From the NCBI GenBank assembly GCA_963774015.1, contig CAVZDH010000001.1:451064-515063 (forward strand): a stretch of 64,000 nucleotides of DNA, in the 5' to 3' direction. A program made the position numbers and the translations under genes. This stretch comes from an uncultured delta proteobacterium. Lineage in GTDB: Bacteria > Desulfobacterota > Binatia > UTPRO1. The notes beneath the pieces are model-generated. The model was not told the DNA's origin. It did not search any database and was given only the letters and a program-made list of their open reading frames with translations. How positions within the stretch are numbered: position 1 is the first letter of the stretch; each line of letters opens with the position of its first letter. Shown here piece after piece: positions 1 to 64,000 of this stretch.

Positions 1-16
1 GGCTAGTCGGTCGGAC

Positions 17-1030
17 ATGACCGTGCTCGCCAGCGATCTCCCCGACGTCTTCGATGCGCTCACCAGCTACCAACGCACCGCCGCCTTGAAGGCGGCGATC
101 GAGCTCGACGTGTTCACCGCGATCGGCGAAGGCGCGGCGACGCTTCCGGCGCTCGCGGAGCGCGTCGGCGCGGCGGCGCGGGGTGTACGGGCGCTCTGCA
201 GCCGTCTCGTCGTCGACGGCTTTCTCGGCTTCGAAGCCGGCCGTTACTCGCTGTCACCGGCGGCCGAGATGTTTCTCGACCGCCGCTCGCCGGCGTTCGC
301 GGGCTCGGCCGTCACGTTTCTCACCTCGCCGCACATCGTGCACGGGTTCGATCTCCTGACGGAGGCGGTGCGTCGCGGCGGGACGGCGCTCGGCGCGGAG
401 AATACGCTCGCGCCCGAGCATCCGGTGTGGGTCGAGTTCGCGCGCGCCATGGCCCCCTTCGCGCGCTTCACTGGCAAGCTCCTCGCCAACGTGTTGGACG
501 CGCGCGCGGGGGCGCCGTGGAAGGTCCTCGACGTCGCCGCGGGCCACGGCATGTACGGCATCACGCTCCTCGAGGAAAACCCGCACGCCGAGGTAGTCGC
601 GCTCGACTGGGCGAACGTGCTCGTGGTGGCGCGCGAGCACGCCGAGCAGGCGGGCATCGCGGCTCGCCTGCGGACGCTCGCGGGCAGCGCCTTCGAGGTC
701 GACTGGGGCGCGGGATACGACCTCGTGCTCCTGCCGAACTTTCTCCATCACTTCGACGAGCCCGGGTGCGTCGAGCTGCTCGGGAGAGCGCGCCGCGCGC
801 TCGCGCCCGGTGGGCGGGTCGTGATCGTCGAGTTCGTGCCGAACGACGATCGCGTCGCGCCGCCCGAGGCGGCGAGCTTCGCGCTCACGATGCTGGCGTC
901 GACGCCGGCCGGCGACGCCTACACGTTCGCCGAGTACGCGGCGATGCTGCGTAGCGCCGGGTTCGGGCCGCCGACGCTTCACGACCTCACGCCCGCGCCG
1001 AATCGCGCCATCGTCGCGTCGAACCCGTAA
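17..1030 (+). CDS. Class I SAM-dependent O-methyltransferase (dimerisation domain plus methyltransferase fold)
   Basis: 337-aa ORF; SAM-binding motif region LDVAAGHGMYGI and overall plant/bacterial O-methyltransferase-like layout (CrtF/hydroxyneurosporene-OMT-like). Confidence 0.8.
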   Translation: MTVLASDLPDVFDALTSYQRTAALKAAIELDVFTAIGEGAATLPALAERVGAAARGVRALCSRLVVDGFLGFEAGRYSLSPAAEMFLDRRSPAFAGSAVTFLTSPHIVHGFDLLTEAVRRGGTALGAENTLAPEHPVWVEFARAMAPFARFTGKLLANVLDARAGAPWKVLDVAAGHGMYGITLLEENPHAEVVALDWANVLVVAREHAEQAGIAARLRTLAGSAFEVDWGAGYDLVLLPNFLHHFDEPGCVELLGRARRALAPGGRVVIVEFVPNDDRVAPPEAASFALTMLASTPAGDAYTFAEYAAMLRSAGFGPPTLHDLTPAPNRAIVASNP

Positions 1031-1124
1031 CGACGCGGGTCTCGTCCGAGCTCGGCACGTCGGACGGCATCGGCACCCGCCATCGCTCGACAGCCCGGGC
1101 GGCGCGGTGTAGTCGCCGCGCGCC

Positions 1125-1447
1125 ATGCGTTGGTTGCGCCGGCTCGTGCCCGTCGCGCTCCTGCTCGCGTCGACGCTCCTCGCCTGGGGCGTGCTCGAGG
1201 CGGGTCTCCGCCTCGGCGGGTGGCGCATCGATCTCCAAAGCGAATGGATGCTCGGGGGACGTTTCGGACGCCACATCCCGACGCCTTCTTCGACGCGGGA
1301 CGCGATCCCGCCGAACGCGGCTTTCGCCACCTGAACGAGCGCGGCTACGCGCGGCTCGCCGTGCTGGTTGCGCGGCGACTGACGCACGACGGGACGCTCG
1401 TCGCCGCGGCGCGCATGCCCTGGACCATCACCCGACGGGACCGATAA
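1125..1447 (+). pseudogene. Possible SGNH/GDSL-hydrolase remnant (signal peptide in one frame, C-terminal block in another)
   Basis: Frame A gives signal-peptide-like MRWLRRLVPVALLLASTLLAWG; overlapping frame B gives GFRHLNERGYARLAVLVARRL, resembling the C-terminal His block of SGNH hydrolases; no intact ORF of normal length. Confidence 0.3.
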
Positions 1448-1458
1448 GAGACCGCGCG

Positions 1459-2679
1459 ATGCCGACGGATGCCGAGACCGTTCCCGCGGACGCCGGCGCG
1501 CAATCCGACTACGTGAGCGCGCTCGTCGCCACGTTTCTCGGCTGGACGCTCGATGCGTTCGACTTCTTCATCCTGGTCTTCGTCCTGCCGAGCGTCGCGC
1601 AGGACTTCGGCGTCGACGTGCCGGCGATCGCGCTCTCCATCACGGTCACGCTCGCGTTCCGTCCGATCGGCGCCTTCATCTTCGGGCTCATGGCCGATCG
1701 CTACGGTCGCCGCCTGCCGTTGATGATCGACCTCGTCTTCTATTCGGTCGTGGAGGTGCTGTCGGGGCTCGCCCCGAGCTACGCCTGGTTTCTCGTGCTG
1801 CGCGCGCTCTTCGGCATCGGCATGGGCGGCGAGTGGGGAGTGGGGGCCTCGCTCGCGATGGAGAAGGTGCCGCCGCGTTGGCGGGGCCTGCTCTCGGGTG
1901 TGCTCCAGGAGGGCTATGCCGTCGGCTACCTGCTCGCGGCGTGCTGCTACTTCCTCGTGTTTCCACGCTGGGGGTGGCGCCCCATGTTCTTCATCGGCGG
2001 CCTGCCGGCGCTCCTCGCGCTCTTCGTGCGCATGCGCGTGAAGGAGTCGACGGTCTGGGAGCAGACGCGGCATGCGAGCTGGTCGGCGCTCGGCCGCGCG
2101 ATCGTCGCCGAGTGGCGGCTCTTTCTCTACCTCACGGCGCTCATGACGATGATGGACTTCATCTCGCACGGCACGCAGGACATGTACCCGACCTTCCTCA
2201 AGATCGAGCGCGGCTTCGGCCCGCGGGACGTGGCGCTGATCGCGATCGTCTACAACGTCGGCGCGCTCATCGGCGGCATCGCCTTCGGGCATTTCTCGGA
2301 CCGCATCGGCCGCCGCCGCAGCATCGTGCTCGCCCTCGCGCTCGCGATGCTGGTGATCCCGCTCTGGGCCTACGCGCCGACCACCGCCGGCCTGGTCGCC
2401 GGTGCGTTCGTGATGCAGTTCATGGTGCAGGGCGCGTGGGGCGTGATTCCGGCGCACATCACCGAGCTCTCCCCCGATTCGGTGCGCGGCTTCCTTCCCG
2501 GATTCGCCTACCAATGCGGCGTGCTGCTCGCGAGCAGCGTCGCCTACGTCGAAGCGGTGTTCGCGACCCACACTTCGTACGCGAACGCGATGGCGCTCAC
2601 GGCCTTCACCGTCTTCACGCTCGGCGCGGCGGTCGTCGCGCTCGGGCGAGAGCGGCGGGGCGCGCGCTTCGGCGGGTGA
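1459..2679 (+). CDS. MFS transporter
   Basis: 406 aa, multiple hydrophobic helices, MFS signature GLMADRYGRRLPLM (loop 2-3 motif) and a second FGHFSDRIGRRRS repeat. Confidence 0.85.
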   Translation: MPTDAETVPADAGAQSDYVSALVATFLGWTLDAFDFFILVFVLPSVAQDFGVDVPAIALSITVTLAFRPIGAFIFGLMADRYGRRLPLMIDLVFYSVVEVLSGLAPSYAWFLVLRALFGIGMGGEWGVGASLAMEKVPPRWRGLLSGVLQEGYAVGYLLAACCYFLVFPRWGWRPMFFIGGLPALLALFVRMRVKESTVWEQTRHASWSALGRAIVAEWRLFLYLTALMTMMDFISHGTQDMYPTFLKIERGFGPRDVALIAIVYNVGALIGGIAFGHFSDRIGRRRSIVLALALAMLVIPLWAYAPTTAGLVAGAFVMQFMVQGAWGVIPAHITELSPDSVRGFLPGFAYQCGVLLASSVAYVEAVFATHTSYANAMALTAFTVFTLGAAVVALGRERRGARFGG

Positions 2680-2722
2680 GGTGCAGGATGGTCGAATGCT
2701 CGGGAATCGTCGCAATGAGCCT

Positions 2723-3697
2723 TCATTCCCCCTCGGGAGGCGGCGCCAGCGGATCGAGGACGACGGCGCTTCGCGACGTCGGCGGCAGCACCTCGGCGAG
2801 TCCGGCGCGGATCGCGGTGACGAGGGCGTCGGTCACCCGGCGGCGGAGATGGCTGCGAGCGGTGACGAGCCCGATCTCCCGCACGGGAGCGGGGGCTACC
2901 AGCGGTCGGACCTGGCGCTTGCGCCGGGCGGCGGGCAGGGCGCGCACCACGAGCTCGGGCAGGACGGTCGCGCCGAGCCCCTCGTCCACGAGTCGCACCA
3001 GGGTCTCGAAGCTGCCGCTCTCGAACTGGATGCGTGCCGGGCGTGGACGGGGCTCGGCGCCGCAGTACGAGAGGACTTGGCTTCGAAAGCAGTGTCCCTC
3101 GGGCATGATCCAGAGCTCGCGCTCGCTGAGCGCGGTCTGGCTCACGGTCTTCCTGCGCAGCAGCGGGTCGCCGAGCGGGAGATAGGCGAGCAAGCGCTCG
3201 AGCCCCAACACCTCCTCGCGGAGGCCGGCGACCCGGAGCGGTGTCGCGACGAGCCCGGCGTCGAGCGTGTCGGAACGAAGCCGTGCGATCGCCTCTTCGG
3301 TCTTGAGCTCCTCGATCGCGAGCTCGACGCGCGGATGGGCGGCGGCGAATCCGCCGACGAAGAGCGGCAGGACCGTCGGCGCGAGCGTCGGGATGACCCC
3401 GAGCCGAAAACGGCCCGCGGGCTCGTCGCCCTCGGCCACGACCTGTCCGAGGCGCTCGGTCTCGCGCAGCACCGTCCGCATCTGCGCGAGCGCCGGGACG
3501 CCTTCCGGCGTGACGAGGAGGGGCTTCTTGCTGCGGTCGAAGAGCACCAAGCCGAGCAGACCCTCGAGCTTGCCGATCTGCATGCTGAGGCCGGGCTGGG
3601 AGACGTGGCAGCGCTCGGCGGCCTGACGAAAGCTGTGGGCGTCGTCGACGGCGATCGCATACCGCATCTGGGCGAGGGTGACCTGGCTCAGATCCAT
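2723..3697 (-). CDS. oxyR: LysR-family transcriptional regulator, OxyR-like
   Basis: N-terminal LysR HTH (LAQMRYAIAVDDAHSFRQAAERCHVSQPGLSMQIGKLE); divergently adjacent to ahpC, the canonical oxyR context. Confidence 0.75.
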   Translation of the reverse strand: MDLSQVTLAQMRYAIAVDDAHSFRQAAERCHVSQPGLSMQIGKLEGLLGLVLFDRSKKPLLVTPEGVPALAQMRTVLRETERLGQVVAEGDEPAGRFRLGVIPTLAPTVLPLFVGGFAAAHPRVELAIEELKTEEAIARLRSDTLDAGLVATPLRVAGLREEVLGLERLLAYLPLGDPLLRRKTVSQTALSERELWIMPEGHCFRSQVLSYCGAEPRPRPARIQFESGSFETLVRLVDEGLGATVLPELVVRALPAARRKRQVRPLVAPAPVREIGLVTARSHLRRRVTDALVTAIRAGLAEVLPPTSRSAVVLDPLAPPPEGE

Positions 3698-3828
3698 GCC
3701 GTGAGCCTGACATAAGTTATACTTAAGTCAAATTAGAAACGTTCGATTCGACTTCTGGCGGTTCGGGTCGCATACAGCAGGGGCGGGCGCGGTGCCCGAC
3801 ATCGTCAACGACAGCCAAGGAGGAGCGC
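3698..3828. promoter_or_regulatory. Divergent oxyR/ahpC promoter region with AT-rich near-palindromic element and ahpC RBS
   Basis: AT-rich island ATAAGTTATACTTAAGTCAAATTAGAAA in an otherwise 70% GC context; AAGGAGGA 6 nt upstream of the ahpC ATG. Confidence 0.4.
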
Positions 3829-4392
3829 ATGTCTCTCATCAACACGACCATCAAACCGTTCAACGCCACGGCCTTCCACGACGGCAAGTTCGTCGAGGTC
3901 TCCGACGAGTCCATTCGCGGTCGCTGGAGCGTCTTCGTGTTCTACCCGGCCGATTTCACGTTCGTATGTCCCACCGAGCTCGAGGACCTGGCCGACCACT
4001 ACGCCGAGTTCACGAAGCTCGGCGTCGAGGTCTACGGCGTCTCGACCGACACGCACTTCGCGCACAAGGCCTGGCACGACACGTCGGAGGCCATCAAGAA
4101 GGTGCGCTATCCGCTGGTCGGCGACCCGACCGCCACCCTCGCCCGCAACTTCGACGTGCTGATCGAGGAGGAGGGGCTCGCGCTTCGCGGCAGCTTCGTC
4201 GTCGATCCCGACGGCAAGATCAAGCTTTGCGAGATCCACGACAACGGCATCGGCCGCGACGCGAAAGAGCTGCTCCGCAAGGTCAAGGCCGCCCAGTACG
4301 TGGCCTCGCATCCCGGCGAGGTCTGCCCCGCGAAGTGGCAAGAGGGCGCGAAGACGCTGAAACCGTCGCTCGACCTCGTCGGCAAGATCTAA
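3829..4392 (+). CDS. ahpC: Alkyl hydroperoxide reductase subunit C (2-Cys peroxiredoxin)
   Basis: 187 aa; peroxidatic Cys motif FTFVCPTEL and resolving Cys near C-terminus (EVCPAKW); near full-length similarity to AhpC. Confidence 0.95.
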
Positions 4393-4410
4393 GGGGAGGA
4401 CGCGACCGCC

Positions 4411-5043
4411 ATGCTCGACGACGCGATGAAGGCGCAGTTGACGCAGTACCTCACGCACCTGCGACGACCGATCCGGATCACGGCCGCGCTCGACGACGGC
4501 CCCGACTCCACGGCGCTGCGCGAGCTCCTCCGGGACGTCGCCGCGGCGTCGAGCATGGTGGAGGTCGTCGACGACGACGGCACGCCGGACGACGGGGCCG
4601 GCATCCGCCGTCCCTCGTTCGCGATCCATCTGCCGGGCGAGGCGGCGCGCGTGCGCTTCGCCGGCGTGCCGCTCGGGCACGAGCTCACGTCGCTCGTGCT
4701 CGCGCTGCTGCACGTCGGCGGACACCCGCCGAAGGTCGGCGCCGAGGTGCTGGCGCAAGTGGACGGCCTCGGCGGGACCTATCATTTCGAGACGTACTTC
4801 TCGCAGTCCTGTCAGAACTGTCCCGACGTGGTGCAGGCCTTGAACCTGATGGCCGTCCGCAATCCGAACGTCACGCACGTCGCGATCGACGGCGCGACCT
4901 TCCAGGCCGAGGTCGACGACGCGTCAGGTGATGGCGCCGGCGAGATCATCGTCGACGACCACGGGCGCACGAACGTCCCGGGCGTCTTTGCGGCCGGCGA
5001 CGTGACCACCGTGCACGACGAGTCCGCCGTAGCCTCGCAACCG
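4411..5043 (+). pseudogene. ahpF: ahpF remnant: AhpF N-terminal thioredoxin-like domain joined to the last ~30 residues, FAD/NAD domain deleted
   Basis: N-terminus matches AhpF (MLDDAMKAQLTQYL...RFAGVPLGHELTSLVLALL...SQSCQNCPDVVQALNLMAV...HVAIDGATFQAEVDD) then jumps to the AhpF C-terminal block GEIIVDDHGRTNVPGVFAAGDVTTV; ~300 aa of reductase core absent and downstream frame is nonsense. Confidence 0.7.
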
Positions 5044-5128
5044 GTCTGCGACGTCGCATGTGCTCCCCGGATTGACTGCGTGTGGGCCCTCGGCGAGAAC
5101 TCTCGGCGACGCAACGCCGAGAGGAATC

Positions 5129-6851
5129 ATGGGACGCGACATACTGCTTCGGGTGCTTGCCGTGGCGATGGCCTTCGGCGTGATGGTCGCTGGCGAATCC
5201 AAGGCGATCGCCTCGCCGATCTCGCTGTTGATCCCGCAGTCGACGGCGTTCACGGTGCTCGGTCACTCGTGCGGGGGGATCCAGGAGCAGGCCTTCGCGA
5301 CCGGCTTCGATGTGATGAGCGGCGATCCGACCGGTGACGTCTATCTGCAGACGCGTTGCGGTGGCAGCGGCAGGGGCGGCGGGTACCACACCACGACGTA
5401 CTCCGCCTGGGTCGCGGTGACCTGGGACTTCACGGGGGCGCCGGTGTCGCATGCGGTCCTCCCGTCCCCCCCGGCGGACGTCGACCCGAGCTTTTCGGCG
5501 TTCGATGGGTCCGGGAACGAGCTGTACGACGTGCTCAACGCGGTGAACGTGGCGCCGGCGAGCTGCGCGGTCGGCAACACGACCTATTGCACCTATCGAG
5601 CGTATCTCGTCCTGGCCTCCGGGTTCGTCGCCGCGCCGCGAGTGACGAGCGTGTCGGTGACCTCCGGGCCGGCCGCCGGTGGCACGAGCGTCGCCATCGC
5701 CGGAACCGGATTCACCGGCGCGACGGCGGTGACCTTCGGCGACGTCCCCGCGGCGGGCTTCACCGTGAACGCCGACACCTCCATCACGGCGGTCTCGCCG
5801 GCCGCGAGCGCAGGTACCGTCGACGTCGCGGTCATGACGGACGGTGGCACGAGCGCGGCGAGCGCGAGCGATCGGTTCACCTTCGTTGCCGCGCCCACCG
5901 TGTCGGGGATCGATCCCGACGGCGGTCCGGTCGACGGCGGGACTCTGGTGGCGATCAGCGGCGCGAGCTTCATCGACGTGATCGCGGTCTACTTCGGGGA
6001 GACGCCGGCGGGGTTCACCGTGAACGACGACGGGTCGATCACCGCGGTCTCACCGCCGGCCGAGGCTCCCGACACGGTCGAGGTCAGGGTCGTGACGGTC
6101 GGCGGAACGAGCGCCGATTCGGCGGCCTTCGCGTACACGACCTCCGCCCCGGGCTCGGTCTGCGGCGACGCGATCGTCGATCCCGGGGAGCAATGCGACG
6201 ACGGCGCCGCCGACGGTACGCCCGGCGATTGCTGCACCGCTACATGCACGTTCCGGACGGCGGGCACGGCCTGCGTCGACGACGGCAGCCTCTGTACCTC
6301 GGACGTCTGCGAGGGCGGTGCGTGCACGCACGTCGGCCGCGCCGGCGCTCGCGTGCACGCCGCCGGACGTCGCGGGGGGCGCATCCTTGCTCGTGCGTCG
6401 GCTGCGGTCGGGTCGGAACCAGGTGCAGCTCCTGTGGGGCAAGGGACCGACCGTTCCGCTCACGGCTTTCGGCGATCCCAGCGCCGGTGCGACGTTCCAG
6501 CTCTGCGTCTACGACGAGACGGGCTCCGGCACGCCGGCGCTCGCCGTGACGGGCTCGCCCTCGGAGAGCGGCGGCGGGCACTGGACGCGGACACGCACGC
6601 AATGGAGGTTCCGCAGTGCAACCGGGGCGCCCGACGGCATCACCGCGGTGACGCTCACGGGTGCGACGGTCCCGCTGAAGGCGAAGGTCCAGGTGAAAGC
6701 GACGACCGGACCACTGCCGGTGCCGCTTCCCTGGCGGCACGATCCGAGCGTCGTCGCGCAGCTGAGGACGTCGTCCGGTGCATGCTGGGGCGCCACCTTC
6801 TCGGCTCCGACGGTCGACTCGGCGACCGAGCTCAAGACGAAGTCGGATTGA
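5129..6851 (+). CDS. Secreted IPT/TIG-repeat protein with myxo-type cysteine-rich repeat and conserved C-terminal domain (frameshift near 6320-6350)
   Basis: Signal peptide MGRDILLRVLAVAMAFGVMVAG; three IPT/TIG-like repeats (VTSVSVTSGPAAGGTSVAIAGTGFTGA...); Cys-rich CGDAIVDPGEQCDDGAADGTPGDCCTATC; C-terminal block continues in a second frame (ORF 6318-6851) and is homologous to the C-terminus of the 53759-59008 protein. Confidence 0.6.
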
Positions 6852-7074
6852 GTGAAGCCCCTCGACGACTCGGATCGACGGTGTCCGATCCCGTCCTCCG
6901 CTCCCGCAAGTTCTTGCACGTCGCCCTTCCGGCGGGCGCAAACTCTGGCACGGTCGACCCACGATCGCGCCCGAGCGGCGACGCGCGGCACGGCCGTTTT
7001 CTGGCACTTCGCGTGCAACGGCCGCTTCGCATGAGCGCAACTCCCGTCTCCTGCTCGTTCCTCCGTACGCTCGC

Positions 7075-8178
7075 TTGACGACGCTCATGCTCACGGTGCT
7101 GGCGTTGTGGTTGCTGGCGGCCCTCGTCTATCGCTGGCTCGCCCTCGATGCCGTCGGCCGTCTTTGCACGCCGTCCGCTCCCGCCGTCGCCACGGCGGCG
7201 GCGCCGGCTCCATTCCAGGTGGTGGCGATTCGTCCGTTGCATGGGGCGGCGTCTTGGCTCGAGCCCTGTCTCGAGAGCCTCTGGCGCGAGGCCGCCGCGA
7301 CGCGTACGCCGCTCGTGATCGGTTGGACCGACAGCAACGATCCCGCGGGAGCGGTGGTCGCGTCGCTACAGGCGCGCGCCTCCTGGCCGGCCCTCGTGCG
7401 GGTCGGACCGGGCCCGTCCGGCGCCAATCCAAAGGTCGCGAACATGATCCAGATGACCTCGGGTGTCGCGGCCGACGTGTTGTTGCAGTCGGATGCCGAC
7501 GTGCGCGTCCCTTCGGGATACGTCGCGGCCATGACCGCGCCGTTCGCCGACCCGTCGGTCGGTCTCGCGACCTGCCCCTATCGCAGCGTTCCCGGGTCGG
7601 GAATCGCAAGCCGTCTCGACGCCTTGATGACCAACACGCACTTCCTGCCGAGTGCCTGCCTGGCGGTGCGCCTGGAAGGCCTCCATTTCGGCCTCGGCGC
7701 GACCATCGCCGTCCGTGCCTCGGCGCTGGAGCGCGCGGGGGGCCTCGCGGCCTTGCTCGGGACGCCCGCTGACGACTACATGCTTGCCCGCAACGTCGAG
7801 GCGGCGGGATCGCGGCTCGCGTGGGTGCCGATGGTGGTCGAGCATGCGGTCGACGAGCGGTCCTGGCGCGCCGTGCTGCGCCGTCACCTGCGATGGGCGC
7901 GGGTCACCCGAACCGTCCGGTTCTGGGGCTATCTCGGGCAGATGTTCACGCACGGCAGCGTGCCGATGCTGCTGGTGTCCGTGTACGTCGCGGCGACCGC
8001 GCGGCTCGCCGCCGTGTTCCTGCCGGTCGGCTGGTGGACGTTGCAGATGACGGCGCTCTGGCGTCAACGGTCGGCGCTCGGCTTGCGTGCCCGCGATCTC
8101 CCGCTCGTGCCACTCGCCGATCTCGGCGCGTTCCTCGTCTTCCTGGGGGGCATCGTCGGTCGCGCCGAGCCGAGCTGA
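7075..8178 (+). CDS. hpnI: Glycosyltransferase family 2, hopanoid-associated HpnI-like
   Basis: 367 aa membrane-anchored GT2-like protein (DADVRVPSGYV, ceramide-glucosyltransferase-like) immediately upstream of hpnJ/hpnK homologues. Confidence 0.65.
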   Translation: MTTLMLTVLALWLLAALVYRWLALDAVGRLCTPSAPAVATAAAPAPFQVVAIRPLHGAASWLEPCLESLWREAAATRTPLVIGWTDSNDPAGAVVASLQARASWPALVRVGPGPSGANPKVANMIQMTSGVAADVLLQSDADVRVPSGYVAAMTAPFADPSVGLATCPYRSVPGSGIASRLDALMTNTHFLPSACLAVRLEGLHFGLGATIAVRASALERAGGLAALLGTPADDYMLARNVEAAGSRLAWVPMVVEHAVDERSWRAVLRRHLRWARVTRTVRFWGYLGQMFTHGSVPMLLVSVYVAATARLAAVFLPVGWWTLQMTALWRQRSALGLRARDLPLVPLADLGAFLVFLGGIVGRAEPS

Positions 8179-8189
8179 CCGCGGTGACG

Positions 8190-9284
8190 ATGCCGGCCTT
8201 CGCCGTGGTGCTCTCGGCGCCGTACGGCACGCAACCGTCGGTGGCGGGCCTGACGCCGGCGGAGCGTACGCGCCGCGCGCTCGCGATGCAGCGGCACGAG
8301 GACATGCCGTCGGGCGACGATGCCCCGACGCTCTTCATCGCTGCCGATGCGCTCGTCGAACCCGATGCCATCGCGGCCCTGCTCGCAGCGGCGGCGCGAA
8401 AGGGGGCGGCGATCGCGGCGGGCGACGATCCCGAGCGTCCCGCGGTGATCGCGATGTCGGTGCGCGAGGCGCGGGCGCGTCGGTTGACGGCGACCGATCA
8501 GCTGGCCGGCTGCGCCGCGGCGCTTCGACGCGACGGCGGCGTCCAGATCGTCGACGTCGGCGAGGCGCTGTGTCTGCGGGTCGACCAACCCGCGACCGCG
8601 GCACGGGTGACCCGAATCCTCCTCGCGCGCCTCATCCGTCCCACCGACGGATTCCTCGCCCGCCACTTCGATCGCTACGTGTCGCGCCGTCTCTCCGTGC
8701 ATCTGGTCGCCCGCGGCGTTTCCCCCAACGTGGTGACCGTCGGGGCGACCTTGGTCGGGCTCGCGGGCGCCGGACTGCTTGCCGATGCCCATCGGCTGGG
8801 GCGCGTTCTCGGTGCGGCGCTCTTCGTGATCTCGACCATCTTGGACGGTTGCGACGGCGAGGTCGCCCGTCTCGCGCTCCGCTGTTCCGACTTCGGGCGA
8901 CGATTGGATCTCGTCGGCGACAACGTGGTCAACGCCGCGGTGTTCGCGGCGCTCGCCTACGCGCTCGCGCACGGCGCCGACGGCGGCATCTCGTCGGCGG
9001 TGGTGTGGGTCACGGCGGCGGGATTCGTGGTCGCGACCCTTACGGGATTCGTGTTCTCGAGCTGGCTCGCGCGCACTCGACGCGTCATCGAGCGCGATTG
9101 GTACGAGCGTCTCACGGGCCGCGACTTCGCGTACGTCATCCTCGTGCTCGCGATCGTCGGCCGCCTCGACTGGTTCGTGGGGCTGGCCGGCATCGGCTGT
9201 TTCGTCTTCGCCGCGGCCGTCCTGGCGTATTGGGCATGGCTGTCTCGGCAGCCGATGCCTCCCAGCGACCGCGGCGGTCAGTGA
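8190..9284 (+). CDS. CDP-alcohol phosphatidyltransferase family protein with N-terminal extension
   Basis: C-terminal half carries the CDP-OH transferase motif DGCDGEVARLALRCSDFGRRLDLVGD; N-terminal ~150 aa of unclear fold; ATG at 8190 just after the hpnI stop. Confidence 0.7.
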   Translation: MPAFAVVLSAPYGTQPSVAGLTPAERTRRALAMQRHEDMPSGDDAPTLFIAADALVEPDAIAALLAAAARKGAAIAAGDDPERPAVIAMSVREARARRLTATDQLAGCAAALRRDGGVQIVDVGEALCLRVDQPATAARVTRILLARLIRPTDGFLARHFDRYVSRRLSVHLVARGVSPNVVTVGATLVGLAGAGLLADAHRLGRVLGAALFVISTILDGCDGEVARLALRCSDFGRRLDLVGDNVVNAAVFAALAYALAHGADGGISSAVVWVTAAGFVVATLTGFVFSSWLARTRRVIERDWYERLTGRDFAYVILVLAIVGRLDWFVGLAGIGCFVFAAAVLAYWAWLSRQPMPPSDRGGQ

Positions 9285-10749
9285 AGGGAGGCGGCGGCGT
9301 CGGGGAGGGGCGTGTGCTCGGCGGTGCGCGGTTGGCGCCGTTGCGCCATGAAGGCGAAGAACTCCCGCGCCTCGCGCAACCGTCGGCGCATCACCTCGCG
9401 GTCGCGCAGCATGTCGCGCATGATGCGAAGGATCGGGCGCGGACGCAGATAGTAGGCGCGGTAGAAGCGCTCCAGCGCCTCGTGAATCTCGCCGCTCGGC
9501 AGGTCGCCGTAGGAGAGCACGGCCTCCTGAATGCCGCCGCCCTGGACGAGATCGGCCGACGCCGACCCCGCAGCCAACCCCGCTCGCGGGCCTGACGGTA
9601 GAGCTCCGTTCCCGGGTAGGGTGCGGCGAGCGAGACCTGCAGGCTGTAGGGATCGATCGTTTTCGCGAAGTCGATCGTCTGCTCGATCGTCTGTCGCGTC
9701 TCTCCCGGCAGGCCGAGAATGAAGGTCCCGTGGATCAGGATGCCGAGCTTCCGGCAGTCCCGCGCGAATTGATGCGCGCGATCGATCCGGGTCCCCTTCT
9801 TGATGTTGTTCAGGATCTCCTGACTCCCGGTCTCGAAGCCCACGAGCAGCAGGCGGAGTCCGTTCTCACGCATCACGCGCAGCGTCTCGAACGGCACGTT
9901 CGCCTTGGCGTTGCACGACCACGTCATGCCGAGCTTGCCGAGACCTCGGGCGATCGCCTCGGCGCGCGGGCGATCGTCGGTGAACGTGTCGTCGTCGAAG
10001 AAGAACTCACGTACCTGCGGGAAGAGACGTCGTGCGTGCGCCATCTCGGCGACGACGTGCTCGACGCTCCGGGTCCGGTAGGTGTGCCCGGCGATGGTCT
10101 GCGGCCAGAGGCAGAAGCTGCACCGGCTGCGGCATCCCCGGCCGGTATAGAGCGACACGTAGGGATGCAGGAGGTAGCCGATGTCGTAGTGGTCGACGGT
10201 GAGATGGCGTGCGTAGACGTCGGTAACGAAGGGAAAGGCGTCGAGGTCGTGAATGGGCGGCGCCGCCGGCGTCCGCCGCACGCGGCCGTCGGGCGTCCGG
10301 TGGGCGACCCCCGCGACCTCGGACGCCGGCCGCCCCGCTGCCACGTCGCGAATCGCGTAGTCGAACTCGCCGGTGGTCACGAAATCCACGGCGGGCGCCA
10401 GGGCCAACGTCTCCTCCGGAAGCACCATCGTGTGCGCGCCGACGAACGCGATCTGCACGTCGGGATAGGTCTCCTTCAAGCGCGCCGCGAAGCGACTGTC
10501 GGGTACGACCGAGGGTGTGGAGGTGTGGATCACGACCAGGTCGTGGCCGGCGGCGCGCGCGATCACCTGCTCGACGGTGAGGTCGTCGGGAGGCGCGTCG
10601 ATCAGCGTGGAGTCGGGTACCAATGCGGCGGCTTGCGCGAGCCACGTCGGGTACCAGAAGGAGCGCACCTCGCGCCGCGCCTGGTAGCGCGCGCCGGCGC
10701 CGCCGTCGAAGCCTTCGAACGAAGGAGGATTCAGGTAGAGCGTCCGCAC
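9278..10749 (-). CDS. hpnJ: Hopanoid biosynthesis-associated radical SAM protein HpnJ (frameshift near C-terminus, about 9560-9600)
   Basis: N-terminus MRTLYLNPPSFEGFDGGAGARYQARREV and radical-SAM region GRGCRSRCSFCLWPQ typical of HpnJ; conserved C-terminal block (GGIQEAVLSYGDLPSGEIHEALERFYRAYYLRPR) lies in a different frame (ORF 9278-9577). Confidence 0.8.
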
Positions 10750-10773
10750 CGCGACATCCCGTCCGGGACGGGA

Positions 10774-11814
10774 CTAGTGAACGCCCCCCAGGCTGTCAAT
10801 CGGGGGTACGACATCCGTGAGCGCGCGCTCCGGCGCCGTGCCGGCGAGCGGGCGGGTGGGGGCGAGGGCGAGATACGCCACGAGTCCGACCAGCGCCCAC
10901 GTGAGTTGCTCGACCCGCAGCACGAGCGAGAGCAGCAAGCCGAGTCGAGCGGGCAGGCCCACCAGCGCGACGGCCACCATGCGCGCGCCCTCTTGGGCCC
11001 CGAGCCGTGCCGGGACGAAAAAGGAGAAGAGGTCGAGACCGATGCTCACCAGGAAAATTTCGACGACCGTACGAGCCACGACCGGCACGCCGGCGCCGGC
11101 GAGAAACGCACCCACTTGCACGGCGGCGATGGTCGTCGCGGCGAGGTGGAGGCCGAACGCGCGCCAGAGAGCGCCCGGGTATTCGGCGTGGAAGGCGTGG
11201 AGCCGTCGGTCGAGCGCGCGCGCGCCATTCGCAAGCCGTGCGCCGTACCCGACGCGGGTGAATCGCCGCGTGAGCGAGTGGCCGGTGACGAAGGCTCCGA
11301 GGCGTCCGCGCCGCTGCAGCACGAAGAAGGCACCGACGCCGATCGCCAGCAGGGCAGCCGCCGCCACGAGGGCGAGCCGCGCCGTGGTAGGAAAGCCGGC
11401 GTGGGCGAGGATCACGACCAGTCCGCAGACGCCGAACGCGCAATCCGACAGCGTGTCGGCGAGGCGATCGACGGAGATGGCCGTCACGTTTTCGAGCGCG
11501 GAGACGTGCCCGGCGAAGCTCGCGCGCACCACCTCGCCGCCGATCGTACCCGAGGGGGTCACGGTGTTGACCGCGTAGCTCGCCAGGCGGGCCCAGAACA
11601 TGCGTGCGAACGGCGGGCGCACGCCGGGGCGATAGCACCATCGCCAGGCGACGGTACGGACCGCATGCTCGACGCCGAACAGCGCCACGATCACCGGAAC
11701 GGTCCAGCCGAGCGCGAGCGCTTCGCGCCAGAGCTCCGAGACTCCGCTACGGGCGACCAGCAGCCCGAGCCCGAGACCGGAGAGCGCGAGCAGCATGCCG
11801 TGGATCCAGCGCAT
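10774..11814 (-). CDS. UPF0104/flippase-like integral membrane protein (HpnL-like)
   Basis: 346 aa, 8+ hydrophobic segments, lysylphosphatidylglycerol-synthase-like TM architecture; sits between hpnJ and hpnK. Confidence 0.5.
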   Translation of the reverse strand: MRWIHGMLLALSGLGLGLLVARSGVSELWREALALGWTVPVIVALFGVEHAVRTVAWRWCYRPGVRPPFARMFWARLASYAVNTVTPSGTIGGEVVRASFAGHVSALENVTAISVDRLADTLSDCAFGVCGLVVILAHAGFPTTARLALVAAAALLAIGVGAFFVLQRRGRLGAFVTGHSLTRRFTRVGYGARLANGARALDRRLHAFHAEYPGALWRAFGLHLAATTIAAVQVGAFLAGAGVPVVARTVVEIFLVSIGLDLFSFFVPARLGAQEGARMVAVALVGLPARLGLLLSLVLRVEQLTWALVGLVAYLALAPTRPLAGTAPERALTDVVPPIDSLGGVH

Positions 11815-11895
11815 TCCAGGCAGAGTTCACGGCGTGCGGGTCGGCGTCAACCCGGCATGGGGGCAGGTGCCGATCGCCCGTCTCTCGTGGCCCGC

Positions 11896-12753
11896 TCAGG
11901 ACGGCGGGCGGGTGGACGCCAGTTTTCCGTAGCTCGTGAGCACGACGCCGCGCGCCGCCACGATCGCGCGGGCGTCCGCATCCACCAACGCCTCAAGCTC
12001 GGCCCGTGGCGCCCGCCGCGGATCGTCGTCGGCGGCCGTGGAGGGGTGCAGGTAGATCTCGGTCACGCCGGCAGGAAGGGCGGCGAGCAGCGCCCGCAAG
12101 TGATCTCGCGTCATTCGTCCATCCTGGTAGAGACCCCACACCCGGTCGGCCGTCGCGAGCCCGGCCGCCCGCACCTTTCGGGCCGCATGCCGCCCGAGCC
12201 AGCGAAACATCAGCCAATGACTGAGCTTGTACCCGAGCCGCCCGTGATCCAGCCGCAGATTCAGACGCAGGTCGTCACGGACGACGCGCAACGCCGGGAT
12301 CCGATACTCCGCCGCGCACTCCAGCAGGATCGTCAAGACCTGCGGGTGCATGTGGATGTGCTGATGACCGGTGACGTGATCGAGCCGGAGGCCCGTCGCG
12401 TGGAAGCGCGCGAGCTGCGCCCGGATCTCGTCGACGAGCTCCCGACGAGCACTGCGCGAGAACTGGTAGCGAAATCCCGCCCAGGGCGAGCTCGCCGGCA
12501 GGCGTCCGTCGGCGTCCACGAGGTGGGGGATCCGCGCGGCAGGCAATGCCGAACGTGCGAGCGAGAGCGCGAGGTGGAGCCCCACGGCGAGGCTCGGGGT
12601 GGCATGCGCCGCCGCCACCGCCGGCTCCCACGCGGCGCCGGTCACCATCATGCTCGCCGTCGTGAGGATGCCGCGGCGATGAGCGTCGACGACCGCCGCG
12701 TTGACCGCGTCCGACGCGCCGAAGTCGTCGGCGGTCACGATGAGCTGGCGCAT
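11896..12753 (-). CDS. hpnK: Hopanoid biosynthesis-associated YdjC-like deacetylase HpnK
   Basis: MRQLIVTADDFGASDAVNAAV N-terminus and HxH motif GHQHIHMHP typical of YdjC/HpnK carbohydrate deacetylases. Confidence 0.75.
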   Translation of the reverse strand: MRQLIVTADDFGASDAVNAAVVDAHRRGILTTASMMVTGAAWEPAVAAAHATPSLAVGLHLALSLARSALPAARIPHLVDADGRLPASSPWAGFRYQFSRSARRELVDEIRAQLARFHATGLRLDHVTGHQHIHMHPQVLTILLECAAEYRIPALRVVRDDLRLNLRLDHGRLGYKLSHWLMFRWLGRHAARKVRAAGLATADRVWGLYQDGRMTRDHLRALLAALPAGVTEIYLHPSTAADDDPRRAPRAELEALVDADARAIVAARGVVLTSYGKLASTRPPS

Positions 12754-12935
12754 GAGGCGCGAGGTTATCGACCGCCGACGTGGGCGCCGCAAGCACGTGG
12801 CTCCGTATTGTCACTCGGCTGGCGCGCGGGATAAACGGGGACGCTTCATCCATGGGTCGTCGGCGAAGGTCACTCATACGCGCACGCGGGCGCGGTTTGC
12901 GCGTCGGTCGAGGCGACGGCCGGGGTCCGACGTGG

Positions 12936-14282
12936 ATGGCTGTGCTCGCGGCGGCATGGGTGGCCTGTGTGCCGACGGCCGCGCGCGGCTCGGGACCGCC
13001 GTTGACGTTGTCCGCTGCGATCGCCATGGCGCTGCACCAGAGCGGCGGTGCGCGGATCGCCGCCCTCGAGTCCGGGCAGGCGCAGGACGCGCTCGGCGTG
13101 GCACGCAGCTCCTATCTCCCCCATCTCGTCGTCTCGAGCGGCATCGGCTATTCCAATCGTCAGAACGAAAAGCTCCGCGCCGTCGACGCCGAGGGACACG
13201 AGAGGGTGTACGGCCTGCAGTCGATCGGCGCGCGCGACGGGTGGTTCAACGTGGAGGTGGAGCAGCTGATCGTCGACCTCGAGCGCTGGCGGCGCATCGA
13301 TCAACGCGCGCTCGGCGCGGCGGCGGCCGCCGCCGCGGCGGACGAGCAGCGCGGCGCCGCCGTACGCGACGTGACCGTGGCGTTTGCGAACGTGCTGCGC
13401 TCCGACGAGCTGCGTGCGCTCGCGCTCGAGCGCGCCCGCCAGGCGTCGTGGCTCGACGAGCAGGCCGCGTTCTTGCTGCGTGCCGGTCGCGTCCTTTCCG
13501 CCGAACGCGAGCACGCCGCGATTGCAGCGGAGGAGGCCACGCTCGAGACCCGGACGCGCGACGACCAGCTCGTGCAGGCGCGCACGACGCTTCAGCGCGC
13601 GATCGGTGATCCGGCCCTCGACGTGTCGCGGCTCGATCCCTCGAGCCTTCCAGATCCCGAGCTGCCTTCCGACGATCTCGCGTCCGATCGGATCCTGGCG
13701 GCGACGCCCGCGCTGCGCGTCCTGGATCTCCGCAGGCGCGTCGAGGAGAGCGGCGTCGGTGCGGCGCGTGCGGAGCGCTACCCGACGGTGGGTCTCCGCG
13801 CGGGGTATTCCGACTACGGCCCGAACCGCTACGACAACTATCCGGACCAGGTGGGCGTGCACGTGGCCGTGCAGGTGCCGATCTTCGACGGCAACCGAGC
13901 GACCTACGACATCGCGAGCGCGAGCAAAGCCGCCGAGATCGCGCGTCTCCGCTATCGCAACGAGCTCGAGGACACCCGCGCGCGGGTGCGGGATCTCGCC
14001 AATCGTCTCGTCGCGGCGCGCGAGCGCGCGACGCTCGCGGAGCGGCGTGCGGCGCTCAGCCGCGAGCAAGTGCGGCTGGTGGATCTCCGACTGCGGGAGC
14101 AGCGCGGGACATTGGCGGAGGCGGAGGCCGCGCGCGACGCCTTCGGTCGCGATGCGAGCGCCGCCGTCGACGCCCGCTACGACCGGATCGAGATCTGGGC
14201 GACCGTGATGGCGGAGAGCGGACGGCTGCTGTCGGCGCTCGGAGGCGGGTCCGTGCGCTCCGACGGGAGCGTGACGCCATGA
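12936..14282 (+). CDS. TolC-family outer membrane efflux protein
   Basis: Signal peptide MAVLAAAWVACVPTAARG; duplicated OEP repeats with SYLPHLVVSSGIGYS and RYPTVGLRAGYSDYG motifs; first gene of efflux operon. Confidence 0.75.
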   Translation: MAVLAAAWVACVPTAARGSGPPLTLSAAIAMALHQSGGARIAALESGQAQDALGVARSSYLPHLVVSSGIGYSNRQNEKLRAVDAEGHERVYGLQSIGARDGWFNVEVEQLIVDLERWRRIDQRALGAAAAAAAADEQRGAAVRDVTVAFANVLRSDELRALALERARQASWLDEQAAFLLRAGRVLSAEREHAAIAAEEATLETRTRDDQLVQARTTLQRAIGDPALDVSRLDPSSLPDPELPSDDLASDRILAATPALRVLDLRRRVEESGVGAARAERYPTVGLRAGYSDYGPNRYDNYPDQVGVHVAVQVPIFDGNRATYDIASASKAAEIARLRYRNELEDTRARVRDLANRLVAARERATLAERRAALSREQVRLVDLRLREQRGTLAEAEAARDAFGRDASAAVDARYDRIEIWATVMAESGRLLSALGGGSVRSDGSVTP

Positions 14283-14292
14283 GGAGCGCCGC

Positions 14293-15426
14293 GTGATCGC
14301 GGGGGCCTGGCTGCTTCGCCACCGTCGGCTGGTCACCGCCGCGCTGCTGATCGCGGCGCTCGTCGTGATCTGGTCGAGCCGGCGGCCCGTGCTGGCGGTC
14401 CAGAGTGACGAGGTCAGGCGCGGTCGACTCTTGGTGACGGTCACCACCAACGGGAAGGTCGAGCCGATCGACGACGTCGAGGTGCGGGCGCGACTCGAGG
14501 GGCGCGTGCTCGAGATCGTCGACCCGGGCGTCCGGGTCGCGGCCGGGGAGGTGTTGGCGCGGCTCGACGGTGGGCTCGCCGCCGCCGCGCTCGCGGCCGC
14601 GCAGTCCGAGGAGCGCGGGGCCGAGGAGGAGCTTCGGGCGGCACGCGCCGCGACGGCGCTCGCCAAGGATCGCCTGGCGGTCGACCGGCGCCTCCAGTCG
14701 GAAGGAGCACTCACGCGCGAGCGCGTGACGGAGAGCCTCGGGGAGATGCGCGCCGCCGAAGCCCGGCTCGCCTTTTTGGAGCACGACGTGCCCCTGCGGG
14801 TGGCGGCGCTCGACCTCCGCATCCGGGAGCTCGCGGCCGAGCGCGACGCCGCCACCGTGAGCGCGCCCATTGCCGGCACGGTGTATCGAACCCAGGCCAA
14901 GATGGGAGAGCTGGTCCGCCTCGGGGATCCGCTGGTGTGGATCGCGGACCTCGAGCGCTTGCGGGTGCGGGCCAACGTCGATCAGGTCGACCTCGGCCGC
15001 GTCCAAGCCGGACAGTCGGTGCGCATCGCCTCGAACGCGTTCCCGACGCGGGGCTGGACCGGTCGCATCACCGAGGTCACCCCGCACGTCGTCACGCGGG
15101 AGAATCGCTCCATCGCGGAAGGCCTCGCGGACATCGACCCGCCGCCGGACGGGCTCGTGCCGGGCATGACGGTCGACGTGGAGATCGCCGTGGCGGACGA
15201 TCACGACGTCCTGCAGGCATCCGCGGACGCGATCGTCGGCGATCAGCGACAACCGTTCGTGTATCGGATCGACGGCGGCCGCATTCGACGCACGCCGGTC
15301 AAGATCGGGCGCACGACCGTGGCGGCCGTGGAGGTCCTGGAGGGACTCGCGGCCGGCGATCGCGTCGTCGTGAGCCCGCGGCCGGACCTGGTCGACGGCG
15401 CGCGCGTCGAAGTGGCGAGCGAGTGA
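14293..15426 (+). CDS. Efflux periplasmic adaptor subunit (HlyD/MacA family)
   Basis: N-terminal TM anchor, long coiled-coil region, lipoyl/beta-barrel motifs (APIAGTVYRTQAKMGELV). Confidence 0.8.
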   Translation: MIAGAWLLRHRRLVTAALLIAALVVIWSSRRPVLAVQSDEVRRGRLLVTVTTNGKVEPIDDVEVRARLEGRVLEIVDPGVRVAAGEVLARLDGGLAAAALAAAQSEERGAEEELRAARAATALAKDRLAVDRRLQSEGALTRERVTESLGEMRAAEARLAFLEHDVPLRVAALDLRIRELAAERDAATVSAPIAGTVYRTQAKMGELVRLGDPLVWIADLERLRVRANVDQVDLGRVQAGQSVRIASNAFPTRGWTGRITEVTPHVVTRENRSIAEGLADIDPPPDGLVPGMTVDVEIAVADDHDVLQASADAIVGDQRQPFVYRIDGGRIRRTPVKIGRTTVAAVEVLEGLAAGDRVVVSPRPDLVDGARVEVASE

Positions 15427-16133
15427 CCGTGCCGGCCGCGCATACCGCGCCGGCGACGGTCATCCGCCTGTCGAACGTGGTGAAGAGCTACGGTCGCAAC
15501 GGCGCCAACGTCGCCGCCCTGCGCGGCGTGGACCTCGCCATCCGCGACGGCGAGCTCACGGCCATCATGGGTCGTTCCGGATCGGGAAAGTCGACGTTGC
15601 TGCACATCATCGGACTGATCGACGCGGAGTACGACGGACAATATTGGCTCGACGGCACGCTGGTCTCCGGGCACACGCCCGAGGAGCTGGCCGCGCTCCG
15701 CAATCGCACCATCGGGTTCGTCTTTCAGTCGTTCTTCTTGCTCCCGCAGTTGTCGATCCTGGAGAACGTCGCGTTGCCTGCGCTCTATGCCCGCGATCGT
15801 CCCGCCGACGAGTGCCGGGAGATGGCGCGCGCTCGGCTCGAGGAGATGGGACTCGCGCCCCGTCTCGACCACAAGCCGGGCGAGCTCTCGATCGGGCAGC
15901 GCCAGCGCGCGGCGATCGCCCGCGCCCTGGTGAACCGCCCGCGGGTGCTCCTCGCCGACGAGCCGACCGGCGCGCTCGACAGCCGAACCGCCGACGAGAT
16001 CCTCGACATCTTTCATCGACTCCATGCAGACGGTGCGACGATCGTCATGGTCACCCACGATCCCGACGTCGCCGCGGCGGCGGAGCGCGTCATCCACGTA
16101 CGCGATGGCCAAACGAGCGACGGGCTGGCTTAG
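15423..16133 (+). CDS. ABC transporter ATP-binding protein (MacB/LolD-type ATPase)
   Basis: Walker A GRSGSGKST, ABC signature LSIGQRQR, Walker B LLADEPTGALD, H-loop; GTG start overlaps upstream stop (GTGA). Confidence 0.9.
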   Translation: MTVPAAHTAPATVIRLSNVVKSYGRNGANVAALRGVDLAIRDGELTAIMGRSGSGKSTLLHIIGLIDAEYDGQYWLDGTLVSGHTPEELAALRNRTIGFVFQSFFLLPQLSILENVALPALYARDRPADECREMARARLEEMGLAPRLDHKPGELSIGQRQRAAIARALVNRPRVLLADEPTGALDSRTADEILDIFHRLHADGATIVMVTHDPDVAAAAERVIHVRDGQTSDGLA

Positions 16134-17307
16134 GCTGCTGCTGCGGTTCGCGCTCGACGGTCTCGCCGGACAGCGGGGTCGTTCGGGGCTCACGATCCTC
16201 GGCATGGCGATCGGGACGGCGAGCGTCGTCGGCGTCGTCTCGATCGGGCTCCTCGGTCGCGAGTACGTCGTCGGCTTGATCGAAGGGGTCGGGTCGAACT
16301 TGGTGTTCACCTACAGCCACAATCAAGGCGTCGATCCCGAAGAGATCGGCTTCGAGGACGTCGACGCCTTCCGGCAGATGCCGCGCGTGCGCGACGTCGC
16401 ACCGGTGCTCATCGACAGCCAGGTCCTCTCCGTCCGCGGGCAACCGCAAAACGTCGACGTGCTGGGCACCACTCCGTCGTACGCTCGCGTCCGCAACATG
16501 CTCGTGGTCGCCGGACGATTCCTCACCGACCAGGAGGAACGGAGCGGCGAGAAAGTCGCAGTCCTGTCGCAGGAGCTCGCCCAACGGACCGCGGGCACGT
16601 CGGGCCTGGGCGGCTGGATCCGGCTCTATGACCTCCGCTTCCGCGTCGTCGGCATCTACAAGGAGGGCGTCGAGAGCGCTGCGGCCGTGCAAAAGAGCGA
16701 GGCCGCCGGCATCACCGCGATCATTCCGTTTTCGACGCTGCGCAGTCTCTCGCAAAAGCGCGCGGTCGACGTCGTCTACATGCAGGCCAGTAGCGCCGAT
16801 ACGGTGGCGCGTGTGGTGCGGAGCGTGACCGACGTGCTCCGCGCGCGCCACCGCGACGTGGGAAACTTCGCGGTCCAGTCGCTCGACCAGTACCTCGCGC
16901 TCGCAAAAACCGTCTCCGATACCCTGACGCTGGTGCTCATCGCGATCGCGGCCATCTCGCTGCTGGTCGGCGGCATCGGGATCATGAACATCATGCTGGT
17001 GACGGTCACCGAGCGGACGCGCGACATCGGCATTCGCTTGGCCTTGGGCGCCCACCGCCGCGACATCCTGCTGCAGTTTCTCTTCGAGGCCGGCATCCTG
17101 AGCTTCGCAGGCGGCGTCATCGGCGTGGCGCTCGGCGCCGGCGTTCCGCTGTACCTCGGGGCGATCTACGAGGTCGACGTGCCGGTCTCGCTGGCGAGCG
17201 TCCTGATCGCCTTTCTGGTGTCGGTCGCGGTCGGCATCTTCTTCGGCCTCTATCCGGCTCGCCGGGCCGCGGCGATGAACATCGTCGACGCGCTCGGGTA
17301 CGAGTGA
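16105..17307 (+). CDS. ABC transporter permease (FtsX/MacB-like)
   Basis: N-terminal TM, large periplasmic domain, C-terminal FtsX-like 3-TM bundle (GIGIMNIMLVTVTERTRDIGIRLALGA). Confidence 0.85.
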   Translation: MAKRATGWLRLLLRFALDGLAGQRGRSGLTILGMAIGTASVVGVVSIGLLGREYVVGLIEGVGSNLVFTYSHNQGVDPEEIGFEDVDAFRQMPRVRDVAPVLIDSQVLSVRGQPQNVDVLGTTPSYARVRNMLVVAGRFLTDQEERSGEKVAVLSQELAQRTAGTSGLGGWIRLYDLRFRVVGIYKEGVESAAAVQKSEAAGITAIIPFSTLRSLSQKRAVDVVYMQASSADTVARVVRSVTDVLRARHRDVGNFAVQSLDQYLALAKTVSDTLTLVLIAIAAISLLVGGIGIMNIMLVTVTERTRDIGIRLALGAHRRDILLQFLFEAGILSFAGGVIGVALGAGVPLYLGAIYEVDVPVSLASVLIAFLVSVAVGIFFGLYPARRAAAMNIVDALGYE

Positions 17308-17334
17308 CGCGCGGGGGCCGTCCCGAGGACGCCC

Positions 17335-18102
17335 TCAACGCGCGGCGCGGCCGACGAGCAGGCCCAGGAAGAAGATCCCGGCGGCGACGGCGATCACGAG
17401 AGGGCCCGTCTCCACGTGGAGAAGCGGGGCGGCGAGCGCACCGACCACCGTCGCCGTCACCGCGATCCCGATCGAGAGCGCGCGCATCTGGTGGAAGTCG
17501 CGCGCGAGGTGCTTGGCGGTCGCCGCTGGGATGATGATGAGCGAGCCCATGAGCAACACGCCGAGATAGCGCAGGCCGAGCGCGACGGTCGTCGCGAAGG
17601 CGAGCAGGAAGCCGAGATGGAGCCGGGCGACGTCGATTCCCGCCGTACGGGCGAGATCGGCCGACACGAGCGCGATCACGAGGCGGTGCTGGGCACGCCA
17701 GACGAAGCCGATGACGGCGAGCGCGGCCACGACCCCGAGCACGGTCTCGCGCACCCCCGGCGATGCGGGGGCGCCGAAGAGCGCGTCGATCAGCTCCTCG
17801 CCGGAGGCGAGCATGCTGCCGAGCGCGAGCGCCGCCGAGAAGAGCACGCCGATGATCGTCTCGGTCGGGATGCGCGTCGTCGCCTCGAGCGCCCACACCA
17901 GCACCGCGCCGAGCAGGAGCGCGGCAAACCCGCCCAGGACGGGATCCGCGTGCAACAAGACCGCGATGCCGATGCCGGGGAGCGCCATGTGCGAGAGCGC
18001 GTCGGATGCGAGCGCCATGCGCCGCATGACCGCGATCGCGCCGACCAGCCCGGCCGCCGCCGCCATGGCGACCGGCAGGACGAGATCAGCGATCGCGGGC
18101 AT
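17335..18102 (-). CDS. Metal ABC transporter permease (ZnuB/MntB/TroCD family)
   Basis: 255 aa polytopic membrane protein with ABC-3 family signature layout (GSLIIIPAATA). Confidence 0.8.
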   Translation of the reverse strand: MPAIADLVLPVAMAAAAGLVGAIAVMRRMALASDALSHMALPGIGIAVLLHADPVLGGFAALLLGAVLVWALEATTRIPTETIIGVLFSAALALGSMLASGEELIDALFGAPASPGVRETVLGVVAALAVIGFVWRAQHRLVIALVSADLARTAGIDVARLHLGFLLAFATTVALGLRYLGVLLMGSLIIIPAATAKHLARDFHQMRALSIGIAVTATVVGALAAPLLHVETGPLVIAVAAGIFFLGLLVGRAAR

Positions 18103-18811
18103 CGTGGGGCTCGTGATGGTGGAACTTCATCGGCGTTCCGTAGATCTCCTGCAGCCGCTCGGGGGTCAGGATCTCGACCGGCGGACCGAGGAAGCTCTGG
18201 CGGCGCGAGAGACAGAGCACCGTGTCGGCATGACGGTAGACGACGCTCAGCTCGTGCGAGATCAGCAGAAGCGTGAGGCCCTGATCGTGCTGCAACCGTT
18301 CCAGCAGCGCGTAGATGCTCGCTTCGCCCGGCTCGTCGACACCCGCGGTCGGCTCGTCGAACAAGAGCACGGTCGGACGACCCATGAGCGCGAACGCGAG
18401 CAGGAGGCGCTGGAATTGCCCGCCCGAGAGCGTCCCGATCGTCTGGCGAGCGATGGCCTCGGGAAGCTCCACCCGGGCGAGCACGCGGGGAATCTCGCCG
18501 GGGTCGGTGCGGCCGACGGCGGCTTTGGCCGCGAGCAAGTCGAGCGTCGTGAGCGGCAGGTCGCGCTCGATGTCGAGCTTCTGCGGCACGTAGCCGATGC
18601 GCGTCCCGGGCGCCCACTGGATCGTCCCCCGGGACGGGATGGCGCCGATCAGGGCGCGAAAGAGCATCGTCTTGCCCGAGCCGTTCGGTCCGATCACGGC
18701 GAGCGTCGTGCCCGCCGGGACGCGGAAGTCGAGCCCGTCGAGGATGACGGTATCGGCGATCGCCACGGTGAGATGCTCGACCGCGAGCGCCGTGGCGCCT
18801 CGATCGGGCAT
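18086..18811 (-). CDS. Metal ABC transporter ATP-binding protein (ZnuC-like)
   Basis: Walker A GPNGSGKT, signature LSGGQFQR, Walker B LLLFDEPTAGVD; ATG overlaps stop of upstream rhomboid gene. Confidence 0.85.
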   Translation of the reverse strand: MPDRGATALAVEHLTVAIADTVILDGLDFRVPAGTTLAVIGPNGSGKTMLFRALIGAIPSRGTIQWAPGTRIGYVPQKLDIERDLPLTTLDLLAAKAAVGRTDPGEIPRVLARVELPEAIARQTIGTLSGGQFQRLLLAFALMGRPTVLLFDEPTAGVDEPGEASIYALLERLQHDQGLTLLLISHELSVVYRHADTVLCLSRRQSFLGPPVEILTPERLQEIYGTPMKFHHHEPHDARDR

Positions 18812-19506
18812 CACCGCTGCGTGTCCACGACGCGGCGCCGCCAGCGCTGCAGGAGGATCCACGCGCCGATCATCCCCCCGACGTGCGCGAAGTGCGCGAC
18901 GCCGGCCTGCGTCCCGACCACGCCCTGTACCAGCTCGAGCGCGCCGTACAGGATCACGAACAGCCACGCCGGCATGGGGATCGGCGGGAAGATCAACGTC
19001 ACGATGCGACGCGGATAGAGCATGCCGAACGCCAGCAGGATGCCGAACACGCCGCCCGAGGCGCCGATCGTCGGATGGGGGGTGCCGCCGACGGCTGCGA
19101 GCACCGCGAGCTGCGTCAACGCGGCGGAGACCACAGCGGCGAGGTAGAGCCCCAGGTACCGTGCCGCGCCGAGCGCGGCCTCGACGTCGCGACCGAAGAT
19201 GCGGAGCGCGAACATGTTGAGGAAGATGTGCATGAGCCCGGCATGCAGGAAGGCGTAGGTCACGAGCTGCCACGGGTGAAAGCCGACGACCGCGTCGAGC
19301 CCGGGCACGAAGAAGCGCCCGGGCGGCCAGAGCGCGAAGCGGGCGAGCATCGCGTCGCCGTTGGCGGACTCCACCACGAACACGATGACGTTCAGCGTGA
19401 TGAGCCGCGACGTCACCGTTCCCCGCGGCCGCGCGGGCAGGCGCCAGGCCGCGTCGGGGCGGTCGTCGTCGCGTGAGAGGATGAGAGGGTCCTCAGAGAA
19501 CGTCAT
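18811..19506 (-). CDS. Rhomboid-family intramembrane serine protease
   Basis: HxxxN motif (FLHAGLMHIFLNMFAL), catalytic GASGG (TIGASGGVFGIL) and downstream AHFAHVGG His. Confidence 0.8.
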   Translation of the reverse strand: MTFSEDPLILSRDDDRPDAAWRLPARPRGTVTSRLITLNVIVFVVESANGDAMLARFALWPPGRFFVPGLDAVVGFHPWQLVTYAFLHAGLMHIFLNMFALRIFGRDVEAALGAARYLGLYLAAVVSAALTQLAVLAAVGGTPHPTIGASGGVFGILLAFGMLYPRRIVTLIFPPIPMPAWLFVILYGALELVQGVVGTQAGVAHFAHVGGMIGAWILLQRWRRRVVDTQR

Positions 19507-19751
19507 GCGTGCTCCCGGCAGATACGGCATCGCGCGCGCGAGCACCATCGGCGGCGATGGCGGGGAGCTTTCGCGGGCCGCAAGGCGCGCAGCGTGATCG
19601 GGGTTTCTCGACGTTCGGATGAATCGAGGGCGAGCTTCCCGATCCCGCGAGAGCGGAGCGCCGCCGTCATCGGCCGGGGCCGGCAAACCGATACCGAACC
19701 TCCGTGCCGGCTGGCATGCGCGTTGCTGCCTTCGCTCCTGAAGAGGAGGAG

Positions 19752-21797
19752 ATGATCATGTCTCTTGGAGTGCAGACGAGGCGGCGAGCCTCCGTGCGTC
19801 TTGCGCTGCTGCTCGCCATCGCGCTCGAAGCCATGAGTGTGGGCGCTGCGTCGGCCGGCAATCTCTACGTGTCGCCCGCCGGCGTCGGGGTCGGATCGAT
19901 CGCCGATCCGAGCAGCCTGCCGGCCGCCTTGAGCGCCGCCGCGACCCGGAGCGACGACACCATGATCTTTCTCCAGCAAGGCGTCTACGATGCCCAGGGC
20001 GTGATGGGCTTCGAGCTCGGCGTCGTCGGTAACGCCGTCGCCAGGTCGATCACGCTGTCGGGCGGCTGGAACGCGTCCTACGTCGAGCAGCTCGTCGATC
20101 CCGAGAGCACCATGCTCGACGGCAAGACGACGACGCAGATCCTGAACGTCCTGGTGGACGGGGGGACGGCGCCGCTCGACGTGCATCTCGAGCGCCTGGC
20201 CTTCGAGAACGGGTACGTGTCCGGTGACAGCGGGGCCGGCATCAAGGCGGCCATGTCGGCCGTCGACGGCGGGCTGCTTCGTCTGCACGTCCGGCATTGC
20301 GTCCTGAAGAACGACCATGCGCGCCGGCTGCCGACGCCGCCCAATACGGGCGGCCATGGCGGCGGGATCTATACCGTCGTGCCGACCGACATCGCCGACA
20401 CGCGCTTCGAGTCGAACAGCTCCGACTATCACGGCGGGGCGCTCATGGCCCACTATCTTCCGCCGTTCTCGTCGGCGGCGACCCCCGTGAGCGTCGATGC
20501 CTCGACGTTCGTCGGCAACTACAACGTCGGGTGTTGTCCCAACGGCTCGGCGATCGCGAGCTACGTGAACCTGACCGTCACCGGCAGCCATTTCGAGGGT
20601 CAGAGCGGTGCGGGGAGCCCGATCAACACCAATGGTCCGGATGCCCATCTCGACGTGGTCGGCAGCAGCTTCGTCGGCAACCTGATCACGTACTGGGGAA
20701 GCGCCATCCAATTCTGGAACACCGGCGGGACGATCGCGAGCTGCCTGTTTCTGAACAACCGCGCCGGCCACGGCTCGGACGGCTACGGTGCGATCACGTA
20801 TTACAACGCCGCCGGCGATCCGGAGGACGTCACCGTCACCAACTGCACGTTCGCCGGCAACCGTTCGCTCACCTCCGAGGACGGCATCGGTGGTGCGATT
20901 CACAGCCGCGGTGCCAATCTCACGCTGGCGAACGACATTGTCTGGGACAACGGACCGCTCGGACTCTACAGTCAGGGGGGCGACGCGACCATCAGCGACA
21001 GCGACGTGCAAAACGGCCTCGGCTCCACGGGCTTCGCCGACGGCGGCGGCAATCTCTCGTACGATCCGCAGTTCGTCGGCGGCGGCGACTACCGGCTGAG
21101 CGCGGGCTCCCTGTGCGTCGACGGCGGCGACAACGAGGCACCCGGGCTGCCGTCGACGGATCTCGACGGCAACGCGCGCATCCTGAATGGTCACGGCGGC
21201 GGCGATCTCGTGGTCGACATGGGCGCGTACGAGCTGGCGACGTACGCCATGACGCCGAGCGCGGGGACGATCGGTACGCGCCTGGCCATCGTCGGCGAGG
21301 GCTACGGGCAGAAGAAACCGGCGGTCTATCTGCGCTACGAGTCGAAACCCGGCGTCTTCAAGAAGGTCGCCGTGAAGATCGATCGAGCCGCGAGCTACGA
21401 CACCGCCATTCCCGGACTGTGGACGAAGAAGATGCCCGGGGGCACCTACGAGCTCTGGGTGCAGCCGAAGGTCAAGGGTGCCGCGCCGATCATTCTCGGC
21501 CATTTCACCGTCATGCCGCCGGTCGTCGGTGACGCGCCGGGCACGGGCGCGATCGGTGACGCGATCGCGGTCACGGGTGCCTACTTCACGTCCAAGAAAC
21601 CGAAGGTGGTCCTGGTCCATTCCGTCACGATGAAGAAGAAGAGCTGCAAGGTCACGACGTGGACGATGGACCCGACGTCGGGCGAGAGCTCGCTGCACTT
21701 CGTCGTACCGAAGGTCGCCGCGGGGACGTACATCCTCACCGTGTCGACCCGCATCGGGACGTCGACGCCGGAGTCGTTCGAGGTGGTTCAGAACTGA
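19752..21797 (+). CDS. Secreted right-handed parallel beta-helix repeat protein with C-terminal beta-sandwich-like domain
   Basis: Signal peptide MIMSLGVQTRRRASVRLALLLAIALEAMSVGAASA; AGGAGG RBS 5 nt upstream; repeated NxxG/beta-helix strands (GGAIHSRGANLTLANDIVWDN); lysine-rich C-terminal domain. Confidence 0.65.
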   Translation: MIMSLGVQTRRRASVRLALLLAIALEAMSVGAASAGNLYVSPAGVGVGSIADPSSLPAALSAAATRSDDTMIFLQQGVYDAQGVMGFELGVVGNAVARSITLSGGWNASYVEQLVDPESTMLDGKTTTQILNVLVDGGTAPLDVHLERLAFENGYVSGDSGAGIKAAMSAVDGGLLRLHVRHCVLKNDHARRLPTPPNTGGHGGGIYTVVPTDIADTRFESNSSDYHGGALMAHYLPPFSSAATPVSVDASTFVGNYNVGCCPNGSAIASYVNLTVTGSHFEGQSGAGSPINTNGPDAHLDVVGSSFVGNLITYWGSAIQFWNTGGTIASCLFLNNRAGHGSDGYGAITYYNAAGDPEDVTVTNCTFAGNRSLTSEDGIGGAIHSRGANLTLANDIVWDNGPLGLYSQGGDATISDSDVQNGLGSTGFADGGGNLSYDPQFVGGGDYRLSAGSLCVDGGDNEAPGLPSTDLDGNARILNGHGGGDLVVDMGAYELATYAMTPSAGTIGTRLAIVGEGYGQKKPAVYLRYESKPGVFKKVAVKIDRAASYDTAIPGLWTKKMPGGTYELWVQPKVKGAAPIILGHFTVMPPVVGDAPGTGAIGDAIAVTGAYFTSKKPKVVLVHSVTMKKKSCKVTTWTMDPTSGESSLHFVVPKVAAGTYILTVSTRIGTSTPESFEVVQN

Positions 21798-21815
21798 CGG
21801 GGGCGGCCGCGCGGC

Positions 21816-23060
21816 TCATTCCCGCTTCTCGACGCGCGGCATCGACCCGCTGAGCCGCATGGGTCGCGTCTCGGCGACGCTCCACCCGCTCGCCATCGTC
21901 ATGTAGGCGGTGTCGATGGCGTCGTGCGGCAGGCAGCCGGCGCGGGCGCGGACGATCGGCTCCATCGCGCCGACCGTCTGGGTGCGGACGGGCGGGACCG
22001 CGATCGGCGCCGAGGCCGTGCCCGTGAGGGGCGGCAACGCGAGGCCGCGGGAGGTGTTGCCCGCGGTGTAGACGTCGCCGGCGTCTTTGAAACGGAGCGC
22101 GGCGTGCGGCTTGCCGCCGATGCTTTCCGCGTACGGCGACAGGGCGAAGAGGGAGCTCACCACGTTGCCGGATGCGCCGTCCTCGAAGCGGCTGCCCCAC
22201 TCGCCCCAGTCCTCGACGATCACGTTGCGCATGTCGGCGACGAGGTGCCCGGAGAAGAGCGGGCTTCGGATCGCGCCCTTCGCGATCCACGTATGGTGCA
22301 GCGAGATGTGGTCCGTGCCCGGATACTTGCAGTAGACCGAGCGCGTATCGCCGGCGAAGAAGCCGTACTGCACGGTCACGTCGTGCGCGCCGTACCCGAT
22401 CGAGATGCCGTCGTCGTTCGAGCCGGTCGAGGAGACGTGCGTGACGGCGATGTGGTGAGCGTCCGGGCCCTGGAGACGCAGGTTGTCGTCGCCGTTCCGC
22501 AGGCGGAGATCGCGTACGATCACGTCGTGGGTGCGGATGTCGACGATCGCCGAGCCTTCCTTCATGTCGGAGCCGTCGAGCGTGGCACCGTTGCCCTCGA
22601 GCGTGAGGTTCGGCGCGGTGAGGATCGGCAGCTTCTTCGCGATCGGGATCGTGTCGCGCACCGCGAAGCGGATGATGGCGTTGCCGGTGCCGTTGGCGTC
22701 GAGAAACGCGGCGCGCACGGCGTCTTCGGTCGGCCCGTCGACGACGATCACGCGGCCGCCGGCGCCGCCGCTCGTCGTCGCTCCGAAACCCTCGATCGGC
22801 TCTTCGGCGGCGGCCGGTCGTCCCCGGCCGGCCGCGGGTGCGGTCCCGCGGCCGCTCGGCGTCGCGGCCTTTCGCGCCGTCGTCGGCATCGGCGTCGGCG
22901 ACGGCTCGCTCGGTCGGGCCGCCGCACGCGCGGACGGCGGAGTCACCGGCTGCACGGCCGGCCGGGCACCCGAGGGTGGACCGGCGGGTGTCCGGCTCGC
23001 CGCGCAGCCTGCGAGGCCGGTGACGATCACGATCACGAGGACGGCATCGGAGGTCTTCAT
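21816..23060 (-). CDS. Pectate lyase-like (polysaccharide lyase family 1-like) lipoprotein
   Basis: Lipoprotein signal MKTSDAVLVIVIVTGLAGC; Pro/Ala-rich linker; beta-helix core with pectate-lyase-like motifs (DGISIGYGAHDVTVQY, WIAKGAIRSP). Confidence 0.7.
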   Translation of the reverse strand: MKTSDAVLVIVIVTGLAGCAASRTPAGPPSGARPAVQPVTPPSARAAARPSEPSPTPMPTTARKAATPSGRGTAPAAGRGRPAAAEEPIEGFGATTSGGAGGRVIVVDGPTEDAVRAAFLDANGTGNAIIRFAVRDTIPIAKKLPILTAPNLTLEGNGATLDGSDMKEGSAIVDIRTHDVIVRDLRLRNGDDNLRLQGPDAHHIAVTHVSSTGSNDDGISIGYGAHDVTVQYGFFAGDTRSVYCKYPGTDHISLHHTWIAKGAIRSPLFSGHLVADMRNVIVEDWGEWGSRFEDGASGNVVSSLFALSPYAESIGGKPHAALRFKDAGDVYTAGNTSRGLALPPLTGTASAPIAVPPVRTQTVGAMEPIVRARAGCLPHDAIDTAYMTMASGWSVAETRPMRLSGSMPRVEKRE

Positions 23061-23198
23061 GGCGGGCCCCAGGGTAGCCGCATCGTCCGCGGCCGCACAC
23101 TCCCCCACCCGGTCGTGCCCGCGCTCGCGCGTCCGCCGCCCGGCTGCTACGTGGAGCTCCGAGCCGCGATCCCCCATCCCGCGAGGAGCCTACACGCC

Positions 23199-24380
23199 AT
23201 GCCGTCCCACGCCGTCATCGACTTCGATTCGTCCAAACCGACCTCGCCTTTCTACACCGACAGTCACCGCGAATGGCGCGACACGCTGCGCCGCTGGCTC
23301 GCAAAGGAAGTGGCGCCGCACGTCGACGTCTGGGAGGAGGCGGGGGAGTTTCCCGTGTCGCTTTACGCCAAAGCGGCGGAGCTCGGGCTGCTCGGGCTCG
23401 GGTACCCCGAGCAATACGGCGGCATCTCGGCCGGCATCGATCACTTCCACCACATCATCACGTCGGAAGAGACGGCGCAGATCGGCGCGGGGGGGATCTT
23501 CGCGTCGTTGATGGTGCACTCGATCGGGCTGCCGCCGGTGCTGGCGCTCGGCTCCGCGGAGCTCAAGGCGCGCGTCGCGCCGGCCGTGCTGTCGGGTGAG
23601 AAGCACATCTGTCTCGGCATCACCGAGCCCGACGCGGGCAGCGACGTCGCGAACATCCAGACCCGCGCCGAGCGCGCCGGCGACGACTACGTGGTGCGCG
23701 GCAGCAAGATGTTCATCACCGGCGGGCTCCGTGCCGACTACGTGACGGCCGCGGTGCGCACCGGCGGTTCCGGTCTCGGCGGCATCTCCCTCCTGTTGAT
23801 CGAGCTCGATCGTCCCGGCGTGTCGCGGACGTCGCTCAAGAAGATGGGCTGGTGGTCGTCCGACACCGCGGCGCTCTATTTCGACGACGTGCGCGTCCCC
23901 GCGTCGAACCTGATCGGTGCGGAGAATCAAGGCTTCCTCGGCATCGTGCTCAACTTCAACGGCGAGCGTCTCGGCATGGCGTCGAGCGCGAACGCCTATG
24001 CGCGTACCTGCCTCGTCGAGGCCGCCCGGTACGCGCAGGAGCGCCGGACGTTCGGGAAGCGCCTCGCCGACCACCAGGTGATCCGCCACAAGATCGCCGA
24101 GATGCTCCGCCAGGTGAACGCCACGCAGGCCTATCTCGAGAACTGCGCCTGGCGCGTCCAGCAGGGCGAGACGCCGGTCGCCGATCTCGCGCTCTTGAAG
24201 GTGCAGGCCACGCTCACGATGGAGTTCTGCGCGCGCGAGGCGATGCAGGTGCTCGGCGGCGCCGGGTATCTCCGCGGCAACAAGGTGGAGCGCATCTACC
24301 GCGAGGTCCGCGTCAACGCGATCGGCGGCGGCAGCGAGGAGATCATGCGCGACCTCGCGGCGCGACAGATCGGGCTCTGA
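23199..24380 (+). CDS. Acyl-CoA dehydrogenase
   Basis: 393 aa; ACAD N-terminal, middle (CLGITEPDAGSDVANIQTRAE) and C-terminal (QVLGGAGYLRGNKVERIYREVRVNAIGGGSEEI) domains. Confidence 0.9.
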   Translation: MPSHAVIDFDSSKPTSPFYTDSHREWRDTLRRWLAKEVAPHVDVWEEAGEFPVSLYAKAAELGLLGLGYPEQYGGISAGIDHFHHIITSEETAQIGAGGIFASLMVHSIGLPPVLALGSAELKARVAPAVLSGEKHICLGITEPDAGSDVANIQTRAERAGDDYVVRGSKMFITGGLRADYVTAAVRTGGSGLGGISLLLIELDRPGVSRTSLKKMGWWSSDTAALYFDDVRVPASNLIGAENQGFLGIVLNFNGERLGMASSANAYARTCLVEAARYAQERRTFGKRLADHQVIRHKIAEMLRQVNATQAYLENCAWRVQQGETPVADLALLKVQATLTMEFCAREAMQVLGGAGYLRGNKVERIYREVRVNAIGGGSEEIMRDLAARQIGL

Positions 24381-24438
24381 TCGGCGGATGCCTCGGCCGG
24401 CTTGAGCCGACGCGGGGAAACCGCGAGGATGGTGCGTC

Positions 24439-25068
24439 ATGGCATCCATCCGGGCGATCCTCTTCGATTTCGGCGGCGTCTTCATGGAGTCGCCGTTCGC
24501 GGCGGTGCGCGCCTTCGGTGCGCGCCAAGGGATCGCACCCGAGCGTGTCCTCGAGCTGGTCTTCGGCGCGTACGACAGCGATACCGACCACCCGTGGCAC
24601 CGCCTCGAGCGCGGGGAGCTGTCGTTGCTCGACGCCCGCCAAGCCATCCTCGACCTCGGCGCGCCCGAGCACCGCATCGACCTGTTCGAGGCGCTCGGTT
24701 CGCTCCGCGACACGAGCGTCCGCCCCGACGTGGTCCAGATCGCGCGCGACGCGCGCGCCCGCGGCGTCAAGACGGCGATCGTCACCAACAACGTGCGCGA
24801 GTTCGGCGACGGGTGGCGCGCCATGCTGCCCGTCGACGAGCTCTTCGACGCGGTGGTGGATTCCGCGCACGTCGGTGTGCGCAAGCCGGATCCGCGCATC
24901 TTCCGCCTGGCGCTCGCGCGGCTCGGCGACACGCTGCCAGAGCAGGCCGTGTTCCTCGACGATTTCCACGGGAACGTCGCCGCGGCCGAGCGTCTCGGCA
25001 TGCGCGGCATCCTGGTCGGGGAGGACCATCGCTCCGCGTTGCAGATGCTGCGTACGCTGCTGGAATAG
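24439..25068 (+). CDS. HAD-superfamily hydrolase
   Basis: Motif I ILFDFGGV, motif III K (GVRKPDPRIF), motif IV FLDDFHGNV. Confidence 0.8.
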   Translation: MASIRAILFDFGGVFMESPFAAVRAFGARQGIAPERVLELVFGAYDSDTDHPWHRLERGELSLLDARQAILDLGAPEHRIDLFEALGSLRDTSVRPDVVQIARDARARGVKTAIVTNNVREFGDGWRAMLPVDELFDAVVDSAHVGVRKPDPRIFRLALARLGDTLPEQAVFLDDFHGNVAAAERLGMRGILVGEDHRSALQMLRTLLE

Positions 25069-25100
25069 ATCGCCCGGCTCACGACCCGAGGAGGACACCC

Positions 25101-25460
25101 ATGTTCGTCGTCACCAATCGCATTCCCGTCACCAAGGCCTTCGAGGCCGAGTTCGAGGAGCGCTTCAAGAAGCGCGCTCACCTCATCGATCGCTCGCCGG
25201 GGTTCGTGAAGAACCTCGTGCTGCGGCCGGTCAACCGGCGCTTCAATCATCAGACCGGTCAGATCGAGGAGCGCGAAGAGCAGGGGTACTACCTGGTGCA
25301 GACCTACTGGGAGACCGAGCAGGCGTTCTGGGATTGGACGAACAGCGAGTCGTTCCGGATCGCGCACGGGAACCGCCCGCCGGCGGAGATGTTCGCCGGG
25401 CCGAGCGTGCTCGAGATCCACGAGGTCATCCAGACGACCGAGCCCGCCGGCGCGCGCTGA
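25101..25460 (+). CDS. ABM-domain (antibiotic biosynthesis monooxygenase-like) protein
   Basis: 119 aa; ferredoxin-like ABM pattern (YYLVQTYWETEQAFWDWTNSESFRIAH); GAGGAGG RBS upstream. Confidence 0.65.
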   Translation: MFVVTNRIPVTKAFEAEFEERFKKRAHLIDRSPGFVKNLVLRPVNRRFNHQTGQIEEREEQGYYLVQTYWETEQAFWDWTNSESFRIAHGNRPPAEMFAGPSVLEIHEVIQTTEPAGAR

Positions 25461-25545
25461 TCGGCCCGGCGACCCGGGCGACGGTCGGGTTGACTCCCGG
25501 CAGGCGCCGGGGCGATGCTCGGCCGCGTTCCTCGACCGATCGCGG

Positions 25546-26505
25546 ATGAGCCGACTCCCACGCACCCCGATCACGCTCGCGCCCGCCGTCGCCGACGCGG
25601 CGACGGTCGAGCGTCTGATCGAAGCCCACGCGCCCTACTGGCCGGTGCAGCGCTATTTCGCGAACAGCGCCGAGTACGCCGCCCTGGCGGGAGCGGACGG
25701 CGCGGCGCCGATGATCGTCGCGCCGGTGTTCCGCGGCAACTGGGCGACCGAGGGCCAGGCGGCGCCCGACGTCGAGCCGCTGCTGCATCACGAGCCGTTC
25801 ATCGCGGCGGCGAAGCGCATCTTCGACGCCGCGATCGTGCGGCCGCAGAACGTCTACGTGAACCTCACCTGGCAGCTGCCGTTCCCCCAAGGCGCGGGGC
25901 ACACGGACGTGCCGGCGTTCCGCGGCTTCGATCGCACGCGCTACCCGATCACCTTCCTCAGCATCATGGGCCTGTCGCAGCTCTTCGAGGACGTGCGCGT
26001 ACGCATCGCCACCGCCGTCGCCTGGTTCTATGCCGGCGGCGACGGCGGCTTCGAGTACTGGCCGGAGGGTCCCGAGCGGCCGTCGCGCCTGCACGAGGGC
26101 GCGATCGACAACACGGCGATCGTCGGCGACAACGACTTCATGTGGCACCGCGTGCGGCCGACCGGCCGCCTCGAGGACGGCATGGTGTCGCTCGGCCTCG
26201 ACAGCGAGCTGGTGTGCGCCGGGGGCGAGTGGGCCATCACCGATGGCGGCCGTACCCTGGCGGCGTTCCCGCGCGAGCGGCTGCGGGTCAGCGTCTCGTG
26301 GAAGGCGATCGTCTTCGACTCCGACGCCGATCAGCGTCGCTACGACGACCACGGCGACGACATCGATCTCGACGAGGTCCTGCGTCGCTTCACCGCGGAT
26401 CTGCGCGCGCGCGGCATCGACCACGACCCACCCGCGGATCCGCTGACCGATCCGAGCTTCATCCGCCTGCTGCAGCAGACCTACGTCCGCCCCCCGGCGA
26501 CCTGA
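25546..26505 (+). CDS. Hypothetical protein (no family recognised)
   Basis: 319-aa ORF with normal amino-acid composition (aromatic-rich, unlike the Arg-rich alternative frames); co-oriented with upstream ACAD/HAD/ABM genes. Confidence 0.5.
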   Translation: MSRLPRTPITLAPAVADAATVERLIEAHAPYWPVQRYFANSAEYAALAGADGAAPMIVAPVFRGNWATEGQAAPDVEPLLHHEPFIAAAKRIFDAAIVRPQNVYVNLTWQLPFPQGAGHTDVPAFRGFDRTRYPITFLSIMGLSQLFEDVRVRIATAVAWFYAGGDGGFEYWPEGPERPSRLHEGAIDNTAIVGDNDFMWHRVRPTGRLEDGMVSLGLDSELVCAGGEWAITDGGRTLAAFPRERLRVSVSWKAIVFDSDADQRRYDDHGDDIDLDEVLRRFTADLRARGIDHDPPADPLTDPSFIRLLQQTYVRPPAT

Positions 26506-26682
26506 ATCAGCCGACGACGACGTCCGCCCACGACGCGAGATCGCGCGCCGCTGCGAGCATCGCGCCCTCGATCGGATCCATGAGGTCGCGCAGGATGAGC
26601 TCGAACTGCTTGCGGGGGCCGCCGAGGCGGAAGCTGTCGCGGGTCTTCTCCGCGAGCTCCTCGCGGTGGGCGACGAAACGGC

Positions 26683-27129
26683 GTCCACATCGCCACGACC
26701 TACGGCTTCTTCTTTCCGTGCGAGGCGCCGAAGGCGGAGCGCGGCCGGCTCCGTGACGCGATGGCCGAGCGGATTCTCGATCGCCTGAGCGAGTTTCTCC
26801 CCGACCTCCGCGACTGCATCGTCGAGCGGGCCGTCTTCTCCTCGGAGCATTTCGCGGCGATGCAGGGCGCGACCAACGGCGACTTCACGCACGGGCTGAT
26901 CCATCCCGAGCAGATGATCGGAGGACGCCTCCTCGTGCCGGGGTCCGCGCACGCGACGCCGATCGCGGGGCTCTACCTGTGCGGCGCCTCCTGCCATCCG
27001 GGCCCGGGCGTGACGTTCCTGCCGGGATACGGTGCGGCCTACGAGGTGGCGGAAGCCCTGGAGCGCCGGGCGGACGCAGCGTGGGCTCCGGCGGGACGAA
27101 CGGTGGAGGCCCGCGTCGCGGAGGCGTGA
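26683..27129 (+). pseudogene. C-terminal fragment of a CrtI/phytoene-desaturase-family FAD-dependent oxidoreductase
   Basis: Only ~150 aa; ends with the family-typical C-terminal motif GLYLCGASCHPGPGVTFLPGYGAAYEVAEAL; no N-terminal FAD-binding domain upstream. Confidence 0.5.
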
Positions 27130-27148
27130 CGCGCGCCCGCGATCCGGA

Positions 27149-27553
27149 CTACTCGGTCTTGAGCGGGACTCCGAGCCCCGCGAGGGGCGAAGCGGCCGTG
27201 CGTCCCGCCGCTCTCGTCGAGTAGGCCACGTGGACGCACAGCCCGAGGAGGACGAGGGGCGGTAGCGCGTGGACGAGCGGGTCGTGCAGGACGTGCTCCG
27301 TGATCGCTCCGATCATGACCAGTGCGAGCCCGGCCGCGGCGAGCGGCGTGACGCGCGGCACGAGCATTCCCACCGCGCCCGCCACCTCCGCGACACCGAT
27401 CAGGCGCATGAACCCGACGCCGAGGTCGAAGTGCGCGAAGAGCTCCGCCATCGGTGCCGCCCCGAGGAGCTTGCCGCTACCCGCGAGGGCGAAGACGATC
27501 GCGAGGATCGTGCGATGGACGCTGACGGCACGTTCGTTCGTCGGAAAATCCAT
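27149..27553 (-). CDS. DoxX-family membrane protein
   Basis: 134 aa, four hydrophobic helices, DoxX-like layout. Confidence 0.7.
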   Translation of the reverse strand: MDFPTNERAVSVHRTILAIVFALAGSGKLLGAAPMAELFAHFDLGVGFMRLIGVAEVAGAVGMLVPRVTPLAAAGLALVMIGAITEHVLHDPLVHALPPLVLLGLCVHVAYSTRAAGRTAASPLAGLGVPLKTE

Positions 27554-27604
27554 TGGGTGGGCCTCCTTGTGATTTCTGGTCGTCGTCGCCGCAGCTATTC
27601 GCCG

Positions 27605-28405
27605 TCACCCGAGCCGCGCCGCGATCGCCGCGATGCGAGGCCAGAGGGTGGTCCCGCCCCAACGGAGCACCGCGAGCGCCGGCTCGGGAATCCAGGCGGC
27701 GACCGCGGTTTCGAAGGCCGGGCGCGCCCGCGCGCGCGCGTACCACGCGGCGACGGCGGGACGCGCCGGCGCGGCGACGAACGCCGTCATCTCGAGGTGA
27801 TCGAGGCGCAGCACGTAGGGGAGCGCTGCCGCGTCGGCGAGGCCGAACGACGCGCCGCCGAGCCAGTCCGCCGTGGACAGGGCCGTCTCCATGCGGTCGA
27901 GGAACGCGAGCATCTTCCGGATCGCCGCGGCGAACTCGGGAGCCTCGATGCCGTGCGCGATCACGCTTCGTCGCGCGGCGCGCTCGGCCGGGTCGGGAAT
28001 GGCCGCGATGTTGGCTTCGCGGAGCTCTTCCGGTTGCGACAGCACCAGGTTGCGTGGGCCGACCGCGAACGTGACGACGGCGGTGGCGGGATGGACCGTT
28101 TCGTCGAGCCGCTTGGTCCAGAGCCTCGCGTGGTGACGCTCGCGGGGATCGGCCGGCATCATCGGGGGGTGGGGGAAGACCTCGTCCAGGTACTGATTGA
28201 TCAAGGTCGACTCGATCAGCGGCACGCCGGCGTGCACGAGCGTCGGCACGACGTGATTCGGGTTCAGCCGGACGTAGGCGGGGTCGTGCTGGGCGCCCGC
28301 CATCAGGTCGACTTCGCGGGACACGAACTCGAGCCCTTTCTCGGCGAGGACGAGCCGCACCTTCTGCGAGCAGGTCGAGAACGGGTAGTGGTAGAGCTCG
28401 AGCAT
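27605..28405 (-). CDS. Glutathione S-transferase family protein
   Basis: N-terminal thioredoxin-like GST fold (MLELYHYPFSTCSQKVRLVLAEKG...VVPTLV...PLIESTLINQYL). Confidence 0.8.
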   Translation of the reverse strand: MLELYHYPFSTCSQKVRLVLAEKGLEFVSREVDLMAGAQHDPAYVRLNPNHVVPTLVHAGVPLIESTLINQYLDEVFPHPPMMPADPRERHHARLWTKRLDETVHPATAVVTFAVGPRNLVLSQPEELREANIAAIPDPAERAARRSVIAHGIEAPEFAAAIRKMLAFLDRMETALSTADWLGGASFGLADAAALPYVLRLDHLEMTAFVAAPARPAVAAWYARARARPAFETAVAAWIPEPALAVLRWGGTTLWPRIAAIAARLG

Positions 28406-28407
28406 CG

Positions 28408-30159
28408 TCAGGCCTCCATGTCTCGGGACTGCCGTGCGAGGATGCGGCGCATGACCGCGCCGAGCTCGCGCTGCGGTTCATCCACGCCTCCGGCGCGCCG
28501 CCACGCGACCACGCGGTCCGGACGGACGAGCAGGCAGCCGTCGTCGGCGACCGCGCGTAGACGCGTCCATCCGCCGAGGACGTCGTTGACGGGCTGCCCC
28601 ATGCCGATCCGGACGGTCTCGATCGCGACCCCGAGCTCGGCGCTCACGACGTCGGCCGCGCTGCTCCACGCGTCCCCGTCGACGTCGACGAGAAGCGTGA
28701 AGCGGTCGTAGCCGCAGACGTCGAGGGTCGAGACCTCGGCGCGTTCGCGCTCGAGCCATACGTGGGGCAGAGGCGCACCGGGATGCGTGCTCGGCTGGTA
28801 ATACAGGTCGGCGTCGCGCCCGCGCTCCGGCAACGGCTCGCCGTCGTCGACGACCGCGCCCGACACGCAGTGCTGTCCCATCTCGACCCCGTGGGCATTG
28901 AACTGCCCGTTCATGAGCTCGAGCGCCGACAGGAGCGACCGGCGGCGCCGGGATTCCCCGGGAGCGACGAGCCGATCGATCGCGAGGCGCGCCTCCTCCT
29001 TGGACTGCCCGGGGTGGAGCCCGAGGGCCATGAAGAACGCGCCCATCTCCGTGACGCTCTGGTTCGCGCGGTCGACGACGCGTTTGCCGACCGGCTGGCG
29101 TTCGGCGTCGTAGCTGTCGAGCAGCGCGTCCCCCGCCTTCCCCGACGTGACGAGGGCGAGCTTCCAGGCGAGATTGTAGGCGTCTTGGATCGACGTGTTG
29201 CTCCCGAGGCCGTTCGCCGGCGGATGGCGATGCGCCGCGTCTCCGGCGAGGAAGAGGCGGCCGCTGCGGTAGCTGCGGGCGACCACGTGGTGGATCTGCC
29301 AGGGACTGATCTTGCGGATCCGGACGGGGACCTCCGGATCGCCGATGGCGTCACGAACCCGTTGCAGCACCGCCGCTTCGGAGAGATCGTCCATGGTGAG
29401 GTCCCGGCGCGCGAAGATCGTGCTCCATTCGGTCCACGGCTCGACGCAGGTCCAGATGCTCAGCAGCTCCTCGTTGCCGGCTCCGATCACGAAGAAGAGC
29501 GCGCCGGAGCGGTGCTTGGCGTGGCGGGTCAGGTCGGCCTCGATCCACACCGTCACCGCGTCACCGAGGCCGGCGCGACCGTCGAAGGAGAAGCCGCCCT
29601 GCTCGCCGACGATCGTACGCGCGCCGTCGCAGCCGACGACGTAGCGCGCGCGGATCGTGTACTCGTCGGCGCCGCCGCGCGGCCGTACGCGTACGTCCGC
29701 GTGGCTCGAGCATTGCTGGACCGCCACGACCTCGCAGTCGAAGCGGATCTCCGCACCCAGGTGGCGCGCGGCGTCGAGCAGAATCGGCTCGAGGACGTGC
29801 TGAGGAGCGTTGCACATCGCGCACGGGCTCGCGGCGAGGTAGTCGGCGATGCGGTCCACGCCCGTCCCCCAGGTCATCATGCGGGCGAGCTCTTGGCCGG
29901 CGAAGGAGGTCGCGAACACTTGCTTGCCCATCAGGTGATGGGGCAGCGCGCGGCGCATGACGCGGTCTTCGATGCCGAGGTCGCGAAAGATCTCGACGGC
30001 GCGCTGATTGGTGATGTGGGCGCGGGGAGAGTCGGCCGTGGTGCCGTACTTGGTGACCGTCAGGGAGGCGACGCCGGCGCGAGCGAGCAAGGCGGCGGCG
30101 GTGAGGCCGGCGGGGCCTGCGCCGACGACCAAAACGTCCGTTTCCATGCGTGGTGTCAT
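28408..30159 (-). CDS. FAD-dependent aromatic-ring monooxygenase (PheA/TfdB-type hydroxylase)
   Basis: GxGxxG (DVLVVGAGPAGLTAAALL), DG motif (VVGCDGARTIV), GD motif (RLFLAGDAAHRHPPANGLGSNTSIQDAYNLAWKL) and C-terminal thioredoxin-like domain. Confidence 0.85.
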   Translation of the reverse strand: MTPRMETDVLVVGAGPAGLTAAALLARAGVASLTVTKYGTTADSPRAHITNQRAVEIFRDLGIEDRVMRRALPHHLMGKQVFATSFAGQELARMMTWGTGVDRIADYLAASPCAMCNAPQHVLEPILLDAARHLGAEIRFDCEVVAVQQCSSHADVRVRPRGGADEYTIRARYVVGCDGARTIVGEQGGFSFDGRAGLGDAVTVWIEADLTRHAKHRSGALFFVIGAGNEELLSIWTCVEPWTEWSTIFARRDLTMDDLSEAAVLQRVRDAIGDPEVPVRIRKISPWQIHHVVARSYRSGRLFLAGDAAHRHPPANGLGSNTSIQDAYNLAWKLALVTSGKAGDALLDSYDAERQPVGKRVVDRANQSVTEMGAFFMALGLHPGQSKEEARLAIDRLVAPGESRRRRSLLSALELMNGQFNAHGVEMGQHCVSGAVVDDGEPLPERGRDADLYYQPSTHPGAPLPHVWLERERAEVSTLDVCGYDRFTLLVDVDGDAWSSAADVVSAELGVAIETVRIGMGQPVNDVLGGWTRLRAVADDGCLLVRPDRVVAWRRAGGVDEPQRELGAVMRRILARQSRDMEA

Positions 30160-30256
30160 AGCGTCGAGCCGCGATGCCGGTGCGGCGCCGGCTTTGGCTG
30201 TTCAACCGAATAGTGACGTATTGATTTTCGCTTGTCAAGCGAGTAGTGAAAATTCC

Positions 30257-30856
30257 GTGCACGACCGGGACCGGCAACGCGAGAAGACCCGCCAGCGGAT
30301 CGTGACGATCGCCGTCGACGTGTTTGCCGCCAAGGGGTTTCGCGCCGCGAGCACCCGCGACATCGCGGCCCGGGCCAAGATCAGCCAGGGACTGATCACC
30401 TATCACTTCGGCAGCAAGAACGAGCTCTGGAAGGCGGCGATGGACCGCATCTTCGGCGAGCTTCGGAGCGGGTTCCGCGCCGCGCTCGCGGCCGACGCCG
30501 CGGCCGATCCCGCTACCCGCGTGCGGGGCGTGATCGCGCATTACGTGCGCTTCGTGGCGGCACATCCGGAGCTGTTTCGCGTAATGGTGGAGGAGGGGAA
30601 GCGGCCCGACGCCCGCATGCGGTGGCTGGTGGATACCCACCTGGCGCCGATCTACCGGGGCTTCGAGACGCTCGTGGCCGGGTTGGAGTCGGGGATTCGG
30701 GCGCGTCCCGCGCACGCGTACTACGCGCTTGCCGGTGCCGCGTCGCTGATGTTTGCCGTCGCGCCGGAGTGCAGCCGCTTGACGGGGCTCGACCCCATGG
30801 ATCCGCACGTCGTCGACACCCACGCGGAGATGTTGGCGCGACTGTTCGTCCGCTGA
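30257..30856 (+). CDS. TetR-family transcriptional regulator
   Basis: N-terminal TetR HTH ([44 protein letters not shown]); divergent from the monooxygenase gene; GTG start. Confidence 0.8.
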
Positions 30857-30859
30857 AAC

Positions 30860-31156
30860 GGACACGTCGAAGCGTTCGGATCTGCTCGAGGGTCATCTTC
30901 GCGACCACGCCATGCCCGTCGGTGCAGCGGTCGACCGTGGGATCGTGATTGAGCACGAGTGCACCGTCGGCCGTCGTGCGGACGTCCACCTCGACGTAGT
31001 CCGCACCGTGCCCCACGCATCGATCGCCGGAAGAGCATTCTCGGGGTGGTGCAGATGCTCGCCGCGATGCGCGATCACCATGACGTGCCGTCCCTGCGGC
31101 TCGGCAGCGACGAGGGCGAGCGAGACGAGCGCCGGAATCGCGGCACGGAAGCGCAC
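30860..31156 (-). pseudogene. Glycerophosphodiester phosphodiesterase (GDPD) N-terminal remnant, frameshifted and truncated
   Basis: [45 protein letters not shown] in one frame continues in another as [46 protein letters not shown]; remainder of the GDPD barrel is absent. Confidence 0.5.
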
Positions 31157-31310
31157 GTGGTCCTCTTACCAGCGGCGGACCCGTACCTGCGACGGCCGGA
31201 GGGCGGGCCGGTGGTGGCGCATCAGGCACCGGACGCGCTCGGCGTGGTGCGGAACTTCACGCTGCGGCCGAAGGCGCCGGAGCGGACCGCGAACTGAGCT
31301 CGGGGCGGGC

Positions 31311-32564
31311 CTATCGCGCCGTCGGGCCGATCGGAAGAGACACGGCCGGTCCGCGTGGCAGCCGCACGCGAATCCGCTGCTCGCGCAGCAGAAGGAACGG
31401 CTTCTCGACGACGTAGTGGAGCAGGGCGGCCGCGGCGAACGAGAGGCCGAGATAGAACGGCAGGAAGACGGCAAGCCGCGCGAGGGGCGGCGATGCCGCC
31501 GAGTCGGCGGCGGCTCCGGACAGGACCATGGCGGCGGGAATCAAGGCGTAGTGCAGTAGATAGAGCGTGTACGACAGCCGTGAGACGACGAACAGGCTCC
31601 GGCCCTCGAACCACCGTCGTGGGCCGCCGCCGAGCGCGAGGCCGAGCAGCATGCCGCTCATGCCGAGGGCGAGGACGGCACCGAGATGGACTTCGTCGAA
31701 CACGCCGATGTGGTCGTAGAGCGGTCTTGCGCCGAGGAGCCACGCGACGATCGCGGCGCCGATCCAGAACAGCGCGTGCGCGACCCGTGGATTGCGGGCC
31801 CATCGCAAATGCTCCCGGTCGCGATGCACGAGGGCGCACAGCATCCCCATCGCCAGGCCGTCGAAACTGAGATGGAACGCGCTTCGGAAGAGGGGAAAGT
31901 ACAGCTGGTAGTCGAGACCGGCCGGGGCGCTTCGCGCCACCTGCCAGCGAAAGAAGGTCGGGAGCAGCGCCACCACGCCGACGATCGCGTACTGGATCCA
32001 CCGGCGCCGGGCGCGCAACGCGCCGGCCAAGAGCAGCGGCGCGAGGAGGTAGAACTTTTCCTCCACCCCGAGCGACCAGAACACGACGAGGATGTCGGGG
32101 ACGAGATAATCCTGCATGAAGAGCATGTGGTACAACACGCGCCGCCCGAGATCGTCGGGCGCGACCGTGTAGTACGGCACGCCGCCGGCGGCGACGAGAA
32201 ACAGCACGGCGTAGTACGCCGGGACGATGCGCAGCGCGCGCCGCATCAGATAGTCGCCCGCGCTCCGTCGGTCGAGGATGCCTCCGTAGCGCCGACAGAC
32301 GTGGTGCGTGATGAGGAAGCCGCTCAGCACGAAGAAGAGGTCGACGCCCATCCAGCCGTTGACCAACGGCGTCACGGCGTCCCAGCCCGCGACGGGCAGC
32401 AACGGAACGTGCACCGTTCGGAATGGAACGACGGCGTGACGGAGGAGGACCAGGATGATGGCGAGCGCACGCAGGCCGTCGAGCGCGGCGACCGAGCCCG
32501 CGGGTCTGGTCATGTGCAGGTAGCGTCTCACGGCGCCCAGGCGCGTGGGGCGCGGCGCCGTCAT
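31311..32564 (-). CDS. Acyltransferase family 3 membrane protein
   Basis: 417 aa polytopic protein with family-3 acyltransferase N-terminal motif (LDGLRALAIILVLLRHAV...GVDLFFVLSGFLI); ATG overlaps upstream stop (ATGA). Confidence 0.8.
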   Translation of the reverse strand: MTAPRPTRLGAVRRYLHMTRPAGSVAALDGLRALAIILVLLRHAVVPFRTVHVPLLPVAGWDAVTPLVNGWMGVDLFFVLSGFLITHHVCRRYGGILDRRSAGDYLMRRALRIVPAYYAVLFLVAAGGVPYYTVAPDDLGRRVLYHMLFMQDYLVPDILVVFWSLGVEEKFYLLAPLLLAGALRARRRWIQYAIVGVVALLPTFFRWQVARSAPAGLDYQLYFPLFRSAFHLSFDGLAMGMLCALVHRDREHLRWARNPRVAHALFWIGAAIVAWLLGARPLYDHIGVFDEVHLGAVLALGMSGMLLGLALGGGPRRWFEGRSLFVVSRLSYTLYLLHYALIPAAMVLSGAAADSAASPPLARLAVFLPFYLGLSFAAAALLHYVVEKPFLLLREQRIRVRLPRGPAVSLPIGPTAR

Positions 32565-33697
32565 GCCACCTGGCTCGCGAGCCCGAGTGTTTCCTGCAGC
32601 GGACGCCGGCGCACCTTCCAGATCACCGCGTCGACGACGTAGTGGTGGAAGTTGATCGTCTGCGAGATCGCGAGCGCGGCCAGCGGTCCGACGAATTGGA
32701 TGCCGCCGTACGCCACGGTGGAAAGTGCCAGGCAGACGAGCGCGAAGCGTCCGACGTTCTCGGGCTGGCTGAGCATCGAGAGCAAGGGCGCGCTCGGCTG
32801 GACGCCGCCCGCGAAGCGCTTGTTGTCGTAGTGCCAGACGAAAAGCAGGTACTGCGCGTTGTGCCACACGTTGACGGCGAGCCAGCCGCCCGTGACGCCG
32901 GGAATGAGCAGGTAGCCGACGGTGAAGACGGCGACGTGCGAGGCGAGGTACAGAGTGTGCGCCAGCGGCAGCTCGCCGCGGAACCAAGCGGCGACGCGGG
33001 TCGCGGCGAACGCGACCAGGGTCACGATGGACGCCGCGGCGACGACCGTGACGACGGGCTCCGCGACCGGGATCACGTGGAACTCGACTCCGATGAACGA
33101 CGGCGGCGCTTGCTGGGAGCGGTGGAGAACGCCCCACAAGGGAAGCAAGAAGAACGCAGCCTGGTAGAGCCGCTCGGCGCCGATCGGGTCGGCGCCGGCC
33201 TTGCGGCGATAGACCTGGGCGATGCCCCAGCTCTGCCGCGTGTAGTGCCACCACTGCCAGTAGAAATAGATGCTGGTGAGGATCCACGGGCCGATCGCGG
33301 TCGCGAATCCCAGCGTGCCTGCCAGGAGCACCATCGGCAGCCAGGTGACGAGCCCGCGGTAGGTTTGGAAGCTCTCACGATCGAAGCACAGCCGCGTGTA
33401 GGTGGCGACGACGTGGGGATAGGCCATGAGCCACAGGTCGGCGAGGAAGATGGCCGCGATGAGCGAGCGGTTCACCATGCCGAGACAGCCCGCCACGATG
33501 CCGAGCGCCGCCGTACCGCCGATGAACCAGAGATCGAAGCGTCGGCTCCGCAGCCAGCGAGCGGGCGCGGCCGTCATCGCCATCGGGACCGATGCCGTGA
33601 TCGCTTGCATGGAGGGGCCGGTGCGCTCGACGCACCGCGAGCGCAGGGCAGCAAGAAGCGCACCGGCGTACGCTGCGCATGCGACTCGGCGTGGCAT
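32561..33697 (-). CDS. Integral membrane protein of unknown function (start uncertain)
   Basis: Multiple hydrophobic helices, Trp/Tyr-rich loops (YFYWQWWHYTRQSWG); translationally coupled to the downstream acyltransferase. Confidence 0.5.
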   Translation of the reverse strand: MPRRVACAAYAGALLAALRSRCVERTGPSMQAITASVPMAMTAAPARWLRSRRFDLWFIGGTAALGIVAGCLGMVNRSLIAAIFLADLWLMAYPHVVATYTRLCFDRESFQTYRGLVTWLPMVLLAGTLGFATAIGPWILTSIYFYWQWWHYTRQSWGIAQVYRRKAGADPIGAERLYQAAFFLLPLWGVLHRSQQAPPSFIGVEFHVIPVAEPVVTVVAAASIVTLVAFAATRVAAWFRGELPLAHTLYLASHVAVFTVGYLLIPGVTGGWLAVNVWHNAQYLLFVWHYDNKRFAGGVQPSAPLLSMLSQPENVGRFALVCLALSTVAYGGIQFVGPLAALAISQTINFHHYVVDAVIWKVRRRPLQETLGLASQVA

Positions 33698-33906
33698 CGT
33701 GGCGCCGCGCGCGCCGAAGAGCGCACGACGCTCCGCCGGCGCTGGTTGGTCGGTCGGAACGCGGTGGATGCCGCGGGGCGCGGACGGGCACGCGCACACG
33801 CCGGCGCCGTGACGGGCGTTACGGAATCGACGCTCCCGGACCCGTCGCCGGCGCGGGCAGCAACGGATCCCCCACACCGCAACGGCGCAATATCGGCGTC
33901 AACTGA

Positions 33907-34326
33907 TCACGGTTGCGTCGGATCGGACATGCCCATGTGCGGAGTCGACATCGGCGGCGCCATGAAGAACCCGCCCGGGAGCATGACGTTGTCGATGAAG
34001 CGCCAGTCTTGCGAGTTGCAGGGCTCGGCCGGACACGGGTCGGCGCCATAGCAGGCGAAAGCCATCTGCGCGTTCCGTGGATCGGGGTTTCCGTCGTCGC
34101 CGGTCTCCATGCACCAGACGAAGGCCGGTGGCGCGCCTGACGGGAAGAAGACGTTTCCCATCGCGGTGTGGTCATCCGTGTCGTAGATGATCGCCCAGCG
34201 CTCACCGCCGACATCCTTGTTGATCATCACCCGATGCCCGTCGCGCCCCATTTGCATTCCTGACATCGCCTGCGCGTACAGCGGGAACATCAGGATCAGG
34301 ACCAAACCAATCGCCAATCTCAGCAT
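33907..34326 (-). CDS. Small secreted hypothetical protein
   Basis: 139 aa with signal peptide MLRLAIGLVLILMFPLYAQA; Met/Pro/Cys-rich. Confidence 0.45.
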   Translation of the reverse strand: MLRLAIGLVLILMFPLYAQAMSGMQMGRDGHRVMINKDVGGERWAIIYDTDDHTAMGNVFFPSGAPPAFVWCMETGDDGNPDPRNAQMAFACYGADPCPAEPCNSQDWRFIDNVMLPGGFFMAPPMSTPHMGMSDPTQP

Positions 34327-34530
34327 GACTCACGCACCCCGCTTCACCGCCTCGATCCAAGAGCCGTGCCATGGCCGTCGATGAGGAGATGCCGTGAAAA
34401 ACTTCGGGCGATTTGCCGATCTTGCGAAACCGATGCCTTGCGATTCCCGTCGACGGCAAGGGCCGCGCGTGGGGCCTGGAGGGCCGCCCGATCGCCGACT
34501 GCATCACGTGCATCGCGAGCGAGCGGACGC

Positions 34531-35043
34531 TCAGGGGCAGGTCGTCGGCACCACCGGTGCGCTCGTGGATGTGCGCTTGAGCTTCCACTTGCAGGTGTAG
34601 GCTTGGGGCGGCGAGGTGCTCGAGTAATAGGACGCGCCGCTGATCGATCCGGAGCCCTTCGTCGGCTTGGTCGTGACCTTGAAGCGCCCGAGCTCGTCGT
34701 ACTGCCCCGAGCCGAGGTCGTCGTCGGTCCCGCAGATCGTGAGCATGAGGTCTCCCTTGTCGGGCTTCTTGGAGTCGGCAACGGCGAGGCCGTTGTACGA
34801 GTACGGCGTGCCGGAGAAGCTGATGTTGGCGCCCACCGCCGTACCGGCTTGCGTGATGTCGGCTTCCAGGGCGTCCGTGTAGGAATCCTTGTCGCCCCCG
34901 AAGCTTCCCTTGCATTTGTAGACGCCGGACCAGTGCCCGCCGAGGTCGTAGGCGTACGCAGGTGGCGCGGCAAGAGCGGCGACGAGCACGGCAGCTGGAA
35001 TACACGCGGCGAATCGGATCGATGGGATCATCGGAGCCTCCAT
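34531..35043 (-). CDS. Secreted hypothetical protein
   Basis: Signal peptide (MIPSIRFAACIPAAVLVAALAAPPAYA); Gly/Ser/Thr-rich mature region with 4 Cys. Confidence 0.45.
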   Translation of the reverse strand: MEAPMIPSIRFAACIPAAVLVAALAAPPAYAYDLGGHWSGVYKCKGSFGGDKDSYTDALEADITQAGTAVGANISFSGTPYSYNGLAVADSKKPDKGDLMLTICGTDDDLGSGQYDELGRFKVTTKPTKGSGSISGASYYSSTSPPQAYTCKWKLKRTSTSAPVVPTTCP

Positions 35044-35144
35044 TTCGGTATCGGGTTGGTGAGGTTCTCTACCGCGACGCTCGGGGGAATGAAAAGAACC
35101 GCAGCCGCATGGCGCCGCCGCGCCGACGCGGAGTCAGAGGTTCC

Positions 35145-37178
35145 CTAGAGGTAGGTCAGCGCGTCGGCCGCATCTTTCCGCCCGGCGACGATCATGGCGT
35201 CGCTGTGGCCGATGCGATCGTCGGGCGTCGGCACCCGCAAATGCGAGCCACCACCGTCCTCGGTGCGGAGGAGAAAGACGACCTGGACGCCGTAGCGCGC
35301 CCGGAGATCGATTTCCCGCAGCGTCTTGCCGACGAAGGCGCGGGGCGCCGCGATCTGCTGGACGACGTATCCGTCGCCCATGGCGACCTGCCTGACGCGA
35401 CCCACGATGCTGATGGCGCTCGTCATGCTGCCCGCGAGATCGCGCCGGATGAGCTCCTGCGTGCGGGCGTTCACGAGGTCTTGGAAGTGAAGCGTGCCGA
35501 TCAGCTTCGACGTGTCGGCGCCGTCGACGACGGGCAGCTCCTGGACGTCCGCCTCGCTGAACATCTGCATCGCGACGTCGAGGTCGTCGTCCTCGAGCAG
35601 GCGCCAGCGCGCGGGCACCACCAGATCCGCCGCCACCACGACGTTCTTGAGCGAGTCCTGATCGAAGAGCACGTGCCGCAACTCGAAGAGCCCGACGCTG
35701 CCGAGCAGCTCGCCGTCCTCCTTCTGGACGAAGAACTCGTCGTGGCGGCTCTGCACCACGTGCTCGAGCACGCGCATGAACGGGAGCGACGCCGGCACCA
35801 CCTCGGGCGCGCGGTCGATCAGGTCGCGCACGTAGAAGCTCTTCAAGACGTTCGGGTCCTCCTCCTTGAACGGATCGATGCCGCGCTGGCGGAGCTTCAA
35901 GGTGTAGATCGAGTCGCCTCGCAGCAGGGTCGCGACCAGCGTGCTGATGACGCACGAGGCCATCAGCGGCGCGATCAGGCGGTAGTCGCCCGTCAGCTCG
36001 AAGATGATGATGATCGCGGTGATCGGCGCATGCGTCGCCGCCGCCACCACCGCCCCCATCGTCACCAGCGCGTAGGCCCCCGACGAGCCGGTCAGATCGG
36101 GGAGCCACTGATGGATGAACGTTCCGAGGAAGCCCCCGGTCATGGCGCCGAGAAACAGCGAGGGCGCGAAGACGCCGCCCGAGCCTCCCGACGCGAGCGT
36201 GATCGAGGTCGCCGCCATCTTCGCCACCACCAGCAGACCGAGCAGCGCGGCGGGGAGGGTGCCCGCCAATGCCCCGTTGATGGTGTCGTACCCGACCCCG
36301 TAGACGTTCGGCAGCCAGATGCCCATCGCGCCGACCATGAGGCCGCCGACGGCCGGCTTCAGGTACTCCGGCATCGGCAAGCGCTCGAAGGCGTCCTCGG
36401 CCGCATAGAGCACGGCGATGAACGCGAGCGCCACCAGGCCCGCGATCAGTCCGACCAGCATGTACGGCAGGAGCTCGAAGGGGCCGGCCAGATGATAGGG
36501 CGGAACGTTGAATGCCGGGAAGTCGCCGAGGAAGTGCCGCGAGACCACCGTCGCCACGACGGACGAGATCACGATCGGACTGAACTGCGGCACTCCGAAA
36601 TCCCCGAGCAGGATCTCGACCGCGAACAGCGCTCCGGCGATGGGGGCGTTGAACGCGGCCGCGATGCCGGCGGCGGCACCGCACCCGACCAGTGTCCGAA
36701 TCTGGCGGGTCGAAACCCCGAGCAGCTGCCCGATCGTCGAGCCGAGCGCCGATCCGATCTGCACGATCGGCCCCTCGCGACCGACCGAGCCGCCCGAACC
36801 GATCGTGATCGCCGAGGCCAGCGCCTTCACGACCACGACGCGGGGGCGGATCACGCCGCCGCGCACCAACATCGCTTCCATCACCTCGGGAACGCCGTGC
36901 CCTTTGGCCTCTCGGGCGACGAAGTGCACCATGGGCCCGACGAACAGGCCTCCGATCGCCGGTACCACCAGCCGCCACGTCCACGGGAGGCCCTCGACCA
37001 GCTCGAGGAGATGCGGGCCCGGTCCGAAAAAGAGGCGCTGGAACGCTCCGATGAGCCAGCGGAGCGCGACCGCGCCGAAGCCCCCGCCGAGCCCGCACAC
37101 GATGGCGACGGTCACCATGAAGAGATGACTCCGTCCGATCGTGGTGCGCGCGGTGCTCTCTGCGGGATGTACGATCAT
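35145..37178 (-). CDS. ClC-family chloride channel / H+-Cl- antiporter with C-terminal CBS domains
   Basis: ClC selectivity motifs GSGIP-like (IGSGGSVGREGP), GREGP, GxFxP (GGVFAPSLFLG) and Y-containing helix; C-terminal CBS pair. Confidence 0.85.
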   Translation of the reverse strand: MIVHPAESTARTTIGRSHLFMVTVAIVCGLGGGFGAVALRWLIGAFQRLFFGPGPHLLELVEGLPWTWRLVVPAIGGLFVGPMVHFVAREAKGHGVPEVMEAMLVRGGVIRPRVVVVKALASAITIGSGGSVGREGPIVQIGSALGSTIGQLLGVSTRQIRTLVGCGAAAGIAAAFNAPIAGALFAVEILLGDFGVPQFSPIVISSVVATVVSRHFLGDFPAFNVPPYHLAGPFELLPYMLVGLIAGLVALAFIAVLYAAEDAFERLPMPEYLKPAVGGLMVGAMGIWLPNVYGVGYDTINGALAGTLPAALLGLLVVAKMAATSITLASGGSGGVFAPSLFLGAMTGGFLGTFIHQWLPDLTGSSGAYALVTMGAVVAAATHAPITAIIIIFELTGDYRLIAPLMASCVISTLVATLLRGDSIYTLKLRQRGIDPFKEEDPNVLKSFYVRDLIDRAPEVVPASLPFMRVLEHVVQSRHDEFFVQKEDGELLGSVGLFELRHVLFDQDSLKNVVVAADLVVPARWRLLEDDDLDVAMQMFSEADVQELPVVDGADTSKLIGTLHFQDLVNARTQELIRRDLAGSMTSAISIVGRVRQVAMGDGYVVQQIAAPRAFVGKTLREIDLRARYGVQVVFLLRTEDGGGSHLRVPTPDDRIGHSDAMIVAGRKDAADALTYL

Positions 37179-37406
37179 GGGCACCTCGACGTGCCGGTGT
37201 AACTCGGTCCGGCATAGCAAGCCAACCGACCACCGAGCACGGAGCTGGTGCTTTTCGCCACCCCCATTCGCCAAGCCCTGAGCTTCGGGAGCGATGCGGC
37301 TCGGGAATCATCCCCCGAGGCGGAAAGCTCCGTCCGCCCGGACGCGAGGGTCAGGCGGGATCGTACGAGCTCACGGACGCGTGATGCGCGCTCGCCCGCT
37401 TGCGTG

Positions 37407-38879
37407 CGTCAGGGGCAGCTCGGCGTGAGCGTGACGTCGGCGCTCGCGCGCGAGAGGTCGAGGGCGCCGGCGGCGGAGACGCCGACGCATCCCCCCGGGC
37501 CGGTGCGGAACTTGCCGCGCGCGGTCAGGCTCCCCGCCGGGGCGAGCGCCTCGATGGTGCCGTCGCTGCGCGCCTCGCAGGTGGCGTCGAGGCGTGAAGA
37601 GCCCGGCGCCGCTCTGCGCGAAGCGGATCTCGCCTGCGCCGACTCCGTGCGAGTCGACGTCGAAGCCCGACTTCGGCCCGACGGTGAGCCCGACGCCGTT
37701 CACCAAGATCACGCCCGCTGATCCCGTCTTGGTGGTCGCGACGGCCTTGACGCGGGCATTCACCGAACCGGCGGGTGCCGAGATGGTGACCGCGCCGCCC
37801 GCCGTCCGGCCGCCGGCCTTGAGGCCGACGCCGTCCAACGTGAGATCTCCGCTGGCCGCGTCGCCGAGCACCAGGATCTGTCCACCGTCGCCCTTGCCCG
37901 ACGACGCGTCGAGATCGTGATCGAGCGTCACGGCCGTCGACCCGAGCAACTGAATGAGGCCGCCGTTGCCGTGGTTGCCTTTGGCGGCGACGTTCGACTC
38001 GAACGCGACGGTGGCGGCGCTGACGTCGATGATGCCGCCGTCGATCTTGCCCCTGGCATCGACGCCGCGCGGTCCCACGGTGCCGAGCGGCGCTTGCACG
38101 ACGATCGTGCCGCCGCTCGTTCCCGCCGTGCTCACCTTGCCGTCGAGAACCACGTCGCCGCCGCTGCTCGCGAGCATCACGCTGCTGCCGGGCTCGCCCT
38201 TCTTCGCGTTGATCGATCCGTTCACGACGACGCCGGTCGCGCCGGCGATCGTGACGCTGCTTTGGCCCGGGCCGTCGACGCGGACGTCCTGATCGAGCGT
38301 CACCACGCCGCCGCTGCTGTCGATCTGCACCGAGCCGCTCTGCTCACCGCCGGCGAAGACGCGGCCTCCGATCGTCACGCCGAGGTCGCCGCTGAGCGCG
38401 ATGCTGCCGCCGTCCTCGACCTCGATGACCGCCGAGACTCCGGTCGTCAGCGTGCCGCCGGCGGCGACCGTCACGCTGCCGCCCGGCTTCGCTTTCAGGC
38501 GGTTCTTGACGTCGATGTCGCCGGTCGCGCTCACCGCGATGCTGCCCGTTCCGACGTCGATTTCGGTGTTCAGGTCGGCCGGCCCCGCGGCAGCCGTGAG
38601 CGTCACCGCCGCGCCCGGTCCTTCGATGCGACCGTGCACCTGGATCTCGCCGGCGGTGAGGTCGAGCGTACCCCCTGCCGGCACGGTGAGCGCGCCGCCG
38701 ATCACGAGCGTGCGGCCACCGAAGTCGACCACGCAGGGCGTCTGCACAGTGATGTTGCTGGTCTCGCAGGGGTCGCCCGTGCAGAGGTTGTTGGGGTCGG
38801 CGCACGAGACCTGCGCCGCCGCCCGCGTGGCGAGGGCCACGACGAAACACACCACGGCAATTGATCGAACCTGACGCAT
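37407..38879 (-). CDS. Secreted glycine-rich beta-solenoid repeat protein (frameshift near 37600)
   Basis: Signal peptide MRQVRSIAVVCFVVALATRAAAQ; Cys-rich N-terminal cap; long run of Gly/Thr/Val-rich solenoid repeats; a Cys-containing C-terminal block (ATCEARSDGTIEAL...GGCVGVSAAG...PSCP) continues in another frame to a stop at about 37407. Confidence 0.5.
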
Positions 38880-39035
38880 GCGACGCCTCCTGGGGCAGAG
38901 GGCCCGAAACGTGTCGGCAACCGGATGCCGTGGATGGATGATTCGGACCTACCGTCGACGGCGAGCGCGGGTCAAGAAAATTCCCGACCCGCGTCGAGGA
39001 AGCGCGCGCCATTTTGGCGCAGCCGTACGTGTCCC

Positions 39036-39302
39036 CTATGGCTGCTCATCGCCCCTTTCCCTCAAGGCCGCGACGATCCGCGCCACGGTCGGGGCATCGA
39101 AGTCGCGGCCGTAGGTGCGGTGGAAGAGCCGGATCCGCATTGCGGTCGATTGGTCCGTTCCGGCGGCATCGCCGAGCCCAGCGCGTATCAGGGCGCGCGC
39201 GGCATCGAACATGGCGCAGCCCATCCGCAAGCGTTCGGCCCCGCTTCGCTCCATGACGAGGCGCCGCTGCAGCTCGCGTATGGCCGGAGTGGTGTCGTTC
39301 AT
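39036..39302 (-). CDS. Small hypothetical protein (88 aa) translationally coupled to upstream nucleotidyltransferase-fold gene
   Basis: ATG overlaps stop of upstream gene (ATGA); contains an R-x4-H spacing (RIRLFH) that could be HEPN-like, unverified. Confidence 0.45.
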   Translation of the reverse strand: MNDTTPAIRELQRRLVMERSGAERLRMGCAMFDAARALIRAGLGDAAGTDQSTAMRIRLFHRTYGRDFDAPTVARIVAALRERGDEQP

Positions 39303-39848
39303 GGCCTGACCTCGGCAAGGAGGTCCCGGACGTCCAGCTCTGGGTCTACCGCCCACCGCGCGATGTAGCTCCAGTCGAGCGTCTCGACGCACGCGATGAG
39401 GTTGCGGACGTCCCGCAGCTGGATTTCCGAATGGCTGGGCTTCGCCCACGCGAGCTTCGAAAGGATGAGGTCCTCCGGCGCGACGAGGTCGACGGCCCGG
39501 CCCTCGACGGTGATGGTACGCCGGCGCGCGAACTCCGTTCGACGATACCTCGAGTCCTTGCGCACGATGCAATCGACCTTGATGACGGTCGGGGTGTGAA
39601 TCACGGTGAAGCTCCCGCGGTGCTCAACCCTGGCGGATCATGTCGCGGTCGCAATAGAAGTCGGGCGCGAAGGCGGCCGCGATCGTGTCGATGGTCGCCG
39701 GCCCGATCTCCACCACCAGGTCGATGTCACGCGTCATGCGCGGCTCGGCGTAGACGTTCATGGCCGTCGAGCCGCTCAGCATGTAGGCGATGCCCGCTCG
39801 GTTCAGTCGCTCGACGACGAGCAGCAGGAGATCCAACTCTTCGCTCAT
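39299..39848 (-). CDS. Nucleotidyltransferase-fold protein (pol-beta superfamily-like), apparently frameshifted near 39604-39626
   Basis: N-terminal ORF (39624-39848) has hG[GS]...DhDh-type motif LSGSTAMNVYAEPRMTRDIDLVV; C-terminal part (39299-39604) reads in a different frame. Confidence 0.45.
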
Positions 39849-39918
39849 GGCTCCGCCGGCTGAATAGCCCGTGGCCGGCTCGCACTTCTCGCTCGGAACC
39901 TACCTGTGCAGAGGTTCC

Positions 39919-42522
39919 CTAGGGCATCGTCACCGTCGACGGCACGCAGAAGTCGCGCGGGCCGAAGAAGTCGTAGGCGTCCGCCCCGAACTGGTTCAGC
40001 GTGAACAGCTCCGGACGGAAGGCCGCCGGCCGACCGTTCACCTTGTAACACATCAGGGCCGCGCCCGGATCGACGAGCGGGCCCTCGTCGTTCTTGATGG
40101 CCGGTAGGCAGAGGTGCAGCGGCTGCTTGACGTCGACCACGATCGTTCCGAACTGGTCGGTCACCACGAGCCCCGGCACCTTCGTCTTCGCGCCCGTGAC
40201 CTTGTAGCACTTGTAGTGATCGATCGGACGGGTGAGCGGTGACGCCGGGTCCGTCAGGCTCTTCGCCGTCGGCACCAGCATCCGATCCGGCTTCGCGAGC
40301 GACATCGTTCGCGAGCCGAACTGGTTGTCGACCGTCACGCCCTTCACCTTGGTGAAGCGCGAGGTCTGCTTGATCGTGTAGTAGGTGAAGTGCTCCGGAT
40401 CGAGCGGTGCAGTCGGGTCCTCCCCGTTCTTGTCCGCCGGCGCGCAGATCCGCTTGGGGCGTTTGATCGTGACGGTGCTCGGGCCGAGCGCGTCCGCGAG
40501 CGACACACCGGCGCGGTTCAAGGCCGGGCGGTGGATCTCGTAGCACTGGAAATGCCCGAGGCCGTCGAACCAGTTGCCGAAATCGTTGCCGGGATTCGCG
40601 CTGCCGCTCGCGAGCGTCTCCTCGTGGTAGCAACCGAAGGCGTCGGCGGTCAGCGGGAACGAGCACGTCCAGCCGGATTGCGGCACCTCGCGCACCTGCC
40701 ACGTCCCGGGGACGATACCAGTGATCACATAGGCGCCGGTCGCGTCGGTGACACCGAACGGCTCGTCGGGATCGAGCGCGCCGTTGCCGTCGTAGTCGAC
40801 ATAGATCGTCCAGCCGGCGAGACCGGGCTCGCCGGGATCCCGCCCGCCGTCGCGATCGACGTCGGAGAACTTGGTTCCCGACGTGGTCGCCTCGCGCCAG
40901 TTGCCGAAATCGTTGTCGCCGTACGCCGTCCCGGGGACGAACGTCTCCTCGTGATGGCAGCCGTATGCATCGGCGGTCGACGGGAACGAGCACGTCCATC
41001 CGGGCTGGCCGACCTCGCGCACCTTCCACGTTCCGGCCGCAATGTTCACGATCGCGTAGGCGCCGCTGGCGTCGGTCACGCCGAACGGCTCGCCGGGATC
41101 GAGCACGCCGTCGTCGTCGTAGTCGACGTAGATCGTCCACCCCGGAAGGCCCGGCTCGCCGGGCTCGCGAGGACTGCCGTCGGCGTCGAGGTCCTCGAAC
41201 TTGATGCCGGTCTTGCTGATACCGGTCCAGTTCGCGAAGTCGAAGCCCGTCTGGACCTCGCCGTCTCCGATGGTAAGCGCGTAGGAGCAGCTCGCGGGAA
41301 AGGAGCAGACGAAGCCCGGGTCGCCGAGCTCGCGGAGCGTCCACGTGCCCGGGGCGACGTCGTCGATCACGTACTGGCCGCTGGCGTCGCTCGTGCCGCT
41401 CGGCTCGCCGGGGTCGAGCACGCCGTCGTCGTCGTAGTCGACGTAGAAGGCCACGCCCGCGAGCCCGCTCTCGCCGGGATCGATCACGCCGTCGGCGTTC
41501 GCGTCGAGGTACTTCGTGCCGCGGAGCGAGGCCCCCGCCCGATAGGTGACGTTGATGTTCGTGTCGTTGCGGATGACGTCGGCCCAGACGCGGCCGAAGA
41601 TGTTGGTGCAGTCGCCGAGATTGATGCGGCCGTTCGGGATGAAGAACTGCCCGTGCACGGCGATCGTGTCGGAACAGCTCGGGTCGGTGTTGTACCCGAG
41701 CGTGAACGAGAACGTGGACGGACCGAGGCCGTCGGAGCGGATGTAGAAGCGTGCCAGATCGGATCCCTGGATGGTGAGGTCGTTGTTGCTGCGGAAGTCG
41801 ACGGCGATCCGGACGTCGGTGCCGGCCGTCGTGTTGATGGTCACGTTCCGGCCGATCTGGAGCGAGTGCAGGTCGTAGACGCCCGCACCGAGGTTCAGGA
41901 TGCCGCCGTCGTTGATGTCGACGTCGCCGTAGTCGCCCGGTGGCAGCGTCAACATGAACCCGGGAGGCAGGGTCACGTCGGCGAGCGCGTTCAGCGCGGC
42001 CTCCGAAGGGAAGCCCGGCAGGACCGGTTGGTACGGGCCGCCCGGATGCGTGAACGCGACGAAGCTCGGCAGCCCCGTATCGATGATGGGCGGCGTGAAA
42101 CAGATCGGCCCCGCGTTCCGCACGGAGGATGGCGTGAAGTCGTTGTTGTCGATGACGTTGGTGAAGAGGTCCCACACGCTCGTCGGCAACAGCGGATGCC
42201 CGGGTCCGAGCGTGATGCGGTCGGCGACGGCCGCGTAGCCGTCCGAGAGATGGACGCCGTAGTTCGTCCCGAGCGTGGCGTTCGGATCGCCGACCGTCGC
42301 GATGCCGTTCGATCCGAGATGGCCGCCGCTGAAGAGCCCGCGCCCGGGGATCGCGGCCGTCCCACCCTTCACGTAGAGATCCGTGTAGGCGAAGAGCATG
42401 TAGCCGTTGATGTCGCGCGGTGGCTCCGGCCCCGCGACGCACGGCGGTGGCGCGGCACTGGTACTCCCCGCTGCTCCGAGCAGCACGACTGCCGCAATCG
42501 TCACGGCACACCGGCGCCGCAT
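39919..42522 (-). CDS. Large secreted protein with three SdrD-B-like calcium-binding repeats and C-terminal Cys/Tyr/Lys-containing repeats
   Basis: Signal peptide MRRRCAVTIAAVVLLGAAGSTSA; three ~110-aa tandem repeats (GWTIYVDYDDDGVLDPGEPFGVTDASGAYAI...GTWKVREV...GWTCSFP); C-terminal HYKCYKV / LMCYKV modules. Confidence 0.7.
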   Translation of the reverse strand: MRRRCAVTIAAVVLLGAAGSTSAAPPPCVAGPEPPRDINGYMLFAYTDLYVKGGTAAIPGRGLFSGGHLGSNGIATVGDPNATLGTNYGVHLSDGYAAVADRITLGPGHPLLPTSVWDLFTNVIDNNDFTPSSVRNAGPICFTPPIIDTGLPSFVAFTHPGGPYQPVLPGFPSEAALNALADVTLPPGFMLTLPPGDYGDVDINDGGILNLGAGVYDLHSLQIGRNVTINTTAGTDVRIAVDFRSNNDLTIQGSDLARFYIRSDGLGPSTFSFTLGYNTDPSCSDTIAVHGQFFIPNGRINLGDCTNIFGRVWADVIRNDTNINVTYRAGASLRGTKYLDANADGVIDPGESGLAGVAFYVDYDDDGVLDPGEPSGTSDASGQYVIDDVAPGTWTLRELGDPGFVCSFPASCSYALTIGDGEVQTGFDFANWTGISKTGIKFEDLDADGSPREPGEPGLPGWTIYVDYDDDGVLDPGEPFGVTDASGAYAIVNIAAGTWKVREVGQPGWTCSFPSTADAYGCHHEETFVPGTAYGDNDFGNWREATTSGTKFSDVDRDGGRDPGEPGLAGWTIYVDYDGNGALDPDEPFGVTDATGAYVITGIVPGTWQVREVPQSGWTCSFPLTADAFGCYHEETLASGSANPGNDFGNWFDGLGHFQCYEIHRPALNRAGVSLADALGPSTVTIKRPKRICAPADKNGEDPTAPLDPEHFTYYTIKQTSRFTKVKGVTVDNQFGSRTMSLAKPDRMLVPTAKSLTDPASPLTRPIDHYKCYKVTGAKTKVPGLVVTDQFGTIVVDVKQPLHLCLPAIKNDEGPLVDPGAALMCYKVNGRPAAFRPELFTLNQFGADAYDFFGPRDFCVPSTVTMP

Positions 42523-43110
42523 CCCGATCGCCAGATGATGACGACTGGTGATTCGCATCGTCGACTCCAGTCGCGCGAGGTTTCGCGCCGCTACGAAGAC
42601 CGCATGCGGTCCGTTGAGGGGGCCCGGTGGATCGCTACACTCATTGCGCGATCAGCGGAGGTGTCAAAGGAATTCGTCCACCACACTCACGAAAACGTGA
42701 TCCATTTCGGCATACGGATACCCGAGGATCGTGTCGTCATGGCGACGATCCGTGACGAGCTCCAGCTGCATCGCGCATGCCAACGCGTGACGCTGCCATC
42801 GCCCAGGGATTGTGTCGCCGTGATGTCGCTGCCGTTCTCGAATCGGGAAATTCTCCGCCGCCTTTTCTCAGCGCATGGACGGCGCGCCGCGGCCGCGGCG
42901 GCGCGCGATCACGTGGCCTTGCTACGACGGGGCGAATTGGGGAGTGCGACGACCAGGGAGGTTCCGCGGCAGTGGCGGTGATTTCGGGAACCGCGACAGA
43001 GGCGAGCGGTAGGCAGCGACGCGTGGTTCTTGCAGGCCGCAGTGCTGGCAGGCGGACGCCGCCCGCCATTGCGGCGAGCGGCGTCCCGTCCGTCCGAACG
43101 ACTACTTCTT

Positions 43111-45533
<2,423 letters not shown>

Positions 45534-45757
45534 GCGGGTGCCTCCTCCAAAAACTCGAGGCGGGAAGGGAGGACAGCCCGACCAGCCTCTAAGGTTTCGA
45601 GTGGTTGGCCGCCCGGACGAGAAGGCAAGGACGCCGTGACGTCTGCTTCCCGCGAGCGCTTCTGCGCACTCCCGACGAACTTGCCGGCCGCCCGAGGACG
45701 GGCCGGCATGAAAACCGGCGTTGTCTAGCATCGGACGGGGGGAATTGCGAGAGCGCG

Positions 45758-45767
45758 GCCGCGTGGG
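45758..45767. repeat. Left copy of 10-bp flanking direct repeat GCCGCGTGGG (candidate target-site duplication)
   Basis: Identical 10-mer at 51086-51095; left copy abuts the outer end of the left inverted repeat. Confidence 0.55.
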
Positions 45768-45779
45768 TAGTGTCTCAGT

Positions 45780-46377
45780 GTCTCATTCTGGGAGGGTGGA
45801 ACCCCTCACCTTCAGGTGACGCCTTCAGGAGGCTTGCGGTACGGTGGGCGGCATGCGGACCTACCGGCGCGCGTCGCACAGTGTGTATGAGCTGCACTAC
45901 CATTTCGTGTTCACCACGAAGTACCGCAAGCCGGCGTTGACGGGCGATGTGGCCCTCGAAGTGCGCGGGATGGTGCGACAGATTTGTCGGGCGAACGACA
46001 TTGAGATTCTGGCGGGGCACGTACGTCCCGATCACGTGCACCTGTTGTTGAGCGTGCCGCCGCATCTGGCTCCGAGTCGGGTGATGCAAGCGATCAAAGG
46101 GAAGACCTCGCACCGGCTGCTCATGGACCACCGGAAGTTGAGGGCGGCGTTCTGGGGCCGGCATCTGTGGAGCCGGGGGTACTTCGTGTGCAGCAGCGGC
46201 AATGTGACTGATGAGATGATCGCGGAGTACATCCGGACGCAAGATGCCGAGCCCCAGGACGACGACCGGTTCAAGGTGAGTGAGTGACATGGTCATGAGC
46301 TTGCAGCGCACGGCGAGGGTCTTCAGGCGCCTTTAGGCGCCCGCGAACCCGCCGCCTTTAGGCGGCGGAGGGCTCAG
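45780..46377 (+). mobile_element. IS200/IS605-family insertion sequence (tnpA only), inserted within the left inverted repeat of the IS1-family element
   Basis: Encodes Y1 HUH transposase; subterminal hairpins (left: TCACC-TTCA-GGTGA about 45806-45820; right: GGCGCC-TTTA-GGCGCC 46326-46341 and GCCGCC-TTTA-GGCGGC 46351-46366); boundaries +/- 5 bp. Confidence 0.7.
45853..46287 (+). CDS. tnpA: IS200/IS605-family transposase TnpA (Y1 HUH)
   Basis: HUH motif in YELHYHFVFTTKYRKP, conserved DHVHLLLSVPP and catalytic Tyr region (RGYFVCSSGNVTDEMIAEYI). Confidence 0.9.
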   Translation: MRTYRRASHSVYELHYHFVFTTKYRKPALTGDVALEVRGMVRQICRANDIEILAGHVRPDHVHLLLSVPPHLAPSRVMQAIKGKTSHRLLMDHRKLRAAFWGRHLWSRGYFVCSSGNVTDEMIAEYIRTQDAEPQDDDRFKVSE

Positions 46378-46482
46378 TTTGATTCCGGGCGCCCGATTCC
46401 GACCCGCGCAACCGCCGACGACGTGTGCTAGCTTCCGCGACGATGCCGAAGGGCCCCCCGAGGCGAGAAGCGCCCCGCTGAC

Positions 46483-46671
46483 GTGATCGGCAACGCCGTG
46501 CATGTCATGCGCATCGCGACCGGCGAGGTGGAGGATCAGGTGCGCGACCCGGCGAAGGAGCACATGCGCCAGGGCGGGCTCAAGGGCGGCGTGGCGCGGA
46601 AGAAGGCGTTTTCACCTGAGAAGCGGAAGGCGATCGCGAAGAAGGCTGCGCGTGCGCGCTGGGGGAGTTAG
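46483..46671 (+). CDS. Small hypothetical protein with basic Lys/Ala-rich C-terminus
   Basis: 62-aa ORF; C-terminus GGLKGGVARKKAFSPEKRKAIAKKAARARWG; converges on the PIN-like gene; coding status uncertain. Confidence 0.3.
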   Translation: MIGNAVHVMRIATGEVEDQVRDPAKEHMRQGGLKGGVARKKAFSPEKRKAIAKKAARARWGS

Positions 46672-47108
46672 TCCCCTCTTCGACGGCTTCGACGATGCAG
46701 GGTCAGTAGGTCTGTTTCCGTGTAAACCTTCACTATTTCCCCATCAGCCGAAATCTTGGTGAAGAACGGGGCCGGGTAGCGGTTGATCACGCGGGCCATG
46801 CCTCGCAACCCGTCGTCAAACGCTTGCGCCATTCGGTCGGCAGTCATGTCCGCCCTGGTGAACCCAAACAGGCGAGCCCGTGATTGTAGGATCTCGAGCC
46901 GTTCACTGACGTCGCTGACTATGCCGTCGTTCTTGGTGAGGCCGATCCAACCGCTTCGACCCACAAGACGAATCCAGGGTTCGTCGCCGCCCTCTGGCTG
47001 CTGATCCAGGTTGTTGCCCGCGAACAGAAGGGCGTGTTCGCGAATAGGCCAACCGCGTTCGCGTAACAGAGTCGGGAGTCTCCGACCGAGGGATCGATCG
47101 GTGAACAC
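46668..47108 (-). CDS. DUF5615-like PIN-type protein (putative toxin)
   Basis: 146 aa; N-terminus FTDRSLGRRLPTLLRERGW resembles the DUF5615 (Mut7-C/PIN-like) start; immediately downstream of and co-oriented with a DUF433 gene, the usual partner. Confidence 0.5.
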   Translation of the reverse strand: MFTDRSLGRRLPTLLRERGWPIREHALLFAGNNLDQQPEGGDEPWIRLVGRSGWIGLTKNDGIVSDVSERLEILQSRARLFGFTRADMTADRMAQAFDDGLRGMARVINRYPAPFFTKISADGEIVKVYTETDLLTLHRRSRRRGD

Positions 47109-47128
47109 TCCGGTCTGTGCAACGATCG

Positions 47129-47896
47129 CTAGGCTGCGTTCTCGTAGAGCAACGCGTCCGTGATGTCCGCCAGCGGCCGGCAGTAGTCCTCGGCGAGCGC
47201 CTCGATCGATTCACCGGCGCGTTTTCGTTCAGCCACGATTCGGGTACGGATATCGGTTCCGGCGATCACGGGTCGCCCATAGGCGTAGCGTGGGTGAATC
47301 AGGATGCGTCGGGCACTCGGAGCGGGGCCATCGATCTGGGCTTCTGTAGCGAAGGGAAACACGCCGATAGCGCCTGCCGGGTCGAATTGAATGCGTTCCA
47401 AGTAGCGGATTAGGACGTCACGCATGCCAACCTGGGCAACCGATGGGCTATCGGAGATATTCAACACAACCGCATCTTCGAGCGAATCCAGAAACAGACT
47501 GTACCCGTCCGTCAGCATCCGCGACGTTGCTAACGGATGTTCGGATTTGAATTCCCTGCGCAGATGCACTATTGCGTTGCGTACTTTCGGTAGCTTGATC
47601 CCGTAACGACGCCGTACCGAATCGAGTACAAAAACTTCCACGAGATTCGTAAACGACAGCAAACCGCGTTCGCGGTCAGCTATCTTGATCAGCGGATGCC
47701 ACGTCCGGTGACCGTCAGATACCGGATAGTCTCGACCGTACACCCAGGTGCGAACGGTGCTCGCCGGAACCTTCAAGTAGCTCGCGGCGCTAGCGACTGG
47801 GTAGTTCGGGACATGTCGCGGATCGACATCGCGGTAGCTCAGTATCGTGTCCGCTTTTGGCATCTTGACGTACCTGCACCAAGCATACACGGGCAC
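47129..47896 (-). CDS. HTH plus DUF433 domain protein (putative antitoxin/regulator)
   Basis: C-terminal DUF433 signature RILIHPRYAYGRPVIAGTDIRTRIVAERKRAGESIEALAEDYCRPLADITDALLYE; N-terminal HTH-like segment (AASYLKVPASTVRTWVYGRDYP); central region unassigned. Confidence 0.65.
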   Translation of the reverse strand: MPVYAWCRYVKMPKADTILSYRDVDPRHVPNYPVASAASYLKVPASTVRTWVYGRDYPVSDGHRTWHPLIKIADRERGLLSFTNLVEVFVLDSVRRRYGIKLPKVRNAIVHLRREFKSEHPLATSRMLTDGYSLFLDSLEDAVVLNISDSPSVAQVGMRDVLIRYLERIQFDPAGAIGVFPFATEAQIDGPAPSARRILIHPRYAYGRPVIAGTDIRTRIVAERKRAGESIEALAEDYCRPLADITDALLYENAA

Positions 47897-48060
47897 GGCA
47901 GTTCAAGGGAGAGCCGTTTGCATTCGCTAAGTTAGCGGACTGCCGAGAACATCAAGGGGCTGGTCGTTCTCCGGTCGTGCGTCGAGACGGTAGATTACCG
48001 GGCGACAATCAGGTGAAACTTTTGCTTGACACTCAAGTATTATTGTCATATCATTGCGGC

Positions 48061-48969
48061 ATGAACAAGTTGCCGGTTGCCACGCGGGTCCAGATCCTCT
48101 CGATGCTCTGCGAAGGCTCCTCGATGCGCTCGATCAGCCGGGTCGCTGACGTCTCGATCAACACCGTCGCCCGCTACCTCGTGATCGCCGGCAAAGCGTG
48201 CAGCGCGTTCCACGACGTCACCGTTCGCAACGTCGCTGCGAAGCGCGTGCAGTGCGACGAAATCTGGTCGTTCGTCGGGATGAAGGAGAAGGCCGCGAAG
48301 GCGAAGGCGTCGAAGGACGAGCGACCCGCGAACGTCGGCGACGTGTGGACGTGGACAGCGATCGACGCCGACTCGAAGCTGATCGTGTCGTGGCTCCTCG
48401 GCGGTCGCGATGCAGGGTGCGCGTGGGAGTTCATGACCGACGTCGCGTCGCGGCTTGCGAACCGCGTGCAGCTCACGACCGACGCGCACAAGGCGTATCT
48501 CACGGTCGTGCCCGAGGCATTCGGCTTCAACGTCGACTACGCGCAGATCGTCAAGGTCTACGGCGCCGATCCGAAGGAGGATCAGCGCCGCTACTCCCCG
48601 GCGCAGTGCCTCGGCGCCGAGAAGCTGCACATTCACGGCTACCCGAAAGACGAACACATCTCGACGTCGTATATCGAGCGCAGCAACTTAACGCTCAGAA
48701 TGGCGAACCGCCGCTTCACGCGGTTGACCAATGCGTTCTCGAAGAAGCTGGAGAACCACGCGCACATGGTCGCGCTCTACACGTGCTGGTACAACTTCGT
48801 GAAGATGCACAAGACGATTGGCTGCACCCCCGCGATGGCGGCCGGCGTGATCGACACGCTCTGGTCGATGACCGATCTCGTGGCGCTCGTCGACAAGTAC
48901 GACGACGCGCAGCCGCGCAAGAAGGCGGGGCGTAAGCCGAAGGCGACCGATCCGGGTTCTCAGTCATGA
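48061..48969 (+). CDS. IS1-family transposase (fused InsA-like HTH and InsB-like DDE domain)
   Basis: InsB-like blocks VQCDEIWSFVGMKEK, WTWTAIDADSKLIVSW, LTTDAHKAYL, IERSNLTLRMANRRFTRLTNAFSKKLENHAHMVALYTCWYNFVKMH match E. coli IS1 InsB pattern (VQSDELWTFVG...IERHNLNLRQ...); N-terminal HTH VATRVQILSMLCEGSSMRSISRVADVSINTVARYL. Confidence 0.85.
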   Translation: MNKLPVATRVQILSMLCEGSSMRSISRVADVSINTVARYLVIAGKACSAFHDVTVRNVAAKRVQCDEIWSFVGMKEKAAKAKASKDERPANVGDVWTWTAIDADSKLIVSWLLGGRDAGCAWEFMTDVASRLANRVQLTTDAHKAYLTVVPEAFGFNVDYAQIVKVYGADPKEDQRRYSPAQCLGAEKLHIHGYPKDEHISTSYIERSNLTLRMANRRFTRLTNAFSKKLENHAHMVALYTCWYNFVKMHKTIGCTPAMAAGVIDTLWSMTDLVALVDKYDDAQPRKKAGRKPKATDPGSQS

Positions 48970-49154
48970 GCCCGAAGGTCCGACGAGTGCTCGTCGGCTT
49001 CATTATCAGCTTCCTGATTCTTACTGGCTGCGAGGTCGCTGCGCGACTCTATCTCGACTGGGTTAAGACGAGCGGGGCATCCCGAGCCTGCACTGCACTC
49101 GGCGGCACGTGGGATGCGCCGGCCCGGCATTGCGCGAGCCCGGAATCAAACTGA
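48966..49154 (+). CDS. Small hydrophobic peptide ORF translationally coupled to the IS1-type transposase
   Basis: ATG overlaps transposase stop (ATGA); predicted TM or lipoprotein-like segment VLVGFIISFLILTGC; 3' end overlaps right inverted repeat; coding status uncertain. Confidence 0.3.
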   Translation: MSPKVRRVLVGFIISFLILTGCEVAARLYLDWVKTSGASRACTALGGTWDAPARHCASPESN

Positions 49155-49162
49155 GACACTAG
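49139..49162. repeat. Right terminal inverted repeat of IS1-family element
   Basis: GCCCGGAATCAAACTGAGACACTA is the exact reverse complement of the reconstructed left repeat. Confidence 0.6.
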
Positions 49163-51085
49163 TGCGCCGGTCAAAACCGGCAAGGTGTTGTGGATGAAAG
49201 AGCCACACGATGAAGGAGTAGCGACCCACATCGGCCCCGAGTCATGCGTCGCTGTCCGTGAGGGCAGAGGCGAAGCGTTGACAGGGGTACGTGCAGGCCA
49301 GCCATGGAGCCGCGAAAATCAATTATAGCCTCGGGTGCCGACGCTCTTAGTGTAAGCGGAAGGCAACATCGCAGTGCGTCGATATCGCGAGAGGCGGCGG
49401 ACCCGGCGCGGTCGAAGACCCTGCGCATGCACGGAAACACTTTGCACGGGAACCGGGAGATCCCGCCACCGTCTGGGAGCCGGAGTGGCCCAGACCGCAT
49501 CGGGAAGTCGAGAGACGCAATCCGATGACGCACGGTGACGGGAAGTCGGACACCGCCGTAGTACCGAGAGAAGCTGCCGAACAAAGCTGCGGAACCAGCG
49601 GCGGAGGCGGTGGAGGGAAGGGCGGTGGCCAAGGGGAAGACGCTCGAGCGTAACACGCTCCGGACGCAGAGCCGGGAAGGTGTGCCCAGCGCGCTCGAGC
49701 GGATACGAGAGGCCGCAAGGCAACAGAAGCAGCTGCGTTTCACCGCGCTCCTGCACCACGTCTACGACGTCGAACGGCTGCGGCGGGCCTACTACGCACT
49801 GAAGCGAGAGGCGGCGGCGGGAATCGACGGGGAGACGTGGAAGCACTACGGCGAGCAGTTGGGAGAAAATCTGCAAGACCTGTCCCAGCGGCTCAAACGG
49901 GGAGCGTACCGAGCCAAGCCTGTACGGCGGGCGTACATCGAGAAGGCGGACGGGCGGCAGAGGCCGCTCGGCGTTCCCGTGCTGGAGGACAAGATCGTCC
50001 AGCGCGCCGTCGTCGAGGTGCTCAACGCCATTTACGAACAGGACTTTGCGAGGTTCTCGTATGGATTCCGCCCGGGGCGCGGACCGCATGATGCCCTGAA
50101 CGCGCTGACGGTGGCGATCCAGACCAGAAAGGTGAGCTGGGTGCTCGACGCGGACATCAGAAGCTTCTTCGACACGCTGGAACACAGCTGGTTGGTGAAG
50201 TTCGTCGAGCATCGGGTGGCAGACCGGCGCATCGTGCGCCTCATCCAGAAGTGGTTGAGGGCCGGGGTGCTGGAAGAAGGTCGGCGGACACGTAGCGAGG
50301 TAGGGACGGTACAGGGCGGAAGCATCAGCCCGCTGCTGGCCAATATCTACCTGCACTACGTGTTCGATCTGTGGACCCAGCGATGGAGAAAGAAGCAGGC
50401 GCGCGGACAGGTCATCGTCGTGCGCTACGCCGACGACTTCGTCCTTGGGTTCGAGCATCGCCACGAGGCCGAGCAGTTCCTCGTGGATCTCAAGCAGCGG
50501 TTTTCCCAGTTTGGCTTGGAGCTGCACCCGGAGAAGACCAGACTGATCGAGTTCGGGCGGTTCGCCGCCAGCAATCGCGATCGGCGAGGACAGGGAAAGC
50601 CCGAGACCTTCGACTTCCTTGGCTTCACGCACAGCTGCGGGAAGACGCGGAAGACGGGGAGCTTTGTGGTGCTGCGGCGAACGATGCGCAAGCGGATGGC
50701 GGCGAAGCTGCAGGAAGTGAAAGCCGAACTGCGACGACGTCGGCACACGACCCTTGGCGAGCAGGCGGAGTATCTGCGAGCGGTGGTGCAAGGGCACATG
50801 CGGTACTATGGCGTGCCCCGCAACTTTCCAGCGCTCAACGCGTTCCGCTGGGCGCTCGGCCGACTGTGGTGGCGGTCGTTAGGCCGCCGCAGTCAACGCG
50901 GCCGCATCCCCTGGCAGCGCATGACGCGTATCCTACGTCTGGCACTGCCGCGTGTTCGCATCTGTCATCCCTATCCGTCCTTGGACGCATCTCGTCAGAA
51001 CCTGAGGCAGGAGCCGGATGCGGTAATGCCGCACGTCCGGATCTGTGCGGGGGGCGCCGAGCGATCGGCGTCCCTACCGCGACCC
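49163..51085 (+). mobile_element. Bacterial group II intron (ribozyme plus intron-encoded protein)
   Basis: 5' end GTGCGCC at 49163 (consensus GUGYG); RT/maturase ORF; domain V-like hairpin at 51011-51043; GNRA-capped hairpin at 51050-51073; 3' end near 51083-51085 (CGAC/CC), boundary +/- 3 nt. Confidence 0.8.
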
Positions 51086-51130
51086 GCCGCGTGGGAGGCC
51101 CTCATGGCCGCTGCCGGGGCGGAGAGATAA
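49610..51130 (+). CDS. Group II intron-encoded reverse transcriptase/maturase
   Basis: RT domains 0-7 (RPLGVPVLEDKIVQRAVVEVLNAIYEQDFARFSYGFRPGRGPHDAL; DADIRSFFDTLEH; YADDFVLGF) and maturase X domain; no HNH endonuclease domain seen; computed ORF runs through domain V, so true C-terminus is uncertain. Confidence 0.9.
   Translation: MEGRAVAKGKTLERNTLRTQSREGVPSALERIREAARQQKQLRFTALLHHVYDVERLRRAYYALKREAAAGIDGETWKHYGEQLGENLQDLSQRLKRGAYRAKPVRRAYIEKADGRQRPLGVPVLEDKIVQRAVVEVLNAIYEQDFARFSYGFRPGRGPHDALNALTVAIQTRKVSWVLDADIRSFFDTLEHSWLVKFVEHRVADRRIVRLIQKWLRAGVLEEGRRTRSEVGTVQGGSISPLLANIYLHYVFDLWTQRWRKKQARGQVIVVRYADDFVLGFEHRHEAEQFLVDLKQRFSQFGLELHPEKTRLIEFGRFAASNRDRRGQGKPETFDFLGFTHSCGKTRKTGSFVVLRRTMRKRMAAKLQEVKAELRRRRHTTLGEQAEYLRAVVQGHMRYYGVPRNFPALNAFRWALGRLWWRSLGRRSQRGRIPWQRMTRILRLALPRVRICHPYPSLDASRQNLRQEPDAVMPHVRICAGGAERSASLPRPAAWEALMAAAGAER
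51011..51043 (+). ncRNA. Group II intron catalytic domain V
   Basis: GAGCCGGAUGCGG-UAAU-GCCGCACGUCCGGAUC closely matches the domain V consensus GAGCCGUAUGCGAU-GAAA-GUCGCACGUACGGUUC, including the AGC triad. Confidence 0.6.
51086..51095. repeat. Right copy of 10-bp flanking direct repeat GCCGCGTGGG
   Basis: Identical to 45758-45767; lies just 3' of the group II intron. Confidence 0.55.
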
Positions 51131-51143
51131 GAAGGCGCCACCC

Positions 51144-51644
51144 GTGGACTTCGAGCTCCGCATCATCGGACGCGCCCGCACCCCGTGGACGCGCCGCGAG
51201 GACGCCCCGCACCAGCCCCCGGCGTCGCCGGAGACGCGGGGCATCGTGGAGATCGACCCGCCGTATCGCGAGGCGCTCGCCGATCTCGGGGGCTTCGGCC
51301 GTATTTGGTTAATTTTTCATTTCAACCGCAGCGGCGGCTGGGGTCCGAAGGTCCGACCCCCGCGCGGCGGACCGAAACGCGGCCTCTTCGCGACCCGCGC
51401 TCCGGACCGGCCGTCGCCGCTCGGCCTCACCAACGTGGCGCTCGAGTCGGTCGACCTCGAGCGCGGCACGGTCCACGTCCTCGGCCTCGACCTTCTCGAC
51501 GAGACGCCGATCCTCGACATCAAGCCGTATCTGCCGATGTTCGACGCCTGGCCCGATGCCGGGCACGGTTGGATCGAGCCGTATCTCGAGGCGGGCATCG
51601 AGCCGCGGCTCAAGCGGCCGAAGCGCGTGCTGCCGCGGGGGTGA
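51144..51644 (+). CDS. trmO: tRNA (N6-threonylcarbamoyladenosine) methyltransferase TrmO/TsaA family protein
   Basis: YaeB/TsaA-like motifs (RIWLIFHFNRSGGWGPKVRPPRGGPKRGLFATRAPDRPSPLGLTNV; DETPILDIKPYLPMFDA); GTG start. Confidence 0.8.
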   Translation: MDFELRIIGRARTPWTRREDAPHQPPASPETRGIVEIDPPYREALADLGGFGRIWLIFHFNRSGGWGPKVRPPRGGPKRGLFATRAPDRPSPLGLTNVALESVDLERGTVHVLGLDLLDETPILDIKPYLPMFDAWPDAGHGWIEPYLEAGIEPRLKRPKRVLPRG

Positions 51645-51678
51645 GCGCGTGGCGCCACGGCGATGCCCGTGCGAACGG

Positions 51679-52320
51679 TCAGCGCCACGCCGGGAGGAGG
51701 GCCGGGGTCCGCGCTCGATAGCGAGCGTACTCCTCGCCGAGACCGGCGAGCATCGTCCGCTCCTCGACCCGGATCCGGTAGAGGTAGGCGGGCACGACCG
51801 CGGCGCCGACGAGGCCGAGGCCGAGGACGCTCCCGAGCGCGATCGCCGTCCCGGTCACGGTGAGGATGCTTCCCGTGTAGGAAGGATGGCGCATCCATCG
51901 GTACGGGCCGTGCGAGAGGACGCGCTGATCGTCCTGCACCACGACCGCCGACGTGAAGAACCGCCCGAGCGTGCGGATCGCCACGAGCCTGAGCCCCATC
52001 CCGAGGGCCGCGATTGCGATGCCGCCGGCGACGGTCGCCGAGGCCGGCGCCGGCGTCACGACGTCGCGCGCCGCGAACTGCAGGACGGACGCGAGGTTCG
52101 CGATCACCACCGCCAGGAAGATCAGCAAGGCCGAGCGGCGGTCGTTCGGGTCCGTGACGAGGTCCGCGGGCGACAGCGGCGGTTGCGACGACAGCGTGAG
52201 GAAGGCGCAGACGAAGCCCGCCCACGGCCCCGGATGCCGAAGGTAGGAAGCACCCGCCAGCGCCGGAGCGAGCAGGAACACGGCGGCGGGTATCGCGAGA
52301 TACGTGAGCAGGCGCTTCAC
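51679..52320 (-). CDS. Isoprenylcysteine carboxyl methyltransferase (ICMT/PEMT) family membrane methyltransferase
   Basis: 213 aa, 4-5 TM helices and C-terminal ICMT-type block (LSHGPYRWMRHPSYTGSIL...VEERTMLAGLGEEYARYRARTP); GTG start overlaps upstream stop. Confidence 0.7.
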   Translation of the reverse strand: MKRLLTYLAIPAAVFLLAPALAGASYLRHPGPWAGFVCAFLTLSSQPPLSPADLVTDPNDRRSALLIFLAVVIANLASVLQFAARDVVTPAPASATVAGGIAIAALGMGLRLVAIRTLGRFFTSAVVVQDDQRVLSHGPYRWMRHPSYTGSILTVTGTAIALGSVLGLGLVGAAVVPAYLYRIRVEERTMLAGLGEEYARYRARTPALLPAWR

Positions 52321-53756
52321 GGCTCGCTTCGCTTGTGCGCGCGCAGCGTGTCCTGCATCCGGGCGAGCGCGGTCTTGGTGAGGTCGTGCTCCACCTCGAC
52401 GAGGCTCGCGAGGTAGCGCTCGTAGCCGTCGCGCGACAACTTGAGCACGGTGAGCGGCGTCGACGCAATCACATCGGCGGTGCGCTCTCCACCCGCGATG
52501 AGCGCGATCTCGCCGAAGTAGTCGCGCGGCCCGAGCTCGCGCACCTTCACGTGACGACCGTCCGGCGTCGTGAGCTTCACCTCCGCGGTGCCTTCCTCGA
52601 TCAGGAACAGGTCCTCGCCGGCGTCGCCCTGGCGGACCACGTGCGTTCCCGCGTCGTACGACCAGCGTTCGAGGCACGTCGCCAGCACGGCGGCCTCGGC
52701 GACCGAGAGCTCGCGAAACAGCGTCGTCGTGCGCAGCCATTCCCCGACGTCGAGCAACTGCCGGCGCACCGCCATGTGACCGCCTTGCTCGGGCACTGGC
52801 GTATCGGAGAGCGCGGGCAGACCCTCGGGAGGGCAAAGACTGCTCGGCAGCGGCTTGGCGCCGCCCTTCAACTCGAGGAGCGCGATAAGTCCTTCCTCCC
52901 TCGGTGCCGCGAGCGCAGCCTCGATCGCCGCAAAACGCGTGCTGGAAAGCTCCGACGAGAGGAACGCGTACGGGTAGCGCGTCCGGTTTTGATAGTTGAA
53001 GAACCCGAAGGAGCCTTCCGTGGCGTACGGGATGACGCCGTGAAGTACGACGGTCGGCATGTGAAAGAAGTCCTGACTCTTCTTGGCGACGGCGAGCTCG
53101 AGGTCTCCGACGCACGCCTCGATCTCGTGGTGGAGCGATTCGCTCAGGATACGACACGCCGCCAACAGCAACTCCACCGGGCCTCGCGCCGAGAGCTCGT
53201 CCAGAGGAGGCCGGAAGTGGGTTTTCATCAGGCGACCCGCCTCGCGAACGCGTTGCGCCGGAAGGTCGGGCAAGATGCGCAGACGATCGAAGATTCCGCG
53301 GCCGAAGACCTCCTCGACGGGAAACAGCGGCCGACGCGCATCACGCATGATCGCGGCCGGCGGGACGTCGGCCAGCGCCTTGAACGTCCCATACGCGAGG
53401 ATCTCACCCGTTTCGGCGGCCCCGGAGAGGACATGCACGTCGGCCGGCGTCACACCCGAGAGCGGCTCGTGCCGCAGGCGCTCCGCGTGGATCAACCGCG
53501 GGTCCAGCTGGTGCGCCATCAGGTACTGCGCGAGCCGGAACGTCATGATCGCGACCAGCTGCTCCTCGGTGAGGCTCGGCGTGCGGAGCGCGACCGTGCT
53601 GACGCCGTGGCGGTCCTCGACCCAATACAACGCCTCGGGGTGGCGCCTCTGGAAGAGCTCCGGCAGGCGGATCGCGGCGGCGCGGTCGAGGAGCTCGCGG
53701 ATGAACGCGTCGACCTCCGGCTCGAGACCGACCAGGATGTCGTCGACGGCGGCCAT
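52317..53756 (-). CDS. Cyclic nucleotide-binding domain protein with uncharacterised ~320-aa N-terminal domain
   Basis: C-terminal cNMP-binding fold (ERWSYDAGTHVVRQGDAGEDLFLIEEGTAEVK...YFGEIALIAGGERTADVIA); N-terminal two-thirds matched nothing I recognise; start is 2 nt after the giant upstream gene's stop. Confidence 0.7.
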   Translation of the reverse strand: MAAVDDILVGLEPEVDAFIRELLDRAAAIRLPELFQRRHPEALYWVEDRHGVSTVALRTPSLTEEQLVAIMTFRLAQYLMAHQLDPRLIHAERLRHEPLSGVTPADVHVLSGAAETGEILAYGTFKALADVPPAAIMRDARRPLFPVEEVFGRGIFDRLRILPDLPAQRVREAGRLMKTHFRPPLDELSARGPVELLLAACRILSESLHHEIEACVGDLELAVAKKSQDFFHMPTVVLHGVIPYATEGSFGFFNYQNRTRYPYAFLSSELSSTRFAAIEAALAAPREEGLIALLELKGGAKPLPSSLCPPEGLPALSDTPVPEQGGHMAVRRQLLDVGEWLRTTTLFRELSVAEAAVLATCLERWSYDAGTHVVRQGDAGEDLFLIEEGTAEVKLTTPDGRHVKVRELGPRDYFGEIALIAGGERTADVIASTPLTVLKLSRDGYERYLASLVEVEHDLTKTALARMQDTLRAHKRSEP

Positions 53757-53758
53757 CG

Positions 53759-56700
53759 TCAGTCGGCCTTGGCGGCGAACGTCGTCGCGTCCTGCTTCTT
53801 GAAAGGCGCGCTGAAGACGGACTCCCAGCACGTGCCGGTCGCGTGGTTCACGAGCTGCACGCGCACGGGCGAGAGCAAGGCGGCGAGGCTCGGCGGCATG
53901 TCGAGCCGGTCCCCCTTGCCCTTCACCTGGATCTTGGCCTTGCCGGCGACGAGACCTTCGCGGAGCTGGAGCTGCGCGACGCCGTCCGGCGTGAGGTCGC
54001 CGTCCTTGTAGTCGAAACCCGTCTTCTTCTCGCGCCAGCACGCCTTGCCCTTGGCGCAGAAGCCGCCGGGCGGCACGATCGCCGTCGTGACGAGCCCGGT
54101 CGCGTCGTAGAGGCAGAGCTCGTAGCGGTCGGTGGTGAGCGGCTGCCCGAAATCGGCCTTCGTCGTGACGGCGCCCCTCGCCCACTTCCAGGCGAGCTGG
54201 TCCTTGGCGTCGGGGCTCTTGTCCTTGAGGAGCAGGCTCGCCTTGCCGGCGACGGCCGGCAAGCGGCAGCCGGCGAGCGGCGCCGGCGCGCACTCGCGGA
54301 GACAATCGGAGGAGCAGCCGTCGCCGCTCGCGGTGTTACCGTCGTCGCATTCCTCGGCGAGCTCGAGCACGCCGTCGCCGCAGGTCTGCACGTCGCAGGC
54401 GTCGCCCGTGCCGTCGCCGTCGGTGTCGCTTTGCGAGGGGTCGAAGGCCTCGGGACAATCGTCCTGCGCGTCCGGGACGCCGTCGTCGTCGGCATCGGCG
54501 GGCGTCGTCACGGCGGTCACGAGGGTCGGGAGGCAGCTCGCCCCGCTCGGGCAGTCGGGCGGCGTCGTCACCTCGGGACGACACGTCGCCGGCTGCCGCA
54601 GGATGCAGCGCCGGCAGTCGACGTCGGTCGCGCAGGCGAGCCCGGTGTAGCGCGTGCAGGTTCCGGTCGCGGTCGCGCAGGTGTCGAGGTCGCAGAAGGA
54701 GCCCGCGCCGCAGTCGGCGTCGACACCGCAGGGGATCGCGAGGTCGCAACGCCCGGCGGGGGCGAGGAAGACGCGCGTGTCCTCGGGCACGCGGAGCGGA
54801 TCCTGCCCGCCCGGGTCGACACGGCCGATCACCGTCACCGTCTCGGTGCAGAAGTCGTAGACCTGAATCACGAGGTCGCCGGGAAAGCCCTCGACGCTCA
54901 GGTCCTGGCCGCCCTGCTCGGCCTCGAGCGTCAGGAACGTCACCTTACTGCCGTCGATCTTGTAGGGTTCGCGCGGATCGCAGGCAGCGAGCCGGCACGG
55001 CGTCACCGCCTGGCGCACGTTCTTGAGCTCGCCGCTCACGGCGTCGTAGACCTGCAGCACGTCGTCGAGCGTATCGACGTCGGCCGGCACGCCGACGCCG
55101 CCGTTCAGGTTGGTGGCGTTCTCGGCCGCTTCGTTGGCGCTGAACGCCACGAGCTGCCGCGCGCCGCAGGTGGTCACCGCGGGCGCACCCAGCACGAAGT
55201 CGTCGGCCGCGACCCGGACGCCGGCCGTGCAGCTCGGCGCTCCGGGGCCGGTCGGCGTGCAGGCGAGCGGCGTGCCGGCGAGCGAGTACACCTGCAGCAC
55301 GCGGTCGGTCGCGTCGACGTCGGCGTTCAGCAGCGCGCCGCCCTGCACCGCCTCCGACGTGAGGAAGCCGACGACGTCACCGTTGATCGCGAGCGCCTCG
55401 CCGGCTTGCCCGGTGCTGATCCACGACCCCGCCGTCGCACCCGGGAGGGCATTCACCGCGACGACGTCGTCGCCGGCGTCGCCGTCGCCGTTCAGATCCG
55501 TTCCGCCGTCCGGGCATCCCGTGGTCACGGCGCCCGCCGTTCCGCACTCCGAGACGAGCGCCGCGAGCCCGCTCGTCGACGCCGCGACCGCCGTCGCCGC
55601 GCGCGCGAGGTTCACGACTGATCCGCCCTCCCAGAGCTGCACCACGTCGTCCGTCGTGTCGGCGTCCGGCGGGTTCAACGACCCGCCCGGACACGCGCCG
55701 GTCCCGACCGCCGACTCGGGCCGCAGGAACACCGCCGTCCCGTCGCTCGCCACCGCGACGTCGTCGGCGGGACAGAGCGTCGTCGTCGTCGCGCTCGCGG
55801 AATCGAGCACCTCGAGGACGGTGTCGTCGAGCGCGCCGTCGGCGAAGAGCGCATCGGCGCCGAGGGGGTCGGCGGGGTCAGTGCCGTGGACGAAGACGTC
55901 CCGGAAGCCGTTGGTGTCGTTGCCGACCCCGACGAGATTCGTCGCGTCGCTCAGGAACGCCACCTCGCGGGCGTCGCGCGACAGCCCGAGGAAGCCGTTC
56001 ACCGTACCACCTCCGCCGGTGGCCTCCTCGCCGGCGAGGCCGACGTTCACGCGCGTGGTCACGCCGCTCTCGCGGTCGGAGAGGAAGATGTCGCCGGCCC
56101 CGTTCGTGTCGAGCCCGGCGCCGAGGAGATTCGTCGCGCTGCTGTAGAACGCGACGTACCGCCCGTCCGGCGAGATCGTGACGTCGGTCGGCGGAGCGTC
56201 CGGGCTCGTCCCGCCGGGACCGCGTCCGACGAGCGTCGTCACCCCCGTCAAACGATCGTGGACGAAAGCATCGGTCGCGCCGTTGACGTCTGCTTCTGCT
56301 GTGAGATTGCTCGCGCCGCTCTCGAACGCGACGAAGCGACCGTCGGCGGACATCGTGACGCGAGAGAAGCCGGATGCGCCATTGCTCTCGATGCCGCCGG
56401 GTCCGATGCTGACCCGCTCGTTCGCACCGGTCTGCCGGTCACGCACGAAGACGTCCGAGACGCCGTTGGTGTCGAGACCCGGGTCGAGGAGGTTCGAAGC
56501 GGTGCTCGTGAAGGCGACGTAGCGCCCGTCGGCGGAGATGGCGGGCCACTCACCGGATCCGCTCGGCGGCTCCGCGCCGCCTGGACCGACGTCGACCCGC
56601 TCCGTCGTGCCGAGCAAGCGGTCGCGCACGAAGACGTCGCGGTTGCCGTTGGTGTCGCCACCCGGCCCGAGCAGATTGGTCGCATCGGACGCGAAGACCA

Positions 56701-59008
56701 CGAAGCGACCGTCGGCAGAGAGCGCCGGAATTACCGAGTGGCCGTCGCCTTCGAGGCCGCCGGGCCCGACGCTCACGCGCTCGGTCACGCCCGTCCCGAG
56801 ATCGTGCACGAAGACGTCGATGAAGCCGTTGGTGTCGCCCCCCGGCCCGAGCAGGTTGGTCGCATCGCTTGCGAAGGCGACGTGCTGCCCGTCGGCCGAG
56901 ATGGCGACGAACCCCGAACCTACGAACGGTGTGCCGTTGGCCTCGAGGCCGCCCGGGCCCACGCTCACGCGTGTCGTCGTGCCCGCCACGCGATCCCGGA
57001 CGAAGACGTCCTCGGCTCCGTTCGTATCGCCGCCCGGTCCGAGGAGATTCGCCGACGTGCTGGAGAAGGCGACGTACCGACCGTCTGCCGAAATGCCGAG
57101 GCCTGCGTTCGTCGAGCCGCCGCCCGCGCTCGCCTCGACGCCGCCCGGACCGAGGTTCGCGCGCCCGGTCGTCTGCTGCGCCGCTCCCGTCTCCGGCCGC
57201 CGGTAGAATACCTCGCCGCTCGCCACCATCAGGCCCTGCCCGTTGATCCGCGGCGCCGGGTCGACGACGCGCGGCGGGCTCAGGCTCGCGGTCACCTCGC
57301 CGGCGCCGAGCTTGAAGACGCGCAGGATCGCGTCCGCGCGGTCGTAGTCGCCGTTCTCGTCGCAGTAGTTCTGCGCTGCCTCCGACTCGAGGAAGGCGAG
57401 GACGTCGTTCTCGACCGCGACGGCGGGGAACGAGAACACGCCGTCCTGCACGCGCACGGCGGCGCGGCCCTCGGGCGTACCGGCGAGGCCGCACGCGGGG
57501 AGCGGCGCACCGCCGACCGCGAAGCCGTCGGGTGCGCCGAGCGGCTGCACGACGCCGGTCGCGCGGTCGCGGAGGATCGCGACTGCATCCAGCAGATCCG
57601 TGTCGCCGTTCCGCTGCACGCCGTCGATCGCCTCCTCGACGACGAACGAGCGAAGGTCCGGGCTCGCGGCGAGGCCGTCGAGCGGGACCGGCGTGTTGGC
57701 CTGGATGCTGTAGCCGACGCAGGCGTTGAAAGCCCCCGGGCAGTCGCCCGGGCCGCTGCACGCTTGATAGGGCGTGAGCTGGCAACGACGCGGGGCCGCG
57801 CGGTCGAGGTAGAGGCCGCCGGCCGTGCTCGCGCCGGCAAGGTCGTAGAGCGCGCCGCAGGGCGCGGCACCGCCGCAGTCGCCGTCGGTCGCGCAGGGGA
57901 GCGCCGGGTTGCCGACGCAGCTCGTCGCGCACGTTCCGCCCGGACAATCGAGGATGGTCGCGCAGCGCGCGCCCGCGTTCGCGCCGGCGCTGCACGTACC
58001 GTGGTGGCGCGCGACGCGGAGGATCGTGTAGGGCGCGTCGGTCGAGCCGAAGAAGCGCACGAAGTCGGAGGTGCTCGCCGATTGATCGAGCTGGGGCTCG
58101 AAGATCGGTCCGAGACGCTTCCCTTCGGGCGTGAAGCTCGTGAGGAACACTTGCGCCGGGATCTGCACCGGGAAGCCCACCGGCGCGCTGATCGCGGTGC
58201 TGAGGAGGCGCGGCACCGGTACGCGCGCTTGCGGCACGAGGATGCCTTGCCAGGCGATCGGCATCAGCACGTTGCCGCTCGCGTCGAGCGCGGCGCGGAG
58301 TTCCGGCGCCGTCGGGTTGCAGGGCGGGTCGAGGAAGCAGTCGCGCTGGTAGTCGTTCGGCGGCGGCAGCGCGGTGAAGCTCGCGAACTCGGGGTTCGGG
58401 ATCCCCGTGCCGCAGCTGCCGTCGTTCACGAAGAAGTCGTCGATGCAGGCGACCAGCCCGCTCTGCGCGGCGCACGGCACCGCCGCCAGGTTGCAGGGGA
58501 GCGGATCGGTGCGGCGCGTGACGGCGATCCGCGCCGGACCCGCGAGTGTGCGGTCGTCGCTCGGGGTGCCGACCGCGTCGTCGGTGTCGGGGAAGCGGAA
58601 GCCGAGCTCCACGTGCCCTTCGCGCTCGACCGTCGCGAGCCCCGCGGTCGCGTCGGCGACGCACGCGAGCATCGCGGGCGGGAGGTCGCAGGCCGCGAGC
58701 TGGTGTGCGAGCGCGTCGCAGTCCGCGTCGGGCGAGAGCACGCGGAGCGCGTTCGTGCCCGATCCCGGGAACGCCACCGTCACGACGTAGTCGCCGGTCG
58801 TGAGCGAGAGGCCGGGCGACCCGGCGGCGTCACAGGAGCGGAGCGCCACCGCGACGCGCTCGCCGGGCGCCGCGTAGGGCCGGTCGGTCGTCCCGAGGAC
58901 GCCGTTGAAGGAGGCAGTGGTGCCAGGGATCAAGTTGCACCCGGCCTGCACGATGCGCGGCAGGGCGAGCAGCAGCAGGATCGTCAAGAGCGAACGGGCG
59001 GCCCGCAT
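53759..59008 (-). CDS. Giant secreted protein (1749 aa): TolB-like beta-propeller repeats, thrombospondin type-3 calcium-binding repeats, myxo-type cysteine-rich repeat and conserved C-terminal domain
   Basis: Signal peptide MRAARSLLTILLLLALPRIVQAG; 9 or more tandem ~53-aa repeats (ISADGRYVAFSSTSANLLGPGGDTNGAEDVFVRDRVAGTTTRVSVGPGG); TSP3-like DADDDGVPDAQDDCPEAFDPSQSDTDGDGTGDACD; Cys-rich CGDGVLELAEECDDGNTASGDGCSSDC; C-terminal domain shared with the 5129-6851 protein. Confidence 0.85.
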   Translation of the reverse strand: MRAARSLLTILLLLALPRIVQAGCNLIPGTTASFNGVLGTTDRPYAAPGERVAVALRSCDAAGSPGLSLTTGDYVVTVAFPGSGTNALRVLSPDADCDALAHQLAACDLPPAMLACVADATAGLATVEREGHVELGFRFPDTDDAVGTPSDDRTLAGPARIAVTRRTDPLPCNLAAVPCAAQSGLVACIDDFFVNDGSCGTGIPNPEFASFTALPPPNDYQRDCFLDPPCNPTAPELRAALDASGNVLMPIAWQGILVPQARVPVPRLLSTAISAPVGFPVQIPAQVFLTSFTPEGKRLGPIFEPQLDQSASTSDFVRFFGSTDAPYTILRVARHHGTCSAGANAGARCATILDCPGGTCATSCVGNPALPCATDGDCGGAAPCGALYDLAGASTAGGLYLDRAAPRRCQLTPYQACSGPGDCPGAFNACVGYSIQANTPVPLDGLAASPDLRSFVVEEAIDGVQRNGDTDLLDAVAILRDRATGVVQPLGAPDGFAVGGAPLPACGLAGTPEGRAAVRVQDGVFSFPAVAVENDVLAFLESEAAQNYCDENGDYDRADAILRVFKLGAGEVTASLSPPRVVDPAPRINGQGLMVASGEVFYRRPETGAAQQTTGRANLGPGGVEASAGGGSTNAGLGISADGRYVAFSSTSANLLGPGGDTNGAEDVFVRDRVAGTTTRVSVGPGGLEANGTPFVGSGFVAISADGQHVAFASDATNLLGPGGDTNGFIDVFVHDLGTGVTERVSVGPGGLEGDGHSVIPALSADGRFVVFASDATNLLGPGGDTNGNRDVFVRDRLLGTTERVDVGPGGAEPPSGSGEWPAISADGRYVAFTSTASNLLDPGLDTNGVSDVFVRDRQTGANERVSIGPGGIESNGASGFSRVTMSADGRFVAFESGASNLTAEADVNGATDAFVHDRLTGVTTLVGRGPGGTSPDAPPTDVTISPDGRYVAFYSSATNLLGAGLDTNGAGDIFLSDRESGVTTRVNVGLAGEEATGGGGTVNGFLGLSRDAREVAFLSDATNLVGVGNDTNGFRDVFVHGTDPADPLGADALFADGALDDTVLEVLDSASATTTTLCPADDVAVASDGTAVFLRPESAVGTGACPGGSLNPPDADTTDDVVQLWEGGSVVNLARAATAVAASTSGLAALVSECGTAGAVTTGCPDGGTDLNGDGDAGDDVVAVNALPGATAGSWISTGQAGEALAINGDVVGFLTSEAVQGGALLNADVDATDRVLQVYSLAGTPLACTPTGPGAPSCTAGVRVAADDFVLGAPAVTTCGARQLVAFSANEAAENATNLNGGVGVPADVDTLDDVLQVYDAVSGELKNVRQAVTPCRLAACDPREPYKIDGSKVTFLTLEAEQGGQDLSVEGFPGDLVIQVYDFCTETVTVIGRVDPGGQDPLRVPEDTRVFLAPAGRCDLAIPCGVDADCGAGSFCDLDTCATATGTCTRYTGLACATDVDCRRCILRQPATCRPEVTTPPDCPSGASCLPTLVTAVTTPADADDDGVPDAQDDCPEAFDPSQSDTDGDGTGDACDVQTCGDGVLELAEECDDGNTASGDGCSSDCLRECAPAPLAGCRLPAVAGKASLLLKDKSPDAKDQLAWKWARGAVTTKADFGQPLTTDRYELCLYDATGLVTTAIVPPGGFCAKGKACWREKKTGFDYKDGDLTPDGVAQLQLREGLVAGKAKIQVKGKGDRLDMPPSLAALLSPVRVQLVNHATGTCWESVFSAPFKKQDATTFAAKAD

Positions 59009-59058
59009 CGGGATGTCCTCCAGAGTGCACGAGCGACGAAGCGGAGCCCGAGCACGAA

Positions 59059-59108
59059 GCAGATCGAACCTATCGAGGTGAAAACGTCGGTTCACGCACA
59101 AAGACTGC
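59059..59108. repeat. Left copy of ~50-bp imperfect direct repeat flanking a lower-GC cassette
   Basis: AGCAGATCGAACCTATCGAGGTGAAAACGTCGGTTCACGCACAAAGACTG vs 60071-60120 AGCAGATCGAATGACATCGAAGATTCGAACGTCAGTTCACGCAGAGATTG (~80% identity with small indels); on the minus strand the stop TGA of the right copy corresponds to CGA in this copy. Confidence 0.6.
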
Positions 59109-59383
59109 TCGAACCTTTGCACAGCCTTGGCTCCCTGCCAAAGAAAACGGCGACCAAGAACCTGCGCCAATTTAGTGCAACGAGAATCGCGGTCAGAGTT
59201 CTCGCGAAAAGCTTCGACGGACGTCTCCCCGCCGCTGCCGTCATCATCGTGTCCCGCGGCGTCGGCACCGGTTTGGCGAGGCGAAAGTGTCATCAGTCGG
59301 CCAGCGGTCTCACGGCGAGGTGCAGTGAGTTCTCCGAGCAGGTCGCGGAAGCCCCCGAGCGGTGGTCACGCCACTACCAAAGC

Positions 59384-59767
59384 TTACTTGACGACTTCAT
59401 TTATCTGATAGGACAAGGTCGTATAGCCGGCCCCAGAACCGGTAATCGCGGTAGCTGTGCAAAGGTTCGGGACACACCAAATTTCGCTTTCCTCGTAACC
59501 CACAGTACTGGAAGATAGTTCTTGAAGATTGCAGTCATAAAGCTTCACCGTGACTTGGCAACTCGTTCCCCCCGCGATGGTGACGCACGTGACGGGCTTC
59601 ATCGGCTTCACGGTACGGAACAAATATTTGCTTGTCCCACCGCATGCTATGGTTGCGTCGGCGCCTCCAATGGTTAGCCCTCCAGGAGAAAGGGCCCAAG
59701 CCGCGCGGAAGCTCGTCGCGATGGTCAGCGTGATTGCTACGCACAACATGATCGATCCATGCCTCAT
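59384..59767 (-). CDS. Small secreted hypothetical protein encoded in lower-GC cassette
   Basis: Signal peptide MRHGSIMLCVAITLTIATSFRAAWA; GAGGGAG RBS 7 nt upstream; 6 Cys in mature part; local GC ~55-58% vs ~70% surroundings. Confidence 0.5.
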   Translation of the reverse strand: MRHGSIMLCVAITLTIATSFRAAWALSPGGLTIGGADATIACGGTSKYLFRTVKPMKPVTCVTIAGGTSCQVTVKLYDCNLQELSSSTVGYEESEIWCVPNLCTATAITGSGAGYTTLSYQINEVVK

Positions 59768-60070
59768 TGTGATCTCCCTCTCGGCAAAACGTGTCCGGGC
59801 CAAATACAATAAGCGAGTCGCGACGAACCTCTTCGAACGCCAGGGCATTACGACCTCCTTTTGATTGGGCTGGTGTGTCGCGCTGAGGCGCGTGGTCGGT
59901 GGTTCCATGCTCGATCAAGGGGTGTAGAGTCGACATGAGAATTCTCCGCGGGAACCCGCTGGAAGCGGCTTTGGGCCCCTTGTCCGTCGACGAGGTAGTG
60001 AGGGATCGAGCGCGCATGCGGATGTCTTCCCCAGCGGCGTTCCGCGCAACGCACCAATGCGCAGACGCCG

Positions 60071-60120
60071 AGCAGATCGAATGACATCGAAGATTCGAAC
60101 GTCAGTTCACGCAGAGATTG
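60071..60120. repeat. Right copy of ~50-bp imperfect direct repeat (overlaps the 3' end of the 60102-62771 gene)
   Basis: See 59059-59108; this copy includes the terminal codons (NLCVN-stop) of the adjacent secreted protein gene. Confidence 0.6.
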
Positions 60121-62771
60121 GATTTCTGGATCGTCAACTTTCCGTAGCCGCGGTCCGCGAAGAAGCCGTCGACCACGAAGAAGTACTTGTGTCCGGAGAG
60201 CAACGAGATCTCGGTCTCCTCTCCTTTGCCGCCGTCGGGACAGTCGAAGTTGTCGTTGAAACAGCGCAGCTCCGAGCCCGTGCAGGTGTGGAATTGGGGA
60301 TCCTCGTCGCGGGCATACAGCTCGGTGTCGAAGTCGCTACGGCACGTCGTGAACTCGTAGCACCCGTCGCTTGACGGCGTGAAGCTGAAGACCTTTTCCG
60401 GGCCGGTGGTGCCGGTGACGTCGCACGAGCCGTTCTGCGTCGAGGCTCCCGAAGTTTGGGCTCCGACGATGACGACCGGGTATGGGTCGGCTTGCGACCC
60501 GGGGACCGCGCTCGGGATCGCGTAGGCGTTGCCGCACGTGCCGCCGCCTCCGCAGCCGCCACCGCAGTCGACGCAAAAATAGTCGTACTCGTCGACGACG
60601 TCGCCGCCGCGGGTGTCGCCGTTGTTGCAGCCCGCGTTCGGGAAGGTGCCGCAGTGCGCCTTCACACGTGTCGTTCCATCGACGCGGAGCTCCGCGCCGT
60701 AGATGTAGCCGTTGGCGCCGTTTTGGACCTTGACGTTGAGCACGTTCTCGCCGCAGAGGAGGGCGCTCGAAACATCGGCGAATCCGGTATCCTGTCCGTA
60801 GCTCGTTGCGGACAGGACCGGCTGCCCGTTGAGAAATGCGTCGATGCGATCGTCGGTGTCGTAGAGCCGAAGCGTCGCGACGTGGGGGGTGGCCGTGACG
60901 GTGGGTGTCGGCGTGCGGGTGGCGGTGGCGCTCGGCGTGAGTGTCGGCGTCGGCGTGCGCGTCGCCGTTCGAGTCGGAGTCGACGTCGAGACCGCAGTGG
61001 CGGTTGCGGTCGTGCTCGGAGTCGCAGTGCGCGTAGCGGTGACAACCGGCGTGGCCGTGATCGTCGGTGTTGCCGTCGGAGTCGAGACGGTGGTCGTCGT
61101 GGCCGTCGGCGGCGCGGTCGGCGTGGCGACGGGTGTCGTGCTAGGCGTCGGCGTGCTCGTCGGCGTCGTCGGCGGAGCGTCCGGATCCATCACGACCAGG
61201 AGCGGCGTGTACGCGCTCACCTCGCCGTCGACGCGGGTCGCGAGGCCGAGGGTGAAGGCGCAGGTCGGGAGCGGATCGAAGAACTCGACGTCGAGCTCGT
61301 CCTCCACTTCGGCATCGGGCGTCGGCGGCGGCTCGAGCTCCACCTCGAAGTGATCGGGATCACCTTGACCGTCGAGCAAGGTCACGATCAGCTGCGGCGG
61401 TTCGGTGAGCACGCCGGCAGCGGCTCGCGTCTTCGAGCCTCCGAGCGTGTAGCGGAAGGGGATCTTTGTGAGTGGACCGAAGGCTGGTCGGGAGACGAAG
61501 CTCACGGATCTCGGTGCACCGGGCCTCGCGAGCGGCGCGCCCGAAAGTCGGAGGCCGATCGTGGTCGAGCGCCGGATCGAGCGGATGATCTTCAACAAGC
61601 TGCCGAAGACCGAGTGCGGCGCCGCAATCGCCGGCGCCGCTTCGGTCAGTGCGGGACAAGTGGCAACGAGGTCCGGGGCGATCGCGCCGAGGCCGACCGT
61701 GTCGTCGAGGTCGGCGACGCGCGGTAACGCCTGCTGCGCGCCTTCGGCAGCCGAGCAGCGGGCCCGACGCGCGAGGCAGTCGGCGAGCGTTCCCGGACCC
61801 GTGACCGCCGGGACGCCGAGCGCGGTGCATGCCGGTTCGAGCGCTGTGAGGTTGAGGCCGTTGTCGGCCAGGAGCCGCGTGAAATCGACCACATCGGCCG
61901 CGCACTTGCCGTTTGTGAAGGTTTTCGTGAACCGCGTCAGGAGGCCGGCGATCTTCGCCGGCTGCTGGTTGCACGTCGTCGTGGTTTTCCGCTGGCAGAT
62001 CGTCGCGTCCTTGCTCGTCTGGGCGCACTCGAATGCCTTGGTCGCGCAACGAAGCAGGCTCTTCTGTACGCCGACGAGCAGCGTCTCGAGCGCATGGCTC
62101 GCCGCCTTGGCGCACGCGTTCACGGGCGTATCGTCGGGAGGCACGACGAAACAATCGCCGCAGCCCGGATATCGCGGCAGGCCATCGACCGTCGGCAGCG
62201 GCAAAGGCGCGTCGGGGAGAAGGTCGAGCAACTCGGCGCTGCGGGGCGCGCCGCGACCGTAGAGATCCGCGGCGGCGCGATCGGGGAGGCGTACCAAACA
62301 GGCTGCGAGCGGTGCGATGCCCTGGCAGACGTCGAGGCCGAGATCGCTCCGGCATCGGCTGGCGAGACGCCCGAGGCCGAGGCCTTCCTCTTTCAAAAGG
62401 TCCACGAGGTGCAGCTTCTCGTGACAGCTGGCGTTCGTGACGATCTTCGCCGCGAGCGCCGTCAGCGTCTTGTCGGTGCTCGCGAGCTTCTTCGCACAAC
62501 GCGCCGCCACCTTTCCGAGACACGTCGCATCGTCCCCTTTGGTCTGTATGCATGCCAGCGCGCCTCCGATGCACGTGTCGAGCACGTGCCCACGCTGCTG
62601 CTCTATTTTGGTGCTGGTTTTTGCGATCAACTTTTGACACGCGATCGCGGCTTTGCGTGCGAGCACGGTGGAGAGACCAGCGCTCGCGGTCACTCCGGCG
62701 GCTGGCGTCGTGAGGACGACGACTGCTGCCGCGAGGACGAGGCCGACGACCCAGTTCCTGCTCATTCTCAT
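60102..62771 (-). CDS. Secreted protein with Cys-rich helical N-terminal region, Thr/Pro-rich linker and C-terminal pre-peptidase-C-terminal-like domain
   Basis: Signal peptide MRMSRNWVVGLVLAAAVVVLTTPAAG; ~95-aa TP-rich low-complexity linker (TPTSTPTPSTTPVATPTAPPTATTTTV...); C-terminal Cys-containing beta-sandwich-like region. Confidence 0.7.
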   Translation of the reverse strand: MRMSRNWVVGLVLAAAVVVLTTPAAGVTASAGLSTVLARKAAIACQKLIAKTSTKIEQQRGHVLDTCIGGALACIQTKGDDATCLGKVAARCAKKLASTDKTLTALAAKIVTNASCHEKLHLVDLLKEEGLGLGRLASRCRSDLGLDVCQGIAPLAACLVRLPDRAAADLYGRGAPRSAELLDLLPDAPLPLPTVDGLPRYPGCGDCFVVPPDDTPVNACAKAASHALETLLVGVQKSLLRCATKAFECAQTSKDATICQRKTTTTCNQQPAKIAGLLTRFTKTFTNGKCAADVVDFTRLLADNGLNLTALEPACTALGVPAVTGPGTLADCLARRARCSAAEGAQQALPRVADLDDTVGLGAIAPDLVATCPALTEAAPAIAAPHSVFGSLLKIIRSIRRSTTIGLRLSGAPLARPGAPRSVSFVSRPAFGPLTKIPFRYTLGGSKTRAAAGVLTEPPQLIVTLLDGQGDPDHFEVELEPPPTPDAEVEDELDVEFFDPLPTCAFTLGLATRVDGEVSAYTPLLVVMDPDAPPTTPTSTPTPSTTPVATPTAPPTATTTTVSTPTATPTITATPVVTATRTATPSTTATATAVSTSTPTRTATRTPTPTLTPSATATRTPTPTVTATPHVATLRLYDTDDRIDAFLNGQPVLSATSYGQDTGFADVSSALLCGENVLNVKVQNGANGYIYGAELRVDGTTRVKAHCGTFPNAGCNNGDTRGGDVVDEYDYFCVDCGGGCGGGGTCGNAYAIPSAVPGSQADPYPVVIVGAQTSGASTQNGSCDVTGTTGPEKVFSFTPSSDGCYEFTTCRSDFDTELYARDEDPQFHTCTGSELRCFNDNFDCPDGGKGEETEISLLSGHKYFFVVDGFFADRGYGKLTIQKSNLCVN

Positions 62772-62925
62772 TCGCGATCCGGATGACGGCGCGTCGCTGT
62801 CGCGACGCAGAAGAAACTCTCCTCCTCTCACGAGGTGTGAAAATCGTGGGAACAGATGTTCCACGAGCTTTCACACCACTCTCGTCAGAACGCTCTCGCG
62901 CGGATGCGGGAAGGAGCCGAGACGT

Positions 62926-64000
62926 ATGACGACAACGAAGGTGGCTTCCGGAGCCGTGGGCCTCGCGATGCTGCCGGCGCCAATCGTGAGCGCGGCCATC
63001 GAACGCGGGATGCGAGGTGCGCGCGCTCGGAGCCGGGGCAGCGCCGGATCCGGACGGTTCCTGGCGGTCGCCTGCCTCGCGGTGGCGCTGCTCGTGGGTC
63101 GTCCGGCGGCAGGCGACGCAGCCACCTTCGTGGTGGACAGCACGCTCGACGTCGCCGACCTGACGCCGGCGGACGCGCTCTGCAAAACCCCGGCCGGCGC
63201 CTGCACGCTGCGGGCGGCGATCCAGCAGGCGAATACGCTGGCCGGCGTCGACACGATCGAAGTGCCCGCCGGCTACTATCAGCTGACGATCGCCGGTACG
63301 GGTGAGGATCTCGCCGCGACCGGGGACCTGGACGTCACCCAGAGCGTCGTCATCCGCGGCACCGGAGCCCCCGGAACCGTCACCATCGACGGAGGCTTCA
63401 TCGACCGCATCTTCCACGTTACGAGCGCCGGCGCGACGGTCACGATCGATGGGCTCTGGATGTACTACGGCGACGCGGGCGTGGACGTGGGCGGCGGCGT
63501 CTACAATGCAGGCACTCTCACGCTCACGAACTGCGTGGTCGTGGCGAGCCGGGCAGGCGCGGGTGGAGGCATCGAGAATGCCGGCGTGCTCATCGTCGTC
63601 GACAGCCTCGTAGGCGGGAACACGGTCACGGCGGGTTCGGGCGGCGGTCTCGAGAACGAGTCGGGCGCAACCATGACGCTGCGCCGATCCACCGTGGTGG
63701 ACAACGAAGCTTCCCCTTACGGCGGCGGCGGCATCGCCAATTTCGGATCCATCGAGGTGGCCGAGAGTCTTCTGACGGACAATCGGGTGCCGAGCGGCGC
63801 CGGTGGCGGTGGCTTCGCTACCGCGACGACCAATCCGTCCGTCCTCACGAACACCACCATCAGCGGCAACACGATCGACGGATCGGGGAGCGCCGGCGCG
63901 GGAATTCTCCTGGTGGGCAATGCACCGGCGACGCTCAACAACGTAACGATCGCCGACAACCATGGTGCTTTTGGATCGACGGGCGGTGGCATCGGGGCGA
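62926..64000 (+). CDS. Secreted CSLREA-type N-terminus / parallel beta-helix repeat protein (3' end beyond window)
   Basis: Read directly from sequence (not in ORF track because no stop in window): MTTTKVASGAVGLAML..., signal-like AVACLAVALLVGRPAAG, then ALCKTPAGACTLRAAIQQAN followed by repeated beta-helix strands (GGGIENAGVLIVVDSLVGGNTVTAGSGGG). Confidence 0.7.
   Translation, partial: MTTTKVASGAVGLAMLPAPIVSAAIERGMRGARARSRGSAGSGRFLAVACLAVALLVGRPAAGDAATFVVDSTLDVADLTPADALCKTPAGACTLRAAIQQANTLAGVDTIEVPAGYYQLTIAGTGEDLAATGDLDVTQSVVIRGTGAPGTVTIDGGFIDRIFHVTSAGATVTIDGLWMYYGDAGVDVGGGVYNAGTLTLTNCVVVASRAGAGGGIENAGVLIVVDSLVGGNTVTAGSGGGLENESGATMTLRRSTVVDNEASPYGGGGIANFGSIEVAESLLTDNRVPSGAGGGGFATATTNPSVLTNTTISGNTIDGSGSAGAGILLVGNAPATLNNVTIADNHGAFGSTGGGIGA

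Follow-up and report, generated by a model that had tools for sequence, protein, structure and literature searches.

We found five firm gene remnants in the 64-kb stretch of DNA analyzed here (referred to below as the window), which derive from genes for an SGNH/GDSL hydrolase, AhpF, a CrtI-family enzyme, a GDPD and a membrane pyrophosphatase (hppA). Judging from the sequence comparisons described below, they are probably genuine non-functional gene relics (unitary pseudogenes) that arose through several independent events of deletion and illegitimate recombination in a part of the chromosome prone to rearrangement. The host is an uncultured soil bacterium of high GC content that probably belongs to class Binatia. 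In four of the five, the damage is a large deletion or truncation and not a point disruption. Two genes have lost their middles, namely the SGNH hydrolase gene (about 250 codons) and ahpF (878 nt, followed later by loss of the 3' end), and two were clipped at one end where neighboring blocks were joined, namely the CrtI-like gene (75% lost at the 5' end) and the GDPD gene (60% lost at the 3' end). Such a cluster is an ordinary phenomenon, a set of deletion scars in a variable region bearing mobile elements. An earlier note, made from the DNA letters without database searches, had named these remnants and attributed them to deletion. A homology search with each fragment confirmed that the remnants are genuine and lie at the coordinates given below, that they are true homologs of the proposed families (the tentative SGNH call included) rather than spurious pattern matches, and that each fragment matches only its own portion of the family, as deletion or truncation would leave it.

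The five firm pseudogenes stand against about 51 gene-sized features on the map of the window, or about 0.1 per CDS. This local density is roughly four times the median for RefSeq chromosomes, which is 0.024 pseudogenes per CDS (PMC11229322). The Poisson probability of at least five remnants, where about 1.2 are expected, is about 0.008, a post hoc value that presumes pseudogenes to be unclustered. A Pfam search of five other large gaps in the window yielded no recognizable remnant. The GC content of the window is 70% with no AT drift, most genes are intact, and the intergenic spacers are short. We infer a mechanism for each deletion from the remaining pieces; among the repeats, microhomologies and mobile-element ends for which the breakpoints were checked, none marks or clearly explains any junction.

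Genes with missing middles

The ahpF remnant follows an intact ahpC gene (positions 3829 to 4392, forward strand), which matches TIGR03137 (AhpC) over positions 1-187 of 187 with 344 bits, above the cut-off. Its first part (4411 to 4937, forward strand) encodes a complete double-thioredoxin-fold N-terminal domain with a CQNC redox centre, and corresponds to residues 1-177 of AhpF in PDB 4o5q (E 4e-54). The adjoining near-C-terminal piece of 25 codons (4938 to about 5013, same strand) corresponds to E. coli residues 467-495 and to positions 252-283 of 291 in Pyr_redox_2. The remnant is therefore a fusion of residues 1-177 to residues 467-495 of an E. coli-type AhpF. It retains the N-terminal fold and its CxxC, and lacks the thioredoxin-reductase-like FAD/NADH domains with the second CxxC; the match to TIGR03140 covers positions 1-165 of 515 and scores 167.7 bits against a cut-off of 502.9.

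Intact ahpF genes of 525 and 539 aa are present in two relatives (L061 and L062) in the identical order oxyR-ahpC-ahpF, with OxyR proteins 86-89% identical. In a base-level alignment to the L061 gene, the N-terminal part shows 81% nucleotide identity as far as the junction at 4937/4938, where 878 nt are missing; positions 4938-5014 then align to nucleotides 1519-1595 of the L061 gene, and the final ~95 nt of the gene are missing as well. The identical deletion is found in a Logan contig (L060) that is 99.78% identical to the window over positions 2428-8421. This contig comes from another sequencing-run accession and a separate assembly, not necessarily independent of the window's reads, and ahpF is the only remnant backed by a second assembly in this way. 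The claim that ahpF is the remnant of a deletion thus holds against both intact syntenic genes and a second copy of the scar. A further relative (L064) has no ahpF: an acyl-CoA dehydrogenase gene comes immediately after ahpC there, and in the window that dehydrogenase gene lies 19 kb away. Being intact in two relatives, absent from one and a relic here, ahpF seems to be dispensable in this lineage, and the stretch that follows oxyR-ahpC is apparently a hot spot for rearrangement. As for the other losses, we suppose that the loss of ahpF was tolerated since its function is dispensable or backed up, as suggested, for example, by the intact ahpC here and by the relative that has ahpC without ahpF.

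The SGNH/GDSL hydrolase remnant consists of two pieces in different frames of the forward strand. The N-terminal piece (1125 to 1259, about 45 codons) runs from a signal or membrane anchor through 'LQSEWMLGG', with GC contents of 0.76, 0.51 and 0.89 by codon position, and the C-terminal piece (1286 to 1447, about 55 codons) ends in a stop codon at 1445-1447; codon-position GC is consistent with this two-frame reading. No match to Pfam or NCBIfam was obtained, even at E<=10. However, an exhaustive HMMER search of 1.84 billion proteins matched positions 1241-1444 to the C-terminal ends of proteins of 350-362 aa (P0353, E 6.3e-9; P0354, E 6.6e-9; P0355, E 2.6e-6), and both P0354 and P0355 carry PF13472 (Lipase_GDSL_2). 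Compared pairwise with P0354, the ORF from 1125 is 64% identical to residues 12-47 (E 4e-11) and the C-terminal frame is 71% identical to residues 302-339 (E 1e-15). Residues ~48-301, about 250 codons, are deleted. Both ends are thus homologous to the SGNH/GDSL family (PF13472/PF00657), and the catalytic blocks I (GDS, with the nucleophilic Ser), II and III are missing; 'AIGDSFTQG', at about residues 79-87 of P0354 and P0355, falls outside the retained residues. What had been noted as a possible SGNH-like fusion of signal peptide and C-terminus is accordingly a gene of the PF13472 type with its middle deleted.

Genes clipped at one end

The CrtI and GDPD remnants flank a cassette of four intact genes (27149 to 30856), in which DoxX, GST and FAD monooxygenase genes lie on the reverse strand and a TetR gene on the forward strand. 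This cassette is the only block of conserved synteny with relatives around the SGNH, CrtI and GDPD remnants.

The CrtI-family (phytoene desaturase-like) 3' remnant (26680 to 27129, forward strand) comprises the last ~135 codons plus a tail, and the ~400 codons of the FAD-binding N-terminal part are gone. Only profile ends were matched, in CrtO (positions 436-533 of 563, E 2.4e-15) and crtI_fam (390-476 of 504) from NCBIfam; the match to PDB 4dgk (residues 395-478) was weak and Pfam gave none, and the N-terminal FAD-binding Rossmann fold and substrate domain of the family (TIGR02734; PF01593) are missing. 'Phytoene dehydrogenase-like' relatives of the fragment are 88-96% identical, and DNA homology to relatives with the whole gene of ~520 codons begins sharply at 26678, in line with the claim of a CrtI C-terminus without its FAD domain. 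Full-length genes occur in L034 and L035, where the genomic surroundings are different.

The GDPD remnant lies on the reverse strand in two frames. The first frame (31016 to 31156) encodes a signal peptide and the motif 'VIAHRGEH...[10 protein letters not shown]', and the second (30864 to 31016), which contains '[12 protein letters not shown]...[11 protein letters not shown]', matches PF03009 by itself with E 1.6e-16. Joined, the frames match PF03009 over positions 1-69 of 244 (E 1e-23) and residues 12-98 of 278 in PDB 3i10, and a complete TIM barrel (244 profile positions) in one frame is absent. The first ~100 codons are left, frameshifted, and only 8 nt separate the end of the homology from the stop codon of the TetR gene (30854-30856), so the proposal of a GDPD N-terminus split over frames and truncated where the TetR gene ends stands. 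The cut in the GDPD gene falls precisely at the border of the TetR-monooxygenase-GST-DoxX cassette.

On intact syntenic copies in relatives, which the earlier note had suggested looking for, the outcome was divided. The two relatives described above provide them for ahpF, whereas scans of genomes and metagenomes found none for the SGNH, CrtI and GDPD genes, the best relatives of the neighboring monooxygenase being 76% identical. For these three positions we infer an ancestral intact state that in the case of ahpF can be read directly from the relatives.

The hppA pseudogene and adjacent mobile elements

The hppA pseudogene (43170 to 45533, reverse strand) is full length and collinear with the membrane pyrophosphatase, and is broken across all three frames. 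Five collinear blocks match residues 31-87, 95-257, 424-463, 528-577 and 632-702 of PDB 8b37 in frames 2, 1, 0, 1 and 0, respectively, which agrees with its earlier description as a remnant. The uninterrupted ORF of ~700-800 aa with conserved motifs that characterizes PF03030 (H_PPase) is absent: a regular-expression search for motifs found only GDTVGDPFKD, and the core motif appears as the variant 'ADCTGDNAGD', which we take to be a departure from the DNVGDNVGD-type family consensus. An intact H_PPase of 806 aa is encoded in L061 in another context. We propose that hppA was inactivated earlier and then decayed via many small indels and substitutions in conserved motifs. A locally poor consensus, and not decay, might in principle account for the frame changes, but the odd substitutions in conserved motifs presumably speak against that reading.

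A cluster of mobile elements (45844 to 51083), identified with Pfam and Rfam, lies beside hppA. It includes an IS200-like transposase (45844-46287), a PIN_10/DUF433 toxin-antitoxin pair (46668-47896) and an IS1-like transposase (47977-48969), all found by Pfam, as well as a group II intron with reverse transcriptase (49197-51083; Rfam RF02005, 180 bits, and RF00029). Its GC content is lower, at 61-65%.

Single-base frameshifts and assembly quality

Four single-base frameshifts were classified apart from the remnants. The first (6332 to 6338, forward strand) results from an extra C at ~6335 in a gene for a TIG/Cys-rich secreted protein (5129-6851), which is a single ORF of 573 aa in L060; the extra C probably reflects either a mistake of the assembly or a polymorphism between strains. 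The second (9571 to 9574, reverse strand) lies in the context of a G4 run in hpnJ (9278-10749), whose joined translation matches TIGR03471 (HpnJ) over positions 2-472 of 472 with 726 bits, above the cut-off. The third (37594 to 37596, reverse strand), a putative one in the 3'-terminal part of a gene (~37409-38870) for a secreted repeat protein, was called from a frame switch in the GC3 plot and in the translations. The fourth (39628 to 39630, reverse strand) splits an AbiEii-like nucleotidyltransferase gene (39299-39848) into two adjacent, overlapping ORFs, and the joined protein matches PF08843 weakly (E 1.9e-4, 21.9 bits, below the cut-off of 22.5). These frameshifts are suspect because the extra C at 6335 is missing from L060 and because hpnJ is otherwise a perfect full-length family match. 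All four are most likely long-read consensus errors or very recent strain variants, and were therefore kept out of the gene-loss count.

Extended to the remnants themselves, this reasoning would make both fragments and frameshifts artefacts of long-read metagenome assembly (chimeric joins, collapsed strain variation and indel errors), the genes being intact in the real organism. The source does look like one long-read contig, and the window's proteins are recorded from one NCBI/ENA contig only. The nearest relatives of the window are Microflora Danica long-read MAGs, which are Nanopore-only Flye assemblies with one round of Medaka polishing, a pipeline admitted to leave indel errors (PMC12313526). 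Frameshifts abound in two related raw assemblies, L034 and L035, and the CrtI-like gene of L035 is spread over three frames. The isolated one-base frameshifts in well-conserved genes such as hpnJ, one of them missing from L060, resemble the residual indels of such MAGs. However, indel errors cannot yield losses of 750-1200 nt or truncations, and the ahpF deletion is the same in the separately assembled L060. In SGNH and ahpF, two collinear breakpoints lie within one gene flanked by intact genes, the signature of a deletion and not of a chimeric join. Uninterrupted ORFs of 1844, 879 and ~890 codons in the window indicate a low overall error rate. We therefore consider an artefactual origin of the remnants improbable.

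Local scars or genome-wide erosion

The same remnants might alternatively come from a genome that is undergoing reductive evolution as a whole, after a lifestyle change or population bottleneck, with the window as a representative sample. The raised density of firm pseudogenes, the mobile elements and the several unrelated functions hit are compatible with such erosion. Pseudogenes, however, tend to cluster in variable regions, and this region is variable between relatives, with differing synteny such as the ahpC-acyl-CoA dehydrogenase adjacency in one of them. Moreover, the window represents 64 kb from a contig at least 1.47 Mb long and was chosen for looking odd, and its short spacers, mostly intact genes and GC content of 70% without AT drift argue against such erosion. 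Erosion of the whole genome is accordingly an unlikely source of the cluster. The broader statement of the earlier note, that ongoing gene loss here is unusual for a free-living genome, concerns the genome as a whole and cannot be established from one 64-kb window.

We give similarly little credence to the more specific possibility that the window is representative of a large, apparently free-living soil Binatia bacterium with 70% GC in early genome erosion, mainly by medium-sized deletions, or, in a smaller variant, that what is left of ahpF is an N-terminal redox domain that works on its own. If erosion were true, genes for oxidative stress, lipid turnover, pigment-type functions and ion pumping would be in the process of being lost, and the organism would offer a rare natural case of deletion-driven decay outside host-associated lineages.

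The weakest alternative is that some remnants are functional shortened genes, notably the AhpF N-terminal domain as a stand-alone disulfide carrier of the PDO type that would pass electrons from a separate thioredoxin reductase to AhpC. The 175-codon domain is free of stops and frameshifts, its CQNC centre is intact, and as a complete double-thioredoxin-fold domain with CxxC it matches stand-alone protein disulfide oxidoreductases (TIGR02187, E 1e-17; PDB 6il7 and 5h29). The ORF is retained in both the window and L060, and its dN/dS of 0.23-0.26, against 0.26 between the two intact orthologs, shows no relaxed selection; the piece may still be used, or the deletion may be very recent, which accounts for the ratio equally well. 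Unlike a true stand-alone PDO, the piece is what a deletion left of a full-length, syntenic ahpF, and it carries an out-of-frame tail; moreover, the gene is wholly missing in L064. Its start codon has changed from ATG to ATA in L060, where the indel state at 4919, just before the junction, also differs from the window. Three of the nine differences between L060 and the window in 6 kb fall in the ~600-nt remnant, as expected under neutral drift. A working shortened AhpF is thus very improbable.

Significance and comparison with known systems

Two ORFs derived from the broken genes of the window, a CrtI tail of 122 aa and a truncated hpnJ product of 452 aa, are recorded as predicted proteins from the source contig. 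Fragments of this kind would inflate functional predictions for the uncultured lineage, which might be credited with AhpF, a carotenoid desaturase, GDPD or an H+-PPase. In long-read MAGs, large deletions are more trustworthy than single-base frameshifts, and one short second contig (L060) sufficed here to tell the one from the other.

Genomes in early reductive evolution, such as those of Mycobacterium leprae, Sodalis, Shigella and Burkholderia mallei, resemble the window in carrying insertion sequences alongside breaks in several unrelated genes, both housekeeping and accessory. In contrast to them, the window has a high coding density, no AT drift and each IS type in a single copy, and the evidence is limited to 64 kb; the genome cannot be counted among them on this basis. 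The remnants resemble the unitary pseudogenes that PGAP or Pseudofinder calls in variable regions of the chromosomes of free-living bacteria, which are likewise truncated, internally deleted or frameshifted common enzymes among intact genes, with mobile elements near and with intact orthologs in relatives, as found here for ahpF. They differ from these in a density about four times the RefSeq median and in the share of large deletions or truncations, and they come from an uncultured host whose assembly is probably Nanopore-only.

Gene content and relatives of the region

The GC content is about 70% across the window, except in the 42-50 kb stretch, where it is 61-65%. Because spurious ORFs are abundant at such high GC, the gene map was drawn from codon-position GC and the candidates were then tested by homology. 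Several proteins have their closest relatives in MAGs labelled Candidatus Binatia, 'delta proteobacterium', Myxococcota or Polyangiaceae UTPRO1, and we take UTPRO1 to be a Binatia order in GTDB. The nearest genome-level relatives of the source contig are the Microflora Danica long-read MAGs, which are Nanopore-only Flye assemblies with one round of Medaka polishing (PMC12313526). Exact-protein look-ups with the monooxygenase (first ATG start) and AhpC gave no match. Most proteins of the window are on record only from the source contig, and independent confirmation is therefore limited to positions 2428-8421. This segment is 99.78% identical to L060, a contig that was assembled independently from run ERR11523651. 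Nine differences separate the two sequences (five substitutions, two 1-nt indels and, in the gene for a TIG protein, two in-frame 3-nt indels), a pattern indicative of both the co-existence of strains and errors in the consensus.

In two long contigs from related organisms, L034 and L035 (ENA ERZ25039464 and ERZ25039551), many genes are broken up into several short ORFs; examples are a histidine kinase in pieces and a CrtI-like gene in three frames. Such splitting is typical of an uncorrected long-read consensus and calls for caution in using them as references.

Five further large intergenic gaps contained no Pfam-detectable remnant. The stretch 25100-25460 was rejected as an additional remnant, as it reads as an intact ORF of about 120 aa in one frame with no Pfam match; in L064, a contig of another relative, a 120-aa ABM-domain protein is encoded at the corresponding place, following the HAD hydrolase. 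An 800-nt spacer of low GC3 (59290-60110) separates two large secreted-protein genes and carries on the minus strand a small signal-peptide ORF ('MRHGSIMLCVAITL...'), also with no Pfam match. By eye only, the TIG protein (6339-6851) and a secreted protein of 1844 aa (53759 to ~54300) share a similar C-terminal module, in which a Cys-rich segment like the myxobacterial-type disulfide repeat is followed by a domain ending in '...CW..FSAP......KTKSD/AAKAD'.

Internal deletions in ahpF and an SGNH/GDSL hydrolase gene

The ahpF remnant (4411 to ~5013) keeps residues 1-177 in E. coli-type AhpF numbering (E 4e-54), directly followed by residues 467-495. The earlier note had called for a search for intact syntenic copies in relatives, and the oxyR-ahpC-ahpF order is found in L061 (OxyR 89% identical) and L062 (86%), where ahpF is intact at the same position and encodes 525 and 539 aa, respectively. 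By nucleotide alignment 878 nt are deleted, and the junction falls at 4937/4938, where microhomology amounts to a few bases at most and is ambiguous. The 3' end is also missing, since homology is lost after ~5013. The same deletion is present in L060, which differs from the window at three places inside the remnant, namely the start codon (ATG to ATA), position 4919 (a 1-nt indel) and position 4705 (a synonymous substitution).

That the N-terminal domain of AhpF is still functional is a reading of low probability. In its favour, the domain has stayed intact and is matched by models of stand-alone PDO proteins, with a dN/dS (0.23-0.26) no different from the value between intact orthologues; against this reading, the start codon is lost in the sister strain represented by L060, and ahpF is wholly absent from one relative.

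The SGNH-like remnant (1125-1447) was the weakest of the earlier claims, and it holds. Its pieces had no match in Pfam and NCBIfam even at E<=10, and only an exhaustive HMMER search succeeded. By codon-position GC, the frame of 1125 looks coding as far as ~1256, and a different frame does so over ~1265-1447. The query 1241-1444 retrieved five database proteins, three of them matched at their extreme C-termini (P0353, 6.3e-9; P0354, 6.6e-9; P0355, 2.6e-6), and both P0354 (362 aa) and P0355 (351 aa) contain Lipase_GDSL_2. Residues 12-47 of P0354 align with the ORF at 1125 ('VLEAGLRL.GW...LQSEWML', 64% identity) and residues 302-339 with the second frame ('RHLNERGYARLA', 71% identity). The two ends of the remnant are homologous to Lipase_GDSL_2 proteins and mutually out of frame; the part missing between them amounts to about 254 residues and takes in the GDS catalytic block. 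In both this gene and ahpF, two collinear breakpoints within one gene, with intact genes on both sides, are the trace expected of a deletion.

Truncated genes flanking a four-gene cassette

For the CrtI-like remnant (26680-27129), proposed earlier as a C-terminal fragment, similarity to the NCBIfam CrtO, CrtI, CrtD and isomerase models is confined to their C-terminal ends (best match E 2.4e-15, positions 436-533 of 563), with a weak match to residues 395-478 of PDB 4dgk. Relatives in metagenomes share 88-96% identity with the remnant. At the DNA level, homology to L034 and L035 sets in sharply at 26678. In L035 the entire gene of ~520 codons, starting with the FAD-binding motif 'VVIGAGHNGL', lies in a different context and is itself broken by assembly frameshifts. 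None of three CrtI-like fragments (94-96% identical) on long contigs had the neighbour genes of the window. The orthologous gene in L036 (8872-10449), a JGI metagenome contig of 94 kb, lacks ~420 nt mid-gene relative to L035, which may reflect either decay of this gene beyond a single lineage or an imperfection of that assembly.

The GDPD remnant (31156-30864, minus strand) is an N-terminal fragment in two frames meeting at ~31016, cut where the TetR gene ends, just as the earlier note had described it. When joined, the frames cover positions 1-69 of 244 in PF03009 (E 1e-23) and residues 12-98 of 278 in PDB 3i10. Homology extends as far as 30864, 8 nt short of the TetR stop codon (30854-30856). 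The best relatives in the GDPD search were 69% identical and offered no usable context.

The CrtI and GDPD relics, with one breakpoint each, flank a TetR-monooxygenase-GST-DoxX cassette on either side. Genome and metagenome collections scanned with the FAD monooxygenase for synteny around the two relics gave best matches of 76% identity, and the cassette was the sole block syntenic with any relative. The GDPD gene is cut exactly at the cassette edge, and the arrival or movement of the cassette might have taken away its 3' part.

A probably older hppA pseudogene beside mobile elements

Cited in the earlier note outside the range given there, hppA (45533 to ~43170, minus strand) is likewise a broken gene. 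It aligns with PDB 8b37 in five collinear blocks (residues 31-87, 95-257, 424-463, 528-577 and 632-702) in frames 2, 1, 0, 1 and 0, respectively, and ORF pieces read by eye suggest about ten frame changes. The core motif is 'ADCTGDNAGD', the membrane pyrophosphatase family consensus being 'ADNVGDNVGD'. This looks like an older pseudogene. Right upstream, in the lower-GC stretch (61-65%), are an IS200-like Y1 transposase (45844-46287), a PIN_10/DUF433+HTH pair with the look of a toxin-antitoxin module (46668-47896), and an IS1-like DDE transposase (47977-48969), followed by a group II intron. The intron is complete (49197-51083), with D1-D4 at 49197-49421 (Rfam, 180 bits), a reverse-transcriptase ORF at 49562 to ~51000 and domain V/VI at 51009-51083. 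Its insertion site is immediately upstream of a TrmO/TsaA-like gene (51045-51644).

Pseudogene density

Protein-level searches gave significant similarity of the fragments to the proposed families, bearing out the observation in every particular, and of about 51 gene-sized features five are firm pseudogenes. Variable regions are where pseudogenes cluster, and the window was chosen for its odd look, so no genome-wide conclusion can be drawn. The local density is about four times the RefSeq median, and the Poisson P of ~0.008 (our own arithmetic) is to be read with this choice and this clustering in mind. The median for RefSeq chromosomes is 0.024 pseudogenes per CDS (PMC11229322). The proposed gene loss by deletion stands as far as the deletions themselves are concerned, while genome-wide erosion, and with it the unusualness of the whole genome, is unproven.

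One-base frameshifts and probable assembly errors

Four single-base frameshifts occur inside otherwise good genes, at 6335 in the TIG/Cys-rich protein, at ~9573 in hpnJ (full-length TIGR03471 when joined, 726 bits), at ~37595 in a secreted repeat protein and at ~39629 in an AbiEii-like gene. The extra C at 6335 is absent from L060, where the TIG gene encodes one 573-aa protein, and the remaining differences in this gene are in-frame 3-nt indels, as selection would predict; for this reason we regard the one-base frameshifts as probably either errors of the consensus or variants of very recent origin. The hpnJ gene belongs to a hopanoid side-chain cluster (7087-12753) with an hpnI-like glycosyltransferase, a CDP-alcohol phosphatidyltransferase fusion, an hpnL-like membrane protein and hpnK; HpnJ and HpnK scores exceed the NCBIfam cut-offs.

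Assembly artefact, the best account of these frameshifts, is contradicted for ahpF by the same deletion in L060, and is unlikely for the other remnants given the breakpoint geometry and the fact that ORFs of 1844, 879 and ~890 codons run through the same window without a break. The four deletion-type relics (SGNH, ahpF, CrtI and GDPD) cannot stem from indel errors.

A variable chromosomal region

The genes following ahpF differ in L061 and L062. In L064 (GCA_020852955.1; 9295-11182, compared with window 3829-24380), ahpC directly precedes the acyl-CoA dehydrogenase gene located 19 kb downstream in the window, with no ahpF; the gap between the two genes is 143 nt. The whole 4.4-23.2 kb block is thus an insertion in the window or a deletion in L064. 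It contains the TIG protein, hpn genes, MacAB-TolC-like and Znu-like transporters, and beta-helix proteins. Searches for repeats or transposon ends at the breakpoints gave chance-level short matches only, and no tRNA genes were found as integration sites.

These results matter mainly for annotating uncultured Binatia-like genomes, and also for judging which defects of long-read MAGs to believe. The relics themselves are of a known kind, namely gene relics in a plastic chromosomal region.

What the first reader, a model, noticed from the sequence alone, without database searches (positions are those of the whole stretch)
4411..5043. ahpF reduced to a remnant by a ~0.9-kb internal deletion while ahpC and oxyR are intact
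The ORF after ahpC begins as a typical AhpF N-terminal redox domain (CxxC present: SQSCQNCPDV) up to ...HVAIDGATFQAEVDD, then jumps to the AhpF C-terminal block GEIIVDDHGRTNVPGVFAAGDVTTV and then to nonsense. The FAD/NADH-binding reductase core is missing, so AhpC would have to be recycled by a different reductase, or the remnant NTD retains a role.
Basis: partly seen in the sequence, partly recalled or inferred. Interest (0 to 1): 0.5.

Follow-up and report, generated by a model that had tools for sequence, protein, structure and literature searches.

The report
Broken ahpF gene remnant beside ahpC
The gene for the reductase that recharges the peroxide-destroying enzyme AhpC has been cut down to a dead remnant in this soil-type myxobacterial genome, which is ordinary gene decay, or possibly an assembly fault, rather than a new kind of protein.

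Summary
ORF 4411-5337 starts as the AhpF N-terminal domain (aa 1-170 = AhpF 1-165, CxxC present). It then jumps to 25 residues matching AhpF 467-495, and after that has no similarity to AhpF.

DNA alignment to full-length ahpF genes of the nearest relatives (Polyangiaceae-like MAGs) shows three lesions within about 100 nt:
- a +1 base at 4920
- an 877-nt deletion at 4936|4937
- loss of the last 95 nt of the gene after about 5014, exactly where gene order with relatives breaks

Every one of the 119 listed homologues is full length (483-539 aa), so this is not a conserved stand-alone family.

The remnant lacks all FAD and NADH motifs and the reductase CxxC. It also lacks the last three structural elements of its own redox-active thioredoxin fold, so a retained role is unlikely.

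ahpC and the oxyR-like regulator are intact. Neither ahpC nor the remnant shows relaxed selection, so the event is recent or artefactual.

Caveat: the assembly has clear single-base insertion errors. The H+-PPase gene carries about 15, and the adjacent TIG gene carries one. The +1 at 4920 is therefore suspect, and the deletion needs read-level confirmation.

Verdict: ordinary pseudogene, low interest.

The parts
2723..3697 (-). OxyR-like LysR-family regulator, divergently transcribed from ahpC; intact
   Evidence: Pfam HTH_1 plus LysR_substrate. The best NCBIfam hit is OxyR PRK11151, but at 159.9 bits it is below the 329-bit cut-off. All best PDB hits are OxyR structures, and the motif EGHCFRSQVLSYC aligns with the two redox cysteines. 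It is 80-89% identical to the regulator at the same position in relatives, with dN/dS 0.10-0.18.
3829..4392 (+). ahpC (2-Cys peroxiredoxin of the AhpF-partnered type); intact
   Evidence: TIGR03137 AhpC matches 1-187 of 187 at 344 bits (cut-off 272). Pfam AhpC-TSA plus 1-cysPrx_C. FTFVCPTEL and EVCPAKW are present, and the C-terminal tail is complete. It is 88-95% identical to relatives, with dN/dS 0.06-0.11 and only 2 lineage-specific amino-acid changes.
4411..4936 (+). ahpF remnant, 5' block: the N-terminal domain up to the codons for ...AEVD(E)RQVMA. It holds a complete first thioredoxin fold and the first half of the second fold, with CxxC at residues 134/137.
   Evidence: TIGR03140 positions 1-165. 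PDB 4o5q/1hyu residues 1-165. Aligns to L047 9346-9873 and L001 3674-4204. AF2 pLDDT is 80-98 for residues 1-170.
4920..4920 (+). One extra base (C) relative to all five relatives. It shifts the frame, so the retained R-Q-V-M-A codons are read as ASGDGA.
   Evidence: GTCGACGA-GCGTCAGG in relatives against GTCGACGACGCGTCAGG in the window. It is of the same kind as the roughly 15 single-base insertions in the H+-PPase gene and the one in the TIG gene, so it may be a sequencing error.
4936..4937 (+). Junction of the 877-nt internal deletion. The deletion removes the cis-Pro loop, beta3, beta4 and alpha3 of the NTD, the linker, the whole FAD and NADH domains and the CPHC redox centre.
   Evidence: Window 4936 corresponds to L047 9873 and L001 4204. 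Window 4937 corresponds to L047 10751 and L001 5082. There is no repeat or microhomology longer than about 2 nt at the two ends in relatives. The junction lies in a near-palindrome at 4929-4948.
4937..5014 (+). ahpF remnant, 3' block: 77-78 nt encoding (P)GEIIVDDHGRTNVPGVFAAGDVTTV, the C-terminal FAD-binding 'GD' motif.
   Evidence: blastn 87% to L047 10752-10828, E 3e-20. tblastn 88% to P0007 470-494. Pfam Pyr_redox_2 positions 252-283. PDB 4o5q residues 467-495.
5015..5128 (.). DNA with no similarity to ahpF or to the region downstream of ahpF in relatives. This is the left edge of the block that breaks gene order, and probably the upstream region of the next gene.
   Evidence: No match in the window or in any fetched locus. 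No ahpF-like reading in any frame. The last 95 nt of ahpF (L047 10829-10923) are absent.
5015..5337 (+). Chance open extension of the remnant ORF, overlapping the next gene in another frame.
   Evidence: Translation has no family match beyond residue 205. AF2 pLDDT is 28-47 for the modelled part, residues 191-239. The real gene starts at 5129 in another frame.
5129..6851 (+). Neighbouring gene: a secreted IPT/TIG plus Cys-rich-repeat protein, split by a +1 insertion near 6335. It is the first gene of the block 5015-23190 that separates the ahpF remnant from the genes that follow ahpF in relatives.
   Evidence: Pfam TIG. Orthologues L049, L050, L051 and L059 are in a single frame, while the window needs two. 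None of the orthologues with sufficient upstream sequence has ahpCF upstream. Gene order with L003 resumes at 23199 and with L047 at 39922.

Best explanation
This is a pseudogene. In an ancestor with the usual oxyR / ahpC-ahpF arrangement, ahpF was destroyed by structural lesions clustered within about 100 nt.

- An 877-nt internal deletion, with one extra base 16 nt upstream of it, removed everything from the middle of the second thioredoxin fold to the last FAD-binding motif.
- A second break removed the last 95 nt of the gene. It joined the remnant to a block of unrelated chromosomal genes.

What is left cannot bind FAD or NADH. It has no reductase disulfide centre and only half of the thioredoxin fold that carries its CxxC. 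It therefore cannot pass electrons from NADH to AhpC (inferred from the missing parts).

The remnant probably still lies in the ahpC transcript and may be translated from its intact ribosome-binding site into an unstable polypeptide (inferred).

AhpC itself is intact. To stay active it would need another reductant encoded outside this window, such as a second AhpF, thioredoxin/thioredoxin reductase or AhpD. This was not testable here.

The event is recent relative to the split from the nearest sampled relatives.
For: - Domain content: only AhpF 1-165 and 467-495 are present.
- Exact junctions come from DNA alignment to five full-length relatives.
- All 119 listed homologues other than the identical entry are full length, 483-539 aa, so no truncated family exists.
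- The missing parts are nowhere else in the window.
- The 3' break coincides with a break in gene order. In L003 the gene after ahpF is the acyl-CoA dehydrogenase found at window 23199-24377. In L047 the downstream genes map to 39.9-45.5 kb and 51.1 kb.
- The intervening block holds ordinary genes at the genome's own G+C content, with no integrase found among the ORFs scanned.
- In the AF2 model, residues 1-170 are confident, but after helix 165-173 there are no strands and pLDDT falls from 57 to 28. This happened even though the input alignment had placed the tail opposite beta3/beta4.
- ahpC and the regulator are intact and under purifying selection.
Against: - The remnant shows no decay beyond the three lesions. 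It has 0 deviations at 59 columns that are at least 95% conserved. Its dN/dS of 0.24-0.33 equals that of intact-intact pairs. It has 7 lineage-specific amino-acid changes against 4-12 in relatives. This fits a very recent event, but equally fits an artefact or continued selection.
- The +1 and the -877 restore the reading frame, which has a 1-in-3 chance if the two are independent.
- The assembly has proven local single-base insertion errors.
- The exact junction was not found in any other metagenome assembly.
- The window's source contig could not be retrieved, so there is no independent confirmation.
Confidence: 0.7

Rival explanations
1. Assembly or sequencing artefact: the organism has a normal ahpF. 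The deletion, the +1 base and the 3' join were created during long-read metagenome assembly, for example a low-coverage stretch built from few noisy or chimeric reads, or a minor structural variant taken as the consensus.
For: - The H+-PPase gene (43108-45533) carries about 15 single-base insertions. Removing them restores a perfect 806-codon ORF with 86% identity to L047 and no stops. Real decay would not look like that.
- The TIG gene 1.4 kb downstream of the remnant has a +1 insertion. The ahpF +1 at 4920 is of the same type.
- Three anomalies within 100 nt is unusual.
- The remnant and ahpC show no relaxed selection at all.
- No second observation of the junction exists.
Against: - Base-calling errors give 1-2 nt indels, not an 877-nt loss plus a clean join to unrelated sequence.
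- There is no repeat at either deletion end that could make an assembler collapse the region.
- oxyR, ahpC, the 5' 510 nt of ahpF, the acyl-CoA dehydrogenase, HAD and TrmO genes are free of frameshifts, so the ahp region is not generally of poor quality.
- The contig is long (1.47 Mb).
Confidence: 0.2
2. Functional truncated protein: the in-frame product acts as a stand-alone AhpC reductant or AhpC-binding protein. It would consist of the NTD through helix alpha2, a short linker and the GEIIVDD...VPGVFAAGD hairpin. The borrowed hairpin would replace the lost beta3/beta4, and another reductase such as thioredoxin reductase would supply electrons. This would echo the engineered AhpF 1-202 fragment.
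For: - The CxxC and all 59 highly conserved NTD columns are unchanged, with no excess of amino-acid changes.
- The frame is maintained across the junction, and the ribosome-binding site and start codon are intact.
- MAFFT places GEIIVD/DHGR opposite VPTVYLNG/GQGR.
- By my own knowledge of Poole et al. 2000 (reference listed in PMC8945050), the isolated complete NTD is a competent AhpC reductant in vitro.
Against: - No other genome among the listed homologues has such a form.
- The cis-Pro loop, beta3, beta4 and alpha3 of the active thioredoxin fold are missing. AF2 does not build the tail into the fold (pLDDT 57 falling to 28, no strands), despite an alignment biased towards doing so.
- It scores far below the cut-offs for AhpF (193.7 against 502.9) and for the stand-alone PDO family (63.5 against 185).
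- The in-frame reading depends on a base that is probably an error. Without it the product ends after 22 out-of-frame residues.
- The 3' part of the ORF is a chance read-through into the next gene.
Confidence: 0.04
3. Member of a naturally occurring family of stand-alone AhpF-NTD-like or protein disulfide oxidoreductase proteins that merely resembles a truncated AhpF.
For: Stand-alone two-thioredoxin-fold proteins exist and give weak hits: PDB 6il7, 5h29, 2ywm and 2hls, and TIGR02187 at 63.5 bits.
Against: - The DNA is collinear with full-length ahpF of relatives at 80-87% identity on both sides of a clean junction, including a fragment of the FAD domain.
- The NTD itself is incomplete.
- No homologue of this architecture was found.
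- It is below the family cut-off.
Confidence: 0.01

Closest known systems
AhpF, the NADH:peroxiredoxin oxidoreductase of Salmonella and E. coli (NCBIfam TIGR03140; PDB 1HYU, 4O5Q)
   Same: It sits immediately downstream of ahpC, next to a divergent oxyR-like gene. The N-terminal 165 residues are clearly orthologous, with the CxxC (SCQNCPD) conserved. The last FAD-binding motif (GVFAAGD) is present.
   Different: About 292 codons are missing: the end of the NTD, the linker, the GxGxxG FAD motif, the CPHC redox centre and the GGGNSG NADH motif. The last roughly 31 codons are also missing. The score is 193.7 bits against a cut-off of 502.9. It cannot be an NADH-dependent reductase.
Engineered AhpF N-terminal fragment, residues 1-202 (PDB 1ZYN/1ZYP; Poole et al. 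2000 Biochemistry 39:6602, as listed in PMC8945050)
   Same: Both are AhpF without the flavoprotein part, and both keep the CxxC that reduces AhpC.
   Different: The engineered fragment keeps both complete thioredoxin folds. The remnant ends at about residue 165-170 of that fragment and lacks the cis-Pro loop, two strands and the last helix. It is followed by unrelated or out-of-context sequence.
Stand-alone two-thioredoxin-fold oxidoreductases (PDO family TIGR02187; PDB 6IL7, 5H29, 2YWM, 2HLS)
   Same: Similar size class, and distant sequence similarity to the NTD.
   Different: Those are complete, conserved proteins. This sequence is 80-87% identical in DNA to the full-length ahpF genes of relatives, and is truncated inside the fold. 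It scores 63.5 bits against a cut-off of 185.
AhpC systems that use other reductants (AhpD with lipoamide enzymes in mycobacteria, as described in PMC8945050; thioredoxin-dependent AhpC in, for example, Helicobacter, from my own knowledge)
   Same: An AhpC without a working AhpF would have to rely on such a route.
   Different: No AhpD, thioredoxin reductase or thioredoxin gene lies in this window. This AhpC is of the AhpF-partnered type, with the C-terminal tail that binds the AhpF NTD (PMC5124861).

Membership tests
AhpF (TIGR03140) | Whole-protein score at or above the curated equivalog cut-off | tested here: not met
   193.7 bits against a cut-off of 502.9; only profile positions 1-165 of 515 and a short C-terminal stretch are matched.
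AhpF (TIGR03140) | N-terminal tandem thioredoxin-like folds with a CxxC in the second fold | tested here: inconclusive
   The CxxC is present (C134/C137) and the first fold is complete. The second fold stops after helix alpha2, so the cis-Pro loop, beta3, beta4 and alpha3 are absent.
AhpF (TIGR03140) | FAD-binding domain (N-terminal GxGxxG/A motif plus C-terminal GD motif) | tested here: not met
   Only the C-terminal GVFAAGD block is left. The VVGGGPAGAAAA region of relatives has no counterpart.
AhpF (TIGR03140) | NADH-binding domain with GGGNSG and the redox-active CPHC disulfide | tested here: not met
   Entirely within the 877-nt deletion. No copy elsewhere in the window.
AhpF (TIGR03140) | Gene adjacent to and co-oriented with ahpC | tested here: met
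   ahpC is at 3829-4392 and the remnant starts at 4411, the same layout as in L001, L002, L003, L005 and L047.
Stand-alone PDO / AhpF-NTD-like proteins (TIGR02187) | Complete two-thioredoxin-fold protein scoring above the cut-off and conserved as such in relatives | tested here: not met
   63.5 bits against a cut-off of 185. All 119 listed homologues are full-length AhpF.
Pseudogene (decayed copy of a gene that is intact in relatives) | Collinear DNA homology to an intact orthologue, interrupted by disabling lesions | tested here: met
   80-87% DNA identity on both sides of an 877-nt gap, a +1 base at 4920, and the 3' end with its stop codon lost.
Pseudogene (decayed copy of a gene that is intact in relatives) | Relaxed selection on what is left | tested here: not met
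   0 of 59 conserved columns are changed. dN/dS is 0.24-0.33, as in intact pairs. There are 7 lineage-specific amino-acid changes against 4-12 in relatives. This is compatible only with a recent event.
Pseudogene (decayed copy of a gene that is intact in relatives) | Lesions present in the organism's DNA rather than only in the assembly | not testable with these tools
   No reads are available. The source contig is not retrievable. The junction is not seen in other assemblies. The assembly has local insertion errors.
AhpC (TIGR03137), neighbouring gene | Full-length match above the cut-off with peroxidatic and resolving Cys | tested here: met
   344 bits against a cut-off of 272, matching 1-187 of 187. 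VCP motifs at Cys47 and Cys166.
OxyR, neighbouring gene | LysR-type regulator with the two redox Cys, divergent from a peroxide-defence operon | tested here: inconclusive
   All best PDB hits are OxyR and the HCFRSQVLSYC motif is conserved. The position is conserved in relatives. The NCBIfam OxyR equivalog score of 159.9 is below the cut-off of 329.

The most novel reading that the evidence does not exclude
The in-frame remnant is a naturally 'dissected' AhpF. It would be a short protein that keeps the AhpC-docking CxxC domain, patches its broken thioredoxin fold with the captured GEIIVDD...VPGVFAAGD hairpin, and is recharged by a general thiol reductase. A second possibility is that loss of the ahpF 3' end puts the downstream envelope-gene block under the OxyR-controlled ahpC promoter.
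Probability: 0.04. Interest if true: 0.4.

Novelty: already known. Interest (0 to 1): 0.1.

Why it matters
If real, this tells us only that this one uncultured Polyangiaceae-like lineage has recently lost its dedicated AhpC reductase. It would have to rely on another reductant or other peroxide defences. That is a small point about the redundancy of oxidative-stress systems in large myxobacterial genomes.

The practical value is for annotation. The 308-aa ORF, which is present as a protein in public collections (P0001), should be flagged as a pseudogene or assembly problem. It should not be propagated as a 'pyridine nucleotide-disulphide oxidoreductase'. The window also shows that frameshifts in this assembly cannot be taken at face value.

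Tried and rejected
- Retrieving the source contig by exact protein look-up failed for both the remnant and AhpC. I therefore could not scan the rest of the genome for a second ahpF, trxB or ahpD.
- An exact 26-mer across the deletion junction found nothing in the metagenome collection, so there is no independent confirmation of the junction.
- The source genome is not among the species representatives scanned. The best hits were 74-78% identical.
- I looked for the missing ahpF parts elsewhere in the window, in case of an inversion or a split gene. There were none.
- I looked for a repeat or microhomology that could explain the deletion or an assembler collapse. There was none longer than about 2 nt, only a near-palindrome at the junction.
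- I tested whether 5015-5128 is a mobile-element end or a repeat. It has no matches.
- Aligning 5015-5128 to the upstream regions of TIG orthologues was uninformative because they are too divergent.
- I tested whether the block 5-23 kb is a foreign island. Its G+C is uniform (0.67-0.72) and no integrase or transposase was found among the ORFs scanned, so I rejected that idea.
- Consensus scans for promoters and terminators over 3600-7200 found nothing. They are not informative at 70% G+C.
- A literature search for natural ahpF pseudogenes gave no close precedent worth citing. It showed only that whole ahpCF loss occurs naturally, for example in S. sobrinus (PMC3751929).
- I considered that the H+-PPase frameshifts reflect general genome decay. 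I rejected this because removing the insertions restores a conserved, stop-free ORF.

Full report
**What is there**

The window carries a divergent pair. An OxyR-like LysR regulator lies on the minus strand (2723-3697) and ahpC on the plus strand (3829-4392). They are followed, after 18 nt with a good ribosome-binding site, by an ORF at 4411-5337 (308 aa).

- ahpC is complete. It matches the AhpC equivalog model end to end (344 bits, cut-off 272) and has both catalytic cysteine motifs.
- All the regulator's best solved-structure matches are OxyR proteins, and it keeps the HCFRSQVLSYC motif with both redox cysteines. It scores below NCBIfam's OxyR cut-off (159.9 against 329), so 'oxyR' rests on similarity and position.

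**Check of the observation**

- The 308-aa ORF matches the AhpF equivalog model only over profile positions 1-165 of 515 (residues 1-170). Its total of 193.7 bits is far below the 502.9 cut-off.
- Against E. coli AhpF (PDB 4o5q), the first stretch spans chain residues 1-177, with real similarity ending near 165. Residues 176-204 align to 467-495.
- Pfam sees only the last 32 positions of Pyr_redox_2.
- After ...GDVTTV, no reading frame resembles AhpF.

**Exact anatomy from DNA alignment**

The nearest full-length genes come from Polyangiaceae-like or Myxococcota MAGs (L001, L002, L003, L005 and L047/L048). They have the same oxyR / ahpC-ahpF layout.

- Window 3722-4936 aligns to L047 8659-9873 (84%), and window 4938-5014 aligns to L047 10752-10828 (87%, E 3e-20).
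- In both L047 and L001 coordinates, 877 nt are missing between window 4936 and 4937.
- Sixteen nucleotides upstream, the window has one extra C at 4920. Relatives read GTCGACGA-GCGTCAGG and the window reads GTCGACGACGCGTCAGG.
- The puzzling 'ASGDGA' is therefore simply the ancestral R-Q-V-M-A codons read out of frame.
- The +1 and the -877 together remove exactly 292 codons, which is why GEIIVDD... is back in frame.
- Homology ends at about 5014. The last 95 nt of ahpF, including the stop codon, are absent.
- The ORF runs on by chance to 5337, across the start (5129) of the next gene, which lies in another frame.
- Neither deletion end carries a repeat or microhomology longer than about 2 nt. 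The junction happens to lie in a near-palindrome.
- The missing segments are nowhere else in the window.

**The 3' break coincides with a break in gene order**

- In L003 the gene that follows ahpF is an acyl-CoA dehydrogenase, 88% identical to window 23199-24377.
- In L047 the downstream genes correspond to window 39922-42651, 43108-45533 (H+-PPase) and 51.1 kb (TrmO).
- The intervening 5015-23190 encodes ordinary chromosomal functions at the genome's own G+C, with no integrase found among the ORFs scanned. These are a TIG-domain secreted protein, a GT21 glycosyltransferase, a CDP-alcohol phosphatidyltransferase, a B12 radical-SAM enzyme, an LPG-synthase-like membrane protein, YdjC, an OEP/HlyD/MacB efflux set, an ABC-3 permease and a rhomboid.
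- Orthologues of the TIG gene in other metagenomes do not sit next to ahpCF.

The remnant's 3' end was therefore created by a rearrangement in this lineage.

**Is it a family?**

No. Among the 120 best of 8000 scored homologues, the only 308-aa entry is the identical sequence itself (P0001, on one 1.47-Mb contig). The other 119 are 483-539 aa with the full set of flavoprotein domains.

**Can the remnant work?**

The deletion removes several parts:
- the GxGxxG FAD motif
- the CPHC redox centre
- the GGGNSG NADH motif
- the inter-domain linker
- the cis-Pro loop, strands beta3 and beta4 and helix alpha3 of the CxxC-bearing thioredoxin fold

I built an AlphaFold2 model from an alignment in which MAFFT had placed the captured GEIIVD/DHGR segment opposite beta3/beta4. 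That placement was favourable to a 'patched fold'. The model still gave confident structure only for residues 1-170 (pLDDT 80-98). After helix 165-173 there were no strands, and pLDDT fell from 57 to 28.

The engineered AhpF fragment known to reduce AhpC comprises residues 1-202, that is, both complete folds (PDB 1zyn; Poole et al. 2000, as cited in PMC8945050). The AhpC C-terminal tail docks on that NTD (PMC5124861). A retained role is therefore unlikely.

**Age of the event**

The remnant shows no decay beyond the three lesions:
- no change at any of the 59 columns that are at least 95% conserved among 120 homologues
- pairwise dN/dS of 0.24-0.33, the same as between intact relatives
- 7 lineage-specific amino-acid changes against 4-12 in relatives

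ahpC is likewise under strong constraint (dN/dS 0.06-0.11). With the nearest relatives at dS of about 0.5, this means only that the lesions are recent on that scale, or not real.

**Assembly quality: the main caveat**

- The H+-PPase gene at 43108-45533 switches frame about ten times. Against L047 it has about 15 single-base insertions, not in homopolymers.
- Deleting those insertions restores an 806-codon ORF with no stop and 86% identity. That is the signature of sequencing or assembly error, not of decay.
- The TIG gene next to the remnant has one such +1 insertion near 6335, while its four orthologues are in a single frame.
- oxyR, ahpC, the acyl-CoA dehydrogenase, HAD and TrmO genes have none.
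- The extra C at 4920 is therefore probably an error. Without it, the product would be the NTD up to ...ERQVMA plus 22 out-of-frame residues and a stop.
- An 877-nt loss and a join to unrelated DNA are not base-calling errors, and no repeat explains an assembler collapse. I therefore rate a real deletion at about 0.7 and an artefact at about 0.2. Only the reads can decide.

**Consequences, inferred rather than tested**

AhpC would need another reductant. No thioredoxin reductase, AhpD, thioredoxin or second AhpF lies in the 64 kb, and the rest of the genome could not be reached. Large myxobacterial genomes usually carry redundant peroxide defences (my own knowledge), which would make the loss tolerable.

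**Verdict**

The object is an ordinary, probably recent ahpF pseudogene, or an assembly fault, in an uncultured Polyangiaceae-like genome. It is not a new protein type. Interest is low.

Noticed in passing
window 43108-45533 (-): The H+-translocating pyrophosphatase gene is broken into about ten frame segments by about 15 single-base insertions, plus a few 1-2 nt indels, relative to the L047 orthologue. Removing them restores an 806-codon ORF with no stop and 86% identity. These are almost certainly local sequencing or assembly errors.
   Followed up: yes
window 5129-6851 (+), frameshift near 6335: The gene for a secreted IPT/TIG plus cysteine-rich-repeat protein is split into two frames by a +1 insertion. 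Orthologues L049, L050, L051 and L059 are in a single frame.
   Followed up: yes
window 45600-51100: A patch of mobile DNA at lower G+C (0.61-0.63) lies between the H+-PPase and TrmO genes, which are only about 290 nt apart in L047. It contains an IS200-like Y1 transposase (45844-46287), a PIN_10 (46668-47108) / DUF433-HTH (47129-47896) pair, an IS1-like DDE transposase (47977-48969), and a group II intron (49197-51083; Rfam RF02005 at 180 bits and RF00029) with its reverse transcriptase (49610-51130).
   Followed up: partly
window 7075-12810: A cluster that looks like a membrane-lipid or envelope modification set: a GT21 glycosyltransferase, a CDP-alcohol phosphatidyltransferase, a B12-binding radical SAM enzyme, an LPG-synthase-type membrane protein and YdjC.
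   Followed up: no
window 4929-4948: The deletion junction lies at the centre of a 20-nt near-palindrome, TGATGGCGCC|GGCGAGATCA (86% self-complementary). It may be a coincidence or a trace of the joining mechanism.
   Followed up: no
window 23199-25068 compared with L003 11708-19065: The acyl-CoA dehydrogenase and HAD hydrolase genes are adjacent in the window but about 5.5 kb apart in Polyangiaceae bacterium UTPRO1, where the dehydrogenase directly follows ahpF. The region downstream of ahpF is rearranged differently in every relative examined.
   Followed up: partly
window 39922-42651 (-): A 910-aa surface-type protein (SdrD_B/SpaA-like and DUF7450 repeats) shares only its C-terminal roughly 215 residues (54%) with the 725-aa gene that follows ahpF in L047.
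   Followed up: no

What the first reader, a model, noticed from the sequence alone, without database searches (positions are those of the whole stretch)
6318..6851. Conserved ~150-aa C-terminal domain shared by two unrelated secreted proteins, each preceded by a myxo-type cysteine-rich repeat
The C-terminus of the TIG-repeat protein (…APALACTPPDVAGGASLLVRRL…QLCVYDETG…KAKVQVKATTGPLPVPLPW…CWGATFSAPTVDSATELKTKSD) aligns with the C-terminus of the giant protein at 53759-54250 (…APAPLAGCRLPAVAGKASLLLKD…ELCLYDATG…KAKIQVKGKGDRLDMPPS…CWESVFSAPFKKQDATTFAAKAD), including conserved Cys and Trp positions. Both follow a CxxxxDxGEECDDGN-type repeat. A shared C-terminal module on otherwise different secreted proteins suggests a common sorting, anchoring or processing signal.
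Basis: seen in the sequence. Interest (0 to 1): 0.5.

Follow-up and report, generated by a model that had tools for sequence, protein, structure and literature searches.

The report
Unnamed shared tail domain on secreted proteins
Two unrelated exported proteins in this window end in the same ~170-residue, disulfide-bonded, lysine-rich beta-sandwich, which belongs to a very large unnamed domain family of uncultured Binatia-like bacteria and most likely localises or tethers proteins outside the cell; in this assembly one of the two copies is cut off from its protein by a single-base frameshift.

Summary
The similarity is real. BLASTP of window 6336-6848(+) against 53762-54250(-) gives E=3e-22, and a profile-profile comparison gives 99.9% probability, E=8e-31. 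There are only two copies in the window.

- The domain ends the protein in 145 of the 148 best hits, usually with K-[A/S]-D.
- It sits behind highly diverse passengers that carry Sec signal peptides: propellers, S8 and M12B proteases, TIG, FG-GAP, and "choice-of-anchor" families.
- At least 14 loci lie on one 7-Mb MAG contig. All genomic hits are MAGs labelled Binatia or "delta proteobacterium".
- It has six conserved Cys and 6.7% Lys, against 1% Lys in the acidic passengers.
- Rare N-terminal, tandem and stand-alone copies exist.

Most likely it is a modular localisation or anchoring domain rather than a strict cleavable signal. No dedicated machinery was found nearby, and the function is untested.

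The parts
5129..6331 (+). Upstream part (frame 2) of the split TIG-repeat gene. It holds the signal peptide (about 5129-5215), an N-terminal region, two IPT/TIG repeats (about 5636-6150) and a cysteine-rich region (6158-6331).
   Evidence: Pfam TIG E=4.3e-24. NCBIfam CoaZ_rpt_PGGG E=1.1e-11 and TIGR02232 at 19.9 bits, residues 344-374. Collinear with orthologue P0075 at 73% identity. The signal peptide was judged by eye from MGRDILLRVLAVAMAFGVMVAGESKAIAS.
6332..6332 (+). Frameshift site. One surplus base separates frame 2 (...GACTH) from frame 0 (SAAPALACTPPDV...).
   Evidence: Sequence and ORF frames. In the alignment with P0075, P0005 and P0002 the two pieces abut with the same H-to-C spacing as intact homologues. 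No slippery motif is visible. A true mutation cannot be told apart from an assembly indel.
6323..6851 (+). Copy A of the shared domain, of the minority subtype that lacks the Cys pair of the central loop. It runs from the first conserved Cys (6323, frame 2), across the frameshift, to the K-S-D stop codon (6849-6851).
   Evidence: AF2 model of 6336-6848: pLDDT 91.9, pTM 0.88, 12 strands.
53759..54292 (-). Copy B of the shared domain, of the majority subtype with six Cys. It is the exact C-terminus of the giant protein and ends K-A-D before the stop (53759-53761).
   Evidence: AF2 model of 53762-54301: pLDDT 96.7, pTM 0.91.
54293..54388 (-). Cysteine-rich acidic repeat (CGDGVLELAEECDDGN...) immediately upstream of copy B.
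   Evidence: TIGR02232 E=1.3e-10, 40.9 bits against a cutoff of 20.8, residues 1541-1572 of the query that starts at 59008. DUF4215 scores 25.6 bits.
54389..59008 (-). Passenger part of the giant protein, with a signal peptide at about 58943-59008, PD40/TolB-like repeats and a thrombospondin-type-3-like acidic stretch. The listed ORF starts at ATG 59293, but the likely start is M96 at 59008.
   Evidence: Translation. Pfam PD40 E=1.2e-14. Orthologue P0048 (1904 aa) starts at the equivalent signal peptide.

Best explanation
The shared stretch is an autonomous extracytoplasmic domain of about 170 residues. It is an 11-12-stranded beta-sandwich held by up to three disulfides and is unusually rich in lysine. 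In uncultured Binatia-like bacteria it is fused, nearly always at the extreme C-terminus and through a cysteine-rich acidic repeat or a Pro/Thr linker, to dozens of unrelated Sec-exported proteins per genome.

The most likely mechanism is as follows. After Sec export and disulfide formation, the domain acts as a common localisation module that holds the acidic, lysine-poor passenger at one shared target. That target is probably an anionic component of the cell envelope or matrix, bound non-covalently through the lysine-rich surface, with the linker serving as a stalk.

What is shown: homology, family size, position, passenger diversity, signal peptides, Cys and Lys conservation, and a confident fold with no close relative.

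What is inferred: the anchoring function, the nature of the target, and non-covalent binding.

In this window copy B is intact. Copy A is disconnected from its TIG-repeat passenger by a one-base frameshift, which may be a pseudogene or an assembly error.
For: - **Homology:**
- **No named family:** Pfam and NCBIfam give 0 hits at E<=0.1 on the window domains. In the list of the 25 most frequent families among the 77 scanned members, every entry is a passenger-type family; hit positions were not printed.
- **Family size:** 7,770 clusters at E<=1e-3, 6,461 at E<=1e-10 and 2,640 at E<=1e-30.
- **Position:** the domain ends within 5 aa of the C-terminus in 145 of the 148 top representatives, and in 72 of 75 ORFs in genomic loci. 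The last three residues are mostly KAD or KSD.
- **Passengers:** lactonase, SGL and DUF5122 propellers, disintegrin, reprolysin M12B, peptidase S8, beta-helix, Lcl_C, FG-GAP/VCBS, cadherin-like, TIG and PD40, plus NCBIfam choice_anch_Q, HAF repeat, delta-60 and the NF038122 metalloprotease.
- **Copy number:** at least 14 loci on one 7.0-Mb contig. At least 3 genes lie on the window's own source contig: A, B and P0032.
- **Export signals:** 78 of the 148 best hits have a hydrophobic signal-peptide-like N-terminus (110 of the 148 begin with Met); by eye these end in AxA-type sites. A loose lipobox pattern matches only 12.
- **Cysteines:** six Cys columns are conserved at 92-100%.
- **Charge:** Lys is 6.7% in the domain against 0.97% in passengers. 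Median pI is 7.4 against 4.3. Lys alternates along strands, as in GKAKIQVKGKG.
- **Modularity:** N-terminal copies (P0056, P0118), tandem copies (P0041-43) and signal-peptide-plus-domain-only proteins (P0037-39) show it is a self-sufficient module.
- **Stalks:** long Pro/Thr stalks lie directly before the domain, for example in P0048 and P0056.
- **Fold:** pLDDT 91.9 and 96.7.
Against: - No binding target, receptor or experiment exists.
- No conserved neighbour or machinery was found.
- The net charge of the domain varies widely (10th-90th percentile -9 to +7), so a purely electrostatic mechanism is not universal.
- The 98% C-terminal bias with a conserved terminal K-[A/S]-D would fit a C-terminal recognition signal equally well.
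- I could not inspect model coordinates, so the 'lysine face' is inferred from sequence periodicity only.
- Taxon labels are those given by the submitters of the MAGs and were not verified.
Confidence: 0.4

Rival explanations
1. It is a C-terminal secretion or sorting domain, working like the T9SS C-terminal domain. The folded domain would be recognised in the periplasm by a dedicated, still unidentified outer-membrane translocon or sortase-like peptidase. It would then be removed or used for covalent attachment.
For: - The domain is at the extreme C-terminus in 98% of proteins, with a conserved terminal K-[A/S]-D.
- There are many diverse cargo proteins per genome, with Sec signal peptides.
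- Disulfides imply a folded periplasmic intermediate.
- Passengers include 'choice-of-anchor' families, and families that in Bacteroidota are T9SS cargo.
Against: - Copies occur at the N-terminus, internally in tandem, and followed by linkers. Proteins with only a signal peptide and the domain also exist.
- There is no sequence match to Por_Secre_tail or TIGR04183/TIGR04131.
- No machinery lies next to either gene in the scanned parts of the window (2-17304 and 39922-63999), and no neighbour recurs across the fetched loci.
Confidence: 0.25
2. It is a substrate- or ligand-binding module (lectin- or CBM-like) that targets enzymes and adhesins to an environmental polymer or particle rather than to the producer's own envelope.
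For: - It has a modular beta-sandwich architecture with Pro/Thr linkers and variable position, including tandem copies, as in CBMs.
Against: - Passengers are mostly not carbohydrate-active enzymes. They are propellers, proteases and adhesin-type repeats.
- There is no hit to any CBM or lectin Pfam family.
- No aromatic platform motif is evident apart from buried-looking W/Y residues.
Confidence: 0.15
3. It is a protein-protein docking or oligomerisation module (dockerin-like). The lysine-rich domain would bind an acidic partner, for example the cysteine-rich acidic repeats carried by other secreted proteins, and so assemble an extracellular protein network.
For: - The lysine-rich domain contrasts with the strongly acidic passengers and acidic repeats.
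- It co-occurs frequently with TIGR02232 repeats (28 of 77 members).
- Some proteins carry two copies.
Against: This is entirely inferential. No partner has been identified, and the acidic repeats sit in cis in many proteins, which would favour self-binding.
Confidence: 0.1
4. The similarity is a chance or compositional artefact of out-of-frame translation in high-GC DNA, or ORF 6318-6851 is a separate small gene unrelated to the TIG gene.
For: The window is 68.7% GC and full of spurious ORFs. The source annotation calls a 142-aa stand-alone ORF, P0001.
Against: - E=3e-22 pairwise and E=8e-31 profile-profile.
- There are thousands of homologues and confident fold predictions.
- Intact orthologues (P0075, P0005, P0002) join the TIG part and the domain in one ORF.
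- A stand-alone ORF would lack a signal peptide and the first conserved Cys.
Confidence: 0.01

Closest known systems
T9SS C-terminal domain (Por_Secre_tail; TIGR04183 type A, TIGR04131 type B) of Bacteroidota
   Same: It is a folded beta-sandwich at the extreme C-terminus of many diverse Sec-exported proteins per genome, and it is lineage-restricted. It occupies the same position on passenger families that NCBIfam calls 'choice-of-anchor'.
Non-covalent surface-anchoring modules (SLH domains, dockerins, cell-wall-binding repeats)
   Same: It is a modular domain that is mostly terminal but tolerant of position. It is joined by Pro/Thr linkers, shared by dozens of different secreted proteins in one genome, and sometimes duplicated.
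   Different: The fold and sequence are unrelated: it is all-beta and disulfide-bonded, whereas SLH is helical and dockerin is a Ca-binding helical pair. The organisms are apparently diderm, and no cohesin-like or polymer partner is known.
PEP-CTERM, MYXO-CTERM and GlyGly-CTERM sorting signals
   Same: These are lineage-specific C-terminal tags on many secreted proteins. They are often found on the same passenger families (HAF repeat, NF038122 metalloprotease, choice-of-anchor domains, cysteine-rich acidic repeats).
   Different: Those are tripartite signals of about 25 aa with a transmembrane helix and a basic tail, processed by exosortase, myxosortase or rhombosortase. Here there is a hydrophilic 170-aa globular domain that ends in K-[A/S]-D and has no transmembrane segment.
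Carbohydrate-binding modules and bacterial pre-peptidase C-terminal (PPC) domains
   Same: They are beta-sandwich accessory domains appended to secreted enzymes through linkers.
   Different: There is no Pfam match. The passengers are not predominantly glycoside hydrolases or peptidases. The domain is larger and has a distinct Cys and Lys pattern.

Membership tests
T9SS C-terminal sorting domain (PF18962 / TIGR04183 / TIGR04131) | Significant match to the family HMMs | tested here: not met
   Pfam and NCBIfam scans of both window domains at E<=0.1 returned 0 families. The family does not appear among the 25 most frequent families for the 77 scanned members.
T9SS C-terminal sorting domain (PF18962 / TIGR04183 / TIGR04131) | Exclusively at the extreme C-terminus of cargo | tested here: inconclusive
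   145 of 148 and 72 of 75 copies are C-terminal, but N-terminal (P0056, P0118), tandem (P0041-43) and tailed (P0170) copies exist.
T9SS C-terminal sorting domain (PF18962 / TIGR04183 / TIGR04131) | Ig-like sandwich of about 70-100 aa and 7 strands, structurally similar to solved C-terminal domains | tested here: not met
T9SS C-terminal sorting domain (PF18962 / TIGR04183 / TIGR04131) | T9SS machinery (SprA, PorV, PorU etc.) present in the same genome | not tested
   Whole genomes were not available to scan. The Pfam-scanned parts of the window (2-17304 and 39922-63999) show nothing of the kind.
PEP-CTERM / MYXO-CTERM / GlyGly-CTERM type signals | Short C-terminal motif followed by a transmembrane helix and a basic cluster | tested here: not met
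   Both window proteins and most family members end in a hydrophilic strand...FKxK[A/S]D-stop. No hydrophobic segment is present and there is no NCBIfam hit.
Cysteine-rich acidic repeat (TIGR02232 / DUF4215), for the element preceding the domain | HMM score above the curated cutoff | tested here: met
   Giant protein: TIGR02232 at 40.9 bits against a cutoff of 20.8. TIG protein: 19.9 bits, marginally below the cutoff, and DUF4215 at 14.4 bits against 27. Membership is therefore firm for copy B and borderline for copy A.
IPT/TIG domain (PF01833), for the passenger of copy A | HMM score above the gathering threshold | tested here: met
   84.8 bits against 20.9, in two stretches.
Carbohydrate-binding modules / lectins | Match to a CBM or lectin family by sequence, or a clear fold match | tested here: not met
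Outer-membrane beta-barrel / autotransporter translocator | Amphipathic strands of 9 or more residues, a C-terminal aromatic beta-signal, no disulfides, and a barrel fold match | tested here: not met
Any solved structure (PDB) | Sequence-profile or fold match | tested here: not met

The most novel reading that the evidence does not exclude
The domain is the address tag of a previously unrecognised, lineage-specific protein display or secretion system of Binatia-like bacteria. It would be a functional analogue of the T9SS C-terminal domain or of cohesin-dockerin, built on an unrelated fold. A dedicated receptor or translocon, still to be found, would handle dozens of cargo proteins per cell.
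Probability: 0.25. Interest if true: 0.75.

Novelty: new variant of a known kind. Interest (0 to 1): 0.5.

Why it matters
Binatia-like bacteria are abundant in soils and sediments, are uncultured, and their cell-surface biology is unknown. This is a domain family with thousands of sequence clusters, no name in Pfam or NCBIfam, no solved relative and a very confident predicted fold. It marks a large part of these bacteria's exported proteome: proteases, propeller enzymes and adhesin-like giants.

Naming the domain would immediately improve annotation of these MAGs, and it defines their probable surface or extracellular protein set. If a cognate receptor or machinery exists, it would be a new way for diderm bacteria to display proteins.

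For this window specifically, the TIG-repeat gene should be treated as frameshifted. That may be a pseudogene or an assembly indel, but it is not two separate genes.

Tried and rejected
- **AFDB50 fold search:** the library was unavailable, so no UniProt-annotated structural neighbours could be obtained.
- **The search for related loci with the broad alignment A2:** this failed because no conserved 7-10-column stretch existed. I repeated it with the subfamily alignment A4, so the genome scan is biased towards the majority subtype.
- **The look-up of encoding contigs for P0032 and P0001:** neither is on record, so the source record of the window was not identified.
- **Neighbour clustering over 80 loci:** the largest clusters were antisense or low-complexity spurious ORFs. 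No genuine conserved partner emerged. This was a crude gene call based on GC3 only.
- **Context of two small domain-bearing proteins:** their neighbours are unrelated to each other.
- **Literature searches:** Binatota + secretion, Binatia + C-terminal domain, choice-of-anchor + sorting, and DUF4215/TIGR02232 found no description of this domain.
- **Rejected, programmed frameshift:** there is no slippery heptamer at 6326-6340, and orthologues are continuous.
- **Rejected, outer-membrane barrel or autotransporter domain:** see the membership test.
- **Rejected, lipoprotein anchoring as the general rule:** signal peptides mostly look like type I (AxA-type ends, by eye) and only 12 of 78 match a loose lipobox pattern.
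- **Rejected, obligatory unit of cysteine-rich repeat plus domain:** only 28 of 77 members have the repeat.
Full report
**Observation.**
BLASTP gives E=3e-22, with 31% identity over 163 residues and only 4 gaps.
- A tblastn search of each domain against the whole window finds the other copy at E about 1e-20 and 1e-18, and nothing else below E=0.4. The window therefore holds exactly two copies.
- A profile-profile comparison of the two subfamilies they belong to gives 99.85% probability, E=8.1e-31 over 165 columns.
- The regions upstream of the domain are unrelated (best E=4.4).
- A cysteine-rich acidic repeat precedes both copies. It is a firm TIGR02232 hit in the giant protein (40.9 bits, cutoff 20.8). 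In the TIG protein it falls marginally below threshold (19.9 bits), although CGDAIVDPGEQCDDG is plain to see.

- The TIG-repeat ORF (start 5129, frame 2) and the domain ORF (frame 0) are in different frames.
- Aligned with an intact 577-aa orthologue (P0075) and with P0005 and P0002, the two window pieces are collinear (73% and 68% identity). They abut at 6331/6333, leaving a single surplus base at 6332. The spacing between the flanking His and Cys is the same as in the intact proteins.
- The frameshift lies inside the domain, between its first two conserved cysteines.
- As assembled, the TIG protein would run on into about 250 codons of out-of-frame sequence. The domain ORF, annotated in the source as a 142-aa protein (P0001), would lack a signal peptide.
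- There is no slippery site, and orthologues are continuous, so programmed frameshifting is unlikely.
- I cannot tell a true pseudogene from an assembly indel. The window also holds an H+-PPase gene broken into at least six frame fragments and an internally deleted ahpF. Long genes such as the 5.5-kb giant ORF are nevertheless intact.

**The family.**
- Word-indexed searches gave only 16 and 24 homologues, unnamed or called 'cysteine-rich repeat protein'. One of them comes from 'Candidatus Binatia'.
- An exhaustive HMMER search with a 19-sequence profile found 7,770 clusters at 50% identity with E<=1e-3, 6,461 at E<=1e-10 and 2,640 at E<=1e-30. Protein lengths range from 167 to 1,904 aa.
- In 145 of the 148 best hits the domain ends within five residues of the C-terminus. 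The last three residues are KAD (47), KSD (41), RSD (10) or RAD (7), among others. In ORFs read directly from genomic loci the figure is 72 of 75.
- Exceptions show that the domain is autonomous. P0056 and P0118 have a signal peptide, then the domain, then a Pro/Thr linker and another domain. P0041-P0043 carry two copies. P0037-39 are essentially signal peptide plus domain.
- Passenger regions are extremely varied. They include lactonase, SGL and DUF5122 propellers, disintegrin, reprolysin-type M12B and S8 peptidases, beta-helix, Lcl_C, Vgb lyase, BNR/sortilin, FG-GAP/VCBS, cadherin-like, TIG and PD40.
- NCBIfam adds choice_anch_Q, HAF repeat, delta-60 repeat and the NF038122 metalloprotease. 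The window's TIG region hits the 'choice-of-anchor Z' repeat. From my own knowledge of NCBIfam naming, 'choice-of-anchor' families are those whose members carry different C-terminal anchoring signals in different lineages. I could not find a citable definition in the library.
- Of the 148 best hits, 78 have a hydrophobic signal-peptide-like N-terminus (110 begin with Met); by eye these end in AxA-type sites, and only 12 match a loose lipobox pattern.
- The list of the 25 most frequent Pfam and NCBIfam families among the 77 scanned members contains only passenger-type families; hit positions were not printed.

**Distribution.**
- A scan of one genome per GTDB species, using two peptide patterns from the majority subtype, found 102 loci. 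All 80 kept loci are in MAGs. Their labels are Candidatus Binatia/Binatota, 'uncultured delta proteobacterium' (MFD isolates), Polyangiaceae, Thermodesulfobacteriota and Desulfurellales, plus one Granulosicoccus bin on a 3-kb contig.
- One 7.0-Mb contig alone contributes 14 loci.
- These labels are the submitters' own and were not verified.
- The window's giant gene has a 73%-identical (nucleotide) orthologue in that MAG. A third paralogue, P0032, lies on the window's own 1.47-Mb source contig.

**Structure and composition.**
- AlphaFold2 models are very confident. Copy A has pLDDT 91.9 and pTM 0.88. Copy B has pLDDT 96.7 and pTM 0.91. Both are all-beta with 11-12 strands.
- Foldseek gives nothing at E<=1e-3. 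A profile search of PDB sequences gives nothing at E<=10.
- Across 206 aligned domains the consensus is C...P..GCR.P...GKA.L.LKD...D.KD.L.WKW.KG.aT..aDFG.P...t.Y.LC.YD...PaGG.C.GKPCW...Gf.YKDK..TPDG...LK.G...GKAKI.VKGKG..L..P...PVTVQL....G.CWEA.YS.P.KN....FKDK.D.
- Six Cys columns are conserved at 92-100%. Sixteen columns are at least 50% Lys.
- Copy A belongs to the minority that lacks the central Cys pair.
- Lys makes up 6.7% of the domain but 0.97% of passenger regions. Median pI is 7.4 for the domain against 4.3 for passengers.
- Along strands the lysines alternate (K-A-K-I-Q-V-K-G-K), which would place them on one face.

**Context.**
- Downstream of copy A lie a GT21 glycosyltransferase, a CDP-alcohol phosphatidyltransferase, a B12-radical SAM enzyme, an LPG-synthase-type membrane protein and YdjC. 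This is a hopanoid-type lipid cluster. An OEP/HlyD/MacB efflux set follows.
- On the lower-coordinate side of copy B, beyond the 3' end of the giant gene, lie TrmO, a group II intron reverse transcriptase, IS1-like and IS200 transposases and the broken H+-PPase. On the higher-coordinate side, past the giant gene's start, lie a 922-aa protein with no Pfam match and a beta-helix protein.
- The Pfam scans covered 2-17304 and 39922-63999; the middle of the window (17.3-39.9 kb) was not scanned. Within the scanned parts there is no sortase, exosortase, rhombosortase or T9SS-like gene.
- Crude clustering of neighbours over 80 loci, and two annotated contexts, showed no recurrent partner. This is expected for dispersed paralogues.

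**Interpretation.**
- What is shown: this is a large, unnamed, structurally distinct extracytoplasmic domain that terminates a big and heterogeneous set of Sec-exported proteins in one uncultured lineage.
- What is inferred: it provides those proteins with a common localisation.
- I favour a retained, non-covalent anchoring or binding module (confidence 0.4) for four reasons. First, the domain tolerates N-terminal, tandem and stand-alone arrangements. Second, it is separated from the passenger by stalk-like Pro/Thr linkers or cysteine-rich repeats. Third, it is selectively lysine-rich on otherwise lysine-depleted acidic proteins. Fourth, the passengers are not biased towards one substrate class.
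- A T9SS-CTD-like secretion signal (0.25) explains the 98% C-terminal bias and the conserved terminus, but not the exceptions.
- A CBM-like environmental binding module (0.15) and a dockerin-like protein-docking module (0.10) remain open.
- Chance or an ORF artefact is excluded.

**Comparison with known systems and novelty.**
- Functionally, the nearest analogues are the T9SS C-terminal domain and non-covalent anchoring modules such as SLH, dockerin and cell-wall-binding repeats.
- The domain is a member of none of them. HMM membership, size and fold were all tested and not met.
- Short transmembrane-type signals (PEP-CTERM, MYXO-CTERM) are excluded by the hydrophilic terminus.
- I found no description in Pfam (2025 copy), NCBIfam 20.0, the PDB or the searchable literature.
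- I therefore rate it a new variant of a known kind: a lineage-specific terminal localisation module built on an unrelated fold.
- Interest is moderate (0.5). The family is large and clean, and it defines the probable surface or exoproteome of an abundant uncultured group. However, lineage-specific C-terminal modules are a familiar theme, and the mechanism is unproven.

Noticed in passing
window 4411-5337 (+): The ahpF gene downstream of ahpC (3829-4392) looks internally deleted. The N-terminal AhpF domain runs directly into the C-terminal '[25 protein letters not shown]' motif, so about 290 residues are missing. The frame is then lost just before the TIG gene starts at 5129. A divergent LysR/OxyR-like regulator lies at 2723-3697 (-). 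This was judged from the translation and my own knowledge of AhpF.
   Followed up: partly
window 42737-45731 (-): A membrane H+-pyrophosphatase gene is broken into at least six pieces in different frames, with Pfam PF03030 hits on two of the fragments. It is either a decaying pseudogene next to mobile elements or a locally poor assembly. This bears on whether the frameshift at 6332 is real.
   Followed up: partly
window 45820-51127 (+): A cluster of mobile elements: an IS200-type Y1 transposase (45820-46284), an IS1-like DDE transposase (47869-48966) and a group II intron-type reverse transcriptase (49562-51127).
   Followed up: no
window 6856-12810: A hopanoid-associated-looking lipid cluster sits directly after copy A: GT21 glycosyltransferase, CDP-alcohol phosphatidyltransferase, B12-binding radical SAM, LPG_synthase_TM and YdjC. 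An OEP/HlyD/MacB-FtsX efflux set follows at 12756-17304.
   Followed up: no
window 39922-42651 (-), 60105-62870 (-) and 62638-63999 (+): Further large, probably secreted proteins lack the shared domain. One is a 910-aa SdrD_B/DUF7450 repeat protein. Another is a 922-aa protein with no Pfam hit, directly upstream of the giant gene on the same strand. The third is a beta-helix protein that runs off the window.
   Followed up: no
window 6320-6361 (+): The two conserved Cys codons that flank the frameshift each sit in a copy of the 10-nt direct repeat GCGTGCACGC, at 6320 and 6351. This could be a context for a slippage or polishing error. It was not tested.
   Followed up: no
L081 3712-5742 and L082 (whole locus): Related ENA long-contig assemblies show similar fragmentation. 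In L081 a Big_5 gene is followed, after a gap, by a 200-aa domain-only ORF. In L082 an amino-oxidase is split into three called genes. This suggests frequent indels in this type of assembly.
   Followed up: no
window 59009-59293 (-): The listed ATG start of the giant ORF adds 95 residues upstream of a canonical signal peptide (MRAARSLLTILLLLALPRIVQA). Orthologue P0048 begins near the equivalent signal peptide, so the true start is probably at 59008.
   Followed up: partly
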